Below, piece by piece: positions 1-64,000 of a stretch of 64,000 nt of DNA. The number at the start of each line of letters is the position of its first letter. Within the stretch, counting starts at the first letter, position 1. The stretch is from Mobula birostris (Eukaryota): positions 12,675,123-12,739,122 of the forward strand of contig NC_092380.1 of the NCBI RefSeq assembly GCF_030028105.1, written 5' to 3'. The notes beneath the pieces were generated by a model. That model made no database searches. It was not told where the DNA came from and was given only the letters and a program-made list of their open reading frames with translations. The position numbers and the translations under genes were made by a program.

Positions 1-924
1 GCTTGCAGGGAATAGACACATAGACCTGGAGAATATACAGGGACCCATCATGAGCTCATGTCTACTTGGCCCAGGACCAACTTGGTCAACCACCATCCAG
101 TTTCTCCCCAACTGAGGTCTTGCTTCACACACACACTATTTCCACATTCATACAGCACTTGGCATGGAAAACTTGATCCCGGGAAGTATCACTGACAACT
201 AATCCTAATGTCAACCCAACTTCCTCCAGTGCCTTTTGGGTTGCTGGAAATTCCAGTATCTGCAGTCTCTTGTGTCTCTGGCCCAGTTTATGCTGAATCT
301 AGTCCAGGAACTCTGGCCAATATGTCCTTCCAAATAACCCAAGAGTTCTTCCAACTGATCCAACCATTTCCTATTTGAATCAGCAGGCCACTTCTATCCT
401 GGTCATTCTCTCTTGTACCCCCCTCCTCATTTGGCAGAAGATAAAAAAGCATGTACCATCAGGCACAAGAGAAGTATTTACCCCAATGTTATCAGACTCT
501 TGAATGAACTTCTCATACAACTAAAGATTGAGCTCTTGATCTCCCAATCTACCTCAGCGTGACCCCAACACTTTCTTTGTCTGCCTGCACTTTCTCCGTA
601 ACTGGAATACTGTACTCTACCTTCTGTTCTATACCCCTGTCTACAACCTCAGTGATTCTGCATCGGATGCAACCAAAAGCTGTCTCAGTACACGTGATAG
701 TAATAAACCAGTTACCCAGTTACCACATCTCCTGCCAGACCAAGAGATTGTGGAGCCTGTAAATTACGTAAACGCACATTCATTATGAAGTCAGTGATCT
801 GGTGATGTGTGGTGTGAATTGGTCAAATCCATTGGATGGCTGGTTTCCCAAGGAGATTCTGTTGGGTGAACTGGTCACTGGATCATATCTAATGGATTAC
901 CTTTAAGATCCGGTATATGTGAAT

Positions 925-1325
925 ATCCTCCAAGAGGACCACAACCTTGTTGTAGGGTTTGAAGGTTTGCGTGCCTCAATGACCCGGAGAGCTATATTGG
1001 CTGGAGTCAGGACTTTATGCTTTAGCTCTGGGTAAGGTCATCCATGCCAAACAGGTCAAAGGGTAGAGGCCAGGCTAAGAGTCGTCCACTGGTCCTCCAG
1101 GCTCAGGGGTTCAGGTGATTGGTCAAACAAAACTGTTACGGAACTGGCAATGAAGAATCCTTCTACATCTGAGTGCGGCAGTATCCCTGAGTCTCCATCC
1201 GGGAGTGACATCAGTGAAAATCAAGAGGAAGCTATTGACACAATTAAGGAAGCCCCGAACACCGCCAGAGATTGAGGACCTTCACTGCTGCCCTAAACAC
1301 CAGCGGTGTAACAGGCAGGAGACTA
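925..1325 (+). mobile_element. Internally deleted non-autonomous RTE-clade (Expander/Rex3-like) element
   Basis: The 5' part resembles the RTE 5'UTR (accacaaccttgt..gtttgcgtgcctcaatga..gagctat..ccatgccaaacaggtc). The 3' part encodes an RTE-like C-terminus (RTFTAALNTSG). Recognised from memory. Confidence 0.5.
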
Positions 1326-1369
1326 ACACGATATACAGATAAGCTGGACATTCATGGAGATGACTGGAG

Positions 1370-2218
1370 GTCAGATTCAGAATCAAGTTTAAGATCACTG
1401 GCATATGTCGTGAAATTAGTTGGTTTGCAGCAGCAGTACATTCCAACACATAATAATAAAAACTATAAATCGCAATATGAAGTACAGTTATATATTAAAA
1501 AATAAGGTAAGTAAGTCGTGCAAAAAGATCAGGAATCTGATGGAGGAGGGGAAGAAGCTGTTCCTGAAACACTGATTATGTGTTTACAGTAACGTATTGG
1601 GAGAAATGTACATAGATCATAACCAGTGACATTGAGATGGGGTTTCACTTTAAGAAAAGTGACGTGATGACATTATTAGGTAAAGAGTTTTAGCATGCTT
1701 TTGTGTGTAAGTTTTGGAGTTCAACAAAATGTGTTACGGATTTCATTGAACATCAAATGCCTCACTTCATTTTATTTGTCTTCAGGCTCCTATACCTCCT
1801 CCTTGATGGTGGCAATGAGAAGGGAACATGTCCTGGGTGTTGGGGGTCCTTACTGATGAATGCTACCTCTTTGTGTGTCACCTTTTGCAGGTGGCCTGGA
1901 TGTTGGGAAGGCTGGTGCCCATGATGGTTCTGGCTGAGTTTACAACTTTCTGCAGCCTTTTCCAATCCTGTGCAGTGGCCCCTCCTTACCATTTGGTGAT
2001 GCAACCAGTTGGAATGCTCTCCACAGTACATCTGTAGAAAGTTGCAAGTGTCTTTGGTGACATAACGATTCTCCTCAAACTCTGAATGAAATATAGCTGC
2101 TGTCATGGCTTCTTTGTAGCTGCATTGATATGTCGGGCCCAGGATAGATCCTCAGAGATGTTGACACCCAGGAAGTTGAAATTGCTCACTCTTTCCACTT
2201 CTGATCCCTCAATGAGGA
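1370..2218 (-). mobile_element. Rex/Babar-type LINE 3' fragment, interrupted
   Basis: Reverse complement of the 3' part of the element at 2638-3972 (KDPQHPGH..FSLPPSRRRYRSL). Confidence 0.7.
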
Positions 2219-2637
2219 TGACCATTCAGAAGCAGCAAGTGGAAATGAGAAGCTCAGTCTAGGGCCTTCCTCTATGGCAGATACAGTGGAGATGACCAAG
2301 CTGCAGTAGACTTCTGAGATGTTGGACATTGACTTGACCACCAAATATGCAACCCCACATGGGCGGGGATCTATTTCAGCTGGACCCCATCCAATCAGGG
2401 CTGTCTCTCAGGCCCGACAAGCCTCTCACACCAACCTCTCTCATTTATGGCAGCCTGTGTCCAAGGACTCAGGAACCCCACCTCACTCATAAGGTGACAG
2501 CATACCAGCGGGCAGCAGCCATTGTCTTGGGGCAGCAGCACCTCATGCCTGAGGGGAAGTTCTCGCTTGGAATTGACAGAGAACACTCACCCAAGGTGTT
2601 TGAAACCTTGGTGTCTTAGTGACATTCCAATGTCCCA

Positions 2638-3972
2638 GTGGTTGAGAGGTTGGTCTTGACTAGACTGAACTTCTGCCTCAGCAAAGACCTGGATCCATTG
2701 CAGTTTGCCTATCGCCACAATAGGTCAACAGCAGACACAATCTCAATGGCTCTCCACACAGCTTCAGACCACCTGGACAACACAAACACCTACGTCAGGA
2801 TGCTGTTCATCGACTATGGCTCAACCTTTAATACCATCATTCCCACAACCCTCATTGAGAAGCTACAGAACCTGAGCCTCTGTACCTCCCTCTGCAATTG
2901 GATCCTCGACTTCCTAACCGGAAGACCACAATCTGTGCGGATTGGTGATAACATATCCTCCTTGCTGACGATCAACACTGGTGCATCTCAGGGGTGTGTG
3001 CTTAGCCCACTGCTCTACTCTCTGTACACACATGACTGCATAGCTCAAATACCATCTACAAATTTGCTGATGATACAACCATTGTTGGTAGAATCTCAGG
3101 TGGTGATGAGAGGGTATACAGGAGTGAGGTATGCTAACTAGTGGAGTGGTGCCGCAGCAACAACCTGGCACTCAACGTCAGTAAGACGAAAGAGCTGATT
3201 GTGGACTTCAGGAAGGGTAAGACGAAGGAACACATACCAATCCTCATAGAGGGAACAGAAGTGGAGAGAGTGAGCAGTTTCAGATTCCTGGGTGTCAAGA
3301 TTTCTGAAGATCTAACCTGGTCCCAACATATTGATGTAGTTACAAAGGGGCAAGACAGTGGCTATACTTTATTAGGAGTTTGAGGAGATTTGGCATGTCA
3401 ACAAATACACTCAAAAACTTCTATAGTTGTACTGTGGAGAGCATTCTGACAGGCTGCATCACTGTCTGGTATGGAGGGGCTACTGAACAGGACTGAAAGA
3501 AGCTGCAGAAGGTTGTAAACCTAGTCAGCTCCAACTTGGGTACTAGCCTACTAAGTACCCAGGACATCTTCAGGGAGCGGTGTCTCAGAAAGGCAACGTC
3601 CATTATTAAGGACCCCCAGCACCCAGGGCATGCCCTTGTCTCACTGTTACCGTCAGGAAGGAGGTACAGAAGCCTGAAGGCACACACTCAGTGATTCAGG
3701 AACGGCTTCTTCCCCTCTGCCATCCAATTCCTAAATGGGCATTGAATCTTTGGACACTACCTCACTTTTTTTAATATACAATATTTCTGATTTTGCATAT
3801 TTTTAAAAATCTATTCAATATACGTATACCATAATTGATTTACTTATTTTTAAGATTTTATTTATTATTATTATTATTATTTTCTCTTTGCTAGATTATG
3901 CATTGCATTGAACTGCTGCTGCTAAGTTAACAAATTTCATGCCACATGCCGGTGATAATAAACCTGATTCTG
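2638..3972 (+). mobile_element. Rex/Babar-type LINE, 5'-truncated, frameshifted RT
   Basis: [60 protein letters not shown]; 3'UTR ends gataataaacctgattctg. Confidence 0.9.
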
Positions 3973-4309
3973 GTCAGGGCATGGAGGGATAAGGGAAGAA
4001 GGCAGGAGATTGGGGCAAAGAAGAAAACTGGATCACCCATGATGAAGTAGTGGAGCAGACTCAATGGGCCAAATGGCCTAATTCTGCTCCTATACCTTAT
4101 GGTCTTTTCAAGGAGTGATTCTGTGCCAGCTGATGAGGTTTCCTGTGGCCCTCATTCAAGCTGTGAATTCAGAGACAGTCTGGACATGCTCATCAGGAGT
4201 CGAGATTGTTTAAAGGGAGACAGTGGCAACGTTTGGATGCAGGTCATAGCGTCCAGAGGTGACCATAACCAGGTTGAAGCCTGCAAAAGGTAGTGGTGAA
4301 CAGAGAAAA

Positions 4310-4812
4310 TCCTATCACAAGGTAGTGGATTCAGTCCAGTACATCATGGGCAAAGCGCTCCTAACCTTTGACCACATCTACGTGTCATAGGAAAGCAGCA
4401 TCCATCATCAGAGATCCCCACCTCCCAGAATGTGCTCTCTTCTCATTGCTGCCATCAGGTAGAGGGTACAAGAGCCTCAGGACTCATGCCACCAGGTTCA
4501 AGAACGATTACTACCCCTCAACCATCAGGCTCTTGAACAAAAGAGGCTAACTGCACTCATGCCTATCCATTGAGATGATCTCACTTTAAGGACCCTTTAT
4601 TTTGTTATTTCATGTTCTCGTTATTTATTGCTATTTATTTATATTTGCATTTGCACAGCTTGTTGTCTTCTGCACTCTGGTTGATCTTTCATTAATTCTG
4701 TCACAGTTACTATTCTATAGATTTGCTGAGTATGCCCACAGGAAAATGAACCTCAGGGTTGATTATGGTAACACATATGTATTTTGATAATAACACTTAC
4801 TTTGACTTTGAA
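4310..4812 (+). mobile_element. Rex/Babar-type LINE 3' end
   Basis: IIRDPHLP..LFSLLPSGRGYKSL..TRFKN plus 3'UTR and a short (tttga)n tail. Confidence 0.7.
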
Positions 4813-4934
4813 ACCCTTTGATATTTAATATCCTAGGACTAGAACAAATTTGGGATCTGTGCAAGGGCGGGATGTGAATAACATAGACGGGTGTGTTCAG
4901 AGAGCAGAAAAATCAACTCAACCGAGCATCTTAC

Positions 4935-5152
4935 CTCAACAGTTGTAAAGGGCTGTCGATGCCTGTCGGGAGCTTGGACCCTGAAGGTGAGACTTGCTTC
5001 AGGTTTCTGTTGAATACCTGCAGTTGTCGGTCACTGGGCCGAGCGATTAGCAAAACATCTGGGGTATAGAGTGTGGGGTCTGTGGAGGTGACTCCCATCG
5101 TTACCACGGTAACTCGATGATGGATATCACTCACATGCCCCTTTTTACTAAC
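4935..5152 (-). CDS. GARIN/FAM71-family coding exon (VSKKGHVSDIHHRVTVVTMGVTSTDPTLYTPDVLLIARP..LQLLR)
   Basis: ttacag|GTT..TTGAG|gtaag; matches the family pattern ISKRGEVIDVHNR..VTVGI..TSP.L..PDVMLLARP..LELTR. I found no further exons in 1-4934. Confidence 0.85.
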
Positions 5153-5357
5153 CTGTAATTACAACAAGATTGGCACTTATATAGCAGCCTCCGCTTCAAA
5201 AATCTTTCAAAACTCTTTGAGTGTTTTATAATGTTGTGTGTTGCTTTCATTTGCAGATTAAAACTGGACATTTAATTTAGGTTTGTATGAATTAAATCTT
5301 CAGATCCTTGACAATTATTAACACAATGGACAAAGTAAAGAATGCCCAGGCAATATA

Positions 5358-5885
5358 CACTAAGTGGCCACTTTATTAGATACCTCCTGTGCATAATAAA
5401 GTAGCCACTGAGTGTATATTCATGGTCTTCTGCTGCTGTAGCCCATCCTGTTCGAGGTCAACGTGTTGTGTGTTCATAGATGACACCCTGCACATCACTG
5501 TTGTAACACGTAGTTATTTGAGTTACTGTCACCTTCCTGTCAGCTTGAACCAGTCTGACTATTCTCCTCTGACCTCTCATTAACAAGGCGTTTTCACCCA
5601 CATGTATAGCAATGGATGTTTTTTGCACCATTCTCTGTAAATTTTAGAGACTGCTGTGTGTGAAAATCCCAGGTTATCAGTAGTTTCTGAGGTACTCAAA
5701 CCACCCCATCTGGCATCAACAATCATTCCGTGGTTAAAGTCACCATTTCTTGCCTATTCTATTGTTTGGTCTGAACAACAGCTGAACCTCTTGACCATGT
5801 CTGCATGCTTTTATGCTGCCACATGATTGGCTGATTAGATAAAAAGCAGGTGTTCAGGTGTACCTAATAAAGAGTCCATGGAGTA
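5358..5885. mobile_element. Tc1/mariner-derived non-autonomous element (MITE)
   Basis: TA-flanked TIR cactaagtggccactttattag at the left end and a degenerate complement cctaataaagagtccatggagt at the right end. There is an extra internal inverted TIR copy at about 5394-5417. Confidence 0.65.
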
Positions 5886-6299
5886 TACATACCAGTACAT
5901 CTGAGATCCCTTGAACTTTTGTCATTTGAGTTAATATTCTGTTTGGGTTGTGGCAGAAAAGCAGACAAGTCTAGTGTGGTACTGGATAAAATCCAAAGTC
6001 CAACTATTCTTCTACGTCAGCCATTGTAAAGCAAGCACAATTACTGTGTTAGTCTCGGAATCAGATTTATTACTGTTGACTTATATGACATGAATTTTGT
6101 TGTTCTGCAACGGCAGTAGAGCGCAAAAGCATTAGAAAAATTTTCAAAAATCAATGCAGAATGAAAAGGAAAAGAAATAACGAGATGGTGTTCGCAGGTT
6201 GAATAGAGACACAGAGACTGCAGGTGTTGGATAAACCCGGTGGGTCCCTGTGAGAGGAAAAGAATTGTTGTTTGAGGCCAACCAAGTTACCTGCTTAGC

Positions 6300-6940
6300 C
6301 CATAAGACATAGGATTAGAATTAGGCCATTCAGTTCATCAAGTTCACACTGCCATTTCATCATGGCTAATCCATTTCCCTCTCAACCCCATTCTCCTGCC
6401 TTTCCCACCAAACCTTCCACACATCCTGACTAATCAAGAACCTATCAACCTCTGCCTTAAATACACCCAGTGATCTGGCCTCCACAGCTGGCTGTGGCAA
6501 TGAATTTCACTCTGGCTCAAGAAATTCCTCCTCACCTCTGATCTAAATGGACTTCCTCCTATTCTGATGCAGTGCCCTCTGGTCCTAGACTCCCCCACCA
6601 TAGGAAAAAAGCCTCTCCACATCCACTCTATCGAGGCCTTTCAATATTCAATGGGTTTCAATGAGGACCCCTCCTCACTCTTCTAAATTCCAGTGAGTAC
6701 AGGCCCAAAGCCTTCAATTGCTCCTCACACAATAAGTCTTTCATTCCTGAAATCATTCTTGTGAACCTCCTTTGAACCCTCTCCAATGTCAGCACACCCT
6801 TTCTTCAATAAGAGGCCCAAAACTGCTCAAAATACTCCAAGTTAGGCCTCACCAGTGCCTTGTTGTTCAGCATTACTGCCTTGCTTTTATATTCTAGTCC
6901 TCTTGAAATGAATACCAACATTGCATTTACCTTCCTCAAC
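6300..6940 (-). mobile_element. CR1 LINE 3' fragment
   Basis: FPMVGESRTRGH..I.G..FR.E.RRNF motif and CR1 3'UTR. Confidence 0.8.
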
Positions 6941-7130
6941 TTTCAAATACCATTTACCTGCAATTTATGCACGTTACTTCGTCTATTGATGTGTAATTAA
7001 TTTGTAGATTTAATTCCTACTTTCCTAAGTCATCATGTGTTATGTGTACTACAGTGCTTTACACCCTGGTGCAGAGAAACATTGCCTCATTTGACAGTAT
7101 ACATGTATATAGTTAAAAAAATGACAATAA

Positions 7131-7160
7131 ACTTGACTTGACTTGACTTGACTTGACTTG
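7131..7160. repeat. (ACTTG)6 microsatellite tail of a LINE 3'UTR fragment starting at about 6950
   Basis: aatgacaataaacttgacttg.. read directly from the sequence. Confidence 0.8.
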
Positions 7161-8105
7161 GTGTTGGTCGGAGAAGACCGGACAGCAGCCACCCAAAGAT
7201 GCTTTGCAGTGAAACTGGATGGTGACTGCTTACACCCGTCGGTCTGCGTCCATGGAGACACCAACATCATCTGTCTCCCTTCACTGACTCTCCGCACAAA
7301 CCCCATCCTCTCCCTCACCCAGATCCCAATCCATCCCGAAGACGACTGAAACTTTTCCAGTGGCCACTTAAATCCCCTCACCCACCAGTCCCAGGTACAG
7401 CAACCTAGTGACTAGCACCAGCAACCAGGTTTCAGTTCCCTCCACTGTCTCTAAGGGGTTCTCCCCATGACCGTGAGGGTTTCTTCCGAGTGCTCTGGTT
7501 TCCTCCCACACTCCAAAAATGAGTAGTGGGCATCCTGTAGACGACAGACACTTGTGGACTGTCCCTATGAGAGATCTTGTGCTGAAATTTAGCACAGAGT
7601 GAAAGACAAACATCCTTGCAGACATATAAAGACCAAAACTGTACCAGGTAATCCAGGTGTGGTCCCACCAAAACCTTGTATAATTGTAGCAGGACATTCC
7701 TGCAACTGCATGCAAATGTTCTTGCAGAAATGACTAGCTCACCTTTGCTTCTTCACTGGACTCTGCACCTGCAGGTTTGCCTTCAGTGAATGGTGCCCAA
7801 GGCCATTCAGCCATTTTTGTACATCAGTATCTAGTTTGAAGCCTGACGGCCAAAGCCTGGGGGCCTGTCCTAGAGCTGGAGGACTGTCTGTGTGTGGGCG
7901 GGTGGATGGGAGAGAGCACAGGAGTTTGTGTTGCTGTTGTTGTTTTGTTGCTTGCTGTGTTCTGTGTGGTTCTGCCGAGCACTGAGGACATGCTACAGTT
8001 TGTTGGCACTGGCATGTGGGCCGACACTTGCGGGCTTCCCCCAGCAAATCCTTCAGTGTGTTGGTGCTAACACAAATGATGCATTTCACTGTATGCCCTG
8101 ACGTA

Positions 8106-8790
8106 CAGTGCTGTGCAAAAGTCTTAGGCACATCTATATCTAGCCAGGGTGCCTAAGGCTTTTGTACGTTTGTCAACGTGGAGCGGAGATCAAGTTTGTA
8201 AACCTGGTGGGGGCAAAGGGTGCTGGGAACGGCGAGGGTGGAGTGCCGCGGGAGGGGAGTGGAACAGGTGGCAGAGGAGTGCCAGGGTTGCAGGGTGGTG
8301 CAGGCACAGATGCACCCAGCCCTGAGACACAGGCAGGGTCATTTGATTCCGAACAATTGGGTTATTGATCATTACAGAATGTCTCTCTGATGCTTCCCAC
8401 TCCCTCCCCTTTTCCCAACCATGATTCCCCTCTCCCTGCCCCCTTCCCACTCTCAGTCCACAATAGAGACCCATATTAGATTAGATTATTCTGATATAGA
8501 TTAGATTATGAGGACACACAGTTCTCTTTTATTGTCATTTAGTAATGCATGAATATTGTTTCATTTCTTAATGCATGCATTACTAAATGACAATAAAAGA
8601 GGACTGCATGTCCTCATAATCTAATCTAATATTGGAATGAGGTTTAATATTACTCATGTATGTCATGAAAGGTTTTATTTTTTGTGGGAGCAATAAAGTG
8701 CAATATGTAAAATTACTACAGTACCATGCAAAGTGTCCAAGGCTATATATATATATATATACACACACATAAGACTTTTGAATAGTACTG
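8106..8790. mobile_element. Tc1-like MITE
   Basis: ta|cagtgctgtgcaaaagtctta ... taagacttttgaatagtactg|ta: inverted termini with TA target duplication. Confidence 0.7.
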
Positions 8791-8989
8791 TAGATGTGAC
8801 AAATACATCTGAATCTGAATTATCTCTCCATCTGCCTCCATTTAAATAATATTCCCATCAAGATGGATGACTTCACATTTATTCACATTGTACATTACAA
8901 AAGCACCTCTAACATGCCCCACAGAGTACTGACTACAGAGCTGACCAGTCTGAGTGGAGCTCCACTCAGTGGTGATGTTTTCACCTCAC

Positions 8990-9155
8990 CTGCACGAAGT
9001 TGCTTTCAAACACAGGGGCTGACTTGAAGAGCAAGAAGTCGCCATCATAAAGATGTTGCTGCATCTCTCCAGCATGCAAGGTTGGCGCAGCGCCGATGTC
9101 CTCAAGAAGTTTGTAAAACAAGTAGGATCTGATATCGAGTGTGGCCTTTTCTGAA
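8990..9155 (-). CDS. GARIN/FAM71-family (Golgi-associated RAB2 interactor) coding exon
   Basis: GEMQQHLYDGDFLLFKSAPVFESNFVQ matches the family motif G.LQ..LY.GEY..FKYAP.FES.F.Q; donor CAG|gtgagg in phase 0. The acceptor position (aag at 9156-9157) is less certain. Confidence 0.8.
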
Positions 9156-9590
9156 CTTGACAAGACGTTGGGATTTAATATAAACAGCACAGAATATTAA
9201 TGATTCTTGACAGAAGTTTTTCAAAGATTGAGTCATGAGAGCTTTCAAAACCAGCTCCCCAGTGTCTTTGAACACATGTATCTGTTCAAAGTACATTAAA
9301 GTTCAACAGTTGTACAAATGAAAGGTATTTCACATTGGAATGTTCTCTCTCTGGTCTAAGCAGCATGTATTCCTAATGAACACAGCAAAGGCGATGCGTT
9401 CAACATCATTCAGACATCATTGGGAAAAAAATGGTGCTTCTTACTGAACTCCTCCGGTGGAGTTAATACATTGACAGTTTTCCAACTATGACATAAAGTC
9501 ATGGAGCACAAAACAGGTCTCTCTGTGCCAGCCAAGATGCCCATCTAAGTTAGTCCCACTTGCCTGCATTTGACCCGTATCCCTCTAAAC

Positions 9591-9669
9591 CAGGGGTTCC
9601 CAACCTGGGCTCCACAGACCCCTCGGTTAATGGTAAAGTTCCTTGGCTAAAAAAGTTTGGGAACTCCTG
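9591..9669. mobile_element. hAT (Charlie-like) mini-MITE
   Basis: TIR caggggttcccaa/ttgggaactcctg; near-identical 8-bp flanks ctctaaac/ctctaagt. A second copy lies at 35799-35877. Confidence 0.7.
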
Positions 9670-9679
9670 CTCTAAGTGC

Positions 9680-9880
9680 CGCAGCCTATAAGGGGTTTGC
9701 ACGTTCTCCACGTGACCGCGTGGGTTTCCTCCCACAGTCCAAAGACCTACTGGTTTGCCAGTTAATTGGTCATTGTAAAGTATCTTGTGATTAAATGGGT
9801 TAAATGGGGGGATTGTTGGGGGGGGTGTGGCTCGAAGGGTTGGAAGGGCCTGTTCTGTGTTTTAATCTAAATAATTAAAT
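9680..9880 (+). mobile_element. V-SINE (HE1-like) fragment with CR1-derived tail
   Basis: Central domain gtttgcacgttctcc.cgtgaccgcgtgggtttcctccca. Related copies lie at about 7440-7520, 37050-37230, 52470-52730 (-) and 53420-53730. Confidence 0.65.
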
Positions 9881-11759
9881 AAATTCCTTTCCATATTCCT
9901 GTTCAAATTTCTTTTAAACATTGCTATTGTATCTGCTTCAACTACTTCCTCTGGCAGCTTGTTCCGTATATACACGCCACTCCTTGTGTGAAGATGTTGA
10001 TGTACTAATTCCCATTAAATCTAGCTCCTCGCACCTTAGACCTCTGGTTCTTTGCTTCACAATCCTTGGATAAGAATTGTGTGCATTGTCCGTATCTATG
10101 ATCCTTAAGATGATAAGATCACCCCTCAGTGTCCTATGCAACGCTGTGGAGGCCAAGTCATTGGGTATATTTAAGGCAGAGGTTGATAGATTCTTGATTT
10201 GTCTGGCATGAAGGGATAGTGGGAGAAGACAGGAGATTGGGACTGAGAGGGAAAATGGATCAGGATGATGAAATGACAGAGCAGAGTCGATGGGCCAAAT
10301 GGCATAATTCTGCTTCTATATCTTATGGTCTGGAGTATTAGCCTGACCAACCTCTCCCTGTAATCCAGTCCCTTGAGTTCTAGCGACATCCTCAAAAACA
10401 GGACAATCTAACTAATCATCCCAATTGTCAACAAAGTGATGGAAGATGTCGCTAATAGCACACACTCAAAAACAGCCTGCTTCACTGATGCACACTCTGA
10501 ATTCTGACATTGAACTCCAGACCTCATTACAACCTTGGTGTAAACATAGAACAAAGGGCTGGAAGTCCGAAAGAAAGCTGGGAGTTGACAAGTAAACCAA
10601 GTGCCAGGGAACAATCTACTCGGAGATGGGGATGTCTTCATAAGCCCCCAGCATCCACTCCCTGCGGGGATGGTCACCACTGAATGAAAGCTGCCAGCGG
10701 CTGTAAGAGCAGGGCAAAAGTTAGGCACCTTGTGGTAAGTGGGTCACTTCCTGCCACCTCAACACCTCTCAACTATCTACAAGATCCTGAATGGCTTGAG
10801 TGCTTGTTGTATCTGGTTGATTATTCCTGCTCTGGTGTTTATCCCAGCATTGATGTTAACCCCCTTCTCTAGAGCGTTATCAGATGATTTTCTGTTTTTA
10901 TCTTTGCTGCATACATAACTCTTACCATTCTGAGACATTCAAGAATCACAGAGTCATATAGCATGGAAACAGGACCTTTGACCCAAATCGACCATGATGA
11001 CCAAGTTGCCATCCTCAGCTAGTCTCATTGGTCTGCATTTGGCCCACATCCTTCTAAACCTTTGCTCTCCATTTACCAGTTCAAATGCCTTTTAAACATT
11101 GTCATTGTACCTGCCTCTACCACCTCCTCCAAACAGCTCAACACCATTCAGGTCAAAGCAGCCCAGCTGAATGGAGCAACACAAACAAAATGCTGGAGGA
11201 ACCCAGCAGGTCAGGCAGCATCTATGGAGGGGACGTTTTGGGCTGAGACCATTTTTACAGGACTGGAAAGGAAAGGGAGAAGTCAGAGTAAGTAAGTGGG
11301 GGGGGGGTAAGGAGAGTTCCTCCAGCATTTTGCATGTAATGCTTTGGATTTCCAGCATCTGCAGACTTTCTTGTGTTGTCGTCCAGTTGATTGGGACCTC
11401 GTCTGCCTAAACATGAATTCCAGCCACACTGCACTAGGACAAAGTCCAACCCAACAAGTCTCACAGCATCCAGACATCAAGTTCTAGTTCAAGTTTTATT
11501 GTCATTCAACCATACACATGTATACCGCCAAACGAAACTATATTCCTCCAGACCAAGGTGCACAACTCACATATAACTCACCATTAACAAGTAAAGTGAT
11601 ATTACCACAAATAAATTAACATATAATAAAATTATAACAGAGTTTCTGATAAGAGGTCATCCACCCCTCCCAAACATTACGATTTTTTCTCTCTCCTCGG
11701 TTATTGTCTGAATATTTAGATCACCGAACATTACAGGCCCTTGCAATAGCCATGCATTC

Positions 11760-12030
11760 CACGGATAACGGAACCCGCAGGGGAATCAAACAACTCGCCC
11801 CGTGGTCCCAGCTCTTACCAGATCCCGGACTCCCTGGACTCGGCGGGCTGATCGGTCATTGAAACGCGTACATGTAACCAGGAAGCCGTCTACCGGGCCG
11901 TCGCATTATTGGCGACGGTACTGGGCGCGGCTGAAGTCAGCGGTGAGGGCAGAGAGGACCGTCTGTTCGCGCACAAAGGCGCGGGGGTTACGGGAGTTCT
12001 GTCGCAACGAGTCAGAGTCAGGGTCAGAAC
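11760..12030. promoter_or_regulatory. CpG island, promoter of the GARIN-like gene
   Basis: Sharp local CpG enrichment in otherwise CpG-poor DNA, overlapping the putative first exon. Confidence 0.65.
11819..11859 (-). CDS. GARIN/FAM71-family gene, putative first coding exon (MTDQPAESRESGI)
   Basis: ATG inside a CpG island, strong donor TCTG|gtaaga, phase 2 compatible with the acceptor at 9155. No homology support. Confidence 0.5.
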
Positions 12031-12262
12031 GGGCAATGAATACTCTGAGCGGGGGTATGGTGCATTGGCTTTACACAAGAGGACAGGTCCCCTGAGCACA
12101 CACACAAACACAGATCAAGGGTATAACACCGAGAGTAGGGATATATACGTACTGGAGTAAGGATATTCAAGGGGCCAAAGACATCTGGATCGAGGGTTAG
12201 GAAAAATCTCCCAGAGCCAGAAGAGTTATCTAAATTAGGAATAAATGCGGGAGCAGAGATAA

Positions 12263-14680
12263 CACTGGACATTTTTTTTTAGAAAGTGTTGCTTCCTCAG
12301 AATTTTTTTTTGTGTTTATGATAGAGCGCTTGAAGTCAAAGCCAACATAAAAGCCAAAGAGAGGACATATAATAGAGCAAAAATTAGTGGGAAGTTAGAG
12401 GATTGGGAAACTTTTAAAAACCAACAGAAGGCAACTAAAAAAAAGTCATTAAGAAGGTAAAGATGGAACGCGACAGTAAGCTAGCCAATAATATTAAAGA
12501 GGATACCAAAAGTTTCTTCAGATACATAAAGTGTAAAAGAGAATTGGGAGTGGATATCAGGCTGCTGGGGAAAAGTGCTGAAGAGGTAGTAATGGGGAAC
12601 AGCGAAATGGAGATGAACTGAATAAGTATTTTGCATCAGTCTTCACTGTGGAAGACACCAGCAGTATGATGGAAGTGCCAGGTGTCAGGGGTCATGATGT
12701 GTTTGAAGTTGCCATAACTAGACAGAAAGTTCTTGGAAAACTGAAAGGACTGAAGGTTGACAAGTCACCTGGACCAAATGGTGTACAGCCCAGGGTTCTG
12801 AAAGAGTGGCTGAAGAGATTGTGGAGGCATTAGCAATGATCTTTCAAGAATCACTAGATTCTGGAATGGTTCCGGAAAACCGGAAAAATGCAAATGTCAC
12901 TCCACTCTTCAAGAAAGGAAAGAGGCAGAAGGGAGGAAACTATGGGCCAGTTAGTCTGACCTCAGTGGTTGGGAAGATGTTGGAGTCAATTATTAAGGAC
13001 GAGGTCTTTGGGTACTTGGTGGCATGTGATAAAAAAGCCCATATTCAGCATGGTTTCCTCAAGGGAAAATCTTGCCTGACAAATCTGCTGGAATTCTTTG
13101 AAGAAATAACAAACAGGATAGACAAAGGAGAATCACTTGACATTGTGTACTTGGACTTTCAGAAGGCCTTTGACATGATGCCACTCTTGAGGCTGCTTAG
13201 CAAGCTACAAGACTAGCATAGATAAGCAGTGGCTGACTGGCAGGAGTTAAAGAGTGGGAATAAAGGGAGCCTTTTCTGGTTGGGTGCCAGTGACTAGAGG
13301 TGTTCCACAGGGGTCTAAGTTGGAACCGATTCTTTTTATGTTATATGTCAATGATTTGGATGATGGAATTGATGGTTTTGCTGCAAAATTTGTGGACGAT
13401 ATGAAGATAGGTGGAGGGGCAGGTAGTTTTGAGGAAGTAGAGAGGCTACAGAGGACTTAGACAGATTATAAGAATGGGCAAAGAAATGGCAGATGGAATA
13501 CAGTGTTGGGAAGTGTACAGTCTTGCACTTTATTAAAAGAAATTAAAGGATTGACTATTTTCTAAATGGAGAGAAAATATAAAAATACTGAGGTGCAAAG
13601 GGACTTGGGAGTCCTTGTGCAGGATACCCTAAAGGTTAATTTGCAGGTTGAGTCTGTGGTGAGGAAGGCAATTGCAATGTTAGCATTCATTTCAAGAGGA
13701 CAAGAATATAAAAGCAAGGATGTAATGTTGAGACTTTATAAAGCACTGGCAAGGCCTCACTTGGAGCATTGTGAGCAGGTTTGGGCCCCTTATCTTAGAA
13801 AGGATGTGCTGAAACTAGAGAGGGTTCAAAGAAGGCTCACGAAAATGATTCCAGGATTGAATAGCTTGTTATATGAAGAGCATTTGATGGCTCTGGGCCT
13901 GTATTCCCTAGAATTCAGAAGAATGAGGGATGACCTCATTGAAACCTATTGAATGGTGAAAAGCCTTGATAGAGTAGATGTGGAGAGGATGTTATATTTG
14001 GTGGGAGAGTCCAAGACAAGGGGGCACAGCCTCAGAATAGAAGGGTGTCCTTTTAGAACGGAGATGAGGAAGAATTTCTTTAGCTAGAGAGTGGTGAATC
14101 AGGCAGCTGTGGGGGTCAAGTCTTTATGTATATTTAAAGCAGAGGTTGATATATTTTTGATTGTTCACAGCATGAAAGGATAGGGGGAGGAGGTAGGAGA
14201 TTGGGGCTGAGAGGAAAATTGAATCAGCCATGAAGAAATGGCGGAGCAGATGTGATGGGCTAAAAGACCTAATTCTGCTCCTACATCTTATGGTTGTATG
14301 GCCTTTTGTTGCACTTCATGGTTTTGTATGCTTGAAGCGTGTTGTCAACCAGCTGCAGGTAGCTTGGTGCTGTGTAGTTGCCAAGAAAATTTTCAGCAAC
14401 ATCCTCGAATGCCTTCCATGCGATTTTCTCTGATCCCACTAGAAGTTCTTCAAATTGCCTGTTATTGGTGACCTGTTGATTTATGGACCAACAAAAATGT
14501 CTTCCTTAATCTTGGCATCAGTTATTCTGACTTGAATTGTGAATCGAAATAACAAATGTAGAGGATTTTTTAAAAAAATGAGGCATGATAAGAGAAATCC
14601 CATGGTGATTTCCATGATCAGCAACCCAAAATAAGATATACCTAAAAATATTCAGGAAGCAAAATCTTTGTTGTCCAGTG
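12263..14680 (-). mobile_element. Chapaev3-like DNA transposon relic with a nested CR1
   Basis: Inverted termini CACTGGAC(12263)..GTCCAGTG(14680) with subterminal gcttcct/aggaagc and TAA/TTA flanks. Minus-strand peptide at 14305-14530: ITDAKIKEDIFVGP..FEELLVGSEKIAWKAFEDVAENFLGNY.A.SY.QLVDNTLQAYKTMKCN. Confidence 0.7.
12341..14302 (+). mobile_element. CR1 LINE, 5'-truncated ORF2 (RT), disrupted
   Basis: KSPGP.G..PRVLKE, QHGFLKGKSCLTNLLEFFE, VYLDFQKAFD, GVPQGS, KFVDD, RPHLE.C.Q.W.PY; CR1 3'UTR. Confidence 0.92.
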
Positions 14681-14889
14681 TTATCAGAACAGAGAAGAAT
14701 TAAACAGCGCATCCTAATTGAAAACATCATAGCGAACAGGATAGTAAGGATAATGGTCAGGAGCAAGGACAAACCTAGTGTTGAGTTTTAACAGAACTGG
14801 GATTATCTAGGAGTAGGGGCAGTTAACAGGTATCAGGAGCTGGTAGTACACATCCAGAGCTGGCTAATGCATAAAGTGAATACTGTACC

Positions 14890-15480
14890 TCCAGTAGTTT
14901 ATGTGTGTTGCTTTGGATTTCCAGCATCTCAAAGGTTCCAAGGTTCAAAGGTTCATTGATTATCAAAGCATGTATTCATATACAACTCCGAAGACTTTCT
15001 TGTGTTTATGAAATGCTGGAGGACTTTGAAGGTCAGGCAGCATCCATGGAGGGCAACAAACAGTCAACGTTTTGGGCCAAGACCCTTCATCAGGACTGGA
15101 AAGGAAGGGGGAAGAAGCCAGAATAAGAAAGTTGGGGGAGGGGAAGGAATACAAGCTAGAAAGGTGATAAATGAGGCCAGGTGGGTGGGGAGAGTGAATA
15201 AAGTAAGAAGTTAGGAGGTGATAAGTGGAAAAGGTAAAGAGCTGGAACAGGAGAGGGGATTGAGCCATGAGATAAAGGGAAGGAGGAGTGGCATCGGGGG
15301 TGGGGGGAGGTGATAGGCAGGTGAGAAAAGAAAGGGCTGGAGCAGAGGAATCTGACAGGAGAGGAGATTGGACCATGGAAGGAGGAGGGGCACCAGGGGG
15401 TGATAGGCAGGTGAGGAATAAAAGAAGAGGTAAGAGAAGGCAGAGTGGAGAATTGAAGAAGCGGGGAGTGGGGAGGGGGA
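14890..15480 (-). mobile_element. Penelope-like terminal repeat fragment with degenerate hammerhead motif
   Basis: Similar to the 33401 and 41910 elements; AGTC CTGATGA AGGGTCTTGGCCC AAAACGTT GACT at 15062-15097. Confidence 0.6.
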
Positions 15481-15574
15481 TAATCAACTGGACAATGACC
15501 TGGCTGTAGGATAAACACCTAAAGCAGGGATAATCAGCTGGAGCAGGGTCATGAGTCTGGATCATAGAGGATCA

Positions 15575-16040
15575 CTATTGAGTTCATCTACATGGAGTAC
15601 TGCCACAAAAAAGTAATCATCAAAGACCCTCACCATCCAGGCCATGCTCTCTTCTTGCTTCTGCCAAGGAGATACAGGGCCCTCAGGTCCCACACCACCA
15701 GGTTTAGGAATAGTTACTACCCTCCTACCATCAGGCTCCTGAACTGGCATGGATACTGTAACTTCATTCAACTCAATGCTGAACTTTACAACCTACAGAT
15801 TCACTTTCAAGGACTCTGAACTCATGTTATCAGTATGATTTATTTACTTAGTTACCTTTTTATCTGTACAATTTGCCTTCTTTTGCACATTGCTTGCTTA
15901 TCAGTGTTTGTTTATGTGTAGGTTTTTTTCATTGATTCTTCTGTACTTCTCTGATCTATTGTTAATGCCAGCAAAAAAGTGAATCCCAGTAGTATATGGT
16001 GACATATATGTGCTTTGATGATAAATTTACTTTGAAATTT
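15575..16040 (+). mobile_element. Rex/Babar-type LINE 3' end
   Basis: IIKDPHHPGHALF.LLP..RYRAL..TTRFRNSYYP and 3'UTR like 4310-4812. Confidence 0.7.
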
Positions 16041-16499
16041 AAATTTATTTTGAATCACTAAGAGGTAGGATAATCACCCAGCGAAGTCATGATTGTGCAG
16101 AGACAGGATGATCTAGAACAGGGGTAATCATTAGGGACAAGGATAAATACCTAGATCAGAAATAAACATCTGTATCAAGGATAGCTACTTGCATCTGGGG
16201 TTAAACACACTAATAAATATCCCGAGCAGTGATAACATCCTGCTGTAGGGGTAAATATCCAGACCCTTAATGATGGAGTGAACAGAGTTCCCTGGTGCAG
16301 TGATAAACTCTCAGAGCAGGGCATCATCTGGGGTAGGGGTGGTCATCCCAGAGCAGTGGTCGACACACAACACTGGAATAATTACTCAGAGCAAGGATAA
16401 TCACTCACAATTATGAAAATCACATAGATCTGAGATAAACACTTGGATCAGGATAGCCACCACTGCAGGATCATTAGAGACGAGGAATAACTAGAGTCA

Positions 16500-16845
16500 G
16501 AGAATCATAGAGTACTACAGCACAGAAACAGGCCCTTCAGCCCATCTAGTGCCAAACTATTATTCTGCCTAGTCCCATTGACATGCTCCTGAACCATGGC
16601 CCTTCATAACTCTCCCATCCTTGTACTTGTCCAAACTTCTCTGAAATGTTGAAATCAAACCCCCTGGCAGCTCATTCTCCTATGCTCCAGGGAATAAATT
16701 CCTAACCTTTCCCTCTAACTCAGATCAAGTCCCGGCAACACCTCGTAAATCTGCTTCTGTACTCTTTCAATCTTATTGATACTTCTCCTTCAGGTGGGTG
16801 ACCAGAACTGTACACAATACTCTAAATTAGGCCTCATGAACATCT
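16500..16845 (-). mobile_element. CR1 3' fragment, degraded
   Basis: CR1-like tail (acagaaacaggcccttcagccca) and RT remnants. Confidence 0.55.
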
Positions 16846-18379
16846 TTGACTTTGGATTCTTTTGTACACTATTTTTGCAAGATTATTGGGAAACTGAGCA
16901 GGATGCTTTGTTGTGAGCTCAAGTTTAATTGTCATTCAACCATACATGAATACCCATGAATACAGCATAACTCTGGGGCCAAGGTGCCAAACACAGTACC
17001 AACAGTCATACACAGCACAAGGCACACATAGCACATATAAGATACCAGTAAAATACAGTCATACAAATAAATAGCCCAAGGCCCTGAGTCCGTGAATATT
17101 ACAGCAGTCTGCAGTTGAACACAAGTAAGCTTGTCTTCTACTGAGCAAACACTGAAGAGCATCACCTACTCTAGCATGGACGCTGAGCCACATTGAGTCC
17201 GACACCGACTCAGACACCTCTCTCCTGGGTGGCTGCAAACAGGCAACATCGGAGCTTAAGGCCTAGTCTTCCACCAAGCAGACACTGGAGGGCAGCACCG
17301 ACATCAGTCTGAACGCTGTGCCACACCACTCTGATGCCTCCCTGCTGAATGGGGGCAAGCAGGCGACACTGCAGCTTGAAGCCTAGCTCTCACTATAACC
17401 AAGACCACACAGTTCCCCTGCCATCAGTCTCACCAATAAACCAGAGAACTGGATTTGCAGCATTCCACATTACTAATGTCCAACAGAATCTTGTGATCAT
17501 AAGAAAATGCATCTAAGACAATCACTCACTGTTAGACAGCATGCCTCCTTTGCACATTGACTCCGATGCTCTCTGTAGCAGGCAGCAACATGGTCCACAA
17601 CAATGCCAGCTCCTTCAGTTTCTCCACCAACGAGCAACTTGCTGGTGGGGTAGACTTGCAGTACTTTAAGTTCTTAATGTCCAGTAGGGTCTTGTGATCA
17701 TAAAAAATACATTTAAAAAAGACATTAACACCTTTGGTTGGCCCTGTAGAAGCCACTGTCCGTGCATGCTGCCACCTTACCAGAAAAATTACCCAAGGAG
17801 TGACATATTGCTGGAACCTGTAGTAAGTATTTACTCAGCATAGCTTTCAAAGGAAAGGTATCTTCATCCAGTTGGAGGTTGTGAATCTTGGTAAGTGATT
17901 GCACCATCATGGCTTCCTGGATCCTATGATTCCCATAGGAAATGGGGAAGAATTTCCCACAGATTTTCTTTCATAAATTGACCTAAACCTCATATCTGAT
18001 TTGTTGCCTCTCACTGTGCTCAGAGTTTGCCATGTCTGGGAATGGGAAATCTGGGTGTCACTCACTCTGTTCCCAGGTGGTGTTAGTGATAGTCATTGCT
18101 TTCTGGATGAGTTCAATATAATGAATGGTTGAGACTGCTGCTGATAGGAGAATAAATTCAAATTTCTGTGTGTATTCTATTATTTAAGATAAACAACCTT
18201 CAAAGAAAATCTGCATGTTCTTGGATTATTTGTGATAAATAAATGCATTCAGTGGTCTTTTGAATTTAGTATCTAATATCTAAAAAACAACCCAGATGTA
18301 ATCAAGACCAGTTGTAAAACCGTTAAATATAATAATGCATTGTTGGTGCTTTTGAGAAATGTTAGGATAAATAATTCCC

Positions 18380-19295
18380 AGGGCTTGATAGGATATACAC
18401 CAGGTTGCTACGGGAAGCAAGATTAATCAGCTACTGGCGATGATTTATGCGTACTCACCAGAGTTTTATCAGAGGATTGGAGGATGGCCAATGTACCTTT
18501 GTTCAAGAAAGGTGATAGGGAATCCTAATAATTGAGAGGGGCAGGTTGTGCTTCCTTGACCTGATTGATTTTTTTGAGGAAGTAACAAGATAGATTAATG
18601 AAGGTAAAATAGCAGATGTGGTGCACAGGTATTTCAGTGAAGTGTTTGACAAGGTTCCCATGGAAGACTCACCTAGAAGGTCATGAGGCATGGAAACTTG
18701 GCTGGGTGGATTTGGAATTGGCTACCCTATTGGGCGGGGGGGGGGGGTTGAGTTCAAGAGCCCCAAGGTAATGTTGCAGGTCTATAAAACTCTGGTTAAA
18801 CCACACTTGGAGTATTGGGTTCAGTTCTGGTTGCCTCATTATAGGAAGAATATGGAAGCTGTGGAGAATATGCAAAGAAGATTTACCAAGATGCTGCCTG
18901 GATTAGAAAGCATGTCTATGTGGAAAGGTTGAGCAAGCTAGGCAATGTGATAGAAGTGTACAAGATTATAAGAGGCATGGATAGAGTAGACAGCCAGCAC
19001 CATTTTCTCAGGGCGGCAATGGTTAATACCAGAGGACATTCTTTTAAGGTAAGTGGAGATGTCAGAGGTAGGACTTCTACAAAGAAAGTGGTAAGTGCCT
19101 TCAGTGCACTGCTGAGGCAGATACATTAGGGATATTTTAAAAGATTTTTAAATGGGTACATGGATGAAAGAGAAATGGAGGGTTATGGTCTCTGTAACAT
19201 GTAGGAGTTAGATTGATCATGGACTAGGTTTACTTAGGTCAGCACAACAAGGTGGGCTGAAGGGCCTGTACTGTGCTCTACTGTTCTGTTTTATG
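18380..19295 (+). mobile_element. CR1 LINE, degraded and internally deleted
   Basis: MLQVYKTLVKPHLEYWVQFWLPHYRK, IEVYKIIRGMDRVD, TRGHSFKV. Confidence 0.8.
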
Positions 19296-20629
19296 TTCTA
19301 ATTACAGCCTTAGATTTGAAGAAGTGGAAATATCTGTAGCAGTCTATGCATTTATTGTCATGGGTGCTATTCCACTTCTGGTTAAACCTTACAATAACTG
19401 GGCAGCAACACATACTGTTTATATCAGCAAAGTACTTCTTGATATAGCATATACATTGAAGTATATTTTAAGATGTACGGTCAACTTTAAAAAGTATCTT
19501 AAATGCTTGTTCTTTCTGTCTGTATATTGCTTGGGAACCTACCACTATGATAATCACAAGTGACTATATAGCAGCTCACACCAAATTGCTCCTACTTTAT
19601 TGTATTTAGGGCATTATCCCATTTTAAATATTTAAAATTGTGGAACTGTCTCTCATACTTAGTATACATAGATTATTGACAGCAATGTCTATGTTAAGTG
19701 ACATACATAAATGTCAACAGTAACAAACACAAAATGGGGTAAGAATCAAACTGGATTTCACAATTGGCATTTTGACTAGAGTAAATATTATCTATGGATG
19801 AGCTAAGGAGTTTGATGTCAAAGATTTCTTTAACTCTTGGTAATACTCCGGTCACGTGAACGAAAGCTGGATCTTACCATTAGGCCTACATTACCTTCCA
19901 AGTAGCTGGTGTCATCAGAGAGACCTTTCAGCAGGAAAGATCCACAGCAGCAAGCCTCATTGAATAAAAAAAATCTATATGTACTGTTAGCGTGTATTCT
20001 GAAGTTAGGGTATATAGCAAATATTAATTTCAGTGTTAACCAATCTTTAGATTTGAATGTGGATTGTAGATTGAATTTAAAATGCAACTCTGACAAACTG
20101 TCCCTGGAGTTGCAGATTGGGGTTGATTACAAACAAGGAAACACCCATTCACTTGATGTCTGCATATGTATGAATCCAGAGAGAGAGACAATACTGATTA
20201 ATATTTATCTTGGGAATCTGGAGTGTGGGTATGAAGAAGGAGGTGTTTGAAAACAATATGAAATTTAAAGGAAGCACTGTAGATACATTGTAACTATAGA
20301 ATTATCCTCCTGTTACTTTTGATCTTCAGCATATAAAAATGTCATGTAATATTGGGTCAGATAGGTCTCTTCTTCCAAGAGTGTCTCCAATATGATGCCC
20401 ATATACTCGTTCTGCTAGAATAAAAACTTCTACATCCACTAGCTTCAGTGTCTCTCCGGCAACTTTGTTCACCGTTACAACATGTACTTACTGCATATTT
20501 CAACACTATCCCAGTTTGCAGTAATTTTAGTCAATTGGCATTCCCTCTCTATGAATCCCTGGTTCCTGCAGGATATAGTACTGCTATATATTGCCAATCT
20601 GTCACTTAATTGTGGGAGCATCACACAAA

Positions 20630-21010
20630 ATCAAACCTGAGTGAAGTAGGGTTTTCTCATTGGTGAGAGAGAGGATGAGAGTGACTTAATAGAGGTGTAC
20701 AAGATGATAAGAGGCATAAATAGAGAGGACAGACAGTGCCTTTTCCCCCTGGGTGCTGATGGCTAATAAGAGAGATCATAATTTTAAGGTGATTGGAGGA
20801 GAGTAAAGGGGATGTTAGAGGTGTTTTTTCCCCACACAGAGTGGTGGCTGCATGATGATAGATACAAATACATTAGGAACATTTAGACACATGGATGACA
20901 GAAAAAATGGAGGGCTATGTGGAAGGGAAAGGTTAGATTGATCCTGGGGTAGTTAAAAGCTCAGCAGAACATTGTGGGCCAAAGGGCCTGTGTTGTACTG
21001 TTCTATGATC
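20630..21010 (+). mobile_element. CR1 3' fragment
   Basis: gacttaatagaggtgtacaagatgataagaggcat.. and CR1 tail. Confidence 0.65.
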
Positions 21011-21539
21011 TAATTTTGTCTACATCCATCATGCAATAGATCGATTGTTCTATCTAATTACATCTTTACTTGTTAATGGAGTTCAACACAATGTTTGAAT
21101 TAAATGCAATTTAATGCTGCACTTTACATTAAAGTTGATAGGAAATAGAAAGATGATCCTTAATCTAATTTATCAATATAGTTTCTGTACAGTGGATAAC
21201 ATGTTTCCATCATCACCTAGTCGGTGGGTCTAGGTGAGAGTAAGAGTTCGGCATGGACTAGAAGGGCCGAGAAGGCCTGTTTCGGTACTGTAATTGTTAT
21301 ATAGTTATACCATCACCTATCCAAAGTTTAGGGGATTATTAGCTGCTTTCTAGACACAAATTTAGACAGATTATAAAATGAACCATTTATTAGATTGCAG
21401 AGGGTAGATTTTGTACTGTATTTTTTTAATTAGGTGTGGGAACAATGGGATAGTGGGTCCAGTTATTTATGGAACAATTATGTCACCTGAGTTTAAAAAC
21501 CATTTTGTTCAGACAAGAAAGTAATTTAACCCAAATTAT

Positions 21540-21545
21540 TTTATT
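21540..21545 (-). terminator. Candidate polyadenylation signal (AATAAA) of the sacsin-like gene
   Basis: First minus-strand AATAAA I found after the stop codon, about 300 nt downstream. A second lies at 21386-21391. Confidence 0.5.
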
Positions 21546-21838
21546 GCTAATTATAAAAGTGAATATAATAAATGCAGGTAGAAAATGGTTTTGATTCGGT
21601 TCACTAAGCAGAAACATTTATCTGACAGGTATGTACATGAGAACAATTTACAGTTATCTGGTCAGTAGCACTTCTTTTTAGTAAATTGTCAGATACACAG
21701 TATAGACTAAAGGGTATCAGTATGTATAGGTATCAAGTTTGACTTGACTTTGTTAAGAGAAGTTTGTTGCCTCCATCAGTGACTTGCTTGAACAATGCTT
21801 CTAGTCTTCTATACTGATAAGGAAAAGGGGGAATGTCC

Positions 21839-24800
21839 CTATGTGTTACTTGTGATGAACTCTTCAATACTATCCAGAATTGTTTGTGCTAAAGTCAGGA
21901 CTTCTTGTTCATGACCTGACTTGAAGAGATCATTTGGGACATGGGGCTGTGAATGATAGTTGGGATACTGAGTCTTCTTCCTATCTACTCCATAATCTTT
22001 GAGTTTATTCACCAAGCTCACCAGGTCTGATAGTTTTGCACTATAACTTGATACCTGGTTGGCAAGGTAGGTGATGCTGTGATCACTAATACATATTCCA
22101 CTTTTCTTGTACTCTGCAGCAATCAAAGCTTTCTCCACCGCTTGATGAATTTTAAAATACAGCCATTCAATGGCAGTGCCATCTTGGCCGGAATATCCCA
22201 GGTCATTGTGAGCTGCCCTCAGGTCACATTTTGCTTGTCTAAACCACCTTCGAGCCTCTTCTGGATTGGACTGGTTTTTCTTTGGGAATGAGCAGAATTC
22301 ATTGGCACGGTGGCTTTTTCTCTGCTGTGATCGGCTCTTCTTATGCCTTGATGCCTCACTATTCCACTGATTAAAAAATGATGAAAAATCTTCCTCTTTA
22401 CTGGAGAAGGAGCTTTTGTAATCTGACGAGCAGCTTGCATTCTCAGCTCGGATGACATCCAGCTGCTTCACTTTCTCTTGAATAAAGTGACACAACTGTG
22501 TTGTTACTTCAGTGTTATTTGGATTTTTGTCTGGATGCCACTTTAGGTAAAGGCGGCGAATTGCTTTCTGTCTCTCATCCTTCGGGAGATTTCTTACTTC
22601 CTTTAGATAATCATGAATTTCTTTCTTTATGCTGTCTAAAGATTCATACTTCTGGCTGGATGTTTGTTGCTTGTCTTTTGGTGCATCCCGTACAACAACT
22701 TTCTGGCATATTTCTTCAGGCATCTTTTGTTGACTGAATTTATACAAGTCCAGATGGTTGACTGTAGTGAAGGAGTCTATACCTATCTTTATCTTATACC
22801 TTTGCATTTTTATATCTTTGGCAAACATATCAGTGCTTATCCGCTCAATAAAAATGGCATAGACATAATCAATTGCATTGGGACCTTTGTAAGCCACATA
22901 TTCACCAGCTTTGAAATGATATGCAATATCCATTTCCAGTGTGTGAATAAGTTCTTCTGGAACAGGATCTCCAGGATTAGGCTGGTTGATTGGAATCTCT
23001 ACTTTTAACTTACTAGTGTGAATGCCTTTGTCTTCCAAAACTTTCTTTATGTCTTGTGGATTTTCGCAACTGAGCATCAGCACCAGAATTAATAGTGAAT
23101 CTTTGTTTAAGGCATTCTTCAACAGTACATTGAGCTCTGTTGCCAGTGAATGGATAATGACTGTTCTCATGCTGAATGGTACATTATCTCTGTGCTCCAG
23201 GTAAACCACACCATTACCTGTGCTGCCTATCTTGGTGTAGACTTGTTTCTCAATGCTGGTATCACTTAGCTGTTCTGACCCCAAGCAAAGAATCGTTTCT
23301 AGTTTCTTGCAGCAGATAATTTGCATTTTGGAAAAGACATTTTCACAATCATGCTCAATGTCTCTCACAGGCAGCTCCCCACTGCACTGGCCCTTTAACA
23401 AGCTCGTTAGTCCACCTCTAAAGTTAGAGGACACAAGAATCTTGTAGAAATCATTTTTGAATGTGCAGTTATCTCCATGTGAACATAAACATAGAACTGA
23501 TTCATTAAGAATTTCCTCTGTTATTTGAGAAAGCATACTGGGGCGAATTTCTTCAGGTAGAAACTGTAAGAGATTTATCTGCTTGTAAGGATCAGAACTC
23601 AAGTGACATTCACCAAGATCTAGAAGAAAATTAAACTTTCCATTTAAAACACTGACATCTCTTCTGGAACCTGTACTAATCCTATCATTAAAACATAATG
23701 TATTGGATGGGTACATAACACCATCACTTGCTGGGAGGTATAACGGCTTTAGTTTCTCAACGGCTCGTTCCTCTGTTCTAGACTCCAAAAGTGTAAACAG
23801 ATGATACAAGGTCCGTTTGACGGTGATCATTTGGTTTGGATTTAAGCCACTCACTTTGCTGGTGGCTTCATAGAGAGACCGGAGTATCTGAACAAGGTGA
23901 CAAGCTGATGGTTCCAGAGCAACCCCCAGCTTCTGGAAGAACTCATGATATGGAGCAAGCACTGGAGGGAGCCGGTACAAATAAGGATGAAAATCATTGT
24001 AATTTTGTAATGAGAACACCACCTGGCTGATTTTTATCAGCAGAGTGTCTTCTTCTACAAGAACAATTGGAAGATCAATCAGAGGCAACACATCAAATGA
24101 ATGATTCTGAAGAAAGCCATAAGCAGTCTGAAGCACTCTGGATCTGGTTTTTAAGGCACTACAATTTTTGCAGGGGGCTAAGCAAACTTTTCTAAGGTTT
24201 GTTATGACTACAGACTCTGGAGGAACATAAACAGCACCAGCAGCTTTTAGTCTGCTCATATTTCTTGAGAGTGTACACTTTGATGGTAATATAGGCATGG
24301 AAGCCCAAACCAGTTCCTCATCTTCCTCCCGTTGTTTCACCAGTGAGTCCCTAAAAGCAACAAAATGCCTCCCTTCTGCAAAAGGGGGATGCAAGTTATG
24401 TAAACACTCTCGAACTCTGTGTGGATAGACAAATTTAATATCTGCCACTTTTTCATAAAAATCCTTTTGAAGGTTCTCCTCAGCAACATTACTGAAGTAG
24501 GTGATTAAAGCATCACTTTTTTCAATTAGTTCTTTCAAAGGAGCATGCAGGTTCACCTCTTCTGAAACTTGCAATGCAAAAGCAATAAAATCATCTGAAG
24601 AAACAGAGCACTTTATTCCCAGATCCTTCAGCAATTTGTTCAAATTGGAATCATCATAATAGCATCCCATATCTTTCAAAAAGTTCTCAGGAACAAACTT
24701 TTCTGTAGGAATCATAATTTTAAATAATGGTTCTCTCTTCTCATAGAAATAAGAAACTTTTTGAAATATTCCACTGTTGGCTTTGATAAGTTTTATGTTT

Positions 24801-27800
24801 CTGAGATTAGACACAATCTTTTCTTTCTTCAGGTCATACTCTGCACTATAACAACAGAAGATATTATACAAGAGACGTATGACATCCAGCTTTTGATCAT
24901 TAAATATTTGTTCAATATTAGGAAGGATATAATCCATGAAGAATTGCAAATCATCAATTATCCGTATCCCCAAATCTTCTGATACCTCAATGTTTATCCT
25001 CGTTTTTTTCAAAAATATACATGAGCTGTCTAATTTATATAAGTGTGGAAATGTATTAATGAATTGTGTATTTAGAATGTAAATCACATTGCACATTTCA
25101 ATACTCTCAAAACTCCCTTCCATTGTTTCAAAAAGTGGAAGAGTTTTTAGCTGGTCCTGATAGTTATGTCTATCACTTGTCTGCATTCCAGAATGAAGGA
25201 ACCTCAAAATAGTTTCAATTTCCCACTCACTTAAGTTATTCCACTTTAATTTTGTCAAACGCAGATGTTGTAAAATGGAGGCTTTGTCATCAGTCCTTAA
25301 TGAGTGAGGTCTAATGCAATTAAATAGTACTTTCATAGAAAAGTAATCAGCAGCAATTTTAGCAAACCCAAGTTTTAACAGAATTTGTGCTATGCTTGTT
25401 TGTGTCATTTCACAAATAACACTATTTAATGATCCCACAGGTGCAAGTAGGCACTGGTCATGATAAATTGGACATACTACAGGTAATATTGCAAGGTCTG
25501 AGAATATTAATTTGAGATTATTAAATGTGTTCTCAGTATCATCATCATATTTTACCTGGCTCTCAAAATATTTCCACAATTTCTTCAGCCACTCTGAATA
25601 CTGTTCATTTTCAGTAAACTTTAGCCATGAATGTGGGTCTGTAGAATTAATCTGAAATCTATATCCAAGTTTGTTTCGGATAAATTGCTCTGCTCTTGAA
25701 ATAGTAAAATCTTCTAAATAAAGAGCTGTAATAAGAAGATCCTTGTATCTTTTGTTGACATCATAGTTTGCAAAGTGTGGCTGAAATTCTGGAAATAAAT
25801 CATGGAATTTAGTAATATATTTGGGAGAGGTTCGTTTAAATTTTCCCAGCATATTATCTTGTGTGATCAATAAAGGTAAGTGATTTATAACATTATAATT
25901 TCCTTCCTTGACATCAGAGAGACAGTAGTCTAAAAGAGTCATGCATCTAGCACCATCTTTAATCAAGGATTCACTGAGTGGGAATGGGTAGTTACTGTTT
26001 GTTACCTCTGTATTGTTCAGTGGATGGATTTGAAGAAACTTCCTGACTGCTCCTGGGTTTAAAAGAGAAACCTCCAAACAAGCTCTTTCTAAACTCTTCA
26101 AAACTTTGTGCATAAAGTTAGATTGTAAGACTAAATTCATACCAATATCCTCCAGAATTTCTATCAGTTTCACTGTGATGTGAGTAGTTACAAAATGAGG
26201 AACTTCATCTCTCTTTTCCTTGCTCAAGCTGGACCAAAAAATATTAATAATGTTCTTCTCATTATGAAACTTATTACTTTCATGTTTGGCTATTGGGATC
26301 AGACAAAGGCTTTTTTGATATATGCATTTGTAAACTTGATTTATCATTAACTGCCATTCTTGAGGAACTTCTTCAGAGACATGGGGGAAGAAGTATAGAT
26401 AACTGGGTTCAATGACGTTGAGGCATAATTCCAAACTGTCAGATTTTAGTGGACCTACTCTATTACCAAGTAAATGTACCCGAATGTAATCAAGTAAATC
26501 TGCGTACAAAGGTGCAATCAAGTGTAATTTTAAAAAGTTGTTCCATTTCATCTTTCCACTTTGGCCATCTTGTTTCCAAAGATCTCGCCTGGCAAAGTCA
26601 ACAGCAAAGTTTCCATTGATGTGTACGGGCAGACCAGTTTCTATGGGCAAAGGCAAGAAACAAAAGGCTTTACCTTGAAAGTTACTGCAGTTAATACAGG
26701 CAGCAACAGAGCTCCGGGGCAAAAATGGATGGCCCAGTTTTGAACAAAAGCTCTGCACTGACTCAGTTAATCCTGCTTCATGAACACCCACTTGATTTGC
26801 CAAAATCCATTTGGTTGGATTTTTGACTGAAGATTGAATCTCCATTTCATATATCACTTGGTGAAATTCCATTTTGGATACTACAGCCTTGTAATTTGAA
26901 CACTTCTGGATATAATGCTTCAGGTGTTCCCGTTTGGCAATGCTTTCGAGTGACATTTCTACTTCTGCAGTAAAGATTTCATGCAGGTCACTTGTTTTCT
27001 TTTCCACTTTATGAAAACTGATTTTCTTAATATTATTTAAAAACAAAAGGAGACTATCAGAATCTTCTTTCAATACTTCCAGCAATTCCAGAATTACATC
27101 CTTTGTGACTGCTTGCTTTGAGATATCAGATTTTTCCGCCATTTCTGCTGTTCTCACTGGCAACCGAAACATGGTACCCAATTCGAGATTGAAGAAGGTA
27201 GGGAGAAAAGTAGTATAAACATCCTCAAATGTATTTTTAAATTTCTGATTGACTGTAAACATACCTCCTGGGGAATGTGGCTTTGCTGTGGCCAGCACGG
27301 CTAAATGTGGATCAAAGATGCACAGCACGCTGTCACCTGATATAAAAGAAGGACAGTCCGTCAAGTGATACACTGAATTAAAACCAAGCCCATATTTTCC
27401 AGTTTTCTCTGGACTGTTACGCTTTCCTCCTTCTCCAAGCTGTTGTATACCTTCAATGTCTTTGTCAGTGAACTTCTTGTTATTGTAAACACACAACGCA
27501 GGTCCCTGAAGTGCATTCCATTCCTCACCAAAGGTCTTTGTGTTGCCATGCTTTCTGGGATCCCAAATAAAATGGATTTCTGAGGCCTCAGCATCATCTG
27601 CATTCTGAATCAACTCCTTCAGTATATCTTTCTTGGATGGATAAGCCTTTATGATATTTTTTAAACGGACTGTTAATTTTTCCTGCTGGCCAAATTCTTG
27701 TGCCCATAACGACAAATCTTTGACTTCAAGGTTTTTCATTGCACGGTGTTTTGTTGTCTGAACGTGGAAACGGATAGCTGTTTCTCTAGCGATCTGATTG

Positions 27801-30800
27801 TGGCAGAGATTGACGTCATCTCCGATGACAAGCCATGGTGTATCATTGTACTGTAATGTTTGAGCAGAATGAAGGACACAATGTTGATTAGGCAGGAGAA
27901 CATTCTGCAAGATATCTTCCTGTTCTGAGGCCTCTGCAAATCCTGTAGTTACAATTCTAAGACACACAGCAAGATCACTATCAGAGAGCCTTGTCCCACT
28001 GTATTTTTCTGACATTCTTGTCAGAACAGAGACATAGTCTTGCAGTTTAAAATGTTCCTTGATCTCTAGGCACTTCCATAATTCCTCGCACTCTATGTAT
28101 TCTTTAGGAAGTTCATATAAGTATGGAGCAGCATCAAATGAAACCTTACAAGCAACCAACTCAACAGGGACAAACTGTCCATGTACTAAAATGAAAGGAA
28201 GTTCTTGAGCAGCACTGAAGATTGTGTTTTTTAATTCTGAATCTCCCTTTAACTGTTTATTCAAGTAGAAGTAGCATTCCTTAGTTAATCGTTTCAGTTC
28301 ATTAATTGTTAGACTATTACGCACATATGCCTGCTTTAGTTGTTCTAACACAATCTCAACAGGTGGTTGTTTGTTCAAACCTAGATAAGAAATTGCTTCT
28401 GCAGACAGTTTGATCCCTTTCAACAGCTCTTTGTCTAAAACCATTTCCATCATACTTACTAGTGCATAGTACTTGCAACTGTACACATCCTTTGCTTTCT
28501 GTAAAACTACAGCATCTAAAGTATTATCTTTTTCCCAACTATGTGGGAGAAAAGCTGGGAGGAATGAAATACTCTGTAAACTTTGTTGGTCTTCATTGCT
28601 GAGTTTATTCAAATCTTTGAGCAAATCCAAAATATGGCGAACTCGTTGATATGCTTTGTTCCTCTCAAGGGGCCATATTTTCTCAATTGTCTCTGCTCTT
28701 TCAATTAAATCAAGGAAAGCAATTCTGTCTTTTACCATCCCAAGCATTTCCAATCTTAACAATCTCTCAGGATGGAGAAAATCCTTAGTATGTCCTAGGG
28801 GAAACCGTCCTTCTTCTTCATCATAAAGACAAGCAACTTTGCCCTCTGGATGCACAAGATTTTTAATGTATTGGAGGCCTCTTTTCCCGCTAGATGGAAT
28901 ACAAGGTCTTGTCACTAGCATCTCATCAATATATGTATCCCTCATATCAATTGCATAAATAATAAAGATATTTCTGGTAATGGGACTTAGTGTAGTTAAG
29001 TTCTGAAATACAATTTCCTTGTAAAATGATTCCCAAGTATATGTGTTTTGTTCAATCAAATGTCCAAATCCACTGGCAACGAAACCGTGCCTAACCCAAT
29101 CTGGTAACATAACTGAAATTAAGGGCTTTGATAGGTATTTGGAAAATTCAGTAATTGCAATCTCTCCGACCCTTTTGTTTTCAACAATGGAAGAATCCAA
29201 AAAACGAGCATGGTTTATTGTGCACCAGCCTTGTCCATTGCTGAATGCTTTGACTCTAACACCATTGATTCCGTGTGCAATTGCTCGGTAGAAATTTTCC
29301 ACAATAACTCTAAATTGGTTATCCACATTTTTCACATTAGGCCAAAATGTGTAGTAATCATAATCTTCAAATTCTCCTTTCTGAGACATTTGCTGCATGA
29401 GTGAAATAGATGTGATGTAAGCTGCAGAAACTGCATCTTCCAAAAGAACTTGATTCCATTCTCCTTTTAGTCCAGAGCTCCAAAGATTCTTCCTATTCGA
29501 TGTGACAGCAAACGTTCCATTAATATAAACAGGAAGACCACACTGAAGGGAAAGAGGCAGAAAACAGAACACTTGCCCCAACTGAGCTTCTGTGTTCGGA
29601 GTCCAGTGTCCTGTTTCTTTCTTCTTTTTGAGTGGAATGGCCACGCTTCCAAGAGGAGGGGCAAAATAAGTATTTGTTGCTTTACTGCATGAAAACTGCA
29701 AGGCTTTTGCCATTCCAAAACATGTATGAACTAACCAATATTTTCTATGACTGGGATTATCTATTGTTTCTTCTGTAACCTGTATAATAGTTGAAATTCT
29801 TAGACTTCTGATTTTTCTGGAAAATTTATTTGTGCTTTCCAATATGCTTATAGCGTTTTCTTGCATTTTCTTCAGTGGGAAATTATCTGCCATCTCAATT
29901 ATGTTAAGTATTTGCCGTTCCATTTTGAATACAGAAATTAACTGGTTTTCATGAACTGAATGCTCACTAATGAACTTTAGTGAAACTTTTCTTACATTCT
30001 TTAAGAATATGATGAGATCTTTTGATGTCTGCTTGAAACTATCCACCAAGGCCATGATGTGTTTCTGATTATAATACTTGCTGGAGATCCCTGACACTGC
30101 AGCCTCCTCTGGAGTCCTAAAGGGCAACTTAATGAGGGTTCCTTCATAGTAAAAATTTTCCCCAGTGGAAATCTTAAAATTACATCCAAATATTCCATTG
30201 TAGGGGTTAAACTGTCCAGGAAATTTTTGAATTAATCGTCTATGTTCATACAGATTAAGTTTTATTCCAGGGTTAGTTACAGAATGAATATATTTCTTAA
30301 GATGAGTAACATTTGGGTCAAAAATAAGCAAATATTTTCCACTGAGGATGGATGGGACATCAGTTATGTGATAAACAGAATTAAATCCAAGTCCAAATTT
30401 TCCAATCTTATCAACCTGTTTTTCTTTGGAAGCTGTCCCAATTCTAGTTATATTGTGGAAATCTTCATCAGTGAAACACTCATTATTGTATGACCAGAGT
30501 GCTGGTCCATGACATGAAGCCATACCAGGATCAATTAGACTTTCAGGTGAATCTTTGTGTTGTCTCATGTCTACTAGGAAACTACAGACTGTAGAACCAG
30601 CATCTTCAGCATTTTGAAGCATCTCTTTGAGCAGGTCATGTTCTTGATCATATTCTTTCAAAATGTTCTTAATTCTCAGTACAATGGGTTCTACTTGTCC
30701 ATATTGCTCAATTCCAATTAATTCAGGTTGCAGCATTTTGCTGCTTAAAGGGGGCACATCAAGCCATTCAATAATGGCGATGCTTATATCTTTATGAAGA

Positions 30801-32841
30801 ATATGAATATTTTCATCACATTTATTAAAAGCCTCCATTGTTCCCTTATCTAAATCACACAGAACAGCTTTGGAACATGGTTTCAAGCAGAATCCATCTT
30901 GGGTGCCTTTCCGCACAGGGACAGGAAGGTCACTCTTGGGTGAAAAGTTATTTCTGCGCATCCAATCCAGTATGGAAATAACGGTTTTCAATTCACTTGG
31001 GCTACCACAGCCAGTGTTCATCTTAACTGCATTATCTCTTATCTTATACAGTATCTGAATAACTTCATTGCTGCTGTAACCATTTTTCACCCCGCATTCA
31101 AGTAGTAACTCTCTATACTGAGCGATTTCCTGTGGGATTTTTTTTACATAACAACTGAGATCCAAATCTTCAGGATAGGAGAAAACAATATTGTGAGGAT
31201 GTGTAAACCCAGCCCCATTCCATACCCATGGCAGCTCTATAGTCAGGAGAAGTGGTTTAAATTGACTAAGGTTTTTTTGCATGTGTTCATAGATGTTTTG
31301 CAAATCTGCCAGAAAATTACGAAGAGTGTTACTAGAGTTGGATATCTGGTTAACCATTAGTAGGAAGTTTTCAACCACCTTCTCAGCTGGTGGTAAGTTC
31401 AGTAGCCCCAGGATTTTGCCTGCCTTCTCAATGAACTTGTCAGTAAGTGGCATCACTAGCCCCACGATGTTAGCGTATTTCAAATCCCTTACATTTTCAA
31501 GCTTATAAAAATTAATCTTTACTTTCTTATGTTCTGTCAGTGTTTTTGGACAAGTGTTACAGGGCACCCACTGCAAACAGCATAATTGTTCAATGGTTTG
31601 ATACGAACAAATAGCCAAAACTGAAGTTGTATTACACAATTGAATTAAAACGTCTGCTTTTTTACAAAGACTGTCAATGTCACTAGTATGGCTGTGTTGC
31701 TTATCTATCAATTGTGCAACTTTTATAATGTCTTCTGGTGAAATATTCTCTTCTTCTGATTTCAGCCCCAGTTTTTGTAATGCCTGCAAAATTTTCTCAT
31801 CCTTACAATAAAGTGGGGGCGGAAAAAAGTGCTGATACTCTGTCTGAAAGAGATGCTGAAACGCCACATTATTTGGATCAAATAAAGAAGCAGCTGGTAC
31901 AACCTTGTCCTTTGATGTTAAAAATTTAAGTGTTTTACATTTGCTGAATAATTCTGGTTTCTGTTTAAAAAGTATCTCACTATGTTTTAGAATCCAGAGC
32001 ATTACCTTTTCAATTTGCTCAGGATCGTACTTTTGGGTTTCTACCCCCTTCAACATGAGCAAAGCAACATCTGCTGCTGTCAGTAATTTTCCTTTCATCA
32101 GCAGCAGTTTCCTGTCATTTTCATCTACACATTTAAGTACAGTTTCTGGTAGAGGCACATCATCTGGGATCTCAGGGTAGACATCATTACTCAGGGCTCC
32201 ATGTGGTCCAGCTGTGATAAACCCTTTGTCTGACGGCCTAAGGGAAGTCATCTGTTGAAAGATTGGTAACTTGAATAACATATTTATCTCATCAGTCTCA
32301 AAAATGGATGCTTCTGCAAGAAAACTTCTCAAAGATCTTCTGTCTTCGGTTGACATACAGTCAATCTCTTTTACTACCTGATCACAACCCAGATTTAAAA
32401 AAACCTTTAAGACATTATTTGGGCTGGGTAAAAACACATACTCAGATAACTGCTGATGCTTTAGAAATTCATCAGTGCTCTGAACTATGCTGCCCCCAGC
32501 TCTTGAAATTATACTTGCAATTGTACCTGGTAAATTGTAACCAGTTTGCATTTGAAATATTGTGGTGATGTTTTTTGACAAATGTGCTAGCTGGATACTG
32601 TTTGCACAATCTTTTAGTGAGTTGAGTGGTATGAGTGGTAATCCTTCAAACTTATCCAATGTTTTACAATTGTTATTCAAGAAATTCCAAAATTCTGCAA
32701 GCCAATGCACTGGTGGGTGCTGCCTATTTAAAATATCCCATGTTATGGGACCTAATGTTCCACTCCAGGCCTCTGGAAGAGCTTTCCAAATGTACTGCCT
32801 CACAGTATTCACATCCAAACAGATGACATTGGCAAATATTT
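21839..32841 (-). CDS. Sacsin-like protein, giant terminal coding exon (end of SRR1, SRR2, SRR3, J domain, HEPN)
   Basis: Uninterrupted 11-kb ORF. It has two Hsp90-like (GHKL/Bergerat) sacsin modules (YGQVEP..KEMLQNAEDAG..IGKFGLGFNSVYHITDVP; FGQQEK..KELIQNADDAEA..TGKYGLGFNSVYHLTDCP), a J domain (RRLYLKWHPDKN, HPD at 22529-22537) and a HEPN domain (RRWFRQAKCDL..HQAVEKALIAA). The strong acceptor ttctttattgtgttcttcttccag|AA at 32841 is in phase with the upstream exon, so the ORF-track GTG start at 32914 is intronic. Confidence 0.95.
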
Positions 32842-33495
32842 CTGGAAGAAGAACACAATAAAGAATTTCCAGTGCTTTGTTTCCAATATCATTCTGTACA
32901 TTAAAACTTATCACAGTTAATGAATCATCTGATTAAACATTGGAAATAACAGACAGAAAATGCCATCCGGTAACTTACGCCTGCTCTACCATTTATTAAG
33001 ATGATTTTCTACTGCAACACCATTTTCCAGCACAACTCCTATATTACTCGATTGACTAAACACAATCGAGCCTCCACAGGCCTCCATCGCAGAGAATTCT
33101 AAAGGCCCATCCTAAATATTGACCCTTTAATTTCAAAAAGTGTACACAGATTCATGCCTTTTCAGCTGGGGAAGCATCCTCCCTACATCTCTCTTGTCAA
33201 GCCCTTAAAAGAATGAAAGGAGAGCTTATCAAAACTTCAAATCCTTAAAGCAGTTCTGTTCCTTTTCTCCCCTGGTTTTATTGTCATGATGCAGAACTGC
33301 AGTTTTTGAGCACCGCTGTAGATCAAAGGTCCCAATTAGAAATATCCATTGTATTAAACATGGATATTTCAACTAGGTAAGGAAAGTACTTTAAAGAAGA
33401 CACGAGGAATTCTGCAGATGCTGGAAATTCAAGCAACACACATCAAAGTTGCTGGTGAATGCAGCAGGCCAGGCAGCATCTCTAGGAAGAGGTAC

Positions 33496-33531
33496 AGTCG
33501 ACGTTTCGGGCCGAGACCCTTCGTCAGGACT
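33496..33531 (-). ncRNA. Minimal type I hammerhead ribozyme motif (Penelope-associated)
   Basis: AGUC-CUGACGA-A-GGG(UCUCGG)CCC-GAAA-CG-UC-GACU: full catalytic core, stem I AGUC/GACU, stem II, vestigial palindromic stem III. Confidence 0.75.
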
Positions 33532-34164
33532 AACTGAAGGAAGAGCTAGTAAGAGATCAGCAAGTGGGAGGGGGAGGGGGAGATCCAAAATGATAGGAGA
33601 AGACAGGAAGGGAGGGATGGAAGAGCTGGACAGGTGATTGGCAAAAGGGATATGAGAAGATCATGGGACAGGAGGCCCAGGAAGAAAGACACAAGGGGGA
33701 GGGGGGAAGCCCAGAGGATGGGCAAGGGGTATAGTCAGAGGGACAGAGGGAGAAAAAGGAGAGAGAGAGAGAAAGAATGTGTGTATATAAATAACGGATG
33801 GGGTACGAGGGGGAGGTGGGGCATTAGCGGAAGTTAGAGAAGTCAACGTTCATGCCATCAGGTTGGAGGCTACCCAGACGGAATATAAGGTGTTGTTCCT
33901 CCAACCTGAGTGTGGCTTCTTCTTTACAGTAGAGGAGGCCGTGGATAGACATATCAGAATGGGAATGGGATATGGAATTAAAATGTGTGGCCACTGGGAG
34001 ATCCTGCTTTCTCTGCCTCCTGTCTCATGATCCTCTCATATCCCTTTTGCCAATCACATGTCCAGCTCTTGGCTCCATCCCTCCCCCTCCTGTCTTCTCC
34101 TATCATTTTGGATCTCCCCCTCCCCCTCCCACTTTCAAATCTCTTACTAGCTCTTCCTTCAGTT

Positions 34165-34200
34165 AGTCCTGACGAAGGGTCTCGGCCCGAAACGTCAACT
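34165..34200 (+). ncRNA. Minimal hammerhead ribozyme motif (inverted copy)
   Basis: AGTC CTGACGA AGGGTCTCGGCCC GAAACGTC AACT; core intact with one stem I mismatch. Confidence 0.65.
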
Positions 34201-34596
34201 GTACCTCTTCCTAGAGATGCTGCCTGGCCTGCTGCATTCATCAGCAACTTTAATGTGTGTTACTCTAAAGAAGAGTTGATTTCCAACTAACCTTTGACTC
34301 CAAGATTATACGGCTGCGATTCACAAATATAGTTACGTCAAACTGAAATAAGGTAAACTGCATCTTCAAAGACTCCAAAGGCAGAATTTACTTTTGGGTT
34401 TAAGTGTAAACTGCTGCTGCTTCTTATAAAAACAACTCAACATTGTATACTTGGCCCATAAACAGGCTGATGATTAACTGTTGCTAATAAGATGCTTTCA
34501 TTGAAGACCAATCTTATCTCAATAGTCCTTTTGTTTTCAGTACTAAATACAAAAAAATAAGGTATCATTATACTCAAGCAGAAGTAAATATCTTAC

Positions 34597-34685
34597 GACT
34601 ATAAGCAATCTTCTTTAGATGATCCAGCAAAGTATCACAAAGATCTTCAGGCAAAAATCTCTCCTCAAGTCCTGGAAGTAAAATC
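34597..34685 (-). CDS. Sacsin-like coding exon 6 (89 nt; ILLPGLEERFLPEDLCDTLLDHLKKIAYS)
   Basis: tttatag|G...AGTC|gtaag. Phase 2 in and phase 1 out, joining exon 40480-39010 and the giant exon exactly. The peptide resembles the equivalent sacsin segment. It is missed by the ORF track. Confidence 0.9.
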
Positions 34686-35798
34686 CTATAAACATAAAAA
34701 ACTAGTGATTATTCATACATTTTAGCAATATGCCTATTACAATGAGGAGAAAGAAACCACAGTGATGTTTAATGAACTAAGCTTTGTATTGGAATAAATG
34801 TGAACCAACAGCTGGAAATGTAAAATGCTTGAAATTCACAAGTAAAATAACCAGGATTATGGAGTAATATAATAGTGTCTTTATTTACACATACTGCAAG
34901 AATATTTTTCACTGTTCTTTCCTATTGACTTTATTCCCTTTCCATTTCACCCAACAGCTGCTACTTTAATCAGAAGGAAGATTTGAATTTTGAGAGCTTT
35001 TATGATTTCTTACAATGTCCCAAAAAGATTCAAAAGCATTTTAAATAATATCAACCTCTTGTTTCAGCAATGTGAATCTTATGCATTTTTTGCTTAATAT
35101 CCATTATATCTTATTATGTTCAGTCCTACAATGCTCTCTCTCTGACAGACATTGTTGCAGAATTTCCAACATTATATATGGCATAGTAGTACATTTTGCA
35201 TCATGTTTATTTACTGAGCTATCTTGGTAGCACCAAATATTTTTTAACCAGGATGTTATTTCATTTCTTATCACTGCCATCAATCTCCCTTCTAAAAATT
35301 CCACTCTTGATGAATTTCTCCCCTTTTTTTGCTGTGTGACCTGTCCAGAGTTCCAATCATTTTTTTCCTCTATTTCACATTTCCAACATTTAGTTTTTTC
35401 AAATTTTCAGTATTTTGTATTTTTATGATTCCCAGCAAGTTCTTGAAACTAAAAGTGACTTCATGCACATTTAACAGTATGTGTGTATATGTGGACTTTG
35501 AGAAGATTTGCAGGTAACCACTTCTGTGCATGTTCTGCAGTTTCAGTAACGGCATCTGATCACATACAGGTTCATTCAAAGGCCTTTCTGTTTATAAAAT
35601 CAAGAGTAGTATAGGTAAGGTGGATTGTCCCATTGTTATTTCCAGGGTAGAGATTATCTTAGAGGACACAGGTTTAATGTATGAACAGAAGTTTTTCCAC
35701 ACAGGTGGTGGGTATAATGAAAAAGCTGTCAAATAAAATGATAGATGTGAGTTCAATTACATCATATAGGCAGGTATATGAAAAGGAAAGGTTTGGAG

Positions 35799-35877
35799 CA
35801 GGGGTTCCCAATCTTTTTTATACCATGGACAACACCAATAAACAAGGGGTCTGTGGACCCCTGGTTGGGAATCCCTG
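35799..35877. mobile_element. hAT (Charlie-like) mini-MITE inside a CR1 3' remnant
   Basis: TIR caggggttcccaa/ttgggaatccctg; 8-bp TSD gtttggag/gtttagag. Confidence 0.7.
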
Positions 35878-37519
35878 GTTTAGAGGAATATGGGCCCAAG
35901 TGCAGGCAAATAGGACTAACTCAGCAAGACTTGGTCACCATGGCCTGTTACCATGCTGTATAATTTATAACTCTGTATACTGAATACAGTATATGTTTTG
36001 TGAAAATTATTTGTAAAATAAAGTCAAGTCTTAGTAAATTCTTCAATAGTGATAAATATTTTATTGGATACATTGAATCTAGTGTCTGTAGAAACATGAC
36101 TCAGTACAGGTTTCTGCTTTCATCATATACCCTGTGTTCTAGATTCCACTCGTTTGTGGGAAATTCCTTAGTATAACATTGGCTGCTGTATTCATTTAAT
36201 TGTGTTTTAAATCACTTTGGACATTCCAAGAGTATAAAAATGCTACAGAATTGCACATCTTCTTCTGACTAAAGACACAATATCCAATGGATCAGGGGAA
36301 AAAATAGTGAGAGCATAATTAAAAATATTCTTCTTGCAGTATGTGTAGATGAATCCATTGCTAAATTGGTCTATAATCCTGACTATTTTTTCAATCAATC
36401 CACAGCATTTTGCTTTTTAACACACGAGTTAGGAGCAGGAGTAGGCCACCCAATCCCTTGAATCTATTCAATAAGATTGTAGTGATCTAACTGAAATCTC
36501 AATTCCACTTTCCTGCTCACATCCTGGTAAACTTTCATCCCTATTTATCTACTGATGCTTTAATAGTATTCAGAAGTTCTACTTCCATTCCTTCTACTTC
36601 CCATTAAGGAAGAGACTCACATTTTTTCTGCTTTTGATTTTGCTTTCCCTGACTGGTACTGCCTTTGAGGGAAAAACTTCCCAAGTTTTAAATAAAGGTC
36701 CTATTATAAAAAGTTTTGTTTTGAGGCTTGTGAATAATTTTAAACCCTGATATTGGAAAAACATCATTTCCAACAAATAAATGTTTCCTTCTCTAAAAGT
36801 AGTATAACTACATTCTTCTCCTACTTCACATGGAGTTTTGATTCACAAATAATATGCATGGTGACAAACATCAGAGATAAGCAGAAATCTGCCTTCTTTT
36901 GATATTAACATGCATTTCCTTTCCAGTGTAAGACACAAAAAACTATCTGATTGCTATTTCTTCTTTACCATATTCAAAAATTGTCAACAGGATATTGAGT
37001 TCAATTGTATTTCAAAAAACGGGAATCTCACAACCGATCCTGAGTGCAGCTATTATCATTTTCGTTCCTGAGCTGTTTGTGCTACTCTGATGCTTTCTCT
37101 GTAGAGTTTGCATGTCCTTCCTATTACCGTCTCTGGTTTCCTCCCAACTCTCAAAAACGTGTGTTAGCAGATTGATTTGTAACAAAGAATTACTCCTAGT
37201 GTGTAGGTGCGGGGGAGAATCTAGGGGCAAAGTAGGTTAGTCATAGTCATAAATGTAGCCATATGCACACATGCACACAGGTGCAATGAAAAATTTATTT
37301 CTAGCAGCATCGTGGGCACATAGCAAATTGTAAGCAGCATTCACAGGTAAAAAGATAAATTAAACATAAATTATCCAGGACTTTTACAAGAAAGAACATA
37401 ATTACAACAAAAAACAAAGTCCATTTTAGTGCAAAGTGATCAAAGTGGTCCTAGTGTTGCTCTACTAAGGTAGTAATTAGGGTTTTACTGAAAAGTTCAA
37501 GGAATTAGCTCTCATTGAA

Positions 37520-38893
37520 CCCGGTCCAAATCTTCCGGAGGACTTTCTCAAATCGGTATTTATCACCTTACCAAAAAAGCCAAGGACCATAAAATGTAAC
37601 GAACACAGGACGATAAGCATAATGTCTCACTGCGTCAAGTTACTGTTGAAAATAGTGTTCGGCAGAATGAAAGGTACAATCAGTGATGAAATTGGAGAAA
37701 GACAGTTTGGTTTTTGTAAAGCCTCAGGAACAAGGGAAGGAATATTTGCATTGAGAAACATCATGGAGAGATGCATTGAGGCACAAAAGACCATCTACTT
37801 ACGCTTTATTGACTATGAAAAGGCTTTTGATAAAGTAAGACACGAGAAAGTAATAGAAGTGCTGAACAGGTACGATCTGGGATGGGAGAATGTGCAAATA
37901 ATAAGGAACTTGTATTGGAAACACAAAGCGGCAGTCAGGGTAGAAAATGAGCTATCACCATGGGCACGTATTAAACGAGGCGTAAGGCAAGGCTGTGTTG
38001 GCTCGCTGGATTTGTTCAACCTCTATGGAGAACGGATTTTTGGGAATGCGACCATCAGGAGACAGGTATTCCAATCGGAGGCCGGAAGGTGGATAACATC
38101 AGGTATGCGGACGACACCGCGTTGTTAGCTGACAGTGAGTGCGAACTGCAAATTATGCCGAATAAAGTGAATGAGAAAAGCCTTGAATACGGACTAAAAA
38201 TCAACCCTAAGAAAACAAAATTGATGGTGATAAGCAAAACAAACACTAAAGACTCATTCATGATGGTATCATTACAAGTGAATGGACAAGACATTGAACA
38301 GGTGTGAAAGTTTGAATATCTTGGCAGTTGTCTGACAGGTGATGGGAGATGTGAAGTTGAGATCAGAAGGAGAATAGGTATGGCTAAGACCCAGTTCATG
38401 AAGCTAAAAGATCTACTATGCAATCAGAAGGTAGACACTCAAAGTAGAATCTGCTTCCTCGAGTGTTAGGTCAGTGCTGAGGTATGGATCAGAAACATGG
38501 ACCCTGAAGAAGGATGACATGAAACAAATTAATGGTTTTGAAATGTGGTGCTATCGACGAATGTTGAAGATCAGCTGGGTCGAGAAAGTTTCAAATGAGA
38601 GGGCTTTGTCCGAAGTTGATAGACCACGGATACTGCTGGAGGAGATCATGAAGTTAAAAGTTGCTTATTGTGGACATGTTACGCAGAGAAATAACATCTT
38701 GTCGAACTTGCTATATGGAAAGGTGGAGGGAAAGAAAGGAAGGGGAAGGCAAAGAACAATGTGGCTGGATAACATCAAGGATTGGACCAAGCTGAACAAG
38801 ACTAGGGATGTTGTGGACAAGTGTCGGGACAGGGCAACATGGAGGGAAATCGTCTGCCAACTGGAAATTCCAGATGCAACCTAACGACGACGA
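37520..38893 (+). mobile_element. RTE-clade LINE, 5'-truncated RT
   Basis: QFGF..GTREGIFALR.IMER..FIDYEKAFDKV, GVRQGC, IRYADDT, YGSETWTL..FEMWCYRRMLKISW, GRGRQRTMWLDNIKDW; (ACG)n tail. Confidence 0.88.
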
Positions 38894-39009
38894 ACCTGAT
38901 GTTACGAGACTTCAGGCTTCTTTACCTCTTGGGGGAATAGGACTGCTCACAGAGGCTCAATGAGTTGAAATGGCCTAGTCATAAGGAAATACGAAAATAA
39001 ATGGCTTAC

Positions 39010-40480
39010 CTTGGAAATTTTGCTGAGTCAGTAAATACAGGCTCATCACATGAACTGATTTGGAATCTTATAAAGGATCCATTGGTGAGTGGCAGTAATG
39101 GAAGGTTGTTGAGGGAACTATATTGCTCATCACTTAAAATGTACTCTAGAAGCAGTAATTTTTGTTCATATGGCAAAGTATACAAATCACAATGTTGAAG
39201 AATGTTTCGTAAGTATGCTGGAGTGATAATATTTAAGGCACTTTGATTTTCTAATGCAAATTCTAAGGCCTTAAATACATGAACTGGGACTCTAACCAAC
39301 GGTTGAGCCTCTTTTATCAAAACATTCTCAATTGCCTTCTTCATATCAGGCCGATCACAGCAATGCAAAAAGATGGCTTTGCCAGCAGTTATCCAGTTAT
39401 CTTCACAGGCAGCCAAGCACAGAGTATTAAGTTTCATCAAATGTTTAGTGATTTCTTTAGCTATGTTAACCCAACGGTCTTTATGATTCATTTTCTCGAG
39501 GTCTGGCCAGATATGATACACCGAAAAAGGTTTTAGCACTGAGGCTTTAGCCAGAGTAATAGCATCCAGGATCAGTTGGCAGTATGCATAAGGAAGGATC
39601 TTTTCTATCAGTAGCTCATTCCACTGGGCAGCTTCATCATATTTTTGGTCCGATTCAATCCACTTGATATGTCTCCGGTTATCTGAAAGTCCAAAGAAGG
39701 CATTTACATGGACTGGCAATCCTGTCCTGTTGGCCTCATTATTTGGAAGTGGCAGAAAAAAACTAAGACGGCCTTCAAAGTCTGTTTCTGCGCTAGTTTC
39801 TGAAGATTCTACTTTATTCAATGGAAAAGCCAATCCAACACATGGTGTATAACTCAGCCTCTCAGCCAGATCATCTAATTTACCCCATTCACCTGCAATG
39901 CCTATGCAGTTTGTTATTAACCAGTGATTATGATGTTTTTCGTTGACAAAGTATTGAGAAATAGCTCTGATACAGGTAGAAGTTTTAACCTTGCAGAACA
40001 GTTCTTGATTTTGAACATTGAGATTCCAGTTAAAACTGGGGAAGTGTTCAGGTTGCAAAGTTGCTATTTTTGAAAGGACCTTCACATTTCCATTGGTGTC
40101 AATATGCTTAATTGACACGGATGCAATATTTCTTAGAAATAAGAGATTCATATCTTCATCTGCTCTAAAGGAATCAAAAAGATCAAAGATTTTATCTCTA
40201 TCATACGAGCTAGCTAATATCTCTGAAGGTTCAGTTCTCAAAGGAAACCTAAACAATGTTCCTTTGAAATAATTCTCTTTCAATGCATTACTCCATGTTG
40301 TTGTTCCAGTCACTTCCATGGCGCATTTGAATGGTCTGAACTGATCCCTTGAGTGTTCAAGAACATTCCTGTCTTCTCTATCATCAAGAGTCCATATATA
40401 TCCAGCTTCCTGTTCACCAAACAGCTTTTGCTGAGGGTCGAATATACCAATATACTTCCCACTGAATATGCTTGGTACAT
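39010..40480 (-). CDS. Sacsin-like coding exon 5 (1471 nt; SRR1 sr1-sr2)
   Basis: tttttacag|AT GTA CCA (DVPSIFSGKYIGIFDP), GTLFRFPLRT, FFLPLP..TGLPVHVNAFF; donor CCAAG|gtaagc. Confidence 0.93.
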
Positions 40481-40829
40481 CTGTAAAAATGACACATAAG
40501 TATTTTAAGAGATGATAATGCTTCTTGTATAAACTCAGTTGTCAATTTAACTTTTAATTCCTGAAAATAAACAACACACAAATGATAGATTCAATTAAAA
40601 TTACTAACTACCTTGAACATGCCAGATGAATATTGAAACAAGTAGCAAAGTTGTTTGGCTCTTCAACAAATATAAATATAATTTTCATGATGTTGTACTC
40701 AAATGTATTATTTAGATAATACATTCAAATAGTGAAATAGTTACCTTTTTATAAAGAACATATACTAAATGGAACTTAGCTGGTTATATCACAACTTTAT
40801 ACTATCTGTTATAACTCAAAATCTTTCAC

Positions 40830-40976
40830 CTGTGATATGATAAATAGTATTGAATCCCAGTCCAAATTGGCCGACTTTGCTGGGATCATTACGTTTATTA
40901 CTGATTCCTGTAGTTTGAATGCTATTCCAATCTTCTTCTGAAAACACTGAATCATTGTATACTATGAGAGCCGGAC
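40830..40976 (-). CDS. Sacsin-like coding exon 4 (147 nt; GPALIVYND..VGQFGLGFNTIYHIT)
   Basis: ccattag|GT..ACAG|gtgaaa; contains the GHKL G-box motif; phases 1/1 fit both neighbours. Confidence 0.93.
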
Positions 40977-41909
40977 CTAATGGAGGAAACACACACATAA
41001 AAAAGGCAACTACAACATTAGCTTATGCAGATGTTTTGGAAAAGTAATCAACATACTCATTAGGGATGCTTTGTGGTTTAATCATACCATTGATCTGGAG
41101 CCTGAATTAAAGATTCAGGCACGAGTTCAAGTTCCATCACAGGAATTACAGAATTTAAATGGGTAATTAAATAATATGGAATTAGCTGGCCTCTAACATT
41201 GACCATGAAATTAAGATTTAACTAGAAAAATAATCCCCCTGACTCACTAATACCCTTCAGGAAAGGAAATCTGCTGCCATATAAGGATCGAGCGGAACTG
41301 CATGACTCCATGCCCTCACTGCAATGGCTAACTCTTAGATGAAATAGCTAAGAACTCCATTTATCTATCTAACTGCAAAAATAAAATGAGAGAACTTCCC
41401 AAGAATTGATCCAGATATCAAATGCATTAACTACACCACACCTAGCTCAATAAATTCTTCCTTTCAGGCATCCAATAACAGGCAAAAATCTACGAGCTTC
41501 AAAAAATAGAAATCTGAAATAAGAACAGAACACACTGAAGTATTCATTAAACCTCATTAACCTGTGTTCTGAAGGACATCTACAACATATTTCCAGGTAG
41601 ACATAGCCTTGACTATTAGAGAACTTCCCTTTGTCATAACCATCCATACTGGATTTTCTCTGCAATCCGAACCTAACTTGTGTTCTCTCATTGACTTGAA
41701 CCATTGACTGGTTCTCTTTGCATATTTTCTGTCTTTAGTACCCAAGGACTGGTAAGTTAAATAGAGTATTGACCCGCATACCAGCCAAGCAAAAATCTGA
41801 GATTCATAGTCACAAAACATACCTAGCAGCCAATAGTTCAGACAATGTCCCTATACACATCTTGTCCCATAGCCAAGGCATTCCCAAAGGTGGTGGATAA
41901 TGGAATACA

Positions 41910-43056
41910 CACATAAAAGTTGCTGGTGAATGCAGCAGGCCAGGTTGTATCTCCAGGAAGAGGTACAGTCGACATTTCGGGCCAAGACCCTTCGTCAGGA
42001 CTAACTGAAGGAAGAGCTAGTAAGAGATTTGAAAGTGGGAGGGGGAAGGGGAGATCCAAAATGATAGGAGAAGACAGGAGGGGGAGGGATGGAGCCAAGA
42101 GCTGGACAGGTGATTGGCAAAAGGGATATGAGAAGATCATGGGACAGGAGGCCTAGAGAGAAAGAAAAGGGGAAGGGGTAAGTCTAGAGGATGGGCAAAG
42201 AGTATAGTGAGAGGGACAGAGGGAGAAAAAGGCGAGAAAAAGAATGTGTGTATATAAATAAATAAATAATGGATGGGGTATGAGGGGGAGGTGGGCATTA
42301 GTGGAAGTTTGAGAAGTCAATGTTCATGCCATCAGATTGGAGGCTACCCAGACGGAATATAAGGTGTTGTTCCTCCAACCTGAGTGTGGCTTCATCTTGA
42401 CAGTAGAGGAGGCCGTGGATAGACATATCAGAATGGGAATGGGACATGGAATTAAAATGTGTGGCCACGGGGAGATCCTGCTTTCTCTGGCGGACAGAGC
42501 GTAGGTGTTCAGCGAAACGGTCTCCCAGTCTGCGTCGGGTCTCGCCAATATACAGAAGGCCGCATTGGGAGCACCGGACGTAGTATATCACCTAGCCGAC
42601 TGACAGGTGAAGTGTCGCCTCACCTGGAAGGACTGTCTGGGGCCCTGAATGGCAGTGAGGGAGGAAGTGTAAGGGCATATGTAGCACTTGTTCCACTTAC
42701 AAGGATAAGTGCCAGGAGGGAGATCAGTGGGGAGGGATGGGTGGGACGAATGGACAAGGGAGTCGCGTAGGGAGCGATCCCTGTGGAAAGTGGGGGGGGG
42801 GGTGGAGGGAAAGATGTGCGTAGTGGTGGGATCCTGTTGGAGGTGGCAGAAGTTACGAAGAATTATATGTTGGACCTGGAGGCTGGTGGGGTGGTAGGTG
42901 AGGACAAGGGGAACCCTATTCCTAGTGTGGTGGCACATCTTTGACGAAGGGTCTCGGCATGAAACGTCGACTAGAGATGCTGCCTGGCCTGCTGCGTTCA
43001 CCAGCAACTTTTGTGTTGCTTGAAATTCCAGCATCTGCAGATTTCCTCCTGTTTGC
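41910..43056 (-). mobile_element. Penelope-like element (GIY-YIG endonuclease remnant, partial inverted terminal repeat)
   Basis: IYYVRCSQCGLLYIGETRRRLGDRFAEH..VATHFN..EEQHLIFRLGSL; RVPLVLTYHP; perfect 15-bp TSD ggataatggaataca (41895-41909 and 43057-43071). Confidence 0.9.
41967..42002 (-). ncRNA. Minimal hammerhead ribozyme motif (variant)
   Basis: AGTC CTGACGA AGGGTCTTGGCCC GAAATGTC GACT. A broken plus-strand copy lies at 42941-42972. Confidence 0.6.
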
Positions 43057-43689
43057 GGATAATGGAATACAGTCATTATGGAGTCAACATCTTTCATTTG
43101 AGAATACATGAATCCTCAGGGCATCAGGCAATGACTGACATGAAAACACACTGCTAATTACCATCCTGCTGTAGTTAATGAAATAGTAGTCCTCACTATT
43201 GAACACTATATGGAAGAAACTCCAAGAGAAACAAAGGAACTGAACGTAAGCTACTTCAACATCCTTCAATGTGAGAAGCTCGTTCCTCACATCATTCATC
43301 AAGTCTCCCAAGGCTAGAAGAATGCAGCTATCAGATTAGGCTTATGACAGGAATGGGAATCAATACTGTACAAGGAAAAAAACCTTTCAAGACAGAGCAG
43401 TTGTCTAATTGGCAACCATTTCACAACGATTTAATTCTTCCAGTATTCATGTTTTGTGAAAGTAGCATGCACCATTTACAAAAAGATAACTCAACAAAGT
43501 GTATTTGCAACCATCTCCCAAACTTTTAACTTCAGAAGGACAATGGCAGCAGGTACATGGGGACCACCTGTAACCTGAGAAAATTGGACATCTTTCACAG
43601 AATTCCTTGACCAACTTATCAATACCTACCAGAACCTGATCATTATGATTAATTTGTCCAACTAATCTGGAAAGTAGCACAGCAGAACA

Positions 43690-45807
43690 TACCTAGAGGC
43701 TGCAGAACCAAATATATTCAGGGATTGACTAGTGATATCAAGCAAAGTTATGGTGAGTGTGTCAACTTATACAACCAAGACCAGTTTGGTCAAGACACAA
43801 TTGAAATGGGAGAGTCAGTTCTGTCCCTACTGAGCCAAGAGAGACAACAGCGTTGGCAGGACCTGATAGAAAACACAGACATGACCAAGAACAGTAAGAA
43901 GGCATGGGCAACTGTTCAGAAACTCAAGACAATAGACCACCACAGAGAACTGCTGCCGTAACACCCAATCAGGTTGCCCACCAACTGATACTAAATGGTC
44001 GACCAAATAACAAGGAATGGAGGCAAAAGAAAAAGCAACATCAGGAGATGGAGTCAGAATAACAACTTCCCACCTCTCACCCTGGAAGAGTTAAAGGATG
44101 AATTATCACAGCTAAAATCCAACAAAGCTGCTGGCATTGATGGGATTCTTATTGAACTCTTTAAACATCTTGGACCTAAAGCTTCTGTCCCTTTTTAACT
44201 GTTGCCTAAGATCATTAAGGATACCTAAAAAGTGGAGAAGAGCCAAAGTTGTTGCTCTCCTAAAACCCAATAAAGACCCCAACATTCCTAAAAACTACAG
44301 ACCGATTTCCTTGCTCTGCACCCTCTATAAACTCTACAAAAGACTCATACTGAAAAGAATATCCCCCTTAGTCGAAGATCTAACACCAGACCAAGCCGGG
44401 TTCAGGCCAGGCCGCTCTTGCTGCGGTCAAGTTCTGAACTTAACCTAGTATACTGAGGATGGCTTTGAAATGCGACAAATTACAGGGGCAGCATTTGTTG
44501 ATTTAACAGCAGCATACAACACTGTGAATCACAGAGACCTTCTACTGAAATTATCCAAAATGTTAAGGAACGAAACCACAGTCAAAGTAATAAGAAGCCT
44601 CCTAGAAAATCGTAGATTTTATGTAGAAATTAATGGAATTAAGAGTAGGTGGCATCCACAAAAGAACAGACTACCACAGGGATCAGTCCTGGCACCTCTA
44701 CTACAAACGTTTTGTATCTAATATCTACACAAGTGACCAACCAACCTTTCCTAACACACGCAGGTTTATCTATGCAGACGACCTATGCATAGCAACACAA
44801 GCTAACTCCTTCCAAGAAGTTGAAGTACGACTTACAGCGGTGCTCGAGGCAATAAAACAGTATTATGAAAAATGGTCTCTGAACCCAAATCCATCAAACA
44901 CTCAAGTGTGTGCATTCTACTTGAGGAATTGAGAAGCAGCTCAGAAACTCAAGATTTTCTGGTGTGGGAAGAAGCTCGAACACCATCCGACTCTAATTTA
45001 CCTAGGCGTGACACTGGATAGGACGCTCTCATTTGCCACCCACATCCAAAAACTCTAAGGGAAAGTTGGCTCTCGCAATTCTCTCTTAAAAAAATTAGCA
45101 GGCACGAAATGGGGAGCTGATGCTCACACACTTCGATCAACTGCCCTAGCACTCTGCTATGCACCTGCAGAATACTGTGCACCTGTGTGGGGCAGATCAG
45201 CCCATGCGAAGAAAATAGACCCGTTGCTTAACGAAGCCTGCTGAATAATCACGGGCACACTGCGCCCCACACCCACTAACATCATTTACAGACTTGCAGG
45301 CATTGCTCCCCCAGAGATCCGAAGACACACTACAACAAAAATTGAAAAAGGTACACAGAACTCGGATCCACGGCACCCACTACATCATCATGTGCCAGTT
45401 TCCAACTGCCTAAAATCGAGGAAAAACTTTGCTACAGTAGAGGAACTACCACACGGAACATCCCCCCAAATATACAGGATTGACATCTGGCAACCAACAG
45501 AAGCCAGAACCCCACTAAACAATACAGTGCAAGACCCCACAGAAATGTTACCAGACAGGGCACTGCTTGACAGACGGAAGTGGTGCACTCTCAACAGAGC
45601 GAGAGTGGGAGTTTGTAGGATGGGAGACAATATGGTGAAGTGGTGTTTAAAGACCAGCGAATCCTGTGAATGTGACAAAACGGTGCAGAACATTGAACAT
45701 GCTCTGCACAATAGCCCACTCTCACCTGATTTAGCTGATACTGACCTGCTCAACATCAACCAAACAACACTAGAGTGGCTGGCTGTCTGGTGTGAAAAGC
45801 TATGATG
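43690..45807 (+). mobile_element. Vingi/Ingi-like LINE, 5'-truncated, disrupted RT
   Basis: IPRGCRT.YI.G, KPNKDP..PKNYRPISLL, QAGFRPGRSCCGQVLNLT, FVDLTAAY.TVNHR, FIYADDL, WGADAHTLRSTALALCY..AEYCAPVW; (TGA)n tail; acctagagg/acctatagg at the ends. The LINE call is firm; the clade call is from memory. Confidence 0.75.
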
Positions 45808-46625
45808 ACCTATAGGTTTCCTGCTGTCTCTGACAATTCTGATTTAGATATGTTCTTTCTCTGTCCCACCTTGCAGCAATAGTCCAGGAAGACACTGCTC
45901 TATTCTCAAGGGCAATAACAGATATTAACAGGTATCCAGGCCAGTATCACTCAACAGAATAAAAATTTAATCTTTTCTCAAAGAACCAGTCATCTAAATT
46001 TTCTTCCATGATACGCATTAGCATTTGATACGTATTTGGTGTCAAAATAAACTGTCATGTTTTTTATACCCTCTTACAATGTAGAAGACCATTCAGCCCA
46101 CTGAATTTTTTTCAGCTAGTTCAACAAATCAGAAATGTCTCCGGTGCTATTAATAGCCCTATTTTATTCTTACATCTGTTGGCAGATGCTTATTTTCGTA
46201 TTGCTGTGAGAGTAATATGACACCAATAAGTAACGGGATTGTGTGGAATATAGGCATTTTGCATCCAGTTAGATACAAGGAGATTCCAGCATAGAAAATA
46301 AGAGTAAGTGATGTGAAATTTCATAAGAATTCCAAACTGTTAGGTTGTCTTCTTACTAAGAAAGCAATAGGAAAGTGACTGAAAAACTGAGTCTATTAAA
46401 CCAAGGAAAAATATTTCAGAACCAAGAGAAAATGTGCATAGGATGGACTAGAAATCTACCAAAATTAACTTGCTACTCAACATATTGGGCATCGGTGGGC
46501 TGGATTGTACCTTTTAAACATTATTTGGTTTGAAACATAATCAGTTATTTTGAGAAAATCAAAATCAAAATCTGCTTTAGAATATTTCTCATTCTTCAGT
46601 AGTTTAACCTCTCAAATTCACGTAC

Positions 46626-46737
46626 CTTGAAACTTTTTAAGATCCTTCATAAACAAAGATGTTGACCCATAAGTTCTTTCGTCAAATATAAACACCACCT
46701 CATTTGCTTCAGCATCATCTGCATTTTGAAGCAATTC
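46626..46737 (-). CDS. Sacsin-like coding exon 3 (112 nt; ELLQNADDAEANEVVFIFDER..FQ)
   Basis: ttgtttctaag|GAA..CAAG|gtacgt; contains the GHKL N-box motif ELxQNAxDA. Confidence 0.92.
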
Positions 46738-46849
46738 CTTAGAAACAAGGAGAGCAAAATCAAGTGTATGGATAAGCAATCCCTTCCCTTCAGTTCTCCA
46801 GTTAATTGTCTCCAAACAATTTATGATGTTCAATGACAATGAGAAGTAG

Positions 46850-49165
46850 ACAAGAGAGCTTTGATCAGCAGCCAGTCAGACATCGGATCCACTGCCTGAG
46901 TAGAAAAAATGGCCAACCTGGACATCAGTCCACTGCCCGAGTAGAAAAAGGGAGCAGCGGGTTGCGGCAGCATATTACAGCTTTGTCCAGTGTTCAATCT
47001 AGACATCGGAAGTTTGAGGGGAGGGGATTTCACTCAGGTCCACTGCCTAAGAAGAAAAAGGGAGCAGAGGGTCATGGCAGCATAATAGAGCTTTGACCAG
47101 TGACCAATCTGGACATCATAAATTTGAGAGTAGGGAATTTCACTGGAGTCCCATATGCGGGTAGAAAAAAAGGGAGCAACAGGTTGCAGTCCCTGACGAC
47201 TACAACTGCGAGAAGTAGATCCAGCTTCAGCTTCTAACAATCTGCATTAAGGAGTTGGACCTGGAACTGGATGAACACTGGATCATTCGGGAGGCTGAAG
47301 ATAGGACATATAAGGGGTTAAGGAGCCAGTGCAGAGTACTCGTGTGGCCATCCCCCACAACAGGTATGTCACTTTGGATACTGTTGGGGCAGGTTGACCT
47401 ACAGAGAAAAGTCACAGTGGTCAGGTCTCTGGCACTGAGCCTGGCTCCATGACTCAGAAAGGAAGGGGGAGAAGCATGCTGTAGTGATAGGAGATTTGTT
47501 AGTTAGGGGAGCGGACAGGTGGTTCTGTGGGTGAGAACAAGATTCCCGGATGGTATGTTGCCTCCTGGGTGCCATGCCGGGACATCCCTAGAGTGAGCCC
47601 TCAGTACTTTAAGTGGAAAAGTGAACAACCAGAGGTCGTGGTCCATGTAAATACCAATGACATGGGCAGGATAAGTGACGAGGTTCTGCATAGGGATTTC
47701 AGGGAGTTGGGTGCTAAGTTAAAAGGCAGGACCTCCAGGGTTGTGATCCAGGATCACTCACCATCCCACATGCTAGTGAGGCTAGAACTAGGAAGATTAT
47801 ACGGTTTAATACGTGGCTAAGGAGTTAGGAGGGAGGGCATAAAATTTTTGGATCATTGGGCTTTCTTCCAGGGAAGGTAGGACATGTACTGAAGGGACAG
47901 TTTGCACCTGAGCTGAAGGGGGACTAATATCCTAGCAGGAAGGCTTCACGGTGGGTTTCAAACTAGAGTTGCAGGGGGATGAGAACCAGAGTGTCAGAGT
48001 GTGAAGGGGTTATAGAGGCATACGTTGGTAAGACCTCAGACAAAGTCAAGAATTAAAAGGTTGAGCATGGTACAATTAGTGTCCTGTACTGCATATATTT
48101 CAATGCAAGAAGTATCATAGGAAAGACAGATGAACTCAGGGCATGGACAACACCTGGAATTATGATGTTGTAGCCATTACTGAGACTTGGTTGCAGGAGG
48201 GGCAGGACTAGCAGCCCAATATTCCAGGGTTCCATTTTTTAGATGTGACAGAGCAGGAGGGATTAAAGGAGGAGGGGTGGCATTACTAGTCAAAGAAAAT
48301 GTCACGGCAGTGCTCTGTCAGAACCGACTAGTGAACTCAACTACTGAGGCACTATGGGTGGAACTGAGAAATAAGAAAGGTATGACTATGTTAATGGGGC
48401 TATATTACAGACCACCCAACAATCCCAGAGATTTAGAGGAACAAATTTGTTAAGAGATCGCAGGCTGGTGCAAGAAACATAAGGTTGTTATATTGACTGG
48501 GAATCCCATACTGTAAAAGGACTAGATGGGATAGAGTCTGTCAAATGTGTTCAGGAAGGTTTCCTTCATCAGTACATAGAAGTCCCAATGAGAGAGCATG
48601 TGCTACTGGATCTGCTATTAGGGAATGAGACAGGGCAGGTGACAGAAGTTTGTGTAGGGGAACACTTTGCATCCAGTCACCACAATGACATTATTTTCAA
48701 AGTAAATATGCAAAATGATACGTCTGGTCTGCAGGTTGAGATTGTAAATATTAGAAAGGCCAATTTTGATCGTATCAGAAATGATCTGGCAATGTGCATT
48801 GGGACAGGCTGTTTTCTGTACTTGGAAGGTGGGAGGCCTTCAAAAGTGAAATTTTGAGAGAACAAAGCTTATACGTGCTTGTCAGAGTAAAAGGTGAAGG
48901 TAACAAGTGTAGGGAACCTTGGTTTTGAAGAGAATTGAGGCCCTGGTTAAGAGAAAAAAGGAGGTACATAGCAGGTATAGGCAAGTAGAAACAAATGAGG
49001 TGTTCACGGAGTACAAGAAATGCAAGAGAACATTTAAGAAAGAAATCAGGAGGGCTAAAAGAAGGCATGAAATTGCTCTAGCAAACAAGGTGAAGGAGGA
49101 TCCTAAGGGATTCTACAGGTATGTTAAAAGCAAAAGCTTTGTTAGGGACAAAACTGGTCCTCAAA
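46850..49165 (+). mobile_element. CR1 5' portion: repeated 5'UTR units, ORF1 (SGNH esterase-like) and APE endonuclease, 3'-truncated
   Basis: QPEVVVHVNTNDMGR (ORF1), RCDR.GG..GGGVALLVKE..EALWVELRNKKG..LMGLYYRPP, LDLLLGNE.GQV, KVKEDPKGFYRYVKSK. Confidence 0.82.
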
Positions 49166-49178
49166 ATTGAGTATTTAC

Positions 49179-49266
49179 CTTGAGAATCTGGCCTCCATCG
49201 GGGTATCGACGTAGTATCTCTTTCAGATAATCAATAAATTGTGGAGCAGTTGCACCAAATTTCTTC
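49179..49266 (-). CDS. Sacsin-like coding exon 2 (88 nt; [29 protein letters not shown])
   Basis: aatatag|G..CTCAAG|gtaaat; matches the start of sacsin SRR1 (FGQ..ILRRYPEGGQILK). Not in the ORF track. Confidence 0.92.
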
Positions 49267-49719
49267 CTATATTAATAATAAAAGTTCATCTATGGCTTGA
49301 GTATTAATTCCAAATGACCGTTGTATTATGGCTTTTTTCTATAACTGCTGTATCCAATTATTTTATTTCACCTTACAGGCTGCTCAGTATAAAAAAATGC
49401 ACACTTGACTTTAGCACTTGTGTGTTGGGCTCTGCCAACACTCAGGATAAATGTGTTCATGAAACCTCTTTGTTAGTGGTCTGCCACTTTCAGAATTGGA
49501 TGTAGCAAGCTTACAGAGCTTTATTTGTTGTGATTATAAAATACTGCCTTTGCTTTTTAGAATACATGTAGTCCTGCTTTATAATTTTAGCAGCATCTCA
49601 TTTTTAGATGCATCACCTGCAGCTTCAAGCATGCTCCTTTACATTCAAATTGAACCAGAACTGGTTTAATGGAAATGGTGATGGAGATAGTGTGCCACAA
49701 AGCTTTATAATAACTTTAA

Positions 49720-50650
49720 TATAGAGACTGGTAGGTGATAGGTGGAACCAGATGAAGGGGAAATGAGGGGCAGATGGAACCAAGTGGGAAGGGAAGAAGA
49801 AACCCAGATGGATAGATGAATAGGAAATGGGAGATAGAACAAGATAGGGGAATTGATGAATCTAGGTAATGAGGGTGGGAGGAATTCAAAAGGTTAAGAG
49901 AGTGAGGGAGATCCTGGGTGGATTAGTGAGAGTTGAAAAGGAACATGGGATGGTGAAGGAGGTCAGAGTTAATCTTAAATTGGAAAATTAAATGTTAACA
50001 TTGGGCTGTAGGCTACCCAAGAGGAATACAAGGAATAGTTCTACATTAGCTTTACTTTACCATGGCAATAGGCCAAAGAACAGATGTTTTGGTGTGGTGT
50101 AGGATGAGAAGCTGAAATCACATGCATCCAAATCTCAAGGTGCTCATTACAGATAGAGCACAGGTGCTCTGCAAAACCATTGCCTAGTCTATGCTTAGTC
50201 TTTTCAGTGTGGAGGAGGCCACATTTTGGCCTCATGGGCCAGGTTGGAGGAGGTACATAAGAATTAGGAAGACTGTTTAAGTCACTGGATGTTGGTGAGG
50301 GAGGTGTAGGGACAAATGTTGCACCTCAGGGAAAGTTCCAGGGACAGCAAGTGGTGGGATTTATGGGATGATCTGACCAGGAGTTTCCCCAGAAAGCAAA
50401 AAGGGAAGGGAGAGGAGAAACCGTGGCTGGTGGTGGAATCCTACTGGAGCTGGTGGAAGCAGTGATATGGTGGATGTGCATGTAGTAGAATTGAAAGGTG
50501 AAGACCAGGGAAACTCTACATGTGTTCTTTTTAAGGAGAGTGGTGAAGCAGACATGTGAGAAATGAGGAAACGCATGTAAGCACTCTATCAACTGTGCCA
50601 CTGGGAAAGCCACATTTCCTGAAGAAAAAAGACATTTCAGAAGCTATCTT
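49720..50650 (-). mobile_element. Old Penelope-like fragment
   Basis: CGLLH.EKTKHRLGN.FAEHL (GIY-YIG-like), RVSLVFTF and a purine-rich terminal repeat remnant. Confidence 0.6.
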
Positions 50651-50751
50651 ATGTATTTATATATATATTGTATTTTTATTACTTTTTTATCTTATTCTGT
50701 TTTTTTTTGTGCTGCAGCGGATCAGGAGTAACAATTATTTTGTTCTCCTTT

Positions 50752-51712
50752 AGTGCGCACGCACCGGTCGTGCATGCAGCCTGTTACAGCCGTTCCGACC
50801 AGTATTATTACTTTTTCTTCTTACTTTTTAACTTACATTTTGTTTTGTATTTTTTTTTTGCATGGTAACACGTCCAAGCTGCACTCTTTCTAACATGCTG
50901 GTAGAGAGAGTTTTATTTGGGTTTTTAGCGCTGGAAATAGTTACATTCCGACACATCTCATTAGCGGGAGCATTGTGTATTCCAGGGACCAACTGATTGA
51001 GCTTATGCCGGCCAGTTTAGCGAGCAGAGCAGCGGACACCCTTGCTGAAATCTGGAGGAAAATACACAGAGGATGCAGAGGGGGATCACAAAGGCGAGGA
51101 AAGAGGACCGGGTCGAGACAACAGAGACTTATGGAGAAGAAGAGTTCGGTGGGTAATAAAATGGATGAGTTCACGGCGCTAGCCAGGCGTCAGAGAACAT
51201 TCCGGGAGTGCAGTGTTATGTGTTTCACTGGAACGGGGCTGCACGAGGACATACCCGATCAAAACTTCTCCATGGAGGGCTTCCAGACCGTTCGGGCTGA
51301 CCGGAAGTGCACTGAGAGCGGTAAGCGTAAAGGAGTTCGGTGCTTACTGTTCTGGTTAACAACAGATGGTGCAATCCGGGTCATATTACGATCGAGGAAC
51401 GTGTTTGTAGACCGGATATTGAACTTTTTGCTGTTGGACTTCGGCCATATTCCACCGAGATACAACACTGGGCGGCATGGGAGGTCATTCCTGCCTGTGG
51501 CCATCGAACTTGCAGCTCCTCCCGTGGAGGGTCAGACACCCTGAGCCAATAGGCTGGTCCTGGACTTATTTTCCATCTGGCATAGTTTGCATTTTGTTGT
51601 TTGATTGTTTGTGGTTTTTGTATTGCTATATTTATGCTCTATTCTTGGTTGGTGTGGCTGTAATGAAACCCAATTTCCCTCGGGATCAATAAAGTATATC
51701 TGTCTATCTACA
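50752..51712 (+). mobile_element. Internally deleted Rex/Babar-type element (5' end and APE start joined to 3'UTR)
   Basis: SVGNKMDEFTAL..ECSVMCFT.T.L..IPD..FQTVRADR..SGKRKG; 3' end cccaatttccctcgggatcaataaagta(tctg)n. Confidence 0.65.
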
Positions 51713-53034
51713 CTTGTGTACTGGAAATGACATTAAACAATCTTGAATCTTGAATATCAGAAGTACCAGAGTAGAAATCCTCATCTTGAAAACAGATGCA
51801 ATGGAGATGGAGATCTGAGAGAACAGGATGACACTCTTACATAAGACAAGTTGGAAGGAGGTGCAGTTAATATAGCCGTGAAAGTCTGCAGGCTTATGAT
51901 AAATATCGCTGTATAGTTTATATTCTGAGATAGAGACAGAAAGATCCAGAAAATAAGTGTCAAAAATATTCCAGGTAAATTTGAGGGCAGGGTGGAAGTT
52001 GGTGGCAAAGGTGATAAAATTCTACTACTTTCCTCCTGCTTTCTCTTGCCTGCAACTCAGCGGCATCATTTTGAACTTCATTCTACAATTTAGCCAAGTT
52101 GTAAGACTAGTGTAAACTCAACTGAAAATGTAGGCAAAATTTGTTAACACTACATAAATATGTTTTCATCTGTGCAATCCAGTTTTTTTTGGGGGCATTG
52201 TGCTAAAAACTTTCTCAGCCCAAATTTGAAAGAGACACAAGGAAGAACAGGTGAACTCAAATATGTGCCAGCAATTATCTTCAATAGGATGCATTAAGAA
52301 AAAAAACTCAAATGTCAAAATAGAAGAATATCATGCCAGCAGAAGAAAACTTAATGAGCAATACAATTCCCTTACATTGTTGGACTTCTTACTTACTTGC
52401 TTATCCATTCATTCATTCATCCATTTATTCATTTATCCATTTATTCATTCATCCATTTATTCATTTATTTATTTAGAGATACAGCACAGGACAGGTCATT
52501 CTGGCACAACAAATGGCGCTGCGCAGCAATCTACCTATTTAACCCAGCCTAATCACAGGACAATTCTACAATGACCTATTAACCTGATAACTGATACATC
52601 TTTAGGCTCTGGGAGGAAACCCACACGGTTACAGAAAGAATGTATGAACTCTTTAGAGATTGTGCCAGAATCGAGCTCCAAACTCTGATGTCCCAAGCTA
52701 TAATAGCATTGTGCTACCGAAGTGCCCAGATAATGTTCTTCTGTCCTCATATACAATATATAAAGACCAGAAGAATTGACCCAACTAATCTGATTAGATT
52801 TGTTCATTATAAAGTTTAAGTCCAAATGAGGCTGTGTAAAACAAAAATGTGAATCAATGTTTGAAAAATATCTGAAATTTGACTGGCAGCTTTTATACAG
52901 ATCTGTATATTGTTCCATGTTTACTCCTGAACATTACCCAGGTAGTTAGTCTGATTTTCTACTCTACAAATGCATGAACACACTCTGAATTTAATTATTG
53001 CTTCAACATATTATTGACCCTTCCTTCATTATAC

Positions 53035-53102
53035 CTGATCTTTTTGTTACTGCTGCTGATGCTGCCTCCAGCCCGACTTTCAGGATGCAGTGAAGAAGAC
53101 AT
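53035..53102 (-). CDS. Sacsin-like first coding exon (ATG at 53102; MSSSLHPESRAGGSISSSNKKIR); the exon begins at 53124
   Basis: Polypyrimidine acceptor ttttttttactttcattaag|GTG at 53124, ATG 22 nt later, donor ATCAG|gtataa in phase 2 matching the next exon. It sits in non-repeat sequence. There is no homology support, only splice and phase logic. Confidence 0.7.
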
Positions 53103-53851
53103 CAGTTGAGATGCTGCTGTACACCTTAATGAAAGTAAAAAAAAACAATTATCATTAGTGACTGTGGAATATCAAGAAACTTGCGCCTAGTCAACATATT
53201 TTAATTCCAAGTGGTAAAAGAAATGCACTTGTATGTACTTGATTTTCTACAAAATACTTAACTGCCCGTAAACCATAATAGTCACTGAAGGACTGCTTTC
53301 CTTCTTCCTTTTTGTGGATCGTGCTATCCAGATCGCTAATAAACTTTGTTGTCTGAAAAAGAACTATCTTTACCCTAAGTCCTTCAGCGGAACAATTTTA
53401 AGAGCTTCAAAAAATTTACAGTGGCACAGCTAAGCTTAATCCTGACCTCGGGTGTTTTCCTTGTGGAGTTTGCAAGTTCTCTATGTGACCATGTGGGTTT
53501 CCTCTGGGTGCTCCGGTTACCTCCCACATCTCAAAGACATGCATGCCAGTAGGTTACCTAGGCACTGAAGATTGCTCCCAGTGTGGAGGTAAATGGTAGA
53601 ATCTGTGGAGATTTAATGGAATGTAGGGAACAGGGGATAATGCAGGATTAGTGTAAATGTGTTTTTCTTGGTTGGGATGGACATGATGATCTGAAGGGCC
53701 TGTTATGTGCTGCATCCATTTGTGACTCTAAAAGATAGTCACCCACCTCACAAATACCCATACAAATACCCATACAAATATTAGCAATCTTCAGACTTGT
53801 ATTTAATCTAGAATTCATGAAGATCAAATCAGAAGAAAAACCATCAGTTTT

Positions 53852-54170
53852 ACTGGACAACAATTTTTTTCAAAAGCGTTGCTTCCTCAGAAGTGTTTCT
53901 TTATGTTTATGACAGATCATTTGAAGCTAAACACAAATATAACTACTTGTATCATGTAGGAATTTGAAGAAACAAGAAGTTAACTTATTGAGGATTATGC
54001 ATTTATTTGCATAATGGTACTGATGCTTTGCAATAGTTCAACTAAGCTAAAAATGTTTCGTTGATGATTTTTGTTTATACTCAGTGTCTGAGGCGTCTCG
54101 CTTAAGTGTCCAACAATAATCAGGCAGCATTGATGAATTCCAGTTACCCTGATACCATTTCTCTATGACT
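53852..54170 (-). mobile_element. Chapaev3-like transposon 3' end fragment
   Basis: Same terminus as 12263 (actggacaacaattttttt..gttgcttcctcagaa); minus-strand peptide VIEKWYQGNWNSSMLPDYCWTLKRDASDTEYKQKSSTKHF*. Confidence 0.7.
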
Positions 54171-54771
54171 GAATTAGAAAACTCCTATATATTACATATA
54201 AAATCAACGTAAGTATCTGCATAGGGAATTACAGCAGATAAATGTCAGATTTAAAGTCATGTCTAACATACACAAACACAAAAAGTAACTCAGTGTACAT
54301 CTAAATTACATTAATTAATATGCTGAACAGAAGTATTAAATTTAAAATATCTACAATCTGTATAGCTACAATAAATCAAAACACAAGTTACATTTTGGCA
54401 TACAACTACAGATAGTGATGAGAGTTATAGTCAGAAATGCTTGTTCCTGAACCTCCAGGCTATTTATTACAAGGGTACACCTAGAGTCTGTACTGTGGTT
54501 TACATTTATTTCCTGCTTCAGCTGTGCAGAATGCATGTTGATTAGGCTGCTTTCTTTTAAAAAAAGAACTTCCTAAATTTCCATGAATGTCTTGTGACTT
54601 TGGGCAGAATTGGGACTGCTCACACTTTTAAGCTCTATCCACAGTTTTCCAGGTGCTAAAATGGTCCACAGTTGCATTTGACATGCAGTAAAACTCTGAT
54701 AACGTGCCATCCAATTATTTGGAAAACTTGATCTTCACTAGATGATATTTCCTGTGTTGCTTAAACTCCCT

Positions 54772-54940
54772 AGCCAGCTGGTGGCGTAGTGGCATCAGCG
54801 CTGGACTTCAGAGCAAAGGCTCCGGAGTTCGAATCCAGCGGCTCCCTTGCACACTTTCCACCTGTGCTGGGTTGAGTGTCGAGCTAGCAACTCAGCCTCA
54901 TAAAAATAAAAAAGCCTGGTAAAGAAAACGCCATCATGAC
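54772..54940 (+). mobile_element. tRNA-derived SINE
   Basis: A box TGGCGTAGTGG and B box GAGTTCGAATCC followed by a non-tRNA body. Confidence 0.65.
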
Positions 54941-55499
54941 TTCTTCTTCTTAAACTCCCTGGGTTCCCACATTCGTAAAGGCTCACCAGGGCCTAGCTTA
55001 CAGTAGTCCTTTAAACACAGACCATATTCTCATGCTCATTCTCAAGCTCCTTTGAAATTCATCTGGGCCCCTTTTCCTACATTCTCCTCAAATAGAACTT
55101 GTTCACTAAAAAAATTGTAAATATTGCGTGACATTTTAAAAAAAGGGGAGTCAAAAGTGTGCTGGTGGATTAATAGGATAACATACAATCATCTAAATAT
55201 CTGCCAATCCAGAATCACTGAAGTCCAAAGGATACTGAACTACCAGAGATTTACCATAACTTTAACTTTGAAAACCATCATCTCTGAATTGCTACAATTT
55301 CCATTTCAACACTTTCACTCATACTCAGCAAAGGATTCTCACATCCTTCCATCGCTCACTGAACAACTGTGTCCTATCCATACACACTCCTCTAACCCCA
55401 AATCACTCGCCCACTATTCCAATCCAGCTGCATAACATACTCTAGACCATTTCTACACTCACTGACATGATGCACCATCCTTTCACCCACACTCCCTCT

Positions 55500-55860
55500 C
55501 TACTACCTAAGACAGTAGTTCCAACCCTTCCATTACCTGCCCTTCACCAGCTTCAACCAAACTGACCCTCACCTTATCCACCTTTTGAATTCCCAAAATG
55601 GTGGTCAAAACCCACCATCCTAAACCACTACCTTGATTTCAACCCTCACTTCTTCCCCTCTTAGCTTGCCTTACTGACCATTCATCCCACCCACTATCAC
55701 CTCACCCATCACATTCTTCTGTCAACCTCACTTCACCCACCCCCATTCACCCTCACCTCACCTAACCACCCATTCCATCCACCCCACCACTAACTTCTCA
55801 TCCACCCATCCACCTTCACTCCACCCAAAGACCCTGCCCATCTACCCACCCACCTTCACT
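55500..55860. repeat. Degenerate C-rich repeat, continuing at about 56810-56940 after the CR1 insertion
   Basis: cacc/catc/ctcacc modules similar to those at 61950-62700. Confidence 0.55.
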
Positions 55861-55901
55861 GGCTCTGTGATCTAGCCCATCCGTTTTCATTACACCCTCT
55901 G

Positions 55902-56810
55902 GTGGGTGGCAGTGTGAAATGTGAGGAGGATGTTATGAGAATGCAGGGTGACTTGGATAGGCTGGGTGAGTGGGCAGATGCATGGCAGATGCAGTTTAAT
56001 GTGGATAAATGTGAGGTTATCCACTTTGGTGGTAAGAACGGGAGGGCAGATTATTATCTAAATGGAGTCAAGTTAGGAAAAGGGAAAGCACAACGAGGTC
56101 TAGATGTTCTTGTACATCAGTCACTGAAAGCAAGCATGCAAGTACAGCAGGCAGTGAAGAAAGCTAATGGCATGCTGGCCTTCATAACAAGGGGAATTGA
56201 GTATAAGAGCAAAGAGGTCCTTCTGCAGCTGTACAGGGCCCTGGTGAGACCACACCTGGAGTACTGTGTGCAGTTTTGCTCTCCAAATTTGAGGAAGGAC
56301 ATTCTTGCTATCGAGAGAGTGCAGCATAGGTTCACAAGGTTAATTCCCAGGATGGCGGGACTGTCATATGTCGAAAGATTGGAGCGACTGGGCTTGTATA
56401 CTCTGGAATTTAGAAGGCTGAGAGGGGATCTTATTGAAACATATAAGATTATTAAGGGATTGGACACACTGCAGGCAGGAAGCATGTTCCCGCTGATGGG
56501 TGAGTCCAGAACCAGAGGCCACGGTTTAAGAATTAGGGGTAGGCCATTTAGAACGGAGTTGAGGAAAAACTTTTTCACCCAGAGAGTGGTGGATATATGG
56601 AATGCTCTGCCCGAGAAGGTTGTGGAGGCCAAGTCTCTGGATGCTTTCAAAAAAGAGATGGATAGAGCTCTTAAAGATAGCGGAATCAAAGGTTATGGGG
56701 ATAAGGCAGGAACTGGATACTGATTGTGGATGATCAGCCATGATCACAGTGAATGGCGATGCTGGCTCGAAGGGCCGAATGGCCTACTCCTGCACCTATT
56801 GTCTATTGTC
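55902..56810 (+). mobile_element. Young CR1, 5'-truncated (273-aa open RT C-terminus and 3'UTR)
   Basis: DLDRLGEWADAWQMQFNVDKC, LVRPHLEYCVQF, RGDLIETYKII, RTRGH; no stops; (ctattgt)n tail. Confidence 0.92.
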
Positions 56811-57194
56811 TAACCTGGCCCATCCATCCTCCAACTCACCTGCACTCAACACCATTCACCTCAACTACCTCATCTTACACATCCAGTTTACCCTTAACCC
56901 ACACATAACTCACCTACCTCAGCCACCCATGCCTCACACAGAAATGTAAAAATAGGAGCAAGAATGGGCCTTTGGGCCCTGCTGCACCATTCAATGTAGT
57001 TGTAGCAGATTATCCATTTCAGTACACTGTCCCTGCCTTCTCTCCATGTTCCTTGAGTCACACACCATAGAAGGACCCTTTGGTCCACCAGATCCAGCCC
57101 AACCATCAGCTATCCATCTACACTAATCCAATTTATCAGCTCTGGACTGTAGCCTTCTTTCCCTTAGCAAGTGTTCATCCAGATTGAACTGTTA

Positions 57195-58314
57195 ATCCTG
57201 ATTGAGAAGTTACAGAAACTGGGCCTCTGAACCTCCCTCTGAAATTGGATCCTCGACTTCCTAACCGGAAAACCACAATCTGTGTGCATTGGTGATAACA
57301 TCTCCTCCTTGCTGACGATCAACACTGGTGCACCTTAGGGGTGCATGCTTAGCCCACCTGCTCTACTCTCTCTATACCCATGACTGTGTGGTAGGCATCA
57401 CTCAAACACCTTCTATAAATTTGCTGATGATACAACAATTGTTAGTAGAATCTCAGATGGTGACAAGAGGGCATTCAGGAGCGAGATAAGCTAACTAGTG
57501 GAGTGGTGTTGCAGCAACAACCTGGCATTCAACGGCAGTAAGACAAAAGAGCTGATTGTGGACTTCAGAAAGGGTAAGACGAAGGAACACACACCAATCC
57601 TCATAGAGGGATCAGAAGTGGAGAGAGTGAGCAGCTTCAAGTTATTGGATGTCAAGATCTCTGAGGATCTAATCTGGTCCTAACATATCGATGCAGTTAT
57701 AAAGAAGGCAAGACAGCAACTATACTTCATTAGGAGTTTGAAGAGATTTGGTATGTCAACAAATACACTCAAAAACTTGTATAGATGTACTGTGGAGAGA
57801 ATTCTGACAGGCTGCATCATTGTCTGGTATGGGGTGGGGGTTGCTACTGCACAGGACCTAAAGAAGCTGCAGAGAGTTGTAAATTTAGTCAGCTCCATCT
57901 TGGGTACTAGCCTAAAAATTACCCAGGACATCTTCAGCGAGCAGTGTCTCAGAAAGGCAGTGTCCATTATTAAAAACTTCCAGCACCCAGGACATGCTTT
58001 TTTCTCACTGTTACCATCAGGTAAGAGGTACAGAATTCTGAAGGCACACACTCAGTGATTCAGAAACAGGTTCTTCCCCTCTGCCATCTGATTCCTAAAT
58101 GGACATTGAACCCTTGAACACCACCTCACCGTTATAATATATATTATTTCTGTTTTTTGCACAATTTTTAATCTATTCAATATACATATACTGTAATTGA
58201 TTATATTATTTATTTATTATTATGATTTTTTTTCCTTTATTATGTATTGCATTGAACTGCTGCTGCTGTTAACAAATTTCACGACACATGCCAGTGATAA
58301 TAAACCTGATTCTG
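57195..58314 (+). mobile_element. Rex/Babar-type LINE, same family as 2638-3972
   Basis: Near-colinear sequence with 2850-3972. Confidence 0.88.
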
Positions 58315-59504
58315 AGATACCTCGTAATTTTTCCTTTCACTAGGCCTTCAGGTAGTCATGCCAGAATCTAACCACCATTTGAATGATAAAAAAAACTTCA
58401 TGTAATTCCCTCTAAATCTCTTATTCTTTTCTTTAAATGCATGTCCTCCAAGTTTTGGCCTCTTTTTTATGGAGAAAAGTATCTATCTATCTTGTCCATG
58501 CCCCTCACTATTTTGCATAACAATTCAAGGTCTCCCTTCAACTTCTCCATTCAAAGTAATACAAACTCAGCCGAAGTAATCTCACCTCATAAATGAAACA
58601 CTCTACCCCAGGCAGCACCCTAGTGAAGCTCCTCTGTAACGTCTCCAAAGCAATCACATCATAATGATAAGAAATGCATGCTGTACTCCAGCTGTGGCCT
58701 AACCGAAGTTTTATAACACTGTACCATAAGATCCCTCCTTGTACATTTAATAATTAATTTTGTTCCCAGCTATAGTTTGCCTCAATTTTAATTGTAGGGA
58801 ACTTGCATGTAATTTCAATAACTTTTTTCTCTTCACATATTATGGAAGGTTTTATTATCAGTTTCTTTTATATTCCCTGGAAACTTACTCTCACACTCCA
58901 ATTCCCCCTCTATATCTATTTTCATGTCCTTCTTTGCTGAATTCTAAATTGCTCCCAGTTTTCAGGCCTTTTTATCTGGCAATTTTATATGCCTTCTCTT
59001 TGGATCACTAATTTCCTTCAGAAGTCACGGCTGAGTCTTCTTTTCTGAATTACTGTGTGCTAAACACAAATAAATAATAATTTTAAGTCATGCACATATA
59101 ATTTTTCCACCACTGACCATTCAGTAAAATTTTCCAATTATAGGCAATTCACACCTCATCCTCTTGGTGTTTGTTTCCGTTTTTCAGATCCAGGAATATA
59201 GCCTCTGATTCTCTTTTCACTCTCCATTTTGAGAACCATGCTCAACAAGATTATTGATTATTTATTTATTGTTGTACTATACTTAGTCTATGATTTTCTC
59301 TTCCCTGGTCTGTTTTGCAATGTATTGGTCTAAACAAGCATTGCATACACACTACAGAAAATCCTCCTTCAGAGTATTATCGCTAATTAACTTGCTTTAG
59401 GAAGGTTAACAATATCATCAAGAATGTCTGCCATCCTGGCTATTCCCTTTGATTTACAGCAACATTGAAAACTCAGATGACCAGATTCAAGAATAGCTTC
59501 TTTG

Positions 59505-60052
59505 AACATAGAACATAGAAAATCTACGGCACATTACAGGCCCCTTGGCCCACATAAAACCTACTCTAGAAACTGCCTAGAATTTCCCTACCGCATAGCC
59601 CTCTATTTTACTAAACTCAATGTACCTATCTGGGCGTCTCCTAAGAAACCCTATTGTATCCGCCTCTACCACCTCCACTGGCAGTGCATTCCATGCACCC
59701 ACCACTCTTTGTGTGAAAAACTTACCTCTGATATCCCACTTGTACCTACTTCCAAGCACCTTAAAATAATGCCCCCTCATATTAACCATTTCAGCCCTGG
59801 GAAAAAGCCTCTGGCTATCCACACAATCAATGCTCCTCATCATCTTATATACCTCTATCAGGTCACCTTTCATCCTCCGTCACTCCAAGGAGAAAAGGCC
59901 AAGTTCACTCAACCCATTCTCATAAGGTATGCTCTCCAATCCAGGCAACATCCTTGTAAATCTCCTCTGCACTCTCTCCCTAGCATCCACATCCTTCCTA
60001 TAACAAGGTGGCCAGAACTAAACACAGTAGTCCAGGTCTAACTAAGGTCTTA
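59505..60052 (-). mobile_element. CR1 3' fragment
   Basis: MKGDLIEVYKMMR.IDCVD..RGHYFKV..FFTQRVV.AWNALP; (ttctatg)n tail. Confidence 0.82.
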
Positions 60053-61372
60053 TATTGAATTGGCTTTATTTCTTACATCCTTCACATACATGAGGAGTAA
60101 AAATCTTTACATCGCCGTCTAAATGTGCAATGCGCAATTTATAGTCATTTGTAATAAATATTATGTACAACAGGACAGTCAATGTAGCATAGAAATACAA
60201 TTGTATCAGCGTGAATTAATTAGTCTGATGGCCTGGTGGAAGATGTCCTGGAGCCTGTTGGTCCTGGTTTTAATGCTGCGGTACCGTTTTCCGGGTGGTA
60301 GCAGCTGGAACAGTTTGTGGTTGGGTGACTCGAGTCCCCAATGATCCTTCGGGCCCTTTTTATGCACCTGTCTCTGTAAATGTACTGAATAGTGGGAAGT
60401 TCACATCTACAGATGCGCTGGGCTGTCCGCACCACTCTCTGCAGAGTTCTGCGATTGAGGGAAGTACAGTTCCCATACCAGACAGTGACGCAGCCAGTCA
60501 AAATGCTCTCAATTATGCCCCTGTAGAAAGTCCTTAAGATTTGGGACTCATACCAAACTTCTTCAACCGTCTGAGGTGAAAGAGGCGCTGATGTGCTTTT
60601 CTCACCACACAGCTGATATGTGCAGACCACGTGAGATCCTCGGTGATATGTATGCCGAGGAACTTAAAGCTGTTCACCCTCTCAACCCCAGATCCATTGA
60701 TGTCAATAGGGGTTAGCCTGTCTCCATCCCTCCAGTAGTCCACAACCAGCTCCTTTGTCTTTGTGACATTGTGGGAGAGGTTGTTTTCTTGACACCACTG
60801 TGTCAGGGTGATGAATTCCTCTCCGTAGGTGGGCTCATTATTATTTGAGATAAGGCCAATCAATGTAGTATCGTTATCAAATTTAATTAGCAGATTGGAG
60901 CTGTGAGTGGCAGCAGTCATGGGTATACAGAGAGTAAAGGAGGGAGCTTAGGATACAGCCCTGAGGGGCACCTGTGTTGAGGGTCAGAGGGTCAGAGGTG
61001 AGGGAGCCCACTCTTACCACCTGCCAGTGATTTGACAGGAAGTCCAGGATCCAGCTGCACAAGGCAGGGTGACGGCCGAGGTCTCTGAGCTTCTTGTCAA
61101 GCCTGGAGGGAATTACGGTGTTGAATGATGAACTGTAGACCAAGAACAGCATTCTCACATAAGCATCCTTCTTCTCCTGATGTGTAAGGATGGTGTATAG
61201 AGCTGTGGCTATTGCGTCATCTATCAATCAGTTGTGTCGGTAGGTGAACTGTAGGGGTCCAGTGTGGGTGGTAGCATGCTGCAGATGCAGTCTTTGACCA
61301 GCCTCTCAAAGCATTGCTTATTATTGAGGTGAGTGCGACAGGACGCCAGTCGTTCAGACACGTTACCTTGGT
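60053..61372 (-). mobile_element. Rex/Babar-type LINE, 5'-truncated
   Basis: [60 protein letters not shown]; ggtctta at both junctions. Confidence 0.88.
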
Positions 61373-61572
61373 CTTACCTAAATCTCCTCTGCACTCTCTC
61401 TATAGCATCCACATTCTTCCTGTAATGAGGTGACCAGAACTGAACACAGTACTCCAAGTGGGGTCTAACTGAAGTCTTACATAGCTGAAACATTACCTCA
61501 CGGCTCTTGAACTCAATCCCATGGTTAATGAAGACCAACACACCATACGCCTTCTTAACAACTACTGCTATC
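61373..61572 (-). mobile_element. CR1 RT fragment
   Basis: VRPHLEYCVQFWSPHYRK.V.AIERVQRRF. Confidence 0.75.
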
Positions 61573-61949
61573 AAATTTCTGCACTGATAATCTCTTTCAC
61601 AGCTCCTTCCGGGTGCTCACATGAGCAAGGAATTTCACTGCACCCAGACATATATGCAGTATACTATATACTATGAATCTGAACTTTGTTTGACTAACCT
61701 TACCCTTCCCATTATCTTCTTTTTGTCTTACTCAGCCCCATCCCACCCTACAACCCATCCCATCAGCTCACTTACTTGCTCCTCTCACACCATCCTGCCA
61801 GCCCCACTCCCATCCTGTCTACCCACACCTACCCACCATCACTCACTTTGCGTTGTCTGCCCTATCAACTACCAGCTCACCTTCTCCAACCACGCCATCC
61901 ATCCTCAACTCCTATCCCATTTATTCAGCCTCTCTACTCCATAAGCAGC

Positions 61950-62700
61950 TGCCTTCATCCCATCTCACCTACACTCCATCTCACCTTTCTACCATCTCAC
62001 ATTCACCTCATCTTACCTGCACCCCATCTCATCAACACCCCATCCATCTTCACCCCAACCCACCTTCATCCCATCTCACATTCACCTCATCTTACCTACA
62101 CCCGATCCCACCAACATCCTATCTCACCTACACCTCATCTCACCTACACCCCATCTCACCTGCACCCCATCCCACCTTCACCCCATCCCACCTACACCCC
62201 ATCTCACCTTCACCCCATCTCACCTTCACCCCATCTCACCTTCACCCCATCCCACCTTCACCCCATCCCACCTTCACCCCATCTCACCTACACCCCATCT
62301 CATCTACACCTCATCTCACCCTCACCCCATCTCACCCACACCCCATCCCACCACCCCATCCCACCTACACCCCATCTCACCTTCACCCCATCTCACCTTC
62401 ACCCCATCCCACCTACACCCCATCTCACCTACACCCCATCTCACCTACACCCCATCTCTCACCCCATCTCACCTTCACCCCATCTCTCACCACACCCTTC
62501 TCACCTTCATCCCATCTCATCTACACTCCATCTCACCTTTCTACCATCTCACATTCTCCTCATTTTACCTGCACCCCATCTCACATTCTCCTCATCTTAC
62601 CTGCACCCCATCTCATCAACACCCCATCCATCTTCACCCCATCTCAACTTCACCTCATCCTACCTTCACTCTATTCCAACTTCACCTCATCACACCTCGC
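61950..62700. repeat. C/A/T-only minisatellite built from 5-nt modules (CACCY, CATCY; e.g. CACCTTCACCCCATCT)
   Basis: Directly visible; G is almost absent on the + strand for about 750 bp. Confidence 0.9.
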
Positions 62701-62900
62701 CTTACGCCGTAGCGCCGCTCTCCCCTTCCATCGACTGCGGTTTCCGGGGGGGGAGGCGGGATTTACCTTTTCCCCGGTTTCACGGCCTCCGGAGCGGCTA
62801 CCGCCTGACGGCGAGCCGGGGTGAGCGCGCGCAGACACGTGCACGCCGTTTGCGTTTAAATGGGCGCGCGCCGCGCGGGAGCCAGTCGGAGAAGGTGGGG
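62700..62900 (-). promoter_or_regulatory. CpG-rich promoter and probable non-coding exon 1 of the sacsin-like gene
   Basis: Local CpG cluster, donor GAAAAG|gtaaat at 62767, TATA-like TTTAAA at 62855-62860, E-box CACGTG at 62836-62841 and a GC box at about 62750-62760. Confidence 0.6.
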
Positions 62901-63370
62901 GGGGGGGGGGGAGGGGATCCGGGGAGGGAAAATAAAGGAGGAAAGAGAGAGGGAGGGAAAAGAGAGAAGGGGAGGAAAGAGAGAGAATAGAGGGAAAGGA
63001 GGGAAGCTGGAAGGGGGTAAGGGTGAAGGGTAGGGAGCGAAGAGAGGGGAAGGTAAGGTAAAAGAGGGGGAGGGAGGGAAAAGAAAGAAGGGGAGGAAAG
63101 AGAAAGAAAGGGGAGGGAAAGAATGGAGAGAGAGGGAAACTGGAAGGGGAGAGTAGGGGTGAAGGAGGGAGGGAAGAGGAGGGGGAAGGTTGAAGGGGAG
63201 AGGGAGGGGGAAGGAGAGAGAGGGAGTGAGAAGGGTAGGGAGGGAAAAGGGATGGCTGGAAAGTAGAAGGGGAAAGAGGGAACAGGGAAGGAAGGAGAGG
63301 CAAGGGAGGGCCTTGAGGCAGGGAAGAAAGTTGGGCTGAGAAGGAAGGGAGAGAAGGGAAGGGGATGGGG
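62895..63370. repeat. Polypurine (GA-rich) low-complexity tract
   Basis: About 470 bp of nearly pure G/A on the + strand. Confidence 0.9.
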
Positions 63371-64000
63371 AGCTGCAGAAAATGGACAGTTGATGGGAAA
63401 TTGGGGTTAATAAAATAGGTGCTTGAAGTGCAGTGTGGATTCAGTTGTTTAAGTATTTCCAAGGTGTATGGCTATACTGTAATATTTCCAGAGTGTCCAT
63501 TTGGCTAAGAACCTGGTGGTTATATCAACCAAATTCTTTGCTCTCTGTGATAAGAGTCTTCTCTAACTTCTCTATGGATGTTTAACTCAGTTACGGTGAC
63601 CAGTTATCTGTCATCATAACAATATTCCAAATGATGAATTCATTTAATAACTGGATCATGTTCATCGTTTTCAACCTACCTGCTGCTGTTAGAATCAGTT
63701 GTGAAACTATTTGGACTCATTATTTCTATTGGATCTAGTATTAATGTTTGACATTGTAACAGGTTTAAGCAATCAGTTCCCCCATAATTTGTTCTGGCAA
63801 TCATATTATCTCTACCATTTGGATTTTTTTTTTGTCAGCAGTATCTTTAGATGGCTGCATTTTCTTGGGCACCCATTGTTTGTCGCTAAGAAAACGCTAT
63901 CAGCAAATATATTCCAGAAAGCTATCCTATTGTACACCACCTCCAATGACCTTCTCTGTAAAGTTCTTCAATCAGATTCAGGTTTAATATCACCAGCATA

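Follow-up and report, generated by a model that had tools for sequence, protein, structure and literature searches.

Background

Tiamat and the plant protein NO VEIN (NOV), for which antiviral roles are shown or indicated in the available text of a recent preprint (10.64898/2026.09.30.755639), share with the sacsin-like protein of the ray Mobula birostris a sacsin-type GHKL ATPase, a solenoid and a beta-sheet domain. As described there, however, they combine one ATPase repeat with a PD-(D/E)xK DNase, whereas the ray protein possesses three repeats and carries J and HEPN domains at its C-terminus instead of such a nuclease. In addition, Type XI-A 'Tiamat-like' SACSIN homologs have been described from aquatic chordates (10.64898/2026.09.30.754977), which likewise display three ATPases, J and HEPN, match Tiamat profiles and lack the ubiquitin-like domain (UBL), and whose antiviral role is posed as an open question in the parts of that preprint available to us. 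These are characterised as aquatic and XPCB-less, whereas the lineage studied here also comprises lizards, snakes, turtles and birds. In the ray protein, a putative XPCB-equivalent stretch is about 20 aa shorter (57 of 77 positions align, 14 of them identical). The available text of the preprint contains neither a dating relative to SACS, nor an analysis of the HEPN site, nor a link to induction in fish; the UBL-less architecture, as given there, and the induction in fish are each already known.

SACS itself, the ARSACS gene, which lies on contig C8 in this ray, shares with the sacsin-like gene the three sacsin repeats (SRR1-3), a beta barrel, J, HEPN and the SRR1 intron positions and forms its sister clade, but it has a UBL, adjoins a sarcoglycan gene, evolves slowly and occurs in mammals.

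In teleosts, 'sacsin-like' transcripts are reported in virus-response papers (PMC11357929, PMC3534563, PMC11258392, PMC8875540; available portions), several fish induction papers treating the gene, where their text was accessible, as the ataxia ortholog. Trout sacsin-like, going by its name, is among eight genes broadly induced by IPNV across leukocyte types. The zebrafish 'sacs2' (si:dkeyp-118h9.7) has been ascribed to the teleost genome duplication (PMC8395086, as far as its accessible text goes). The gene is unmentioned in the main text of a zebrafish ISG paper, and 'sacs' does not occur in the main texts of RNAquarium and of a zebrafish ISG preprint.

Gene model and locus

Within the window (the whole 64,000-nt stretch of M. 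birostris DNA that was analysed), the sacsin-like gene occupies the minus strand, where seven coding exons of 12,978 nt in total encode 4,325 aa plus a stop, with no internal stops, six of six introns GT-AG and consistent phases; the intact 4325-aa ORF of seven phase-consistent exons proposed in an earlier note on this DNA was thus exact. Coding exon 1 (53035..53124, ATG at 53102, coding 53102-53035) supplies a short Ser/Gly/Lys-rich N-terminus without UBL, which confirms the roughly 25 low-complexity residues that the note had placed ahead of SRR1 and is identical in kind across shark, skate and chimaera models. SRR1 starts in exon 2 (49179..49266) and continues through exon 3 (46626..46737), bearing the GHKL N-box ELLQNADDA, exon 4 (40830..40976), bearing the G-boxes GQFGLGF, and exon 5 (39010..40480), with the remaining ATPase and transducer region. 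Exon 6 (34597..34685) is followed by a giant last coding exon of 11,003 nt to the stop (21839..32841), which holds the SRR1 tail, SRR2, SRR3, a beta-sheet domain, a barrel, J and HEPN. An alternative, weaker acceptor upstream at 32928 would encode 4,354 aa; the chosen model and the Hemitrygon protein align over their full length at 95%, with gaps at 2 positions. The spliced joints 40480/40830, 40974/46624 and 46741/49183 were present in contigs from three of four RNA-like runs (tissue unspecified, no levels), the joint of exon 2 to exon 3 being spliced in two of the four.

Further upstream, a first exon that is likely non-coding (5' UTR; 62696..62880, upstream end approximate, minus strand) matches the one with which the Hypanus model opens. 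It contains no in-frame ATG and one upstream ORF of 9 codons, its donor phase fits exon 1, and it sits (CpG o/e 0.76, GC 58%) in the sole CpG-rich 500-bp block of 52.5-64 kb. This exon had been overlooked in the earlier reading, as had a predicted Tudor-like barrel ahead of the J domain. Two longer N-termini were rejected: for that of the Hypanus model the start codon is ACG in this ray and the frame differs, and the first exon of Hemitrygon maps 43 kb upstream, to an apparent LINE remnant, as we take that region to be.

The locus is neighboured by GARIN, Tub, TPH and NUCB1-like genes. Two exons of the GARIN-like downstream neighbour, which the note had named, were found outside the sacsin gene at about 8,990-9,090 and 5,030-5,150 (roughly 9.0 and 5.1 kb; span 5030..9090, minus strand), and a third just left of the window. 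Only one copy of the sacsin-like gene was found in the M. birostris genome, and identity across chondrichthyan orthologs is 70-95%; a local expansion is thus absent in this ray.

A second vertebrate sacsin lineage

UFBoot was 100 for each of three groupings, namely the sacsin-like clade, SACS together with a hagfish sacsin, and the union of both (split supports, unaffected by re-rooting). Placement of the ray gene with SACS was rejected by the AU test (p 7e-110), and it is the C8 gene that clusters with human SACS. Judged by this phylogeny, the ray gene is a member of a second vertebrate sacsin lineage (sacsin-like, 'sacs2'), as the note had supposed in speaking of a non-SACS lineage. Its presence in cartilaginous fish, also claimed there, holds, but it is not special to them: the lineage extends over fish, amphibians, lizards, snakes, turtles and birds, that is, over jawed vertebrates except apparently mammals, none of which stood among the 120 best matches listed for a gecko sacsin-like query. 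As hagfish sacsin groups with SACS and the alternative with hagfish outside was rejected (AU 9e-11), the duplication is, by the same trees, older than jawed vertebrates. The zebrafish 4,250-aa sacsin XP_682866, presumably sacs2, and the amplicons induced in fish fall into the same clade as the ray gene. A teleost genome-duplication origin was rejected (AU 3e-4), so that our tree contradicts the origin given for sacs2 in the accessible part of PMC8395086.

The SACS of the SGCG-type locus, sought elsewhere in this genome as the note had suggested, was found with its UBL on C8, a contig separate from that of the sacsin-like gene (C13), the two proteins being 32% identical. On C8, sarcoglycan exons begin 58 kb from SACS, with an AMER gene at a distance of about 1 Mb, neither being on C13; for comparison we presumed the linkage of SACS to SGCG and the gene order of the 13q12 block. 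A whole-genome-duplication paralogon with SACS found no support, as AMER copies occur on C8, C12 and C5, sarcoglycan genes on C4 and C8, and none of them on C13. Identity between ray and bony vertebrates is 40-45% for the sacsin-like proteins but 70-73% when SACS is compared over the same region. A split into two gnathostome sub-lineages, in which sharks would be nearest to teleosts, was also considered and set aside (FastTree 0.977 but UFBoot 66; alternative AU p 0.2). Given this UFBoot value and an alternative that was not rejected, we treat every bony-vertebrate copy as a co-ortholog of the ray gene.

Origin of the UBL

A profile built from 82 SACS N-termini detected the two UBL exons of SACS on C8 (E 4e-24 and 2e-6), whereas the window from 49266 to 64000 plus 80 kb upstream yielded nothing under E 1. 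By profile or tblastn, no UBL exon was present in these 94.7 kb, including the interval at 49.3-62.8 kb where such exons would have contradicted the note, whose missing UBL is hence genuine. A derivation of exon 1 from the second UBL exon was likewise dismissed, since phases differ and similarity is nil. The UBL-less architecture is shared with invertebrate sacsins, the UBL being absent in amphioxus and others and present in hagfish SACS; on this distribution the UBL-less form is ancestral, and SACS acquired a UBL that the sacsin-like lineage had never possessed.

Domain architecture

All three repeats match Pfam SACS with GHKL N-box and G-box motifs intact, EMLQNAEDA and GKFGLGF in SRR2 (29942..30691, minus) and ELIQNADDA and GKYGLGF in SRR3 (26978..27685, minus). 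Seven Tiamat (TmtA) models match these repeats (best E 8e-114). However, they match SACS as strongly (E 2e-108), and the likeness to Tiamat is non-discriminating, being equal in the neuronal protein. At the end of SRR3, the structure model places a beta-sheet domain (aa 3762-3929; 23030..23533, minus), likely the fold described for Tiamat, NOV and sacsin in the available text of 10.64898/2026.09.30.755639.

Next follows a predicted Tudor/chromo-barrel-like beta barrel (aa ~3945-4030; 22727..22984, minus; model pLDDT 86), which is also found in SACS and invertebrate sacsins and is missing in birds. Structure searches returned mostly Tudor/chromo/PWWP-type matches, none with E under 0.001; both the best match (Z 7.6, rmsd 4.2, 82 aligned) and the Tudor domain of ERCC6L2 (Z 7.0, rmsd 2.0, 58 aligned) fall below the tool's caution line of 8, and leads from the ESM Atlas were bacterial and low-recognition only. 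That the barrel serves as a hypervariable sensor surface was rejected, its conservation (0.64) resembling that of adjoining domains (0.61-0.73).

The J domain (22436..22639, minus; 1iur E 3e-12) has an intact HPD at aa 4094-4096. This domain lies at the heart of an alternative proposed in fish reviews (PMC8875540, available part), in which an inducible proteostasis co-chaperone would recruit Hsp70 through J and hold misfolded clients on its repeats under infection or stress, the virus not being its target. HPDK is intact in 119 of the 120 best-matching relatives, in 20/22 squamates and in 7/7 turtles, and a HEPN without catalytic Arg would suit such a role. Birds, however, have lost J and barrel, being about 170 aa shorter between beta-sheet domain and HEPN, yet retain ATPases and HEPN (HPDK in none of 43 records, the HEPN motif in 36), and the fish gene is co-induced with core antiviral genes; we consider the co-chaperone possible but rather unlikely. 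A HEPN that is held while J is dispensable would instead support a defence protein.

Induction in fish

In three fish studies, the primers for the 'sacsin' that poly(I:C) induces map to the sacsin-like lineage, and those for the 'sacsin' that is repressed or stays uninduced map to SACS, in line with the teleost 'sacsin-like' induction mentioned in the note. The former are the 'sacs-like' primers of lumpfish (up) and the 'SACS' primers of cod (up 10-17 fold), the latter the 'sacs' primers of lumpfish (down) and of sea bream (no induction). The lumpfish 'sacs-like' assignment is based on one codon and on the other primer pair being SACS; 120 of 120 listed SACS sequences lie within 2 mismatches of that pair, in SRR3. 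For sea bream, the primer spacing implies about 103 bp, against a stated amplicon of 124. Going by these primer matches, the sacsin-like gene is likely the one that fish switch on in virus infection, and antiviral defence, rather than nerve-cell upkeep, is for this reason its likely role; induction alone, however, is not proof of antiviral action. It thus seems to be this paralog, rather than the ataxia gene, that has repeatedly been reported as 'sacsin', a core virus-response gene of fish, which also explains the reported absence of induction in sea bream.

Could the gene instead be a redundant, SACS-like housekeeping paralog with a cytoskeletal or organelle function, dispensable under relaxed constraint and lost in mammals, whose induction is a teleost novelty? 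Architecture and SRR1 intron positions are indeed common to both genes, the ray has a single copy, teleosts are the source of every induction datum, and the CpG-rich promoter is without a clear ISRE: near the likely first exon, from which the start site is inferred, the single match falls within a purine tract of low complexity, and ISRE, GAS and kB scans of the promoter region were uninformative. Nevertheless, the lumpfish paralogs are regulated in opposite directions, the invariant HEPN residues are specific to the sacsin-like lineage, and the gene is kept in all jawed-vertebrate classes but one, which leaves this explanation very improbable.

The HEPN domain

The C-terminal HEPN (21857..22264, minus; Pfam E 8e-9; motifs HQAVEK and TQYPNYH) superimposes on 3o10 with Z 21.7 (rmsd 1.7, 139 aligned). 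It resembles HEPN-T domains (PF05168; 1ufb, 2hsb, 1wol) in fold (Z 12.7-15.1) and in the helix-2 HQxxEK, but differs in having Gln for the catalytic Arg and no nucleotidyltransferase partner (compare PMC3710099, accessible text). This Gln occurs in the ray protein and in all 120 best-matching relatives, and therefore a canonical RNase activity is unlikely on the residues present; the 'effector' of the earlier note cannot mean such an enzyme.

A non-canonical ribonuclease, in which ligand binding by the ATPases would activate a composite Glu/His/Lys site for RNase L-like cutting of viral or host RNA, draws on the other site residues. Among the same 120 relatives, H4224, Q4225 and K4229 are kept in 120, E4228 (the helix-2 acidic residue) in 117 and H4288 (the catalytic His) in 115, and position 4280 is Lys or Arg in 115, these residues being conserved although the family is otherwise about 40% identical. 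The Glu and the His are ancestral: amphioxus has the full set, whereas SACS has kept the Arg and lost HQxxEK and the His. Moreover, Arg-less HEPN-T families that bear the His are possibly active according to the available part of PMC3710099; the same text, however, reports the Arg as essential in KEN and PrrC domains, and besides the exchange to Gln, the following residue is Tyr rather than N/D/H and the Lys of Ex3K is lost. Cutting by such a site is, in our view, improbable. RNA binding, on the other hand, is reported for the HEPN of human sacsin (PMC13669270).

Proposed function

The reading towards which we lean, with modest confidence, is that the ray gene encodes a second-lineage sacsin acting as a virus-induced cytoplasmic defence protein that joins capture by its ATPases to an RNA-binding HEPN. 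The three repeats would take hold of large particles of protein or RNA-protein, clamping them in an ATP-driven manner by analogy with Tiamat and Hsp90, and the HEPN end would bind RNA, probably without canonical cutting. HEPN would be the conserved output and Hsp70 recruitment an accessory step. The antiviral role in rays, and induction there by poly(I:C), are extrapolated from the fish orthologs. After the duplication, SACS may have gained the UBL and become a slow housekeeping and neuronal protein, while the sacsin-like copy may have kept the older, UBL-less and inducible form. The immune-like evolution of this lineage, with fast divergence, multiple copies sharing a contig in some teleosts and in a newt, and apparent absence in mammals, would support a defence role, although the fast change could instead reflect relaxed constraint. 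In a bolder version, the gene would be a so far overlooked descendant of the Tiamat-type bacterial defence ATPases, induced by viruses in non-mammalian vertebrates and lost in mammals. It would encode a sensor of 4,000 residues whose non-canonical HEPN, once activated, cleaves or sequesters RNA, SACS being its domesticated, catalytically dead and UBL-bearing sister; this appears unlikely.

Whether eukaryotic Tiamat relatives are still antiviral, a question of two 2026 preprints, becomes testable in the sacsin-like lineage, which is inducible, is represented in zebrafish and birds, and allows a knockout that leaves SACS intact. Research on ARSACS gains from it a natural comparison without the UBL and, in birds, also without J, and the structure model further indicates a probable Tudor-like barrel in human sacsin.

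An intact sacsin-like gene outside SACS

Six-frame translation reveals open frames of 3,697 codons (32932-21842) and 511 codons (40541-39009), both on the minus strand, and an exon model guided by relatives from sharks and rays, splice sites being taken from the DNA, yields seven exons (53124-21839, minus strand) of 12,978 nt, encoding 4,325 aa plus one stop; the introns are all GT-AG and their phases agree. This matches exactly the seven phase-consistent exons and the reading frame of the earlier note. Contigs of RNA-like runs contain the spliced joints of exons 2-3 (2/4 runs), 3-4 (3/4) and 4-5 (2/4); one such run is letter-identical to the gene over pieces of 887, 362 and 149 bases. The protein shares 93-95% identity with those of Hypanus and Hemitrygon, which marks the host as a myliobatiform-type ray. 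Pfam recognizes three SACS repeats and HEPN; N-boxes and G-boxes are intact in all three ATPases, as is the HPD in the J domain. The gene is real and belongs to a recently named kind, as the UBL-less architecture of three ATPases, J domain and HEPN is called Type XI-A in the accessible part of 10.64898/2026.09.30.754977; a second zebrafish sacsin is already noted in the portion available of PMC8395086.

From about 390 proteins, 84 sequences were used for FastTree and 31 for IQ-TREE, and both trees place the window protein with full support in a sacsin-like clade sister to SACS plus hagfish, bearing out the claim of a non-SACS lineage. AU tests (5,000 replicates, fast constrained trees) rejected a position inside SACS, hagfish outside both clades, and an origin of the sacsin-like copy by teleost duplication, but did not reject sharks as sister to all bony-vertebrate sacsin-like copies. 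A long-branch artefact is possible in principle, but hagfish, like SACS, carries a UBL and has lost the Glu-Lys pair of HEPN. Between the ray and six other vertebrates, sacsin-like identity is 71, 45, 40, 41, 42 and 43%, versus 84, 73, 70, 71, 72 and 70% for SACS. In bowfin, sturgeons and gars the sacsin-like proteins fall into two deep sub-lineages (P0018/P0019, P0013/P0015 and P0016/P0020); sampled teleosts retain one, some species with several copies per contig.

At least two sacsin loci exist in this genome. The SGCG-linked SACS that the earlier note expected elsewhere lies on a separate contig, C8, where a sarcoglycan gene sits beside it in tail-to-tail orientation and an AMER gene is found about 1 Mb away; this SACS is 70% identical to human SACS and has two UBL exons. 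The same UBL profile found no match in 94.7 kb covering and upstream of the window gene, including the stretch where UBL-coding exons would have contradicted their claimed absence. Among 137 N-termini the profile matched two hagfish proteins only, and none of 72 reptile and bird records. Furthermore, the SRR1 motif YPxGGQ lies at median residue 30 in the 120 closest relatives listed (104 scorable) and at residue 108 in SACS (86 scorable). Since the UBL is also absent from amphioxus and two echinoderm sacsins, these sequences indicate that it was gained on the SACS stem.

A gecko query, which scored 1,655 candidates, listed 120 records comprising 22 squamate, 7 turtle and 43 bird entries besides amphibians and fish; eight sampled sauropsid proteins nest within the sacsin-like clade. 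No non-SACS mammal appeared among these 120, which reach down into SACS. Loss in mammals is therefore likely rather than proven, given that only 1,655 candidates were scored.

Complementary HEPN sites and a J-less bird form

Invertebrate sacsins mostly show H-Q-x-x-E-K-x-x-K in HEPN helix 2 and an Arg in an R-Y-P motif, and amphioxus has a complete Rx4H. Among the 120 relatives listed, sacsin-like HEPNs keep H (120), Q (120), E (117), K (120) and the distal His (115), with Gln replacing Arg in all 120, whereas SACS retains the Arg (118) and has lost H, Q, E, K and the distal His. By residue comparison, the HEPNs of the two vertebrate paralogs have degenerated in complementary ways. Gln at the Arg position also occurs in SACS-clade hagfish (P0258, P0389) and chimaera SACS (P0126), so that this change arose more than once. 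By the criteria in the accessible text of PMC3710099, the sacsin-like site is not a canonical RNase site; the same text regards HEPN-T families lacking Arg but having His as possibly active, and a non-canonical RNase is a rather improbable reading of the gene.

In birds (P0488-P0548), J domain and barrel are gone, while ATPase repeats and HEPN are retained: HPDK is absent in 43/43 records and the barrel and J stretch is about 170 aa shorter. The HEPN motif ends 36 of the 43 (34 as Q..H) and is absent in seven, the inspected ones being truncated. Several palaeognath records stop before HEPN, which may reflect annotation or real loss. Across the proteins compared, the part retained on every branch appears to be HEPN and not Hsp70 recruitment; that the gene encodes a stress co-chaperone, for which the intact HPD of the ray would be suited, we regard as unlikely.

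The predicted structure of the last 700 residues (pLDDT 85) runs from solenoid helices through a beta-sheet domain and a small barrel to the J domain and HEPN, and the modelled HEPN superposes on that of human sacsin (Z 21.7). Modelled alone, the barrel gave mostly Tudor, chromo-barrel and PWWP-type matches, every one weak (best Z 7.6). It is conserved also in SACS and invertebrate sacsins, with 84-94% identity among SACS orthologs over their counterpart of window 22727-22984 (minus strand). This window stretch and the corresponding part of human SACS each probably form a Tudor-like barrel immediately preceding the J domain, of which the portions of sacsin literature examined make no mention. 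In the literature outside subscription journals and bioRxiv supplements, we found no report that dates the split before gnathostomes, extends the lineage to reptiles and birds or notes its apparent loss in mammals, and none on the bird form lacking J, the complementary degeneration of HEPN, the barrel or the assignment of fish primers to paralogs.

Which sacsin responds to virus

Several of these lineage-level facts make the immune hypothesis directly testable. We assigned published fish amplicons to paralogs by translating their primers (the expression results being those in the accessible parts of each source). In lumpfish given poly(I:C), sacs-like rises and sacs falls (PMC11357929); the sacs-like primers point to the sacsin-like clade (exact in 11/172, and in 0/120 SACS, SACS SRR3 being one residue off), and the sacs primers to SACS (at most four mismatches in 113/120, and in 0/172 sacsin-like). 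The cod "SACS" induced 10-17 fold (PMC3534563) has a primer at the HEPN start of the sacsin-like clade (4-5 mismatches out of 12 in 30/116 scored), versus 10 mismatches in 118/118 scored SACS. Sea bream "sacs", for which nodavirus gave no induction (PMC11207047), falls where UBL and SRR1 meet in SACS (GQTTPP in 85/120, and in 0/120 sacsin-like), although the spacing implies about 103 bp versus the stated 124. Thus both induced amplicons are sacsin-like and both uninduced or repressed ones SACS, which upholds, within these sources, the proposal that the induced fish "sacsin" is the window gene's lineage. The available text of a review lists sacsin among core nodavirus-response genes (PMC8875540), and that of PMC11258392 describes wide induction of trout sacsin-like by IPNV.

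An inducible antiviral protein is the most likely reading, at somewhat better than even, and by analogy induction would extend to elasmobranchs. ATP-driven GHKL clamps on solenoid arms would capture a large particle, a HEPN dimer would bind RNA, an activity that the HEPN of human sacsin has (PMC13669270, accessible part), and the J domain would optionally recruit Hsp70. Against it count the lack of a clear ISRE for the window gene, the single sacsin-like copy detected in this genome, and a similarity to the bacterial defence ATPase Tiamat that is common to SACS. A redundant housekeeping paralog seems very improbable.

First exon and neighbourhood

A 736-nt contig, whose end need not equal the transcript end, has about 270 nt left over ahead of exon 2, a length that agrees with exon 1 and a first exon of 180 nt taken together, the latter at a CpG-rich patch near 62.8 kb. 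This likely 5' UTR exon carries an out-of-frame upstream ORF of 9 codons (about 62,733-62,704, minus strand) that could tune translation. Directly after the donor of this exon begins a tandem array in which a 16-bp unit is repeated about 47 times (61,952-62,697), and a purine-rich tract (62,922-63,245) lies just upstream of the exon. The public Hemitrygon model has a first exon whose match lies 43 kb upstream of the gene (C13, the contig bearing the gene, about 12,781,400-12,781,510) in what looks like a LINE remnant; that exon is probably an annotation artefact. Translated frames reveal decayed pieces of ordinary LINE and Penelope-like retroelements in the introns (e.g. 37,481-38,881, 42,152-43,115, 44,116-45,802 and 55,794-56,720).

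A scan of 150 of 544 candidate frames identified GARIN-, Tub-, TPH- and NUCB1-like neighbours, the first as the earlier note had seen. Downstream the order is NUCB1-like, TPH-domain gene, Tub/TULP and GARIN-like (C13:12.595-12.685 Mb and window 1-9100), which resembles the human 19q13.3 block, not known to hold a sacsin. Two more GARIN loci lie at C13:24,126,953 and C27:8,568,851. A long minisatellite, rich in GC and open in several reading phases (piece L028, about 3,800-5,700), lies just outside the window on its left, inside or beyond the GARIN-like gene.
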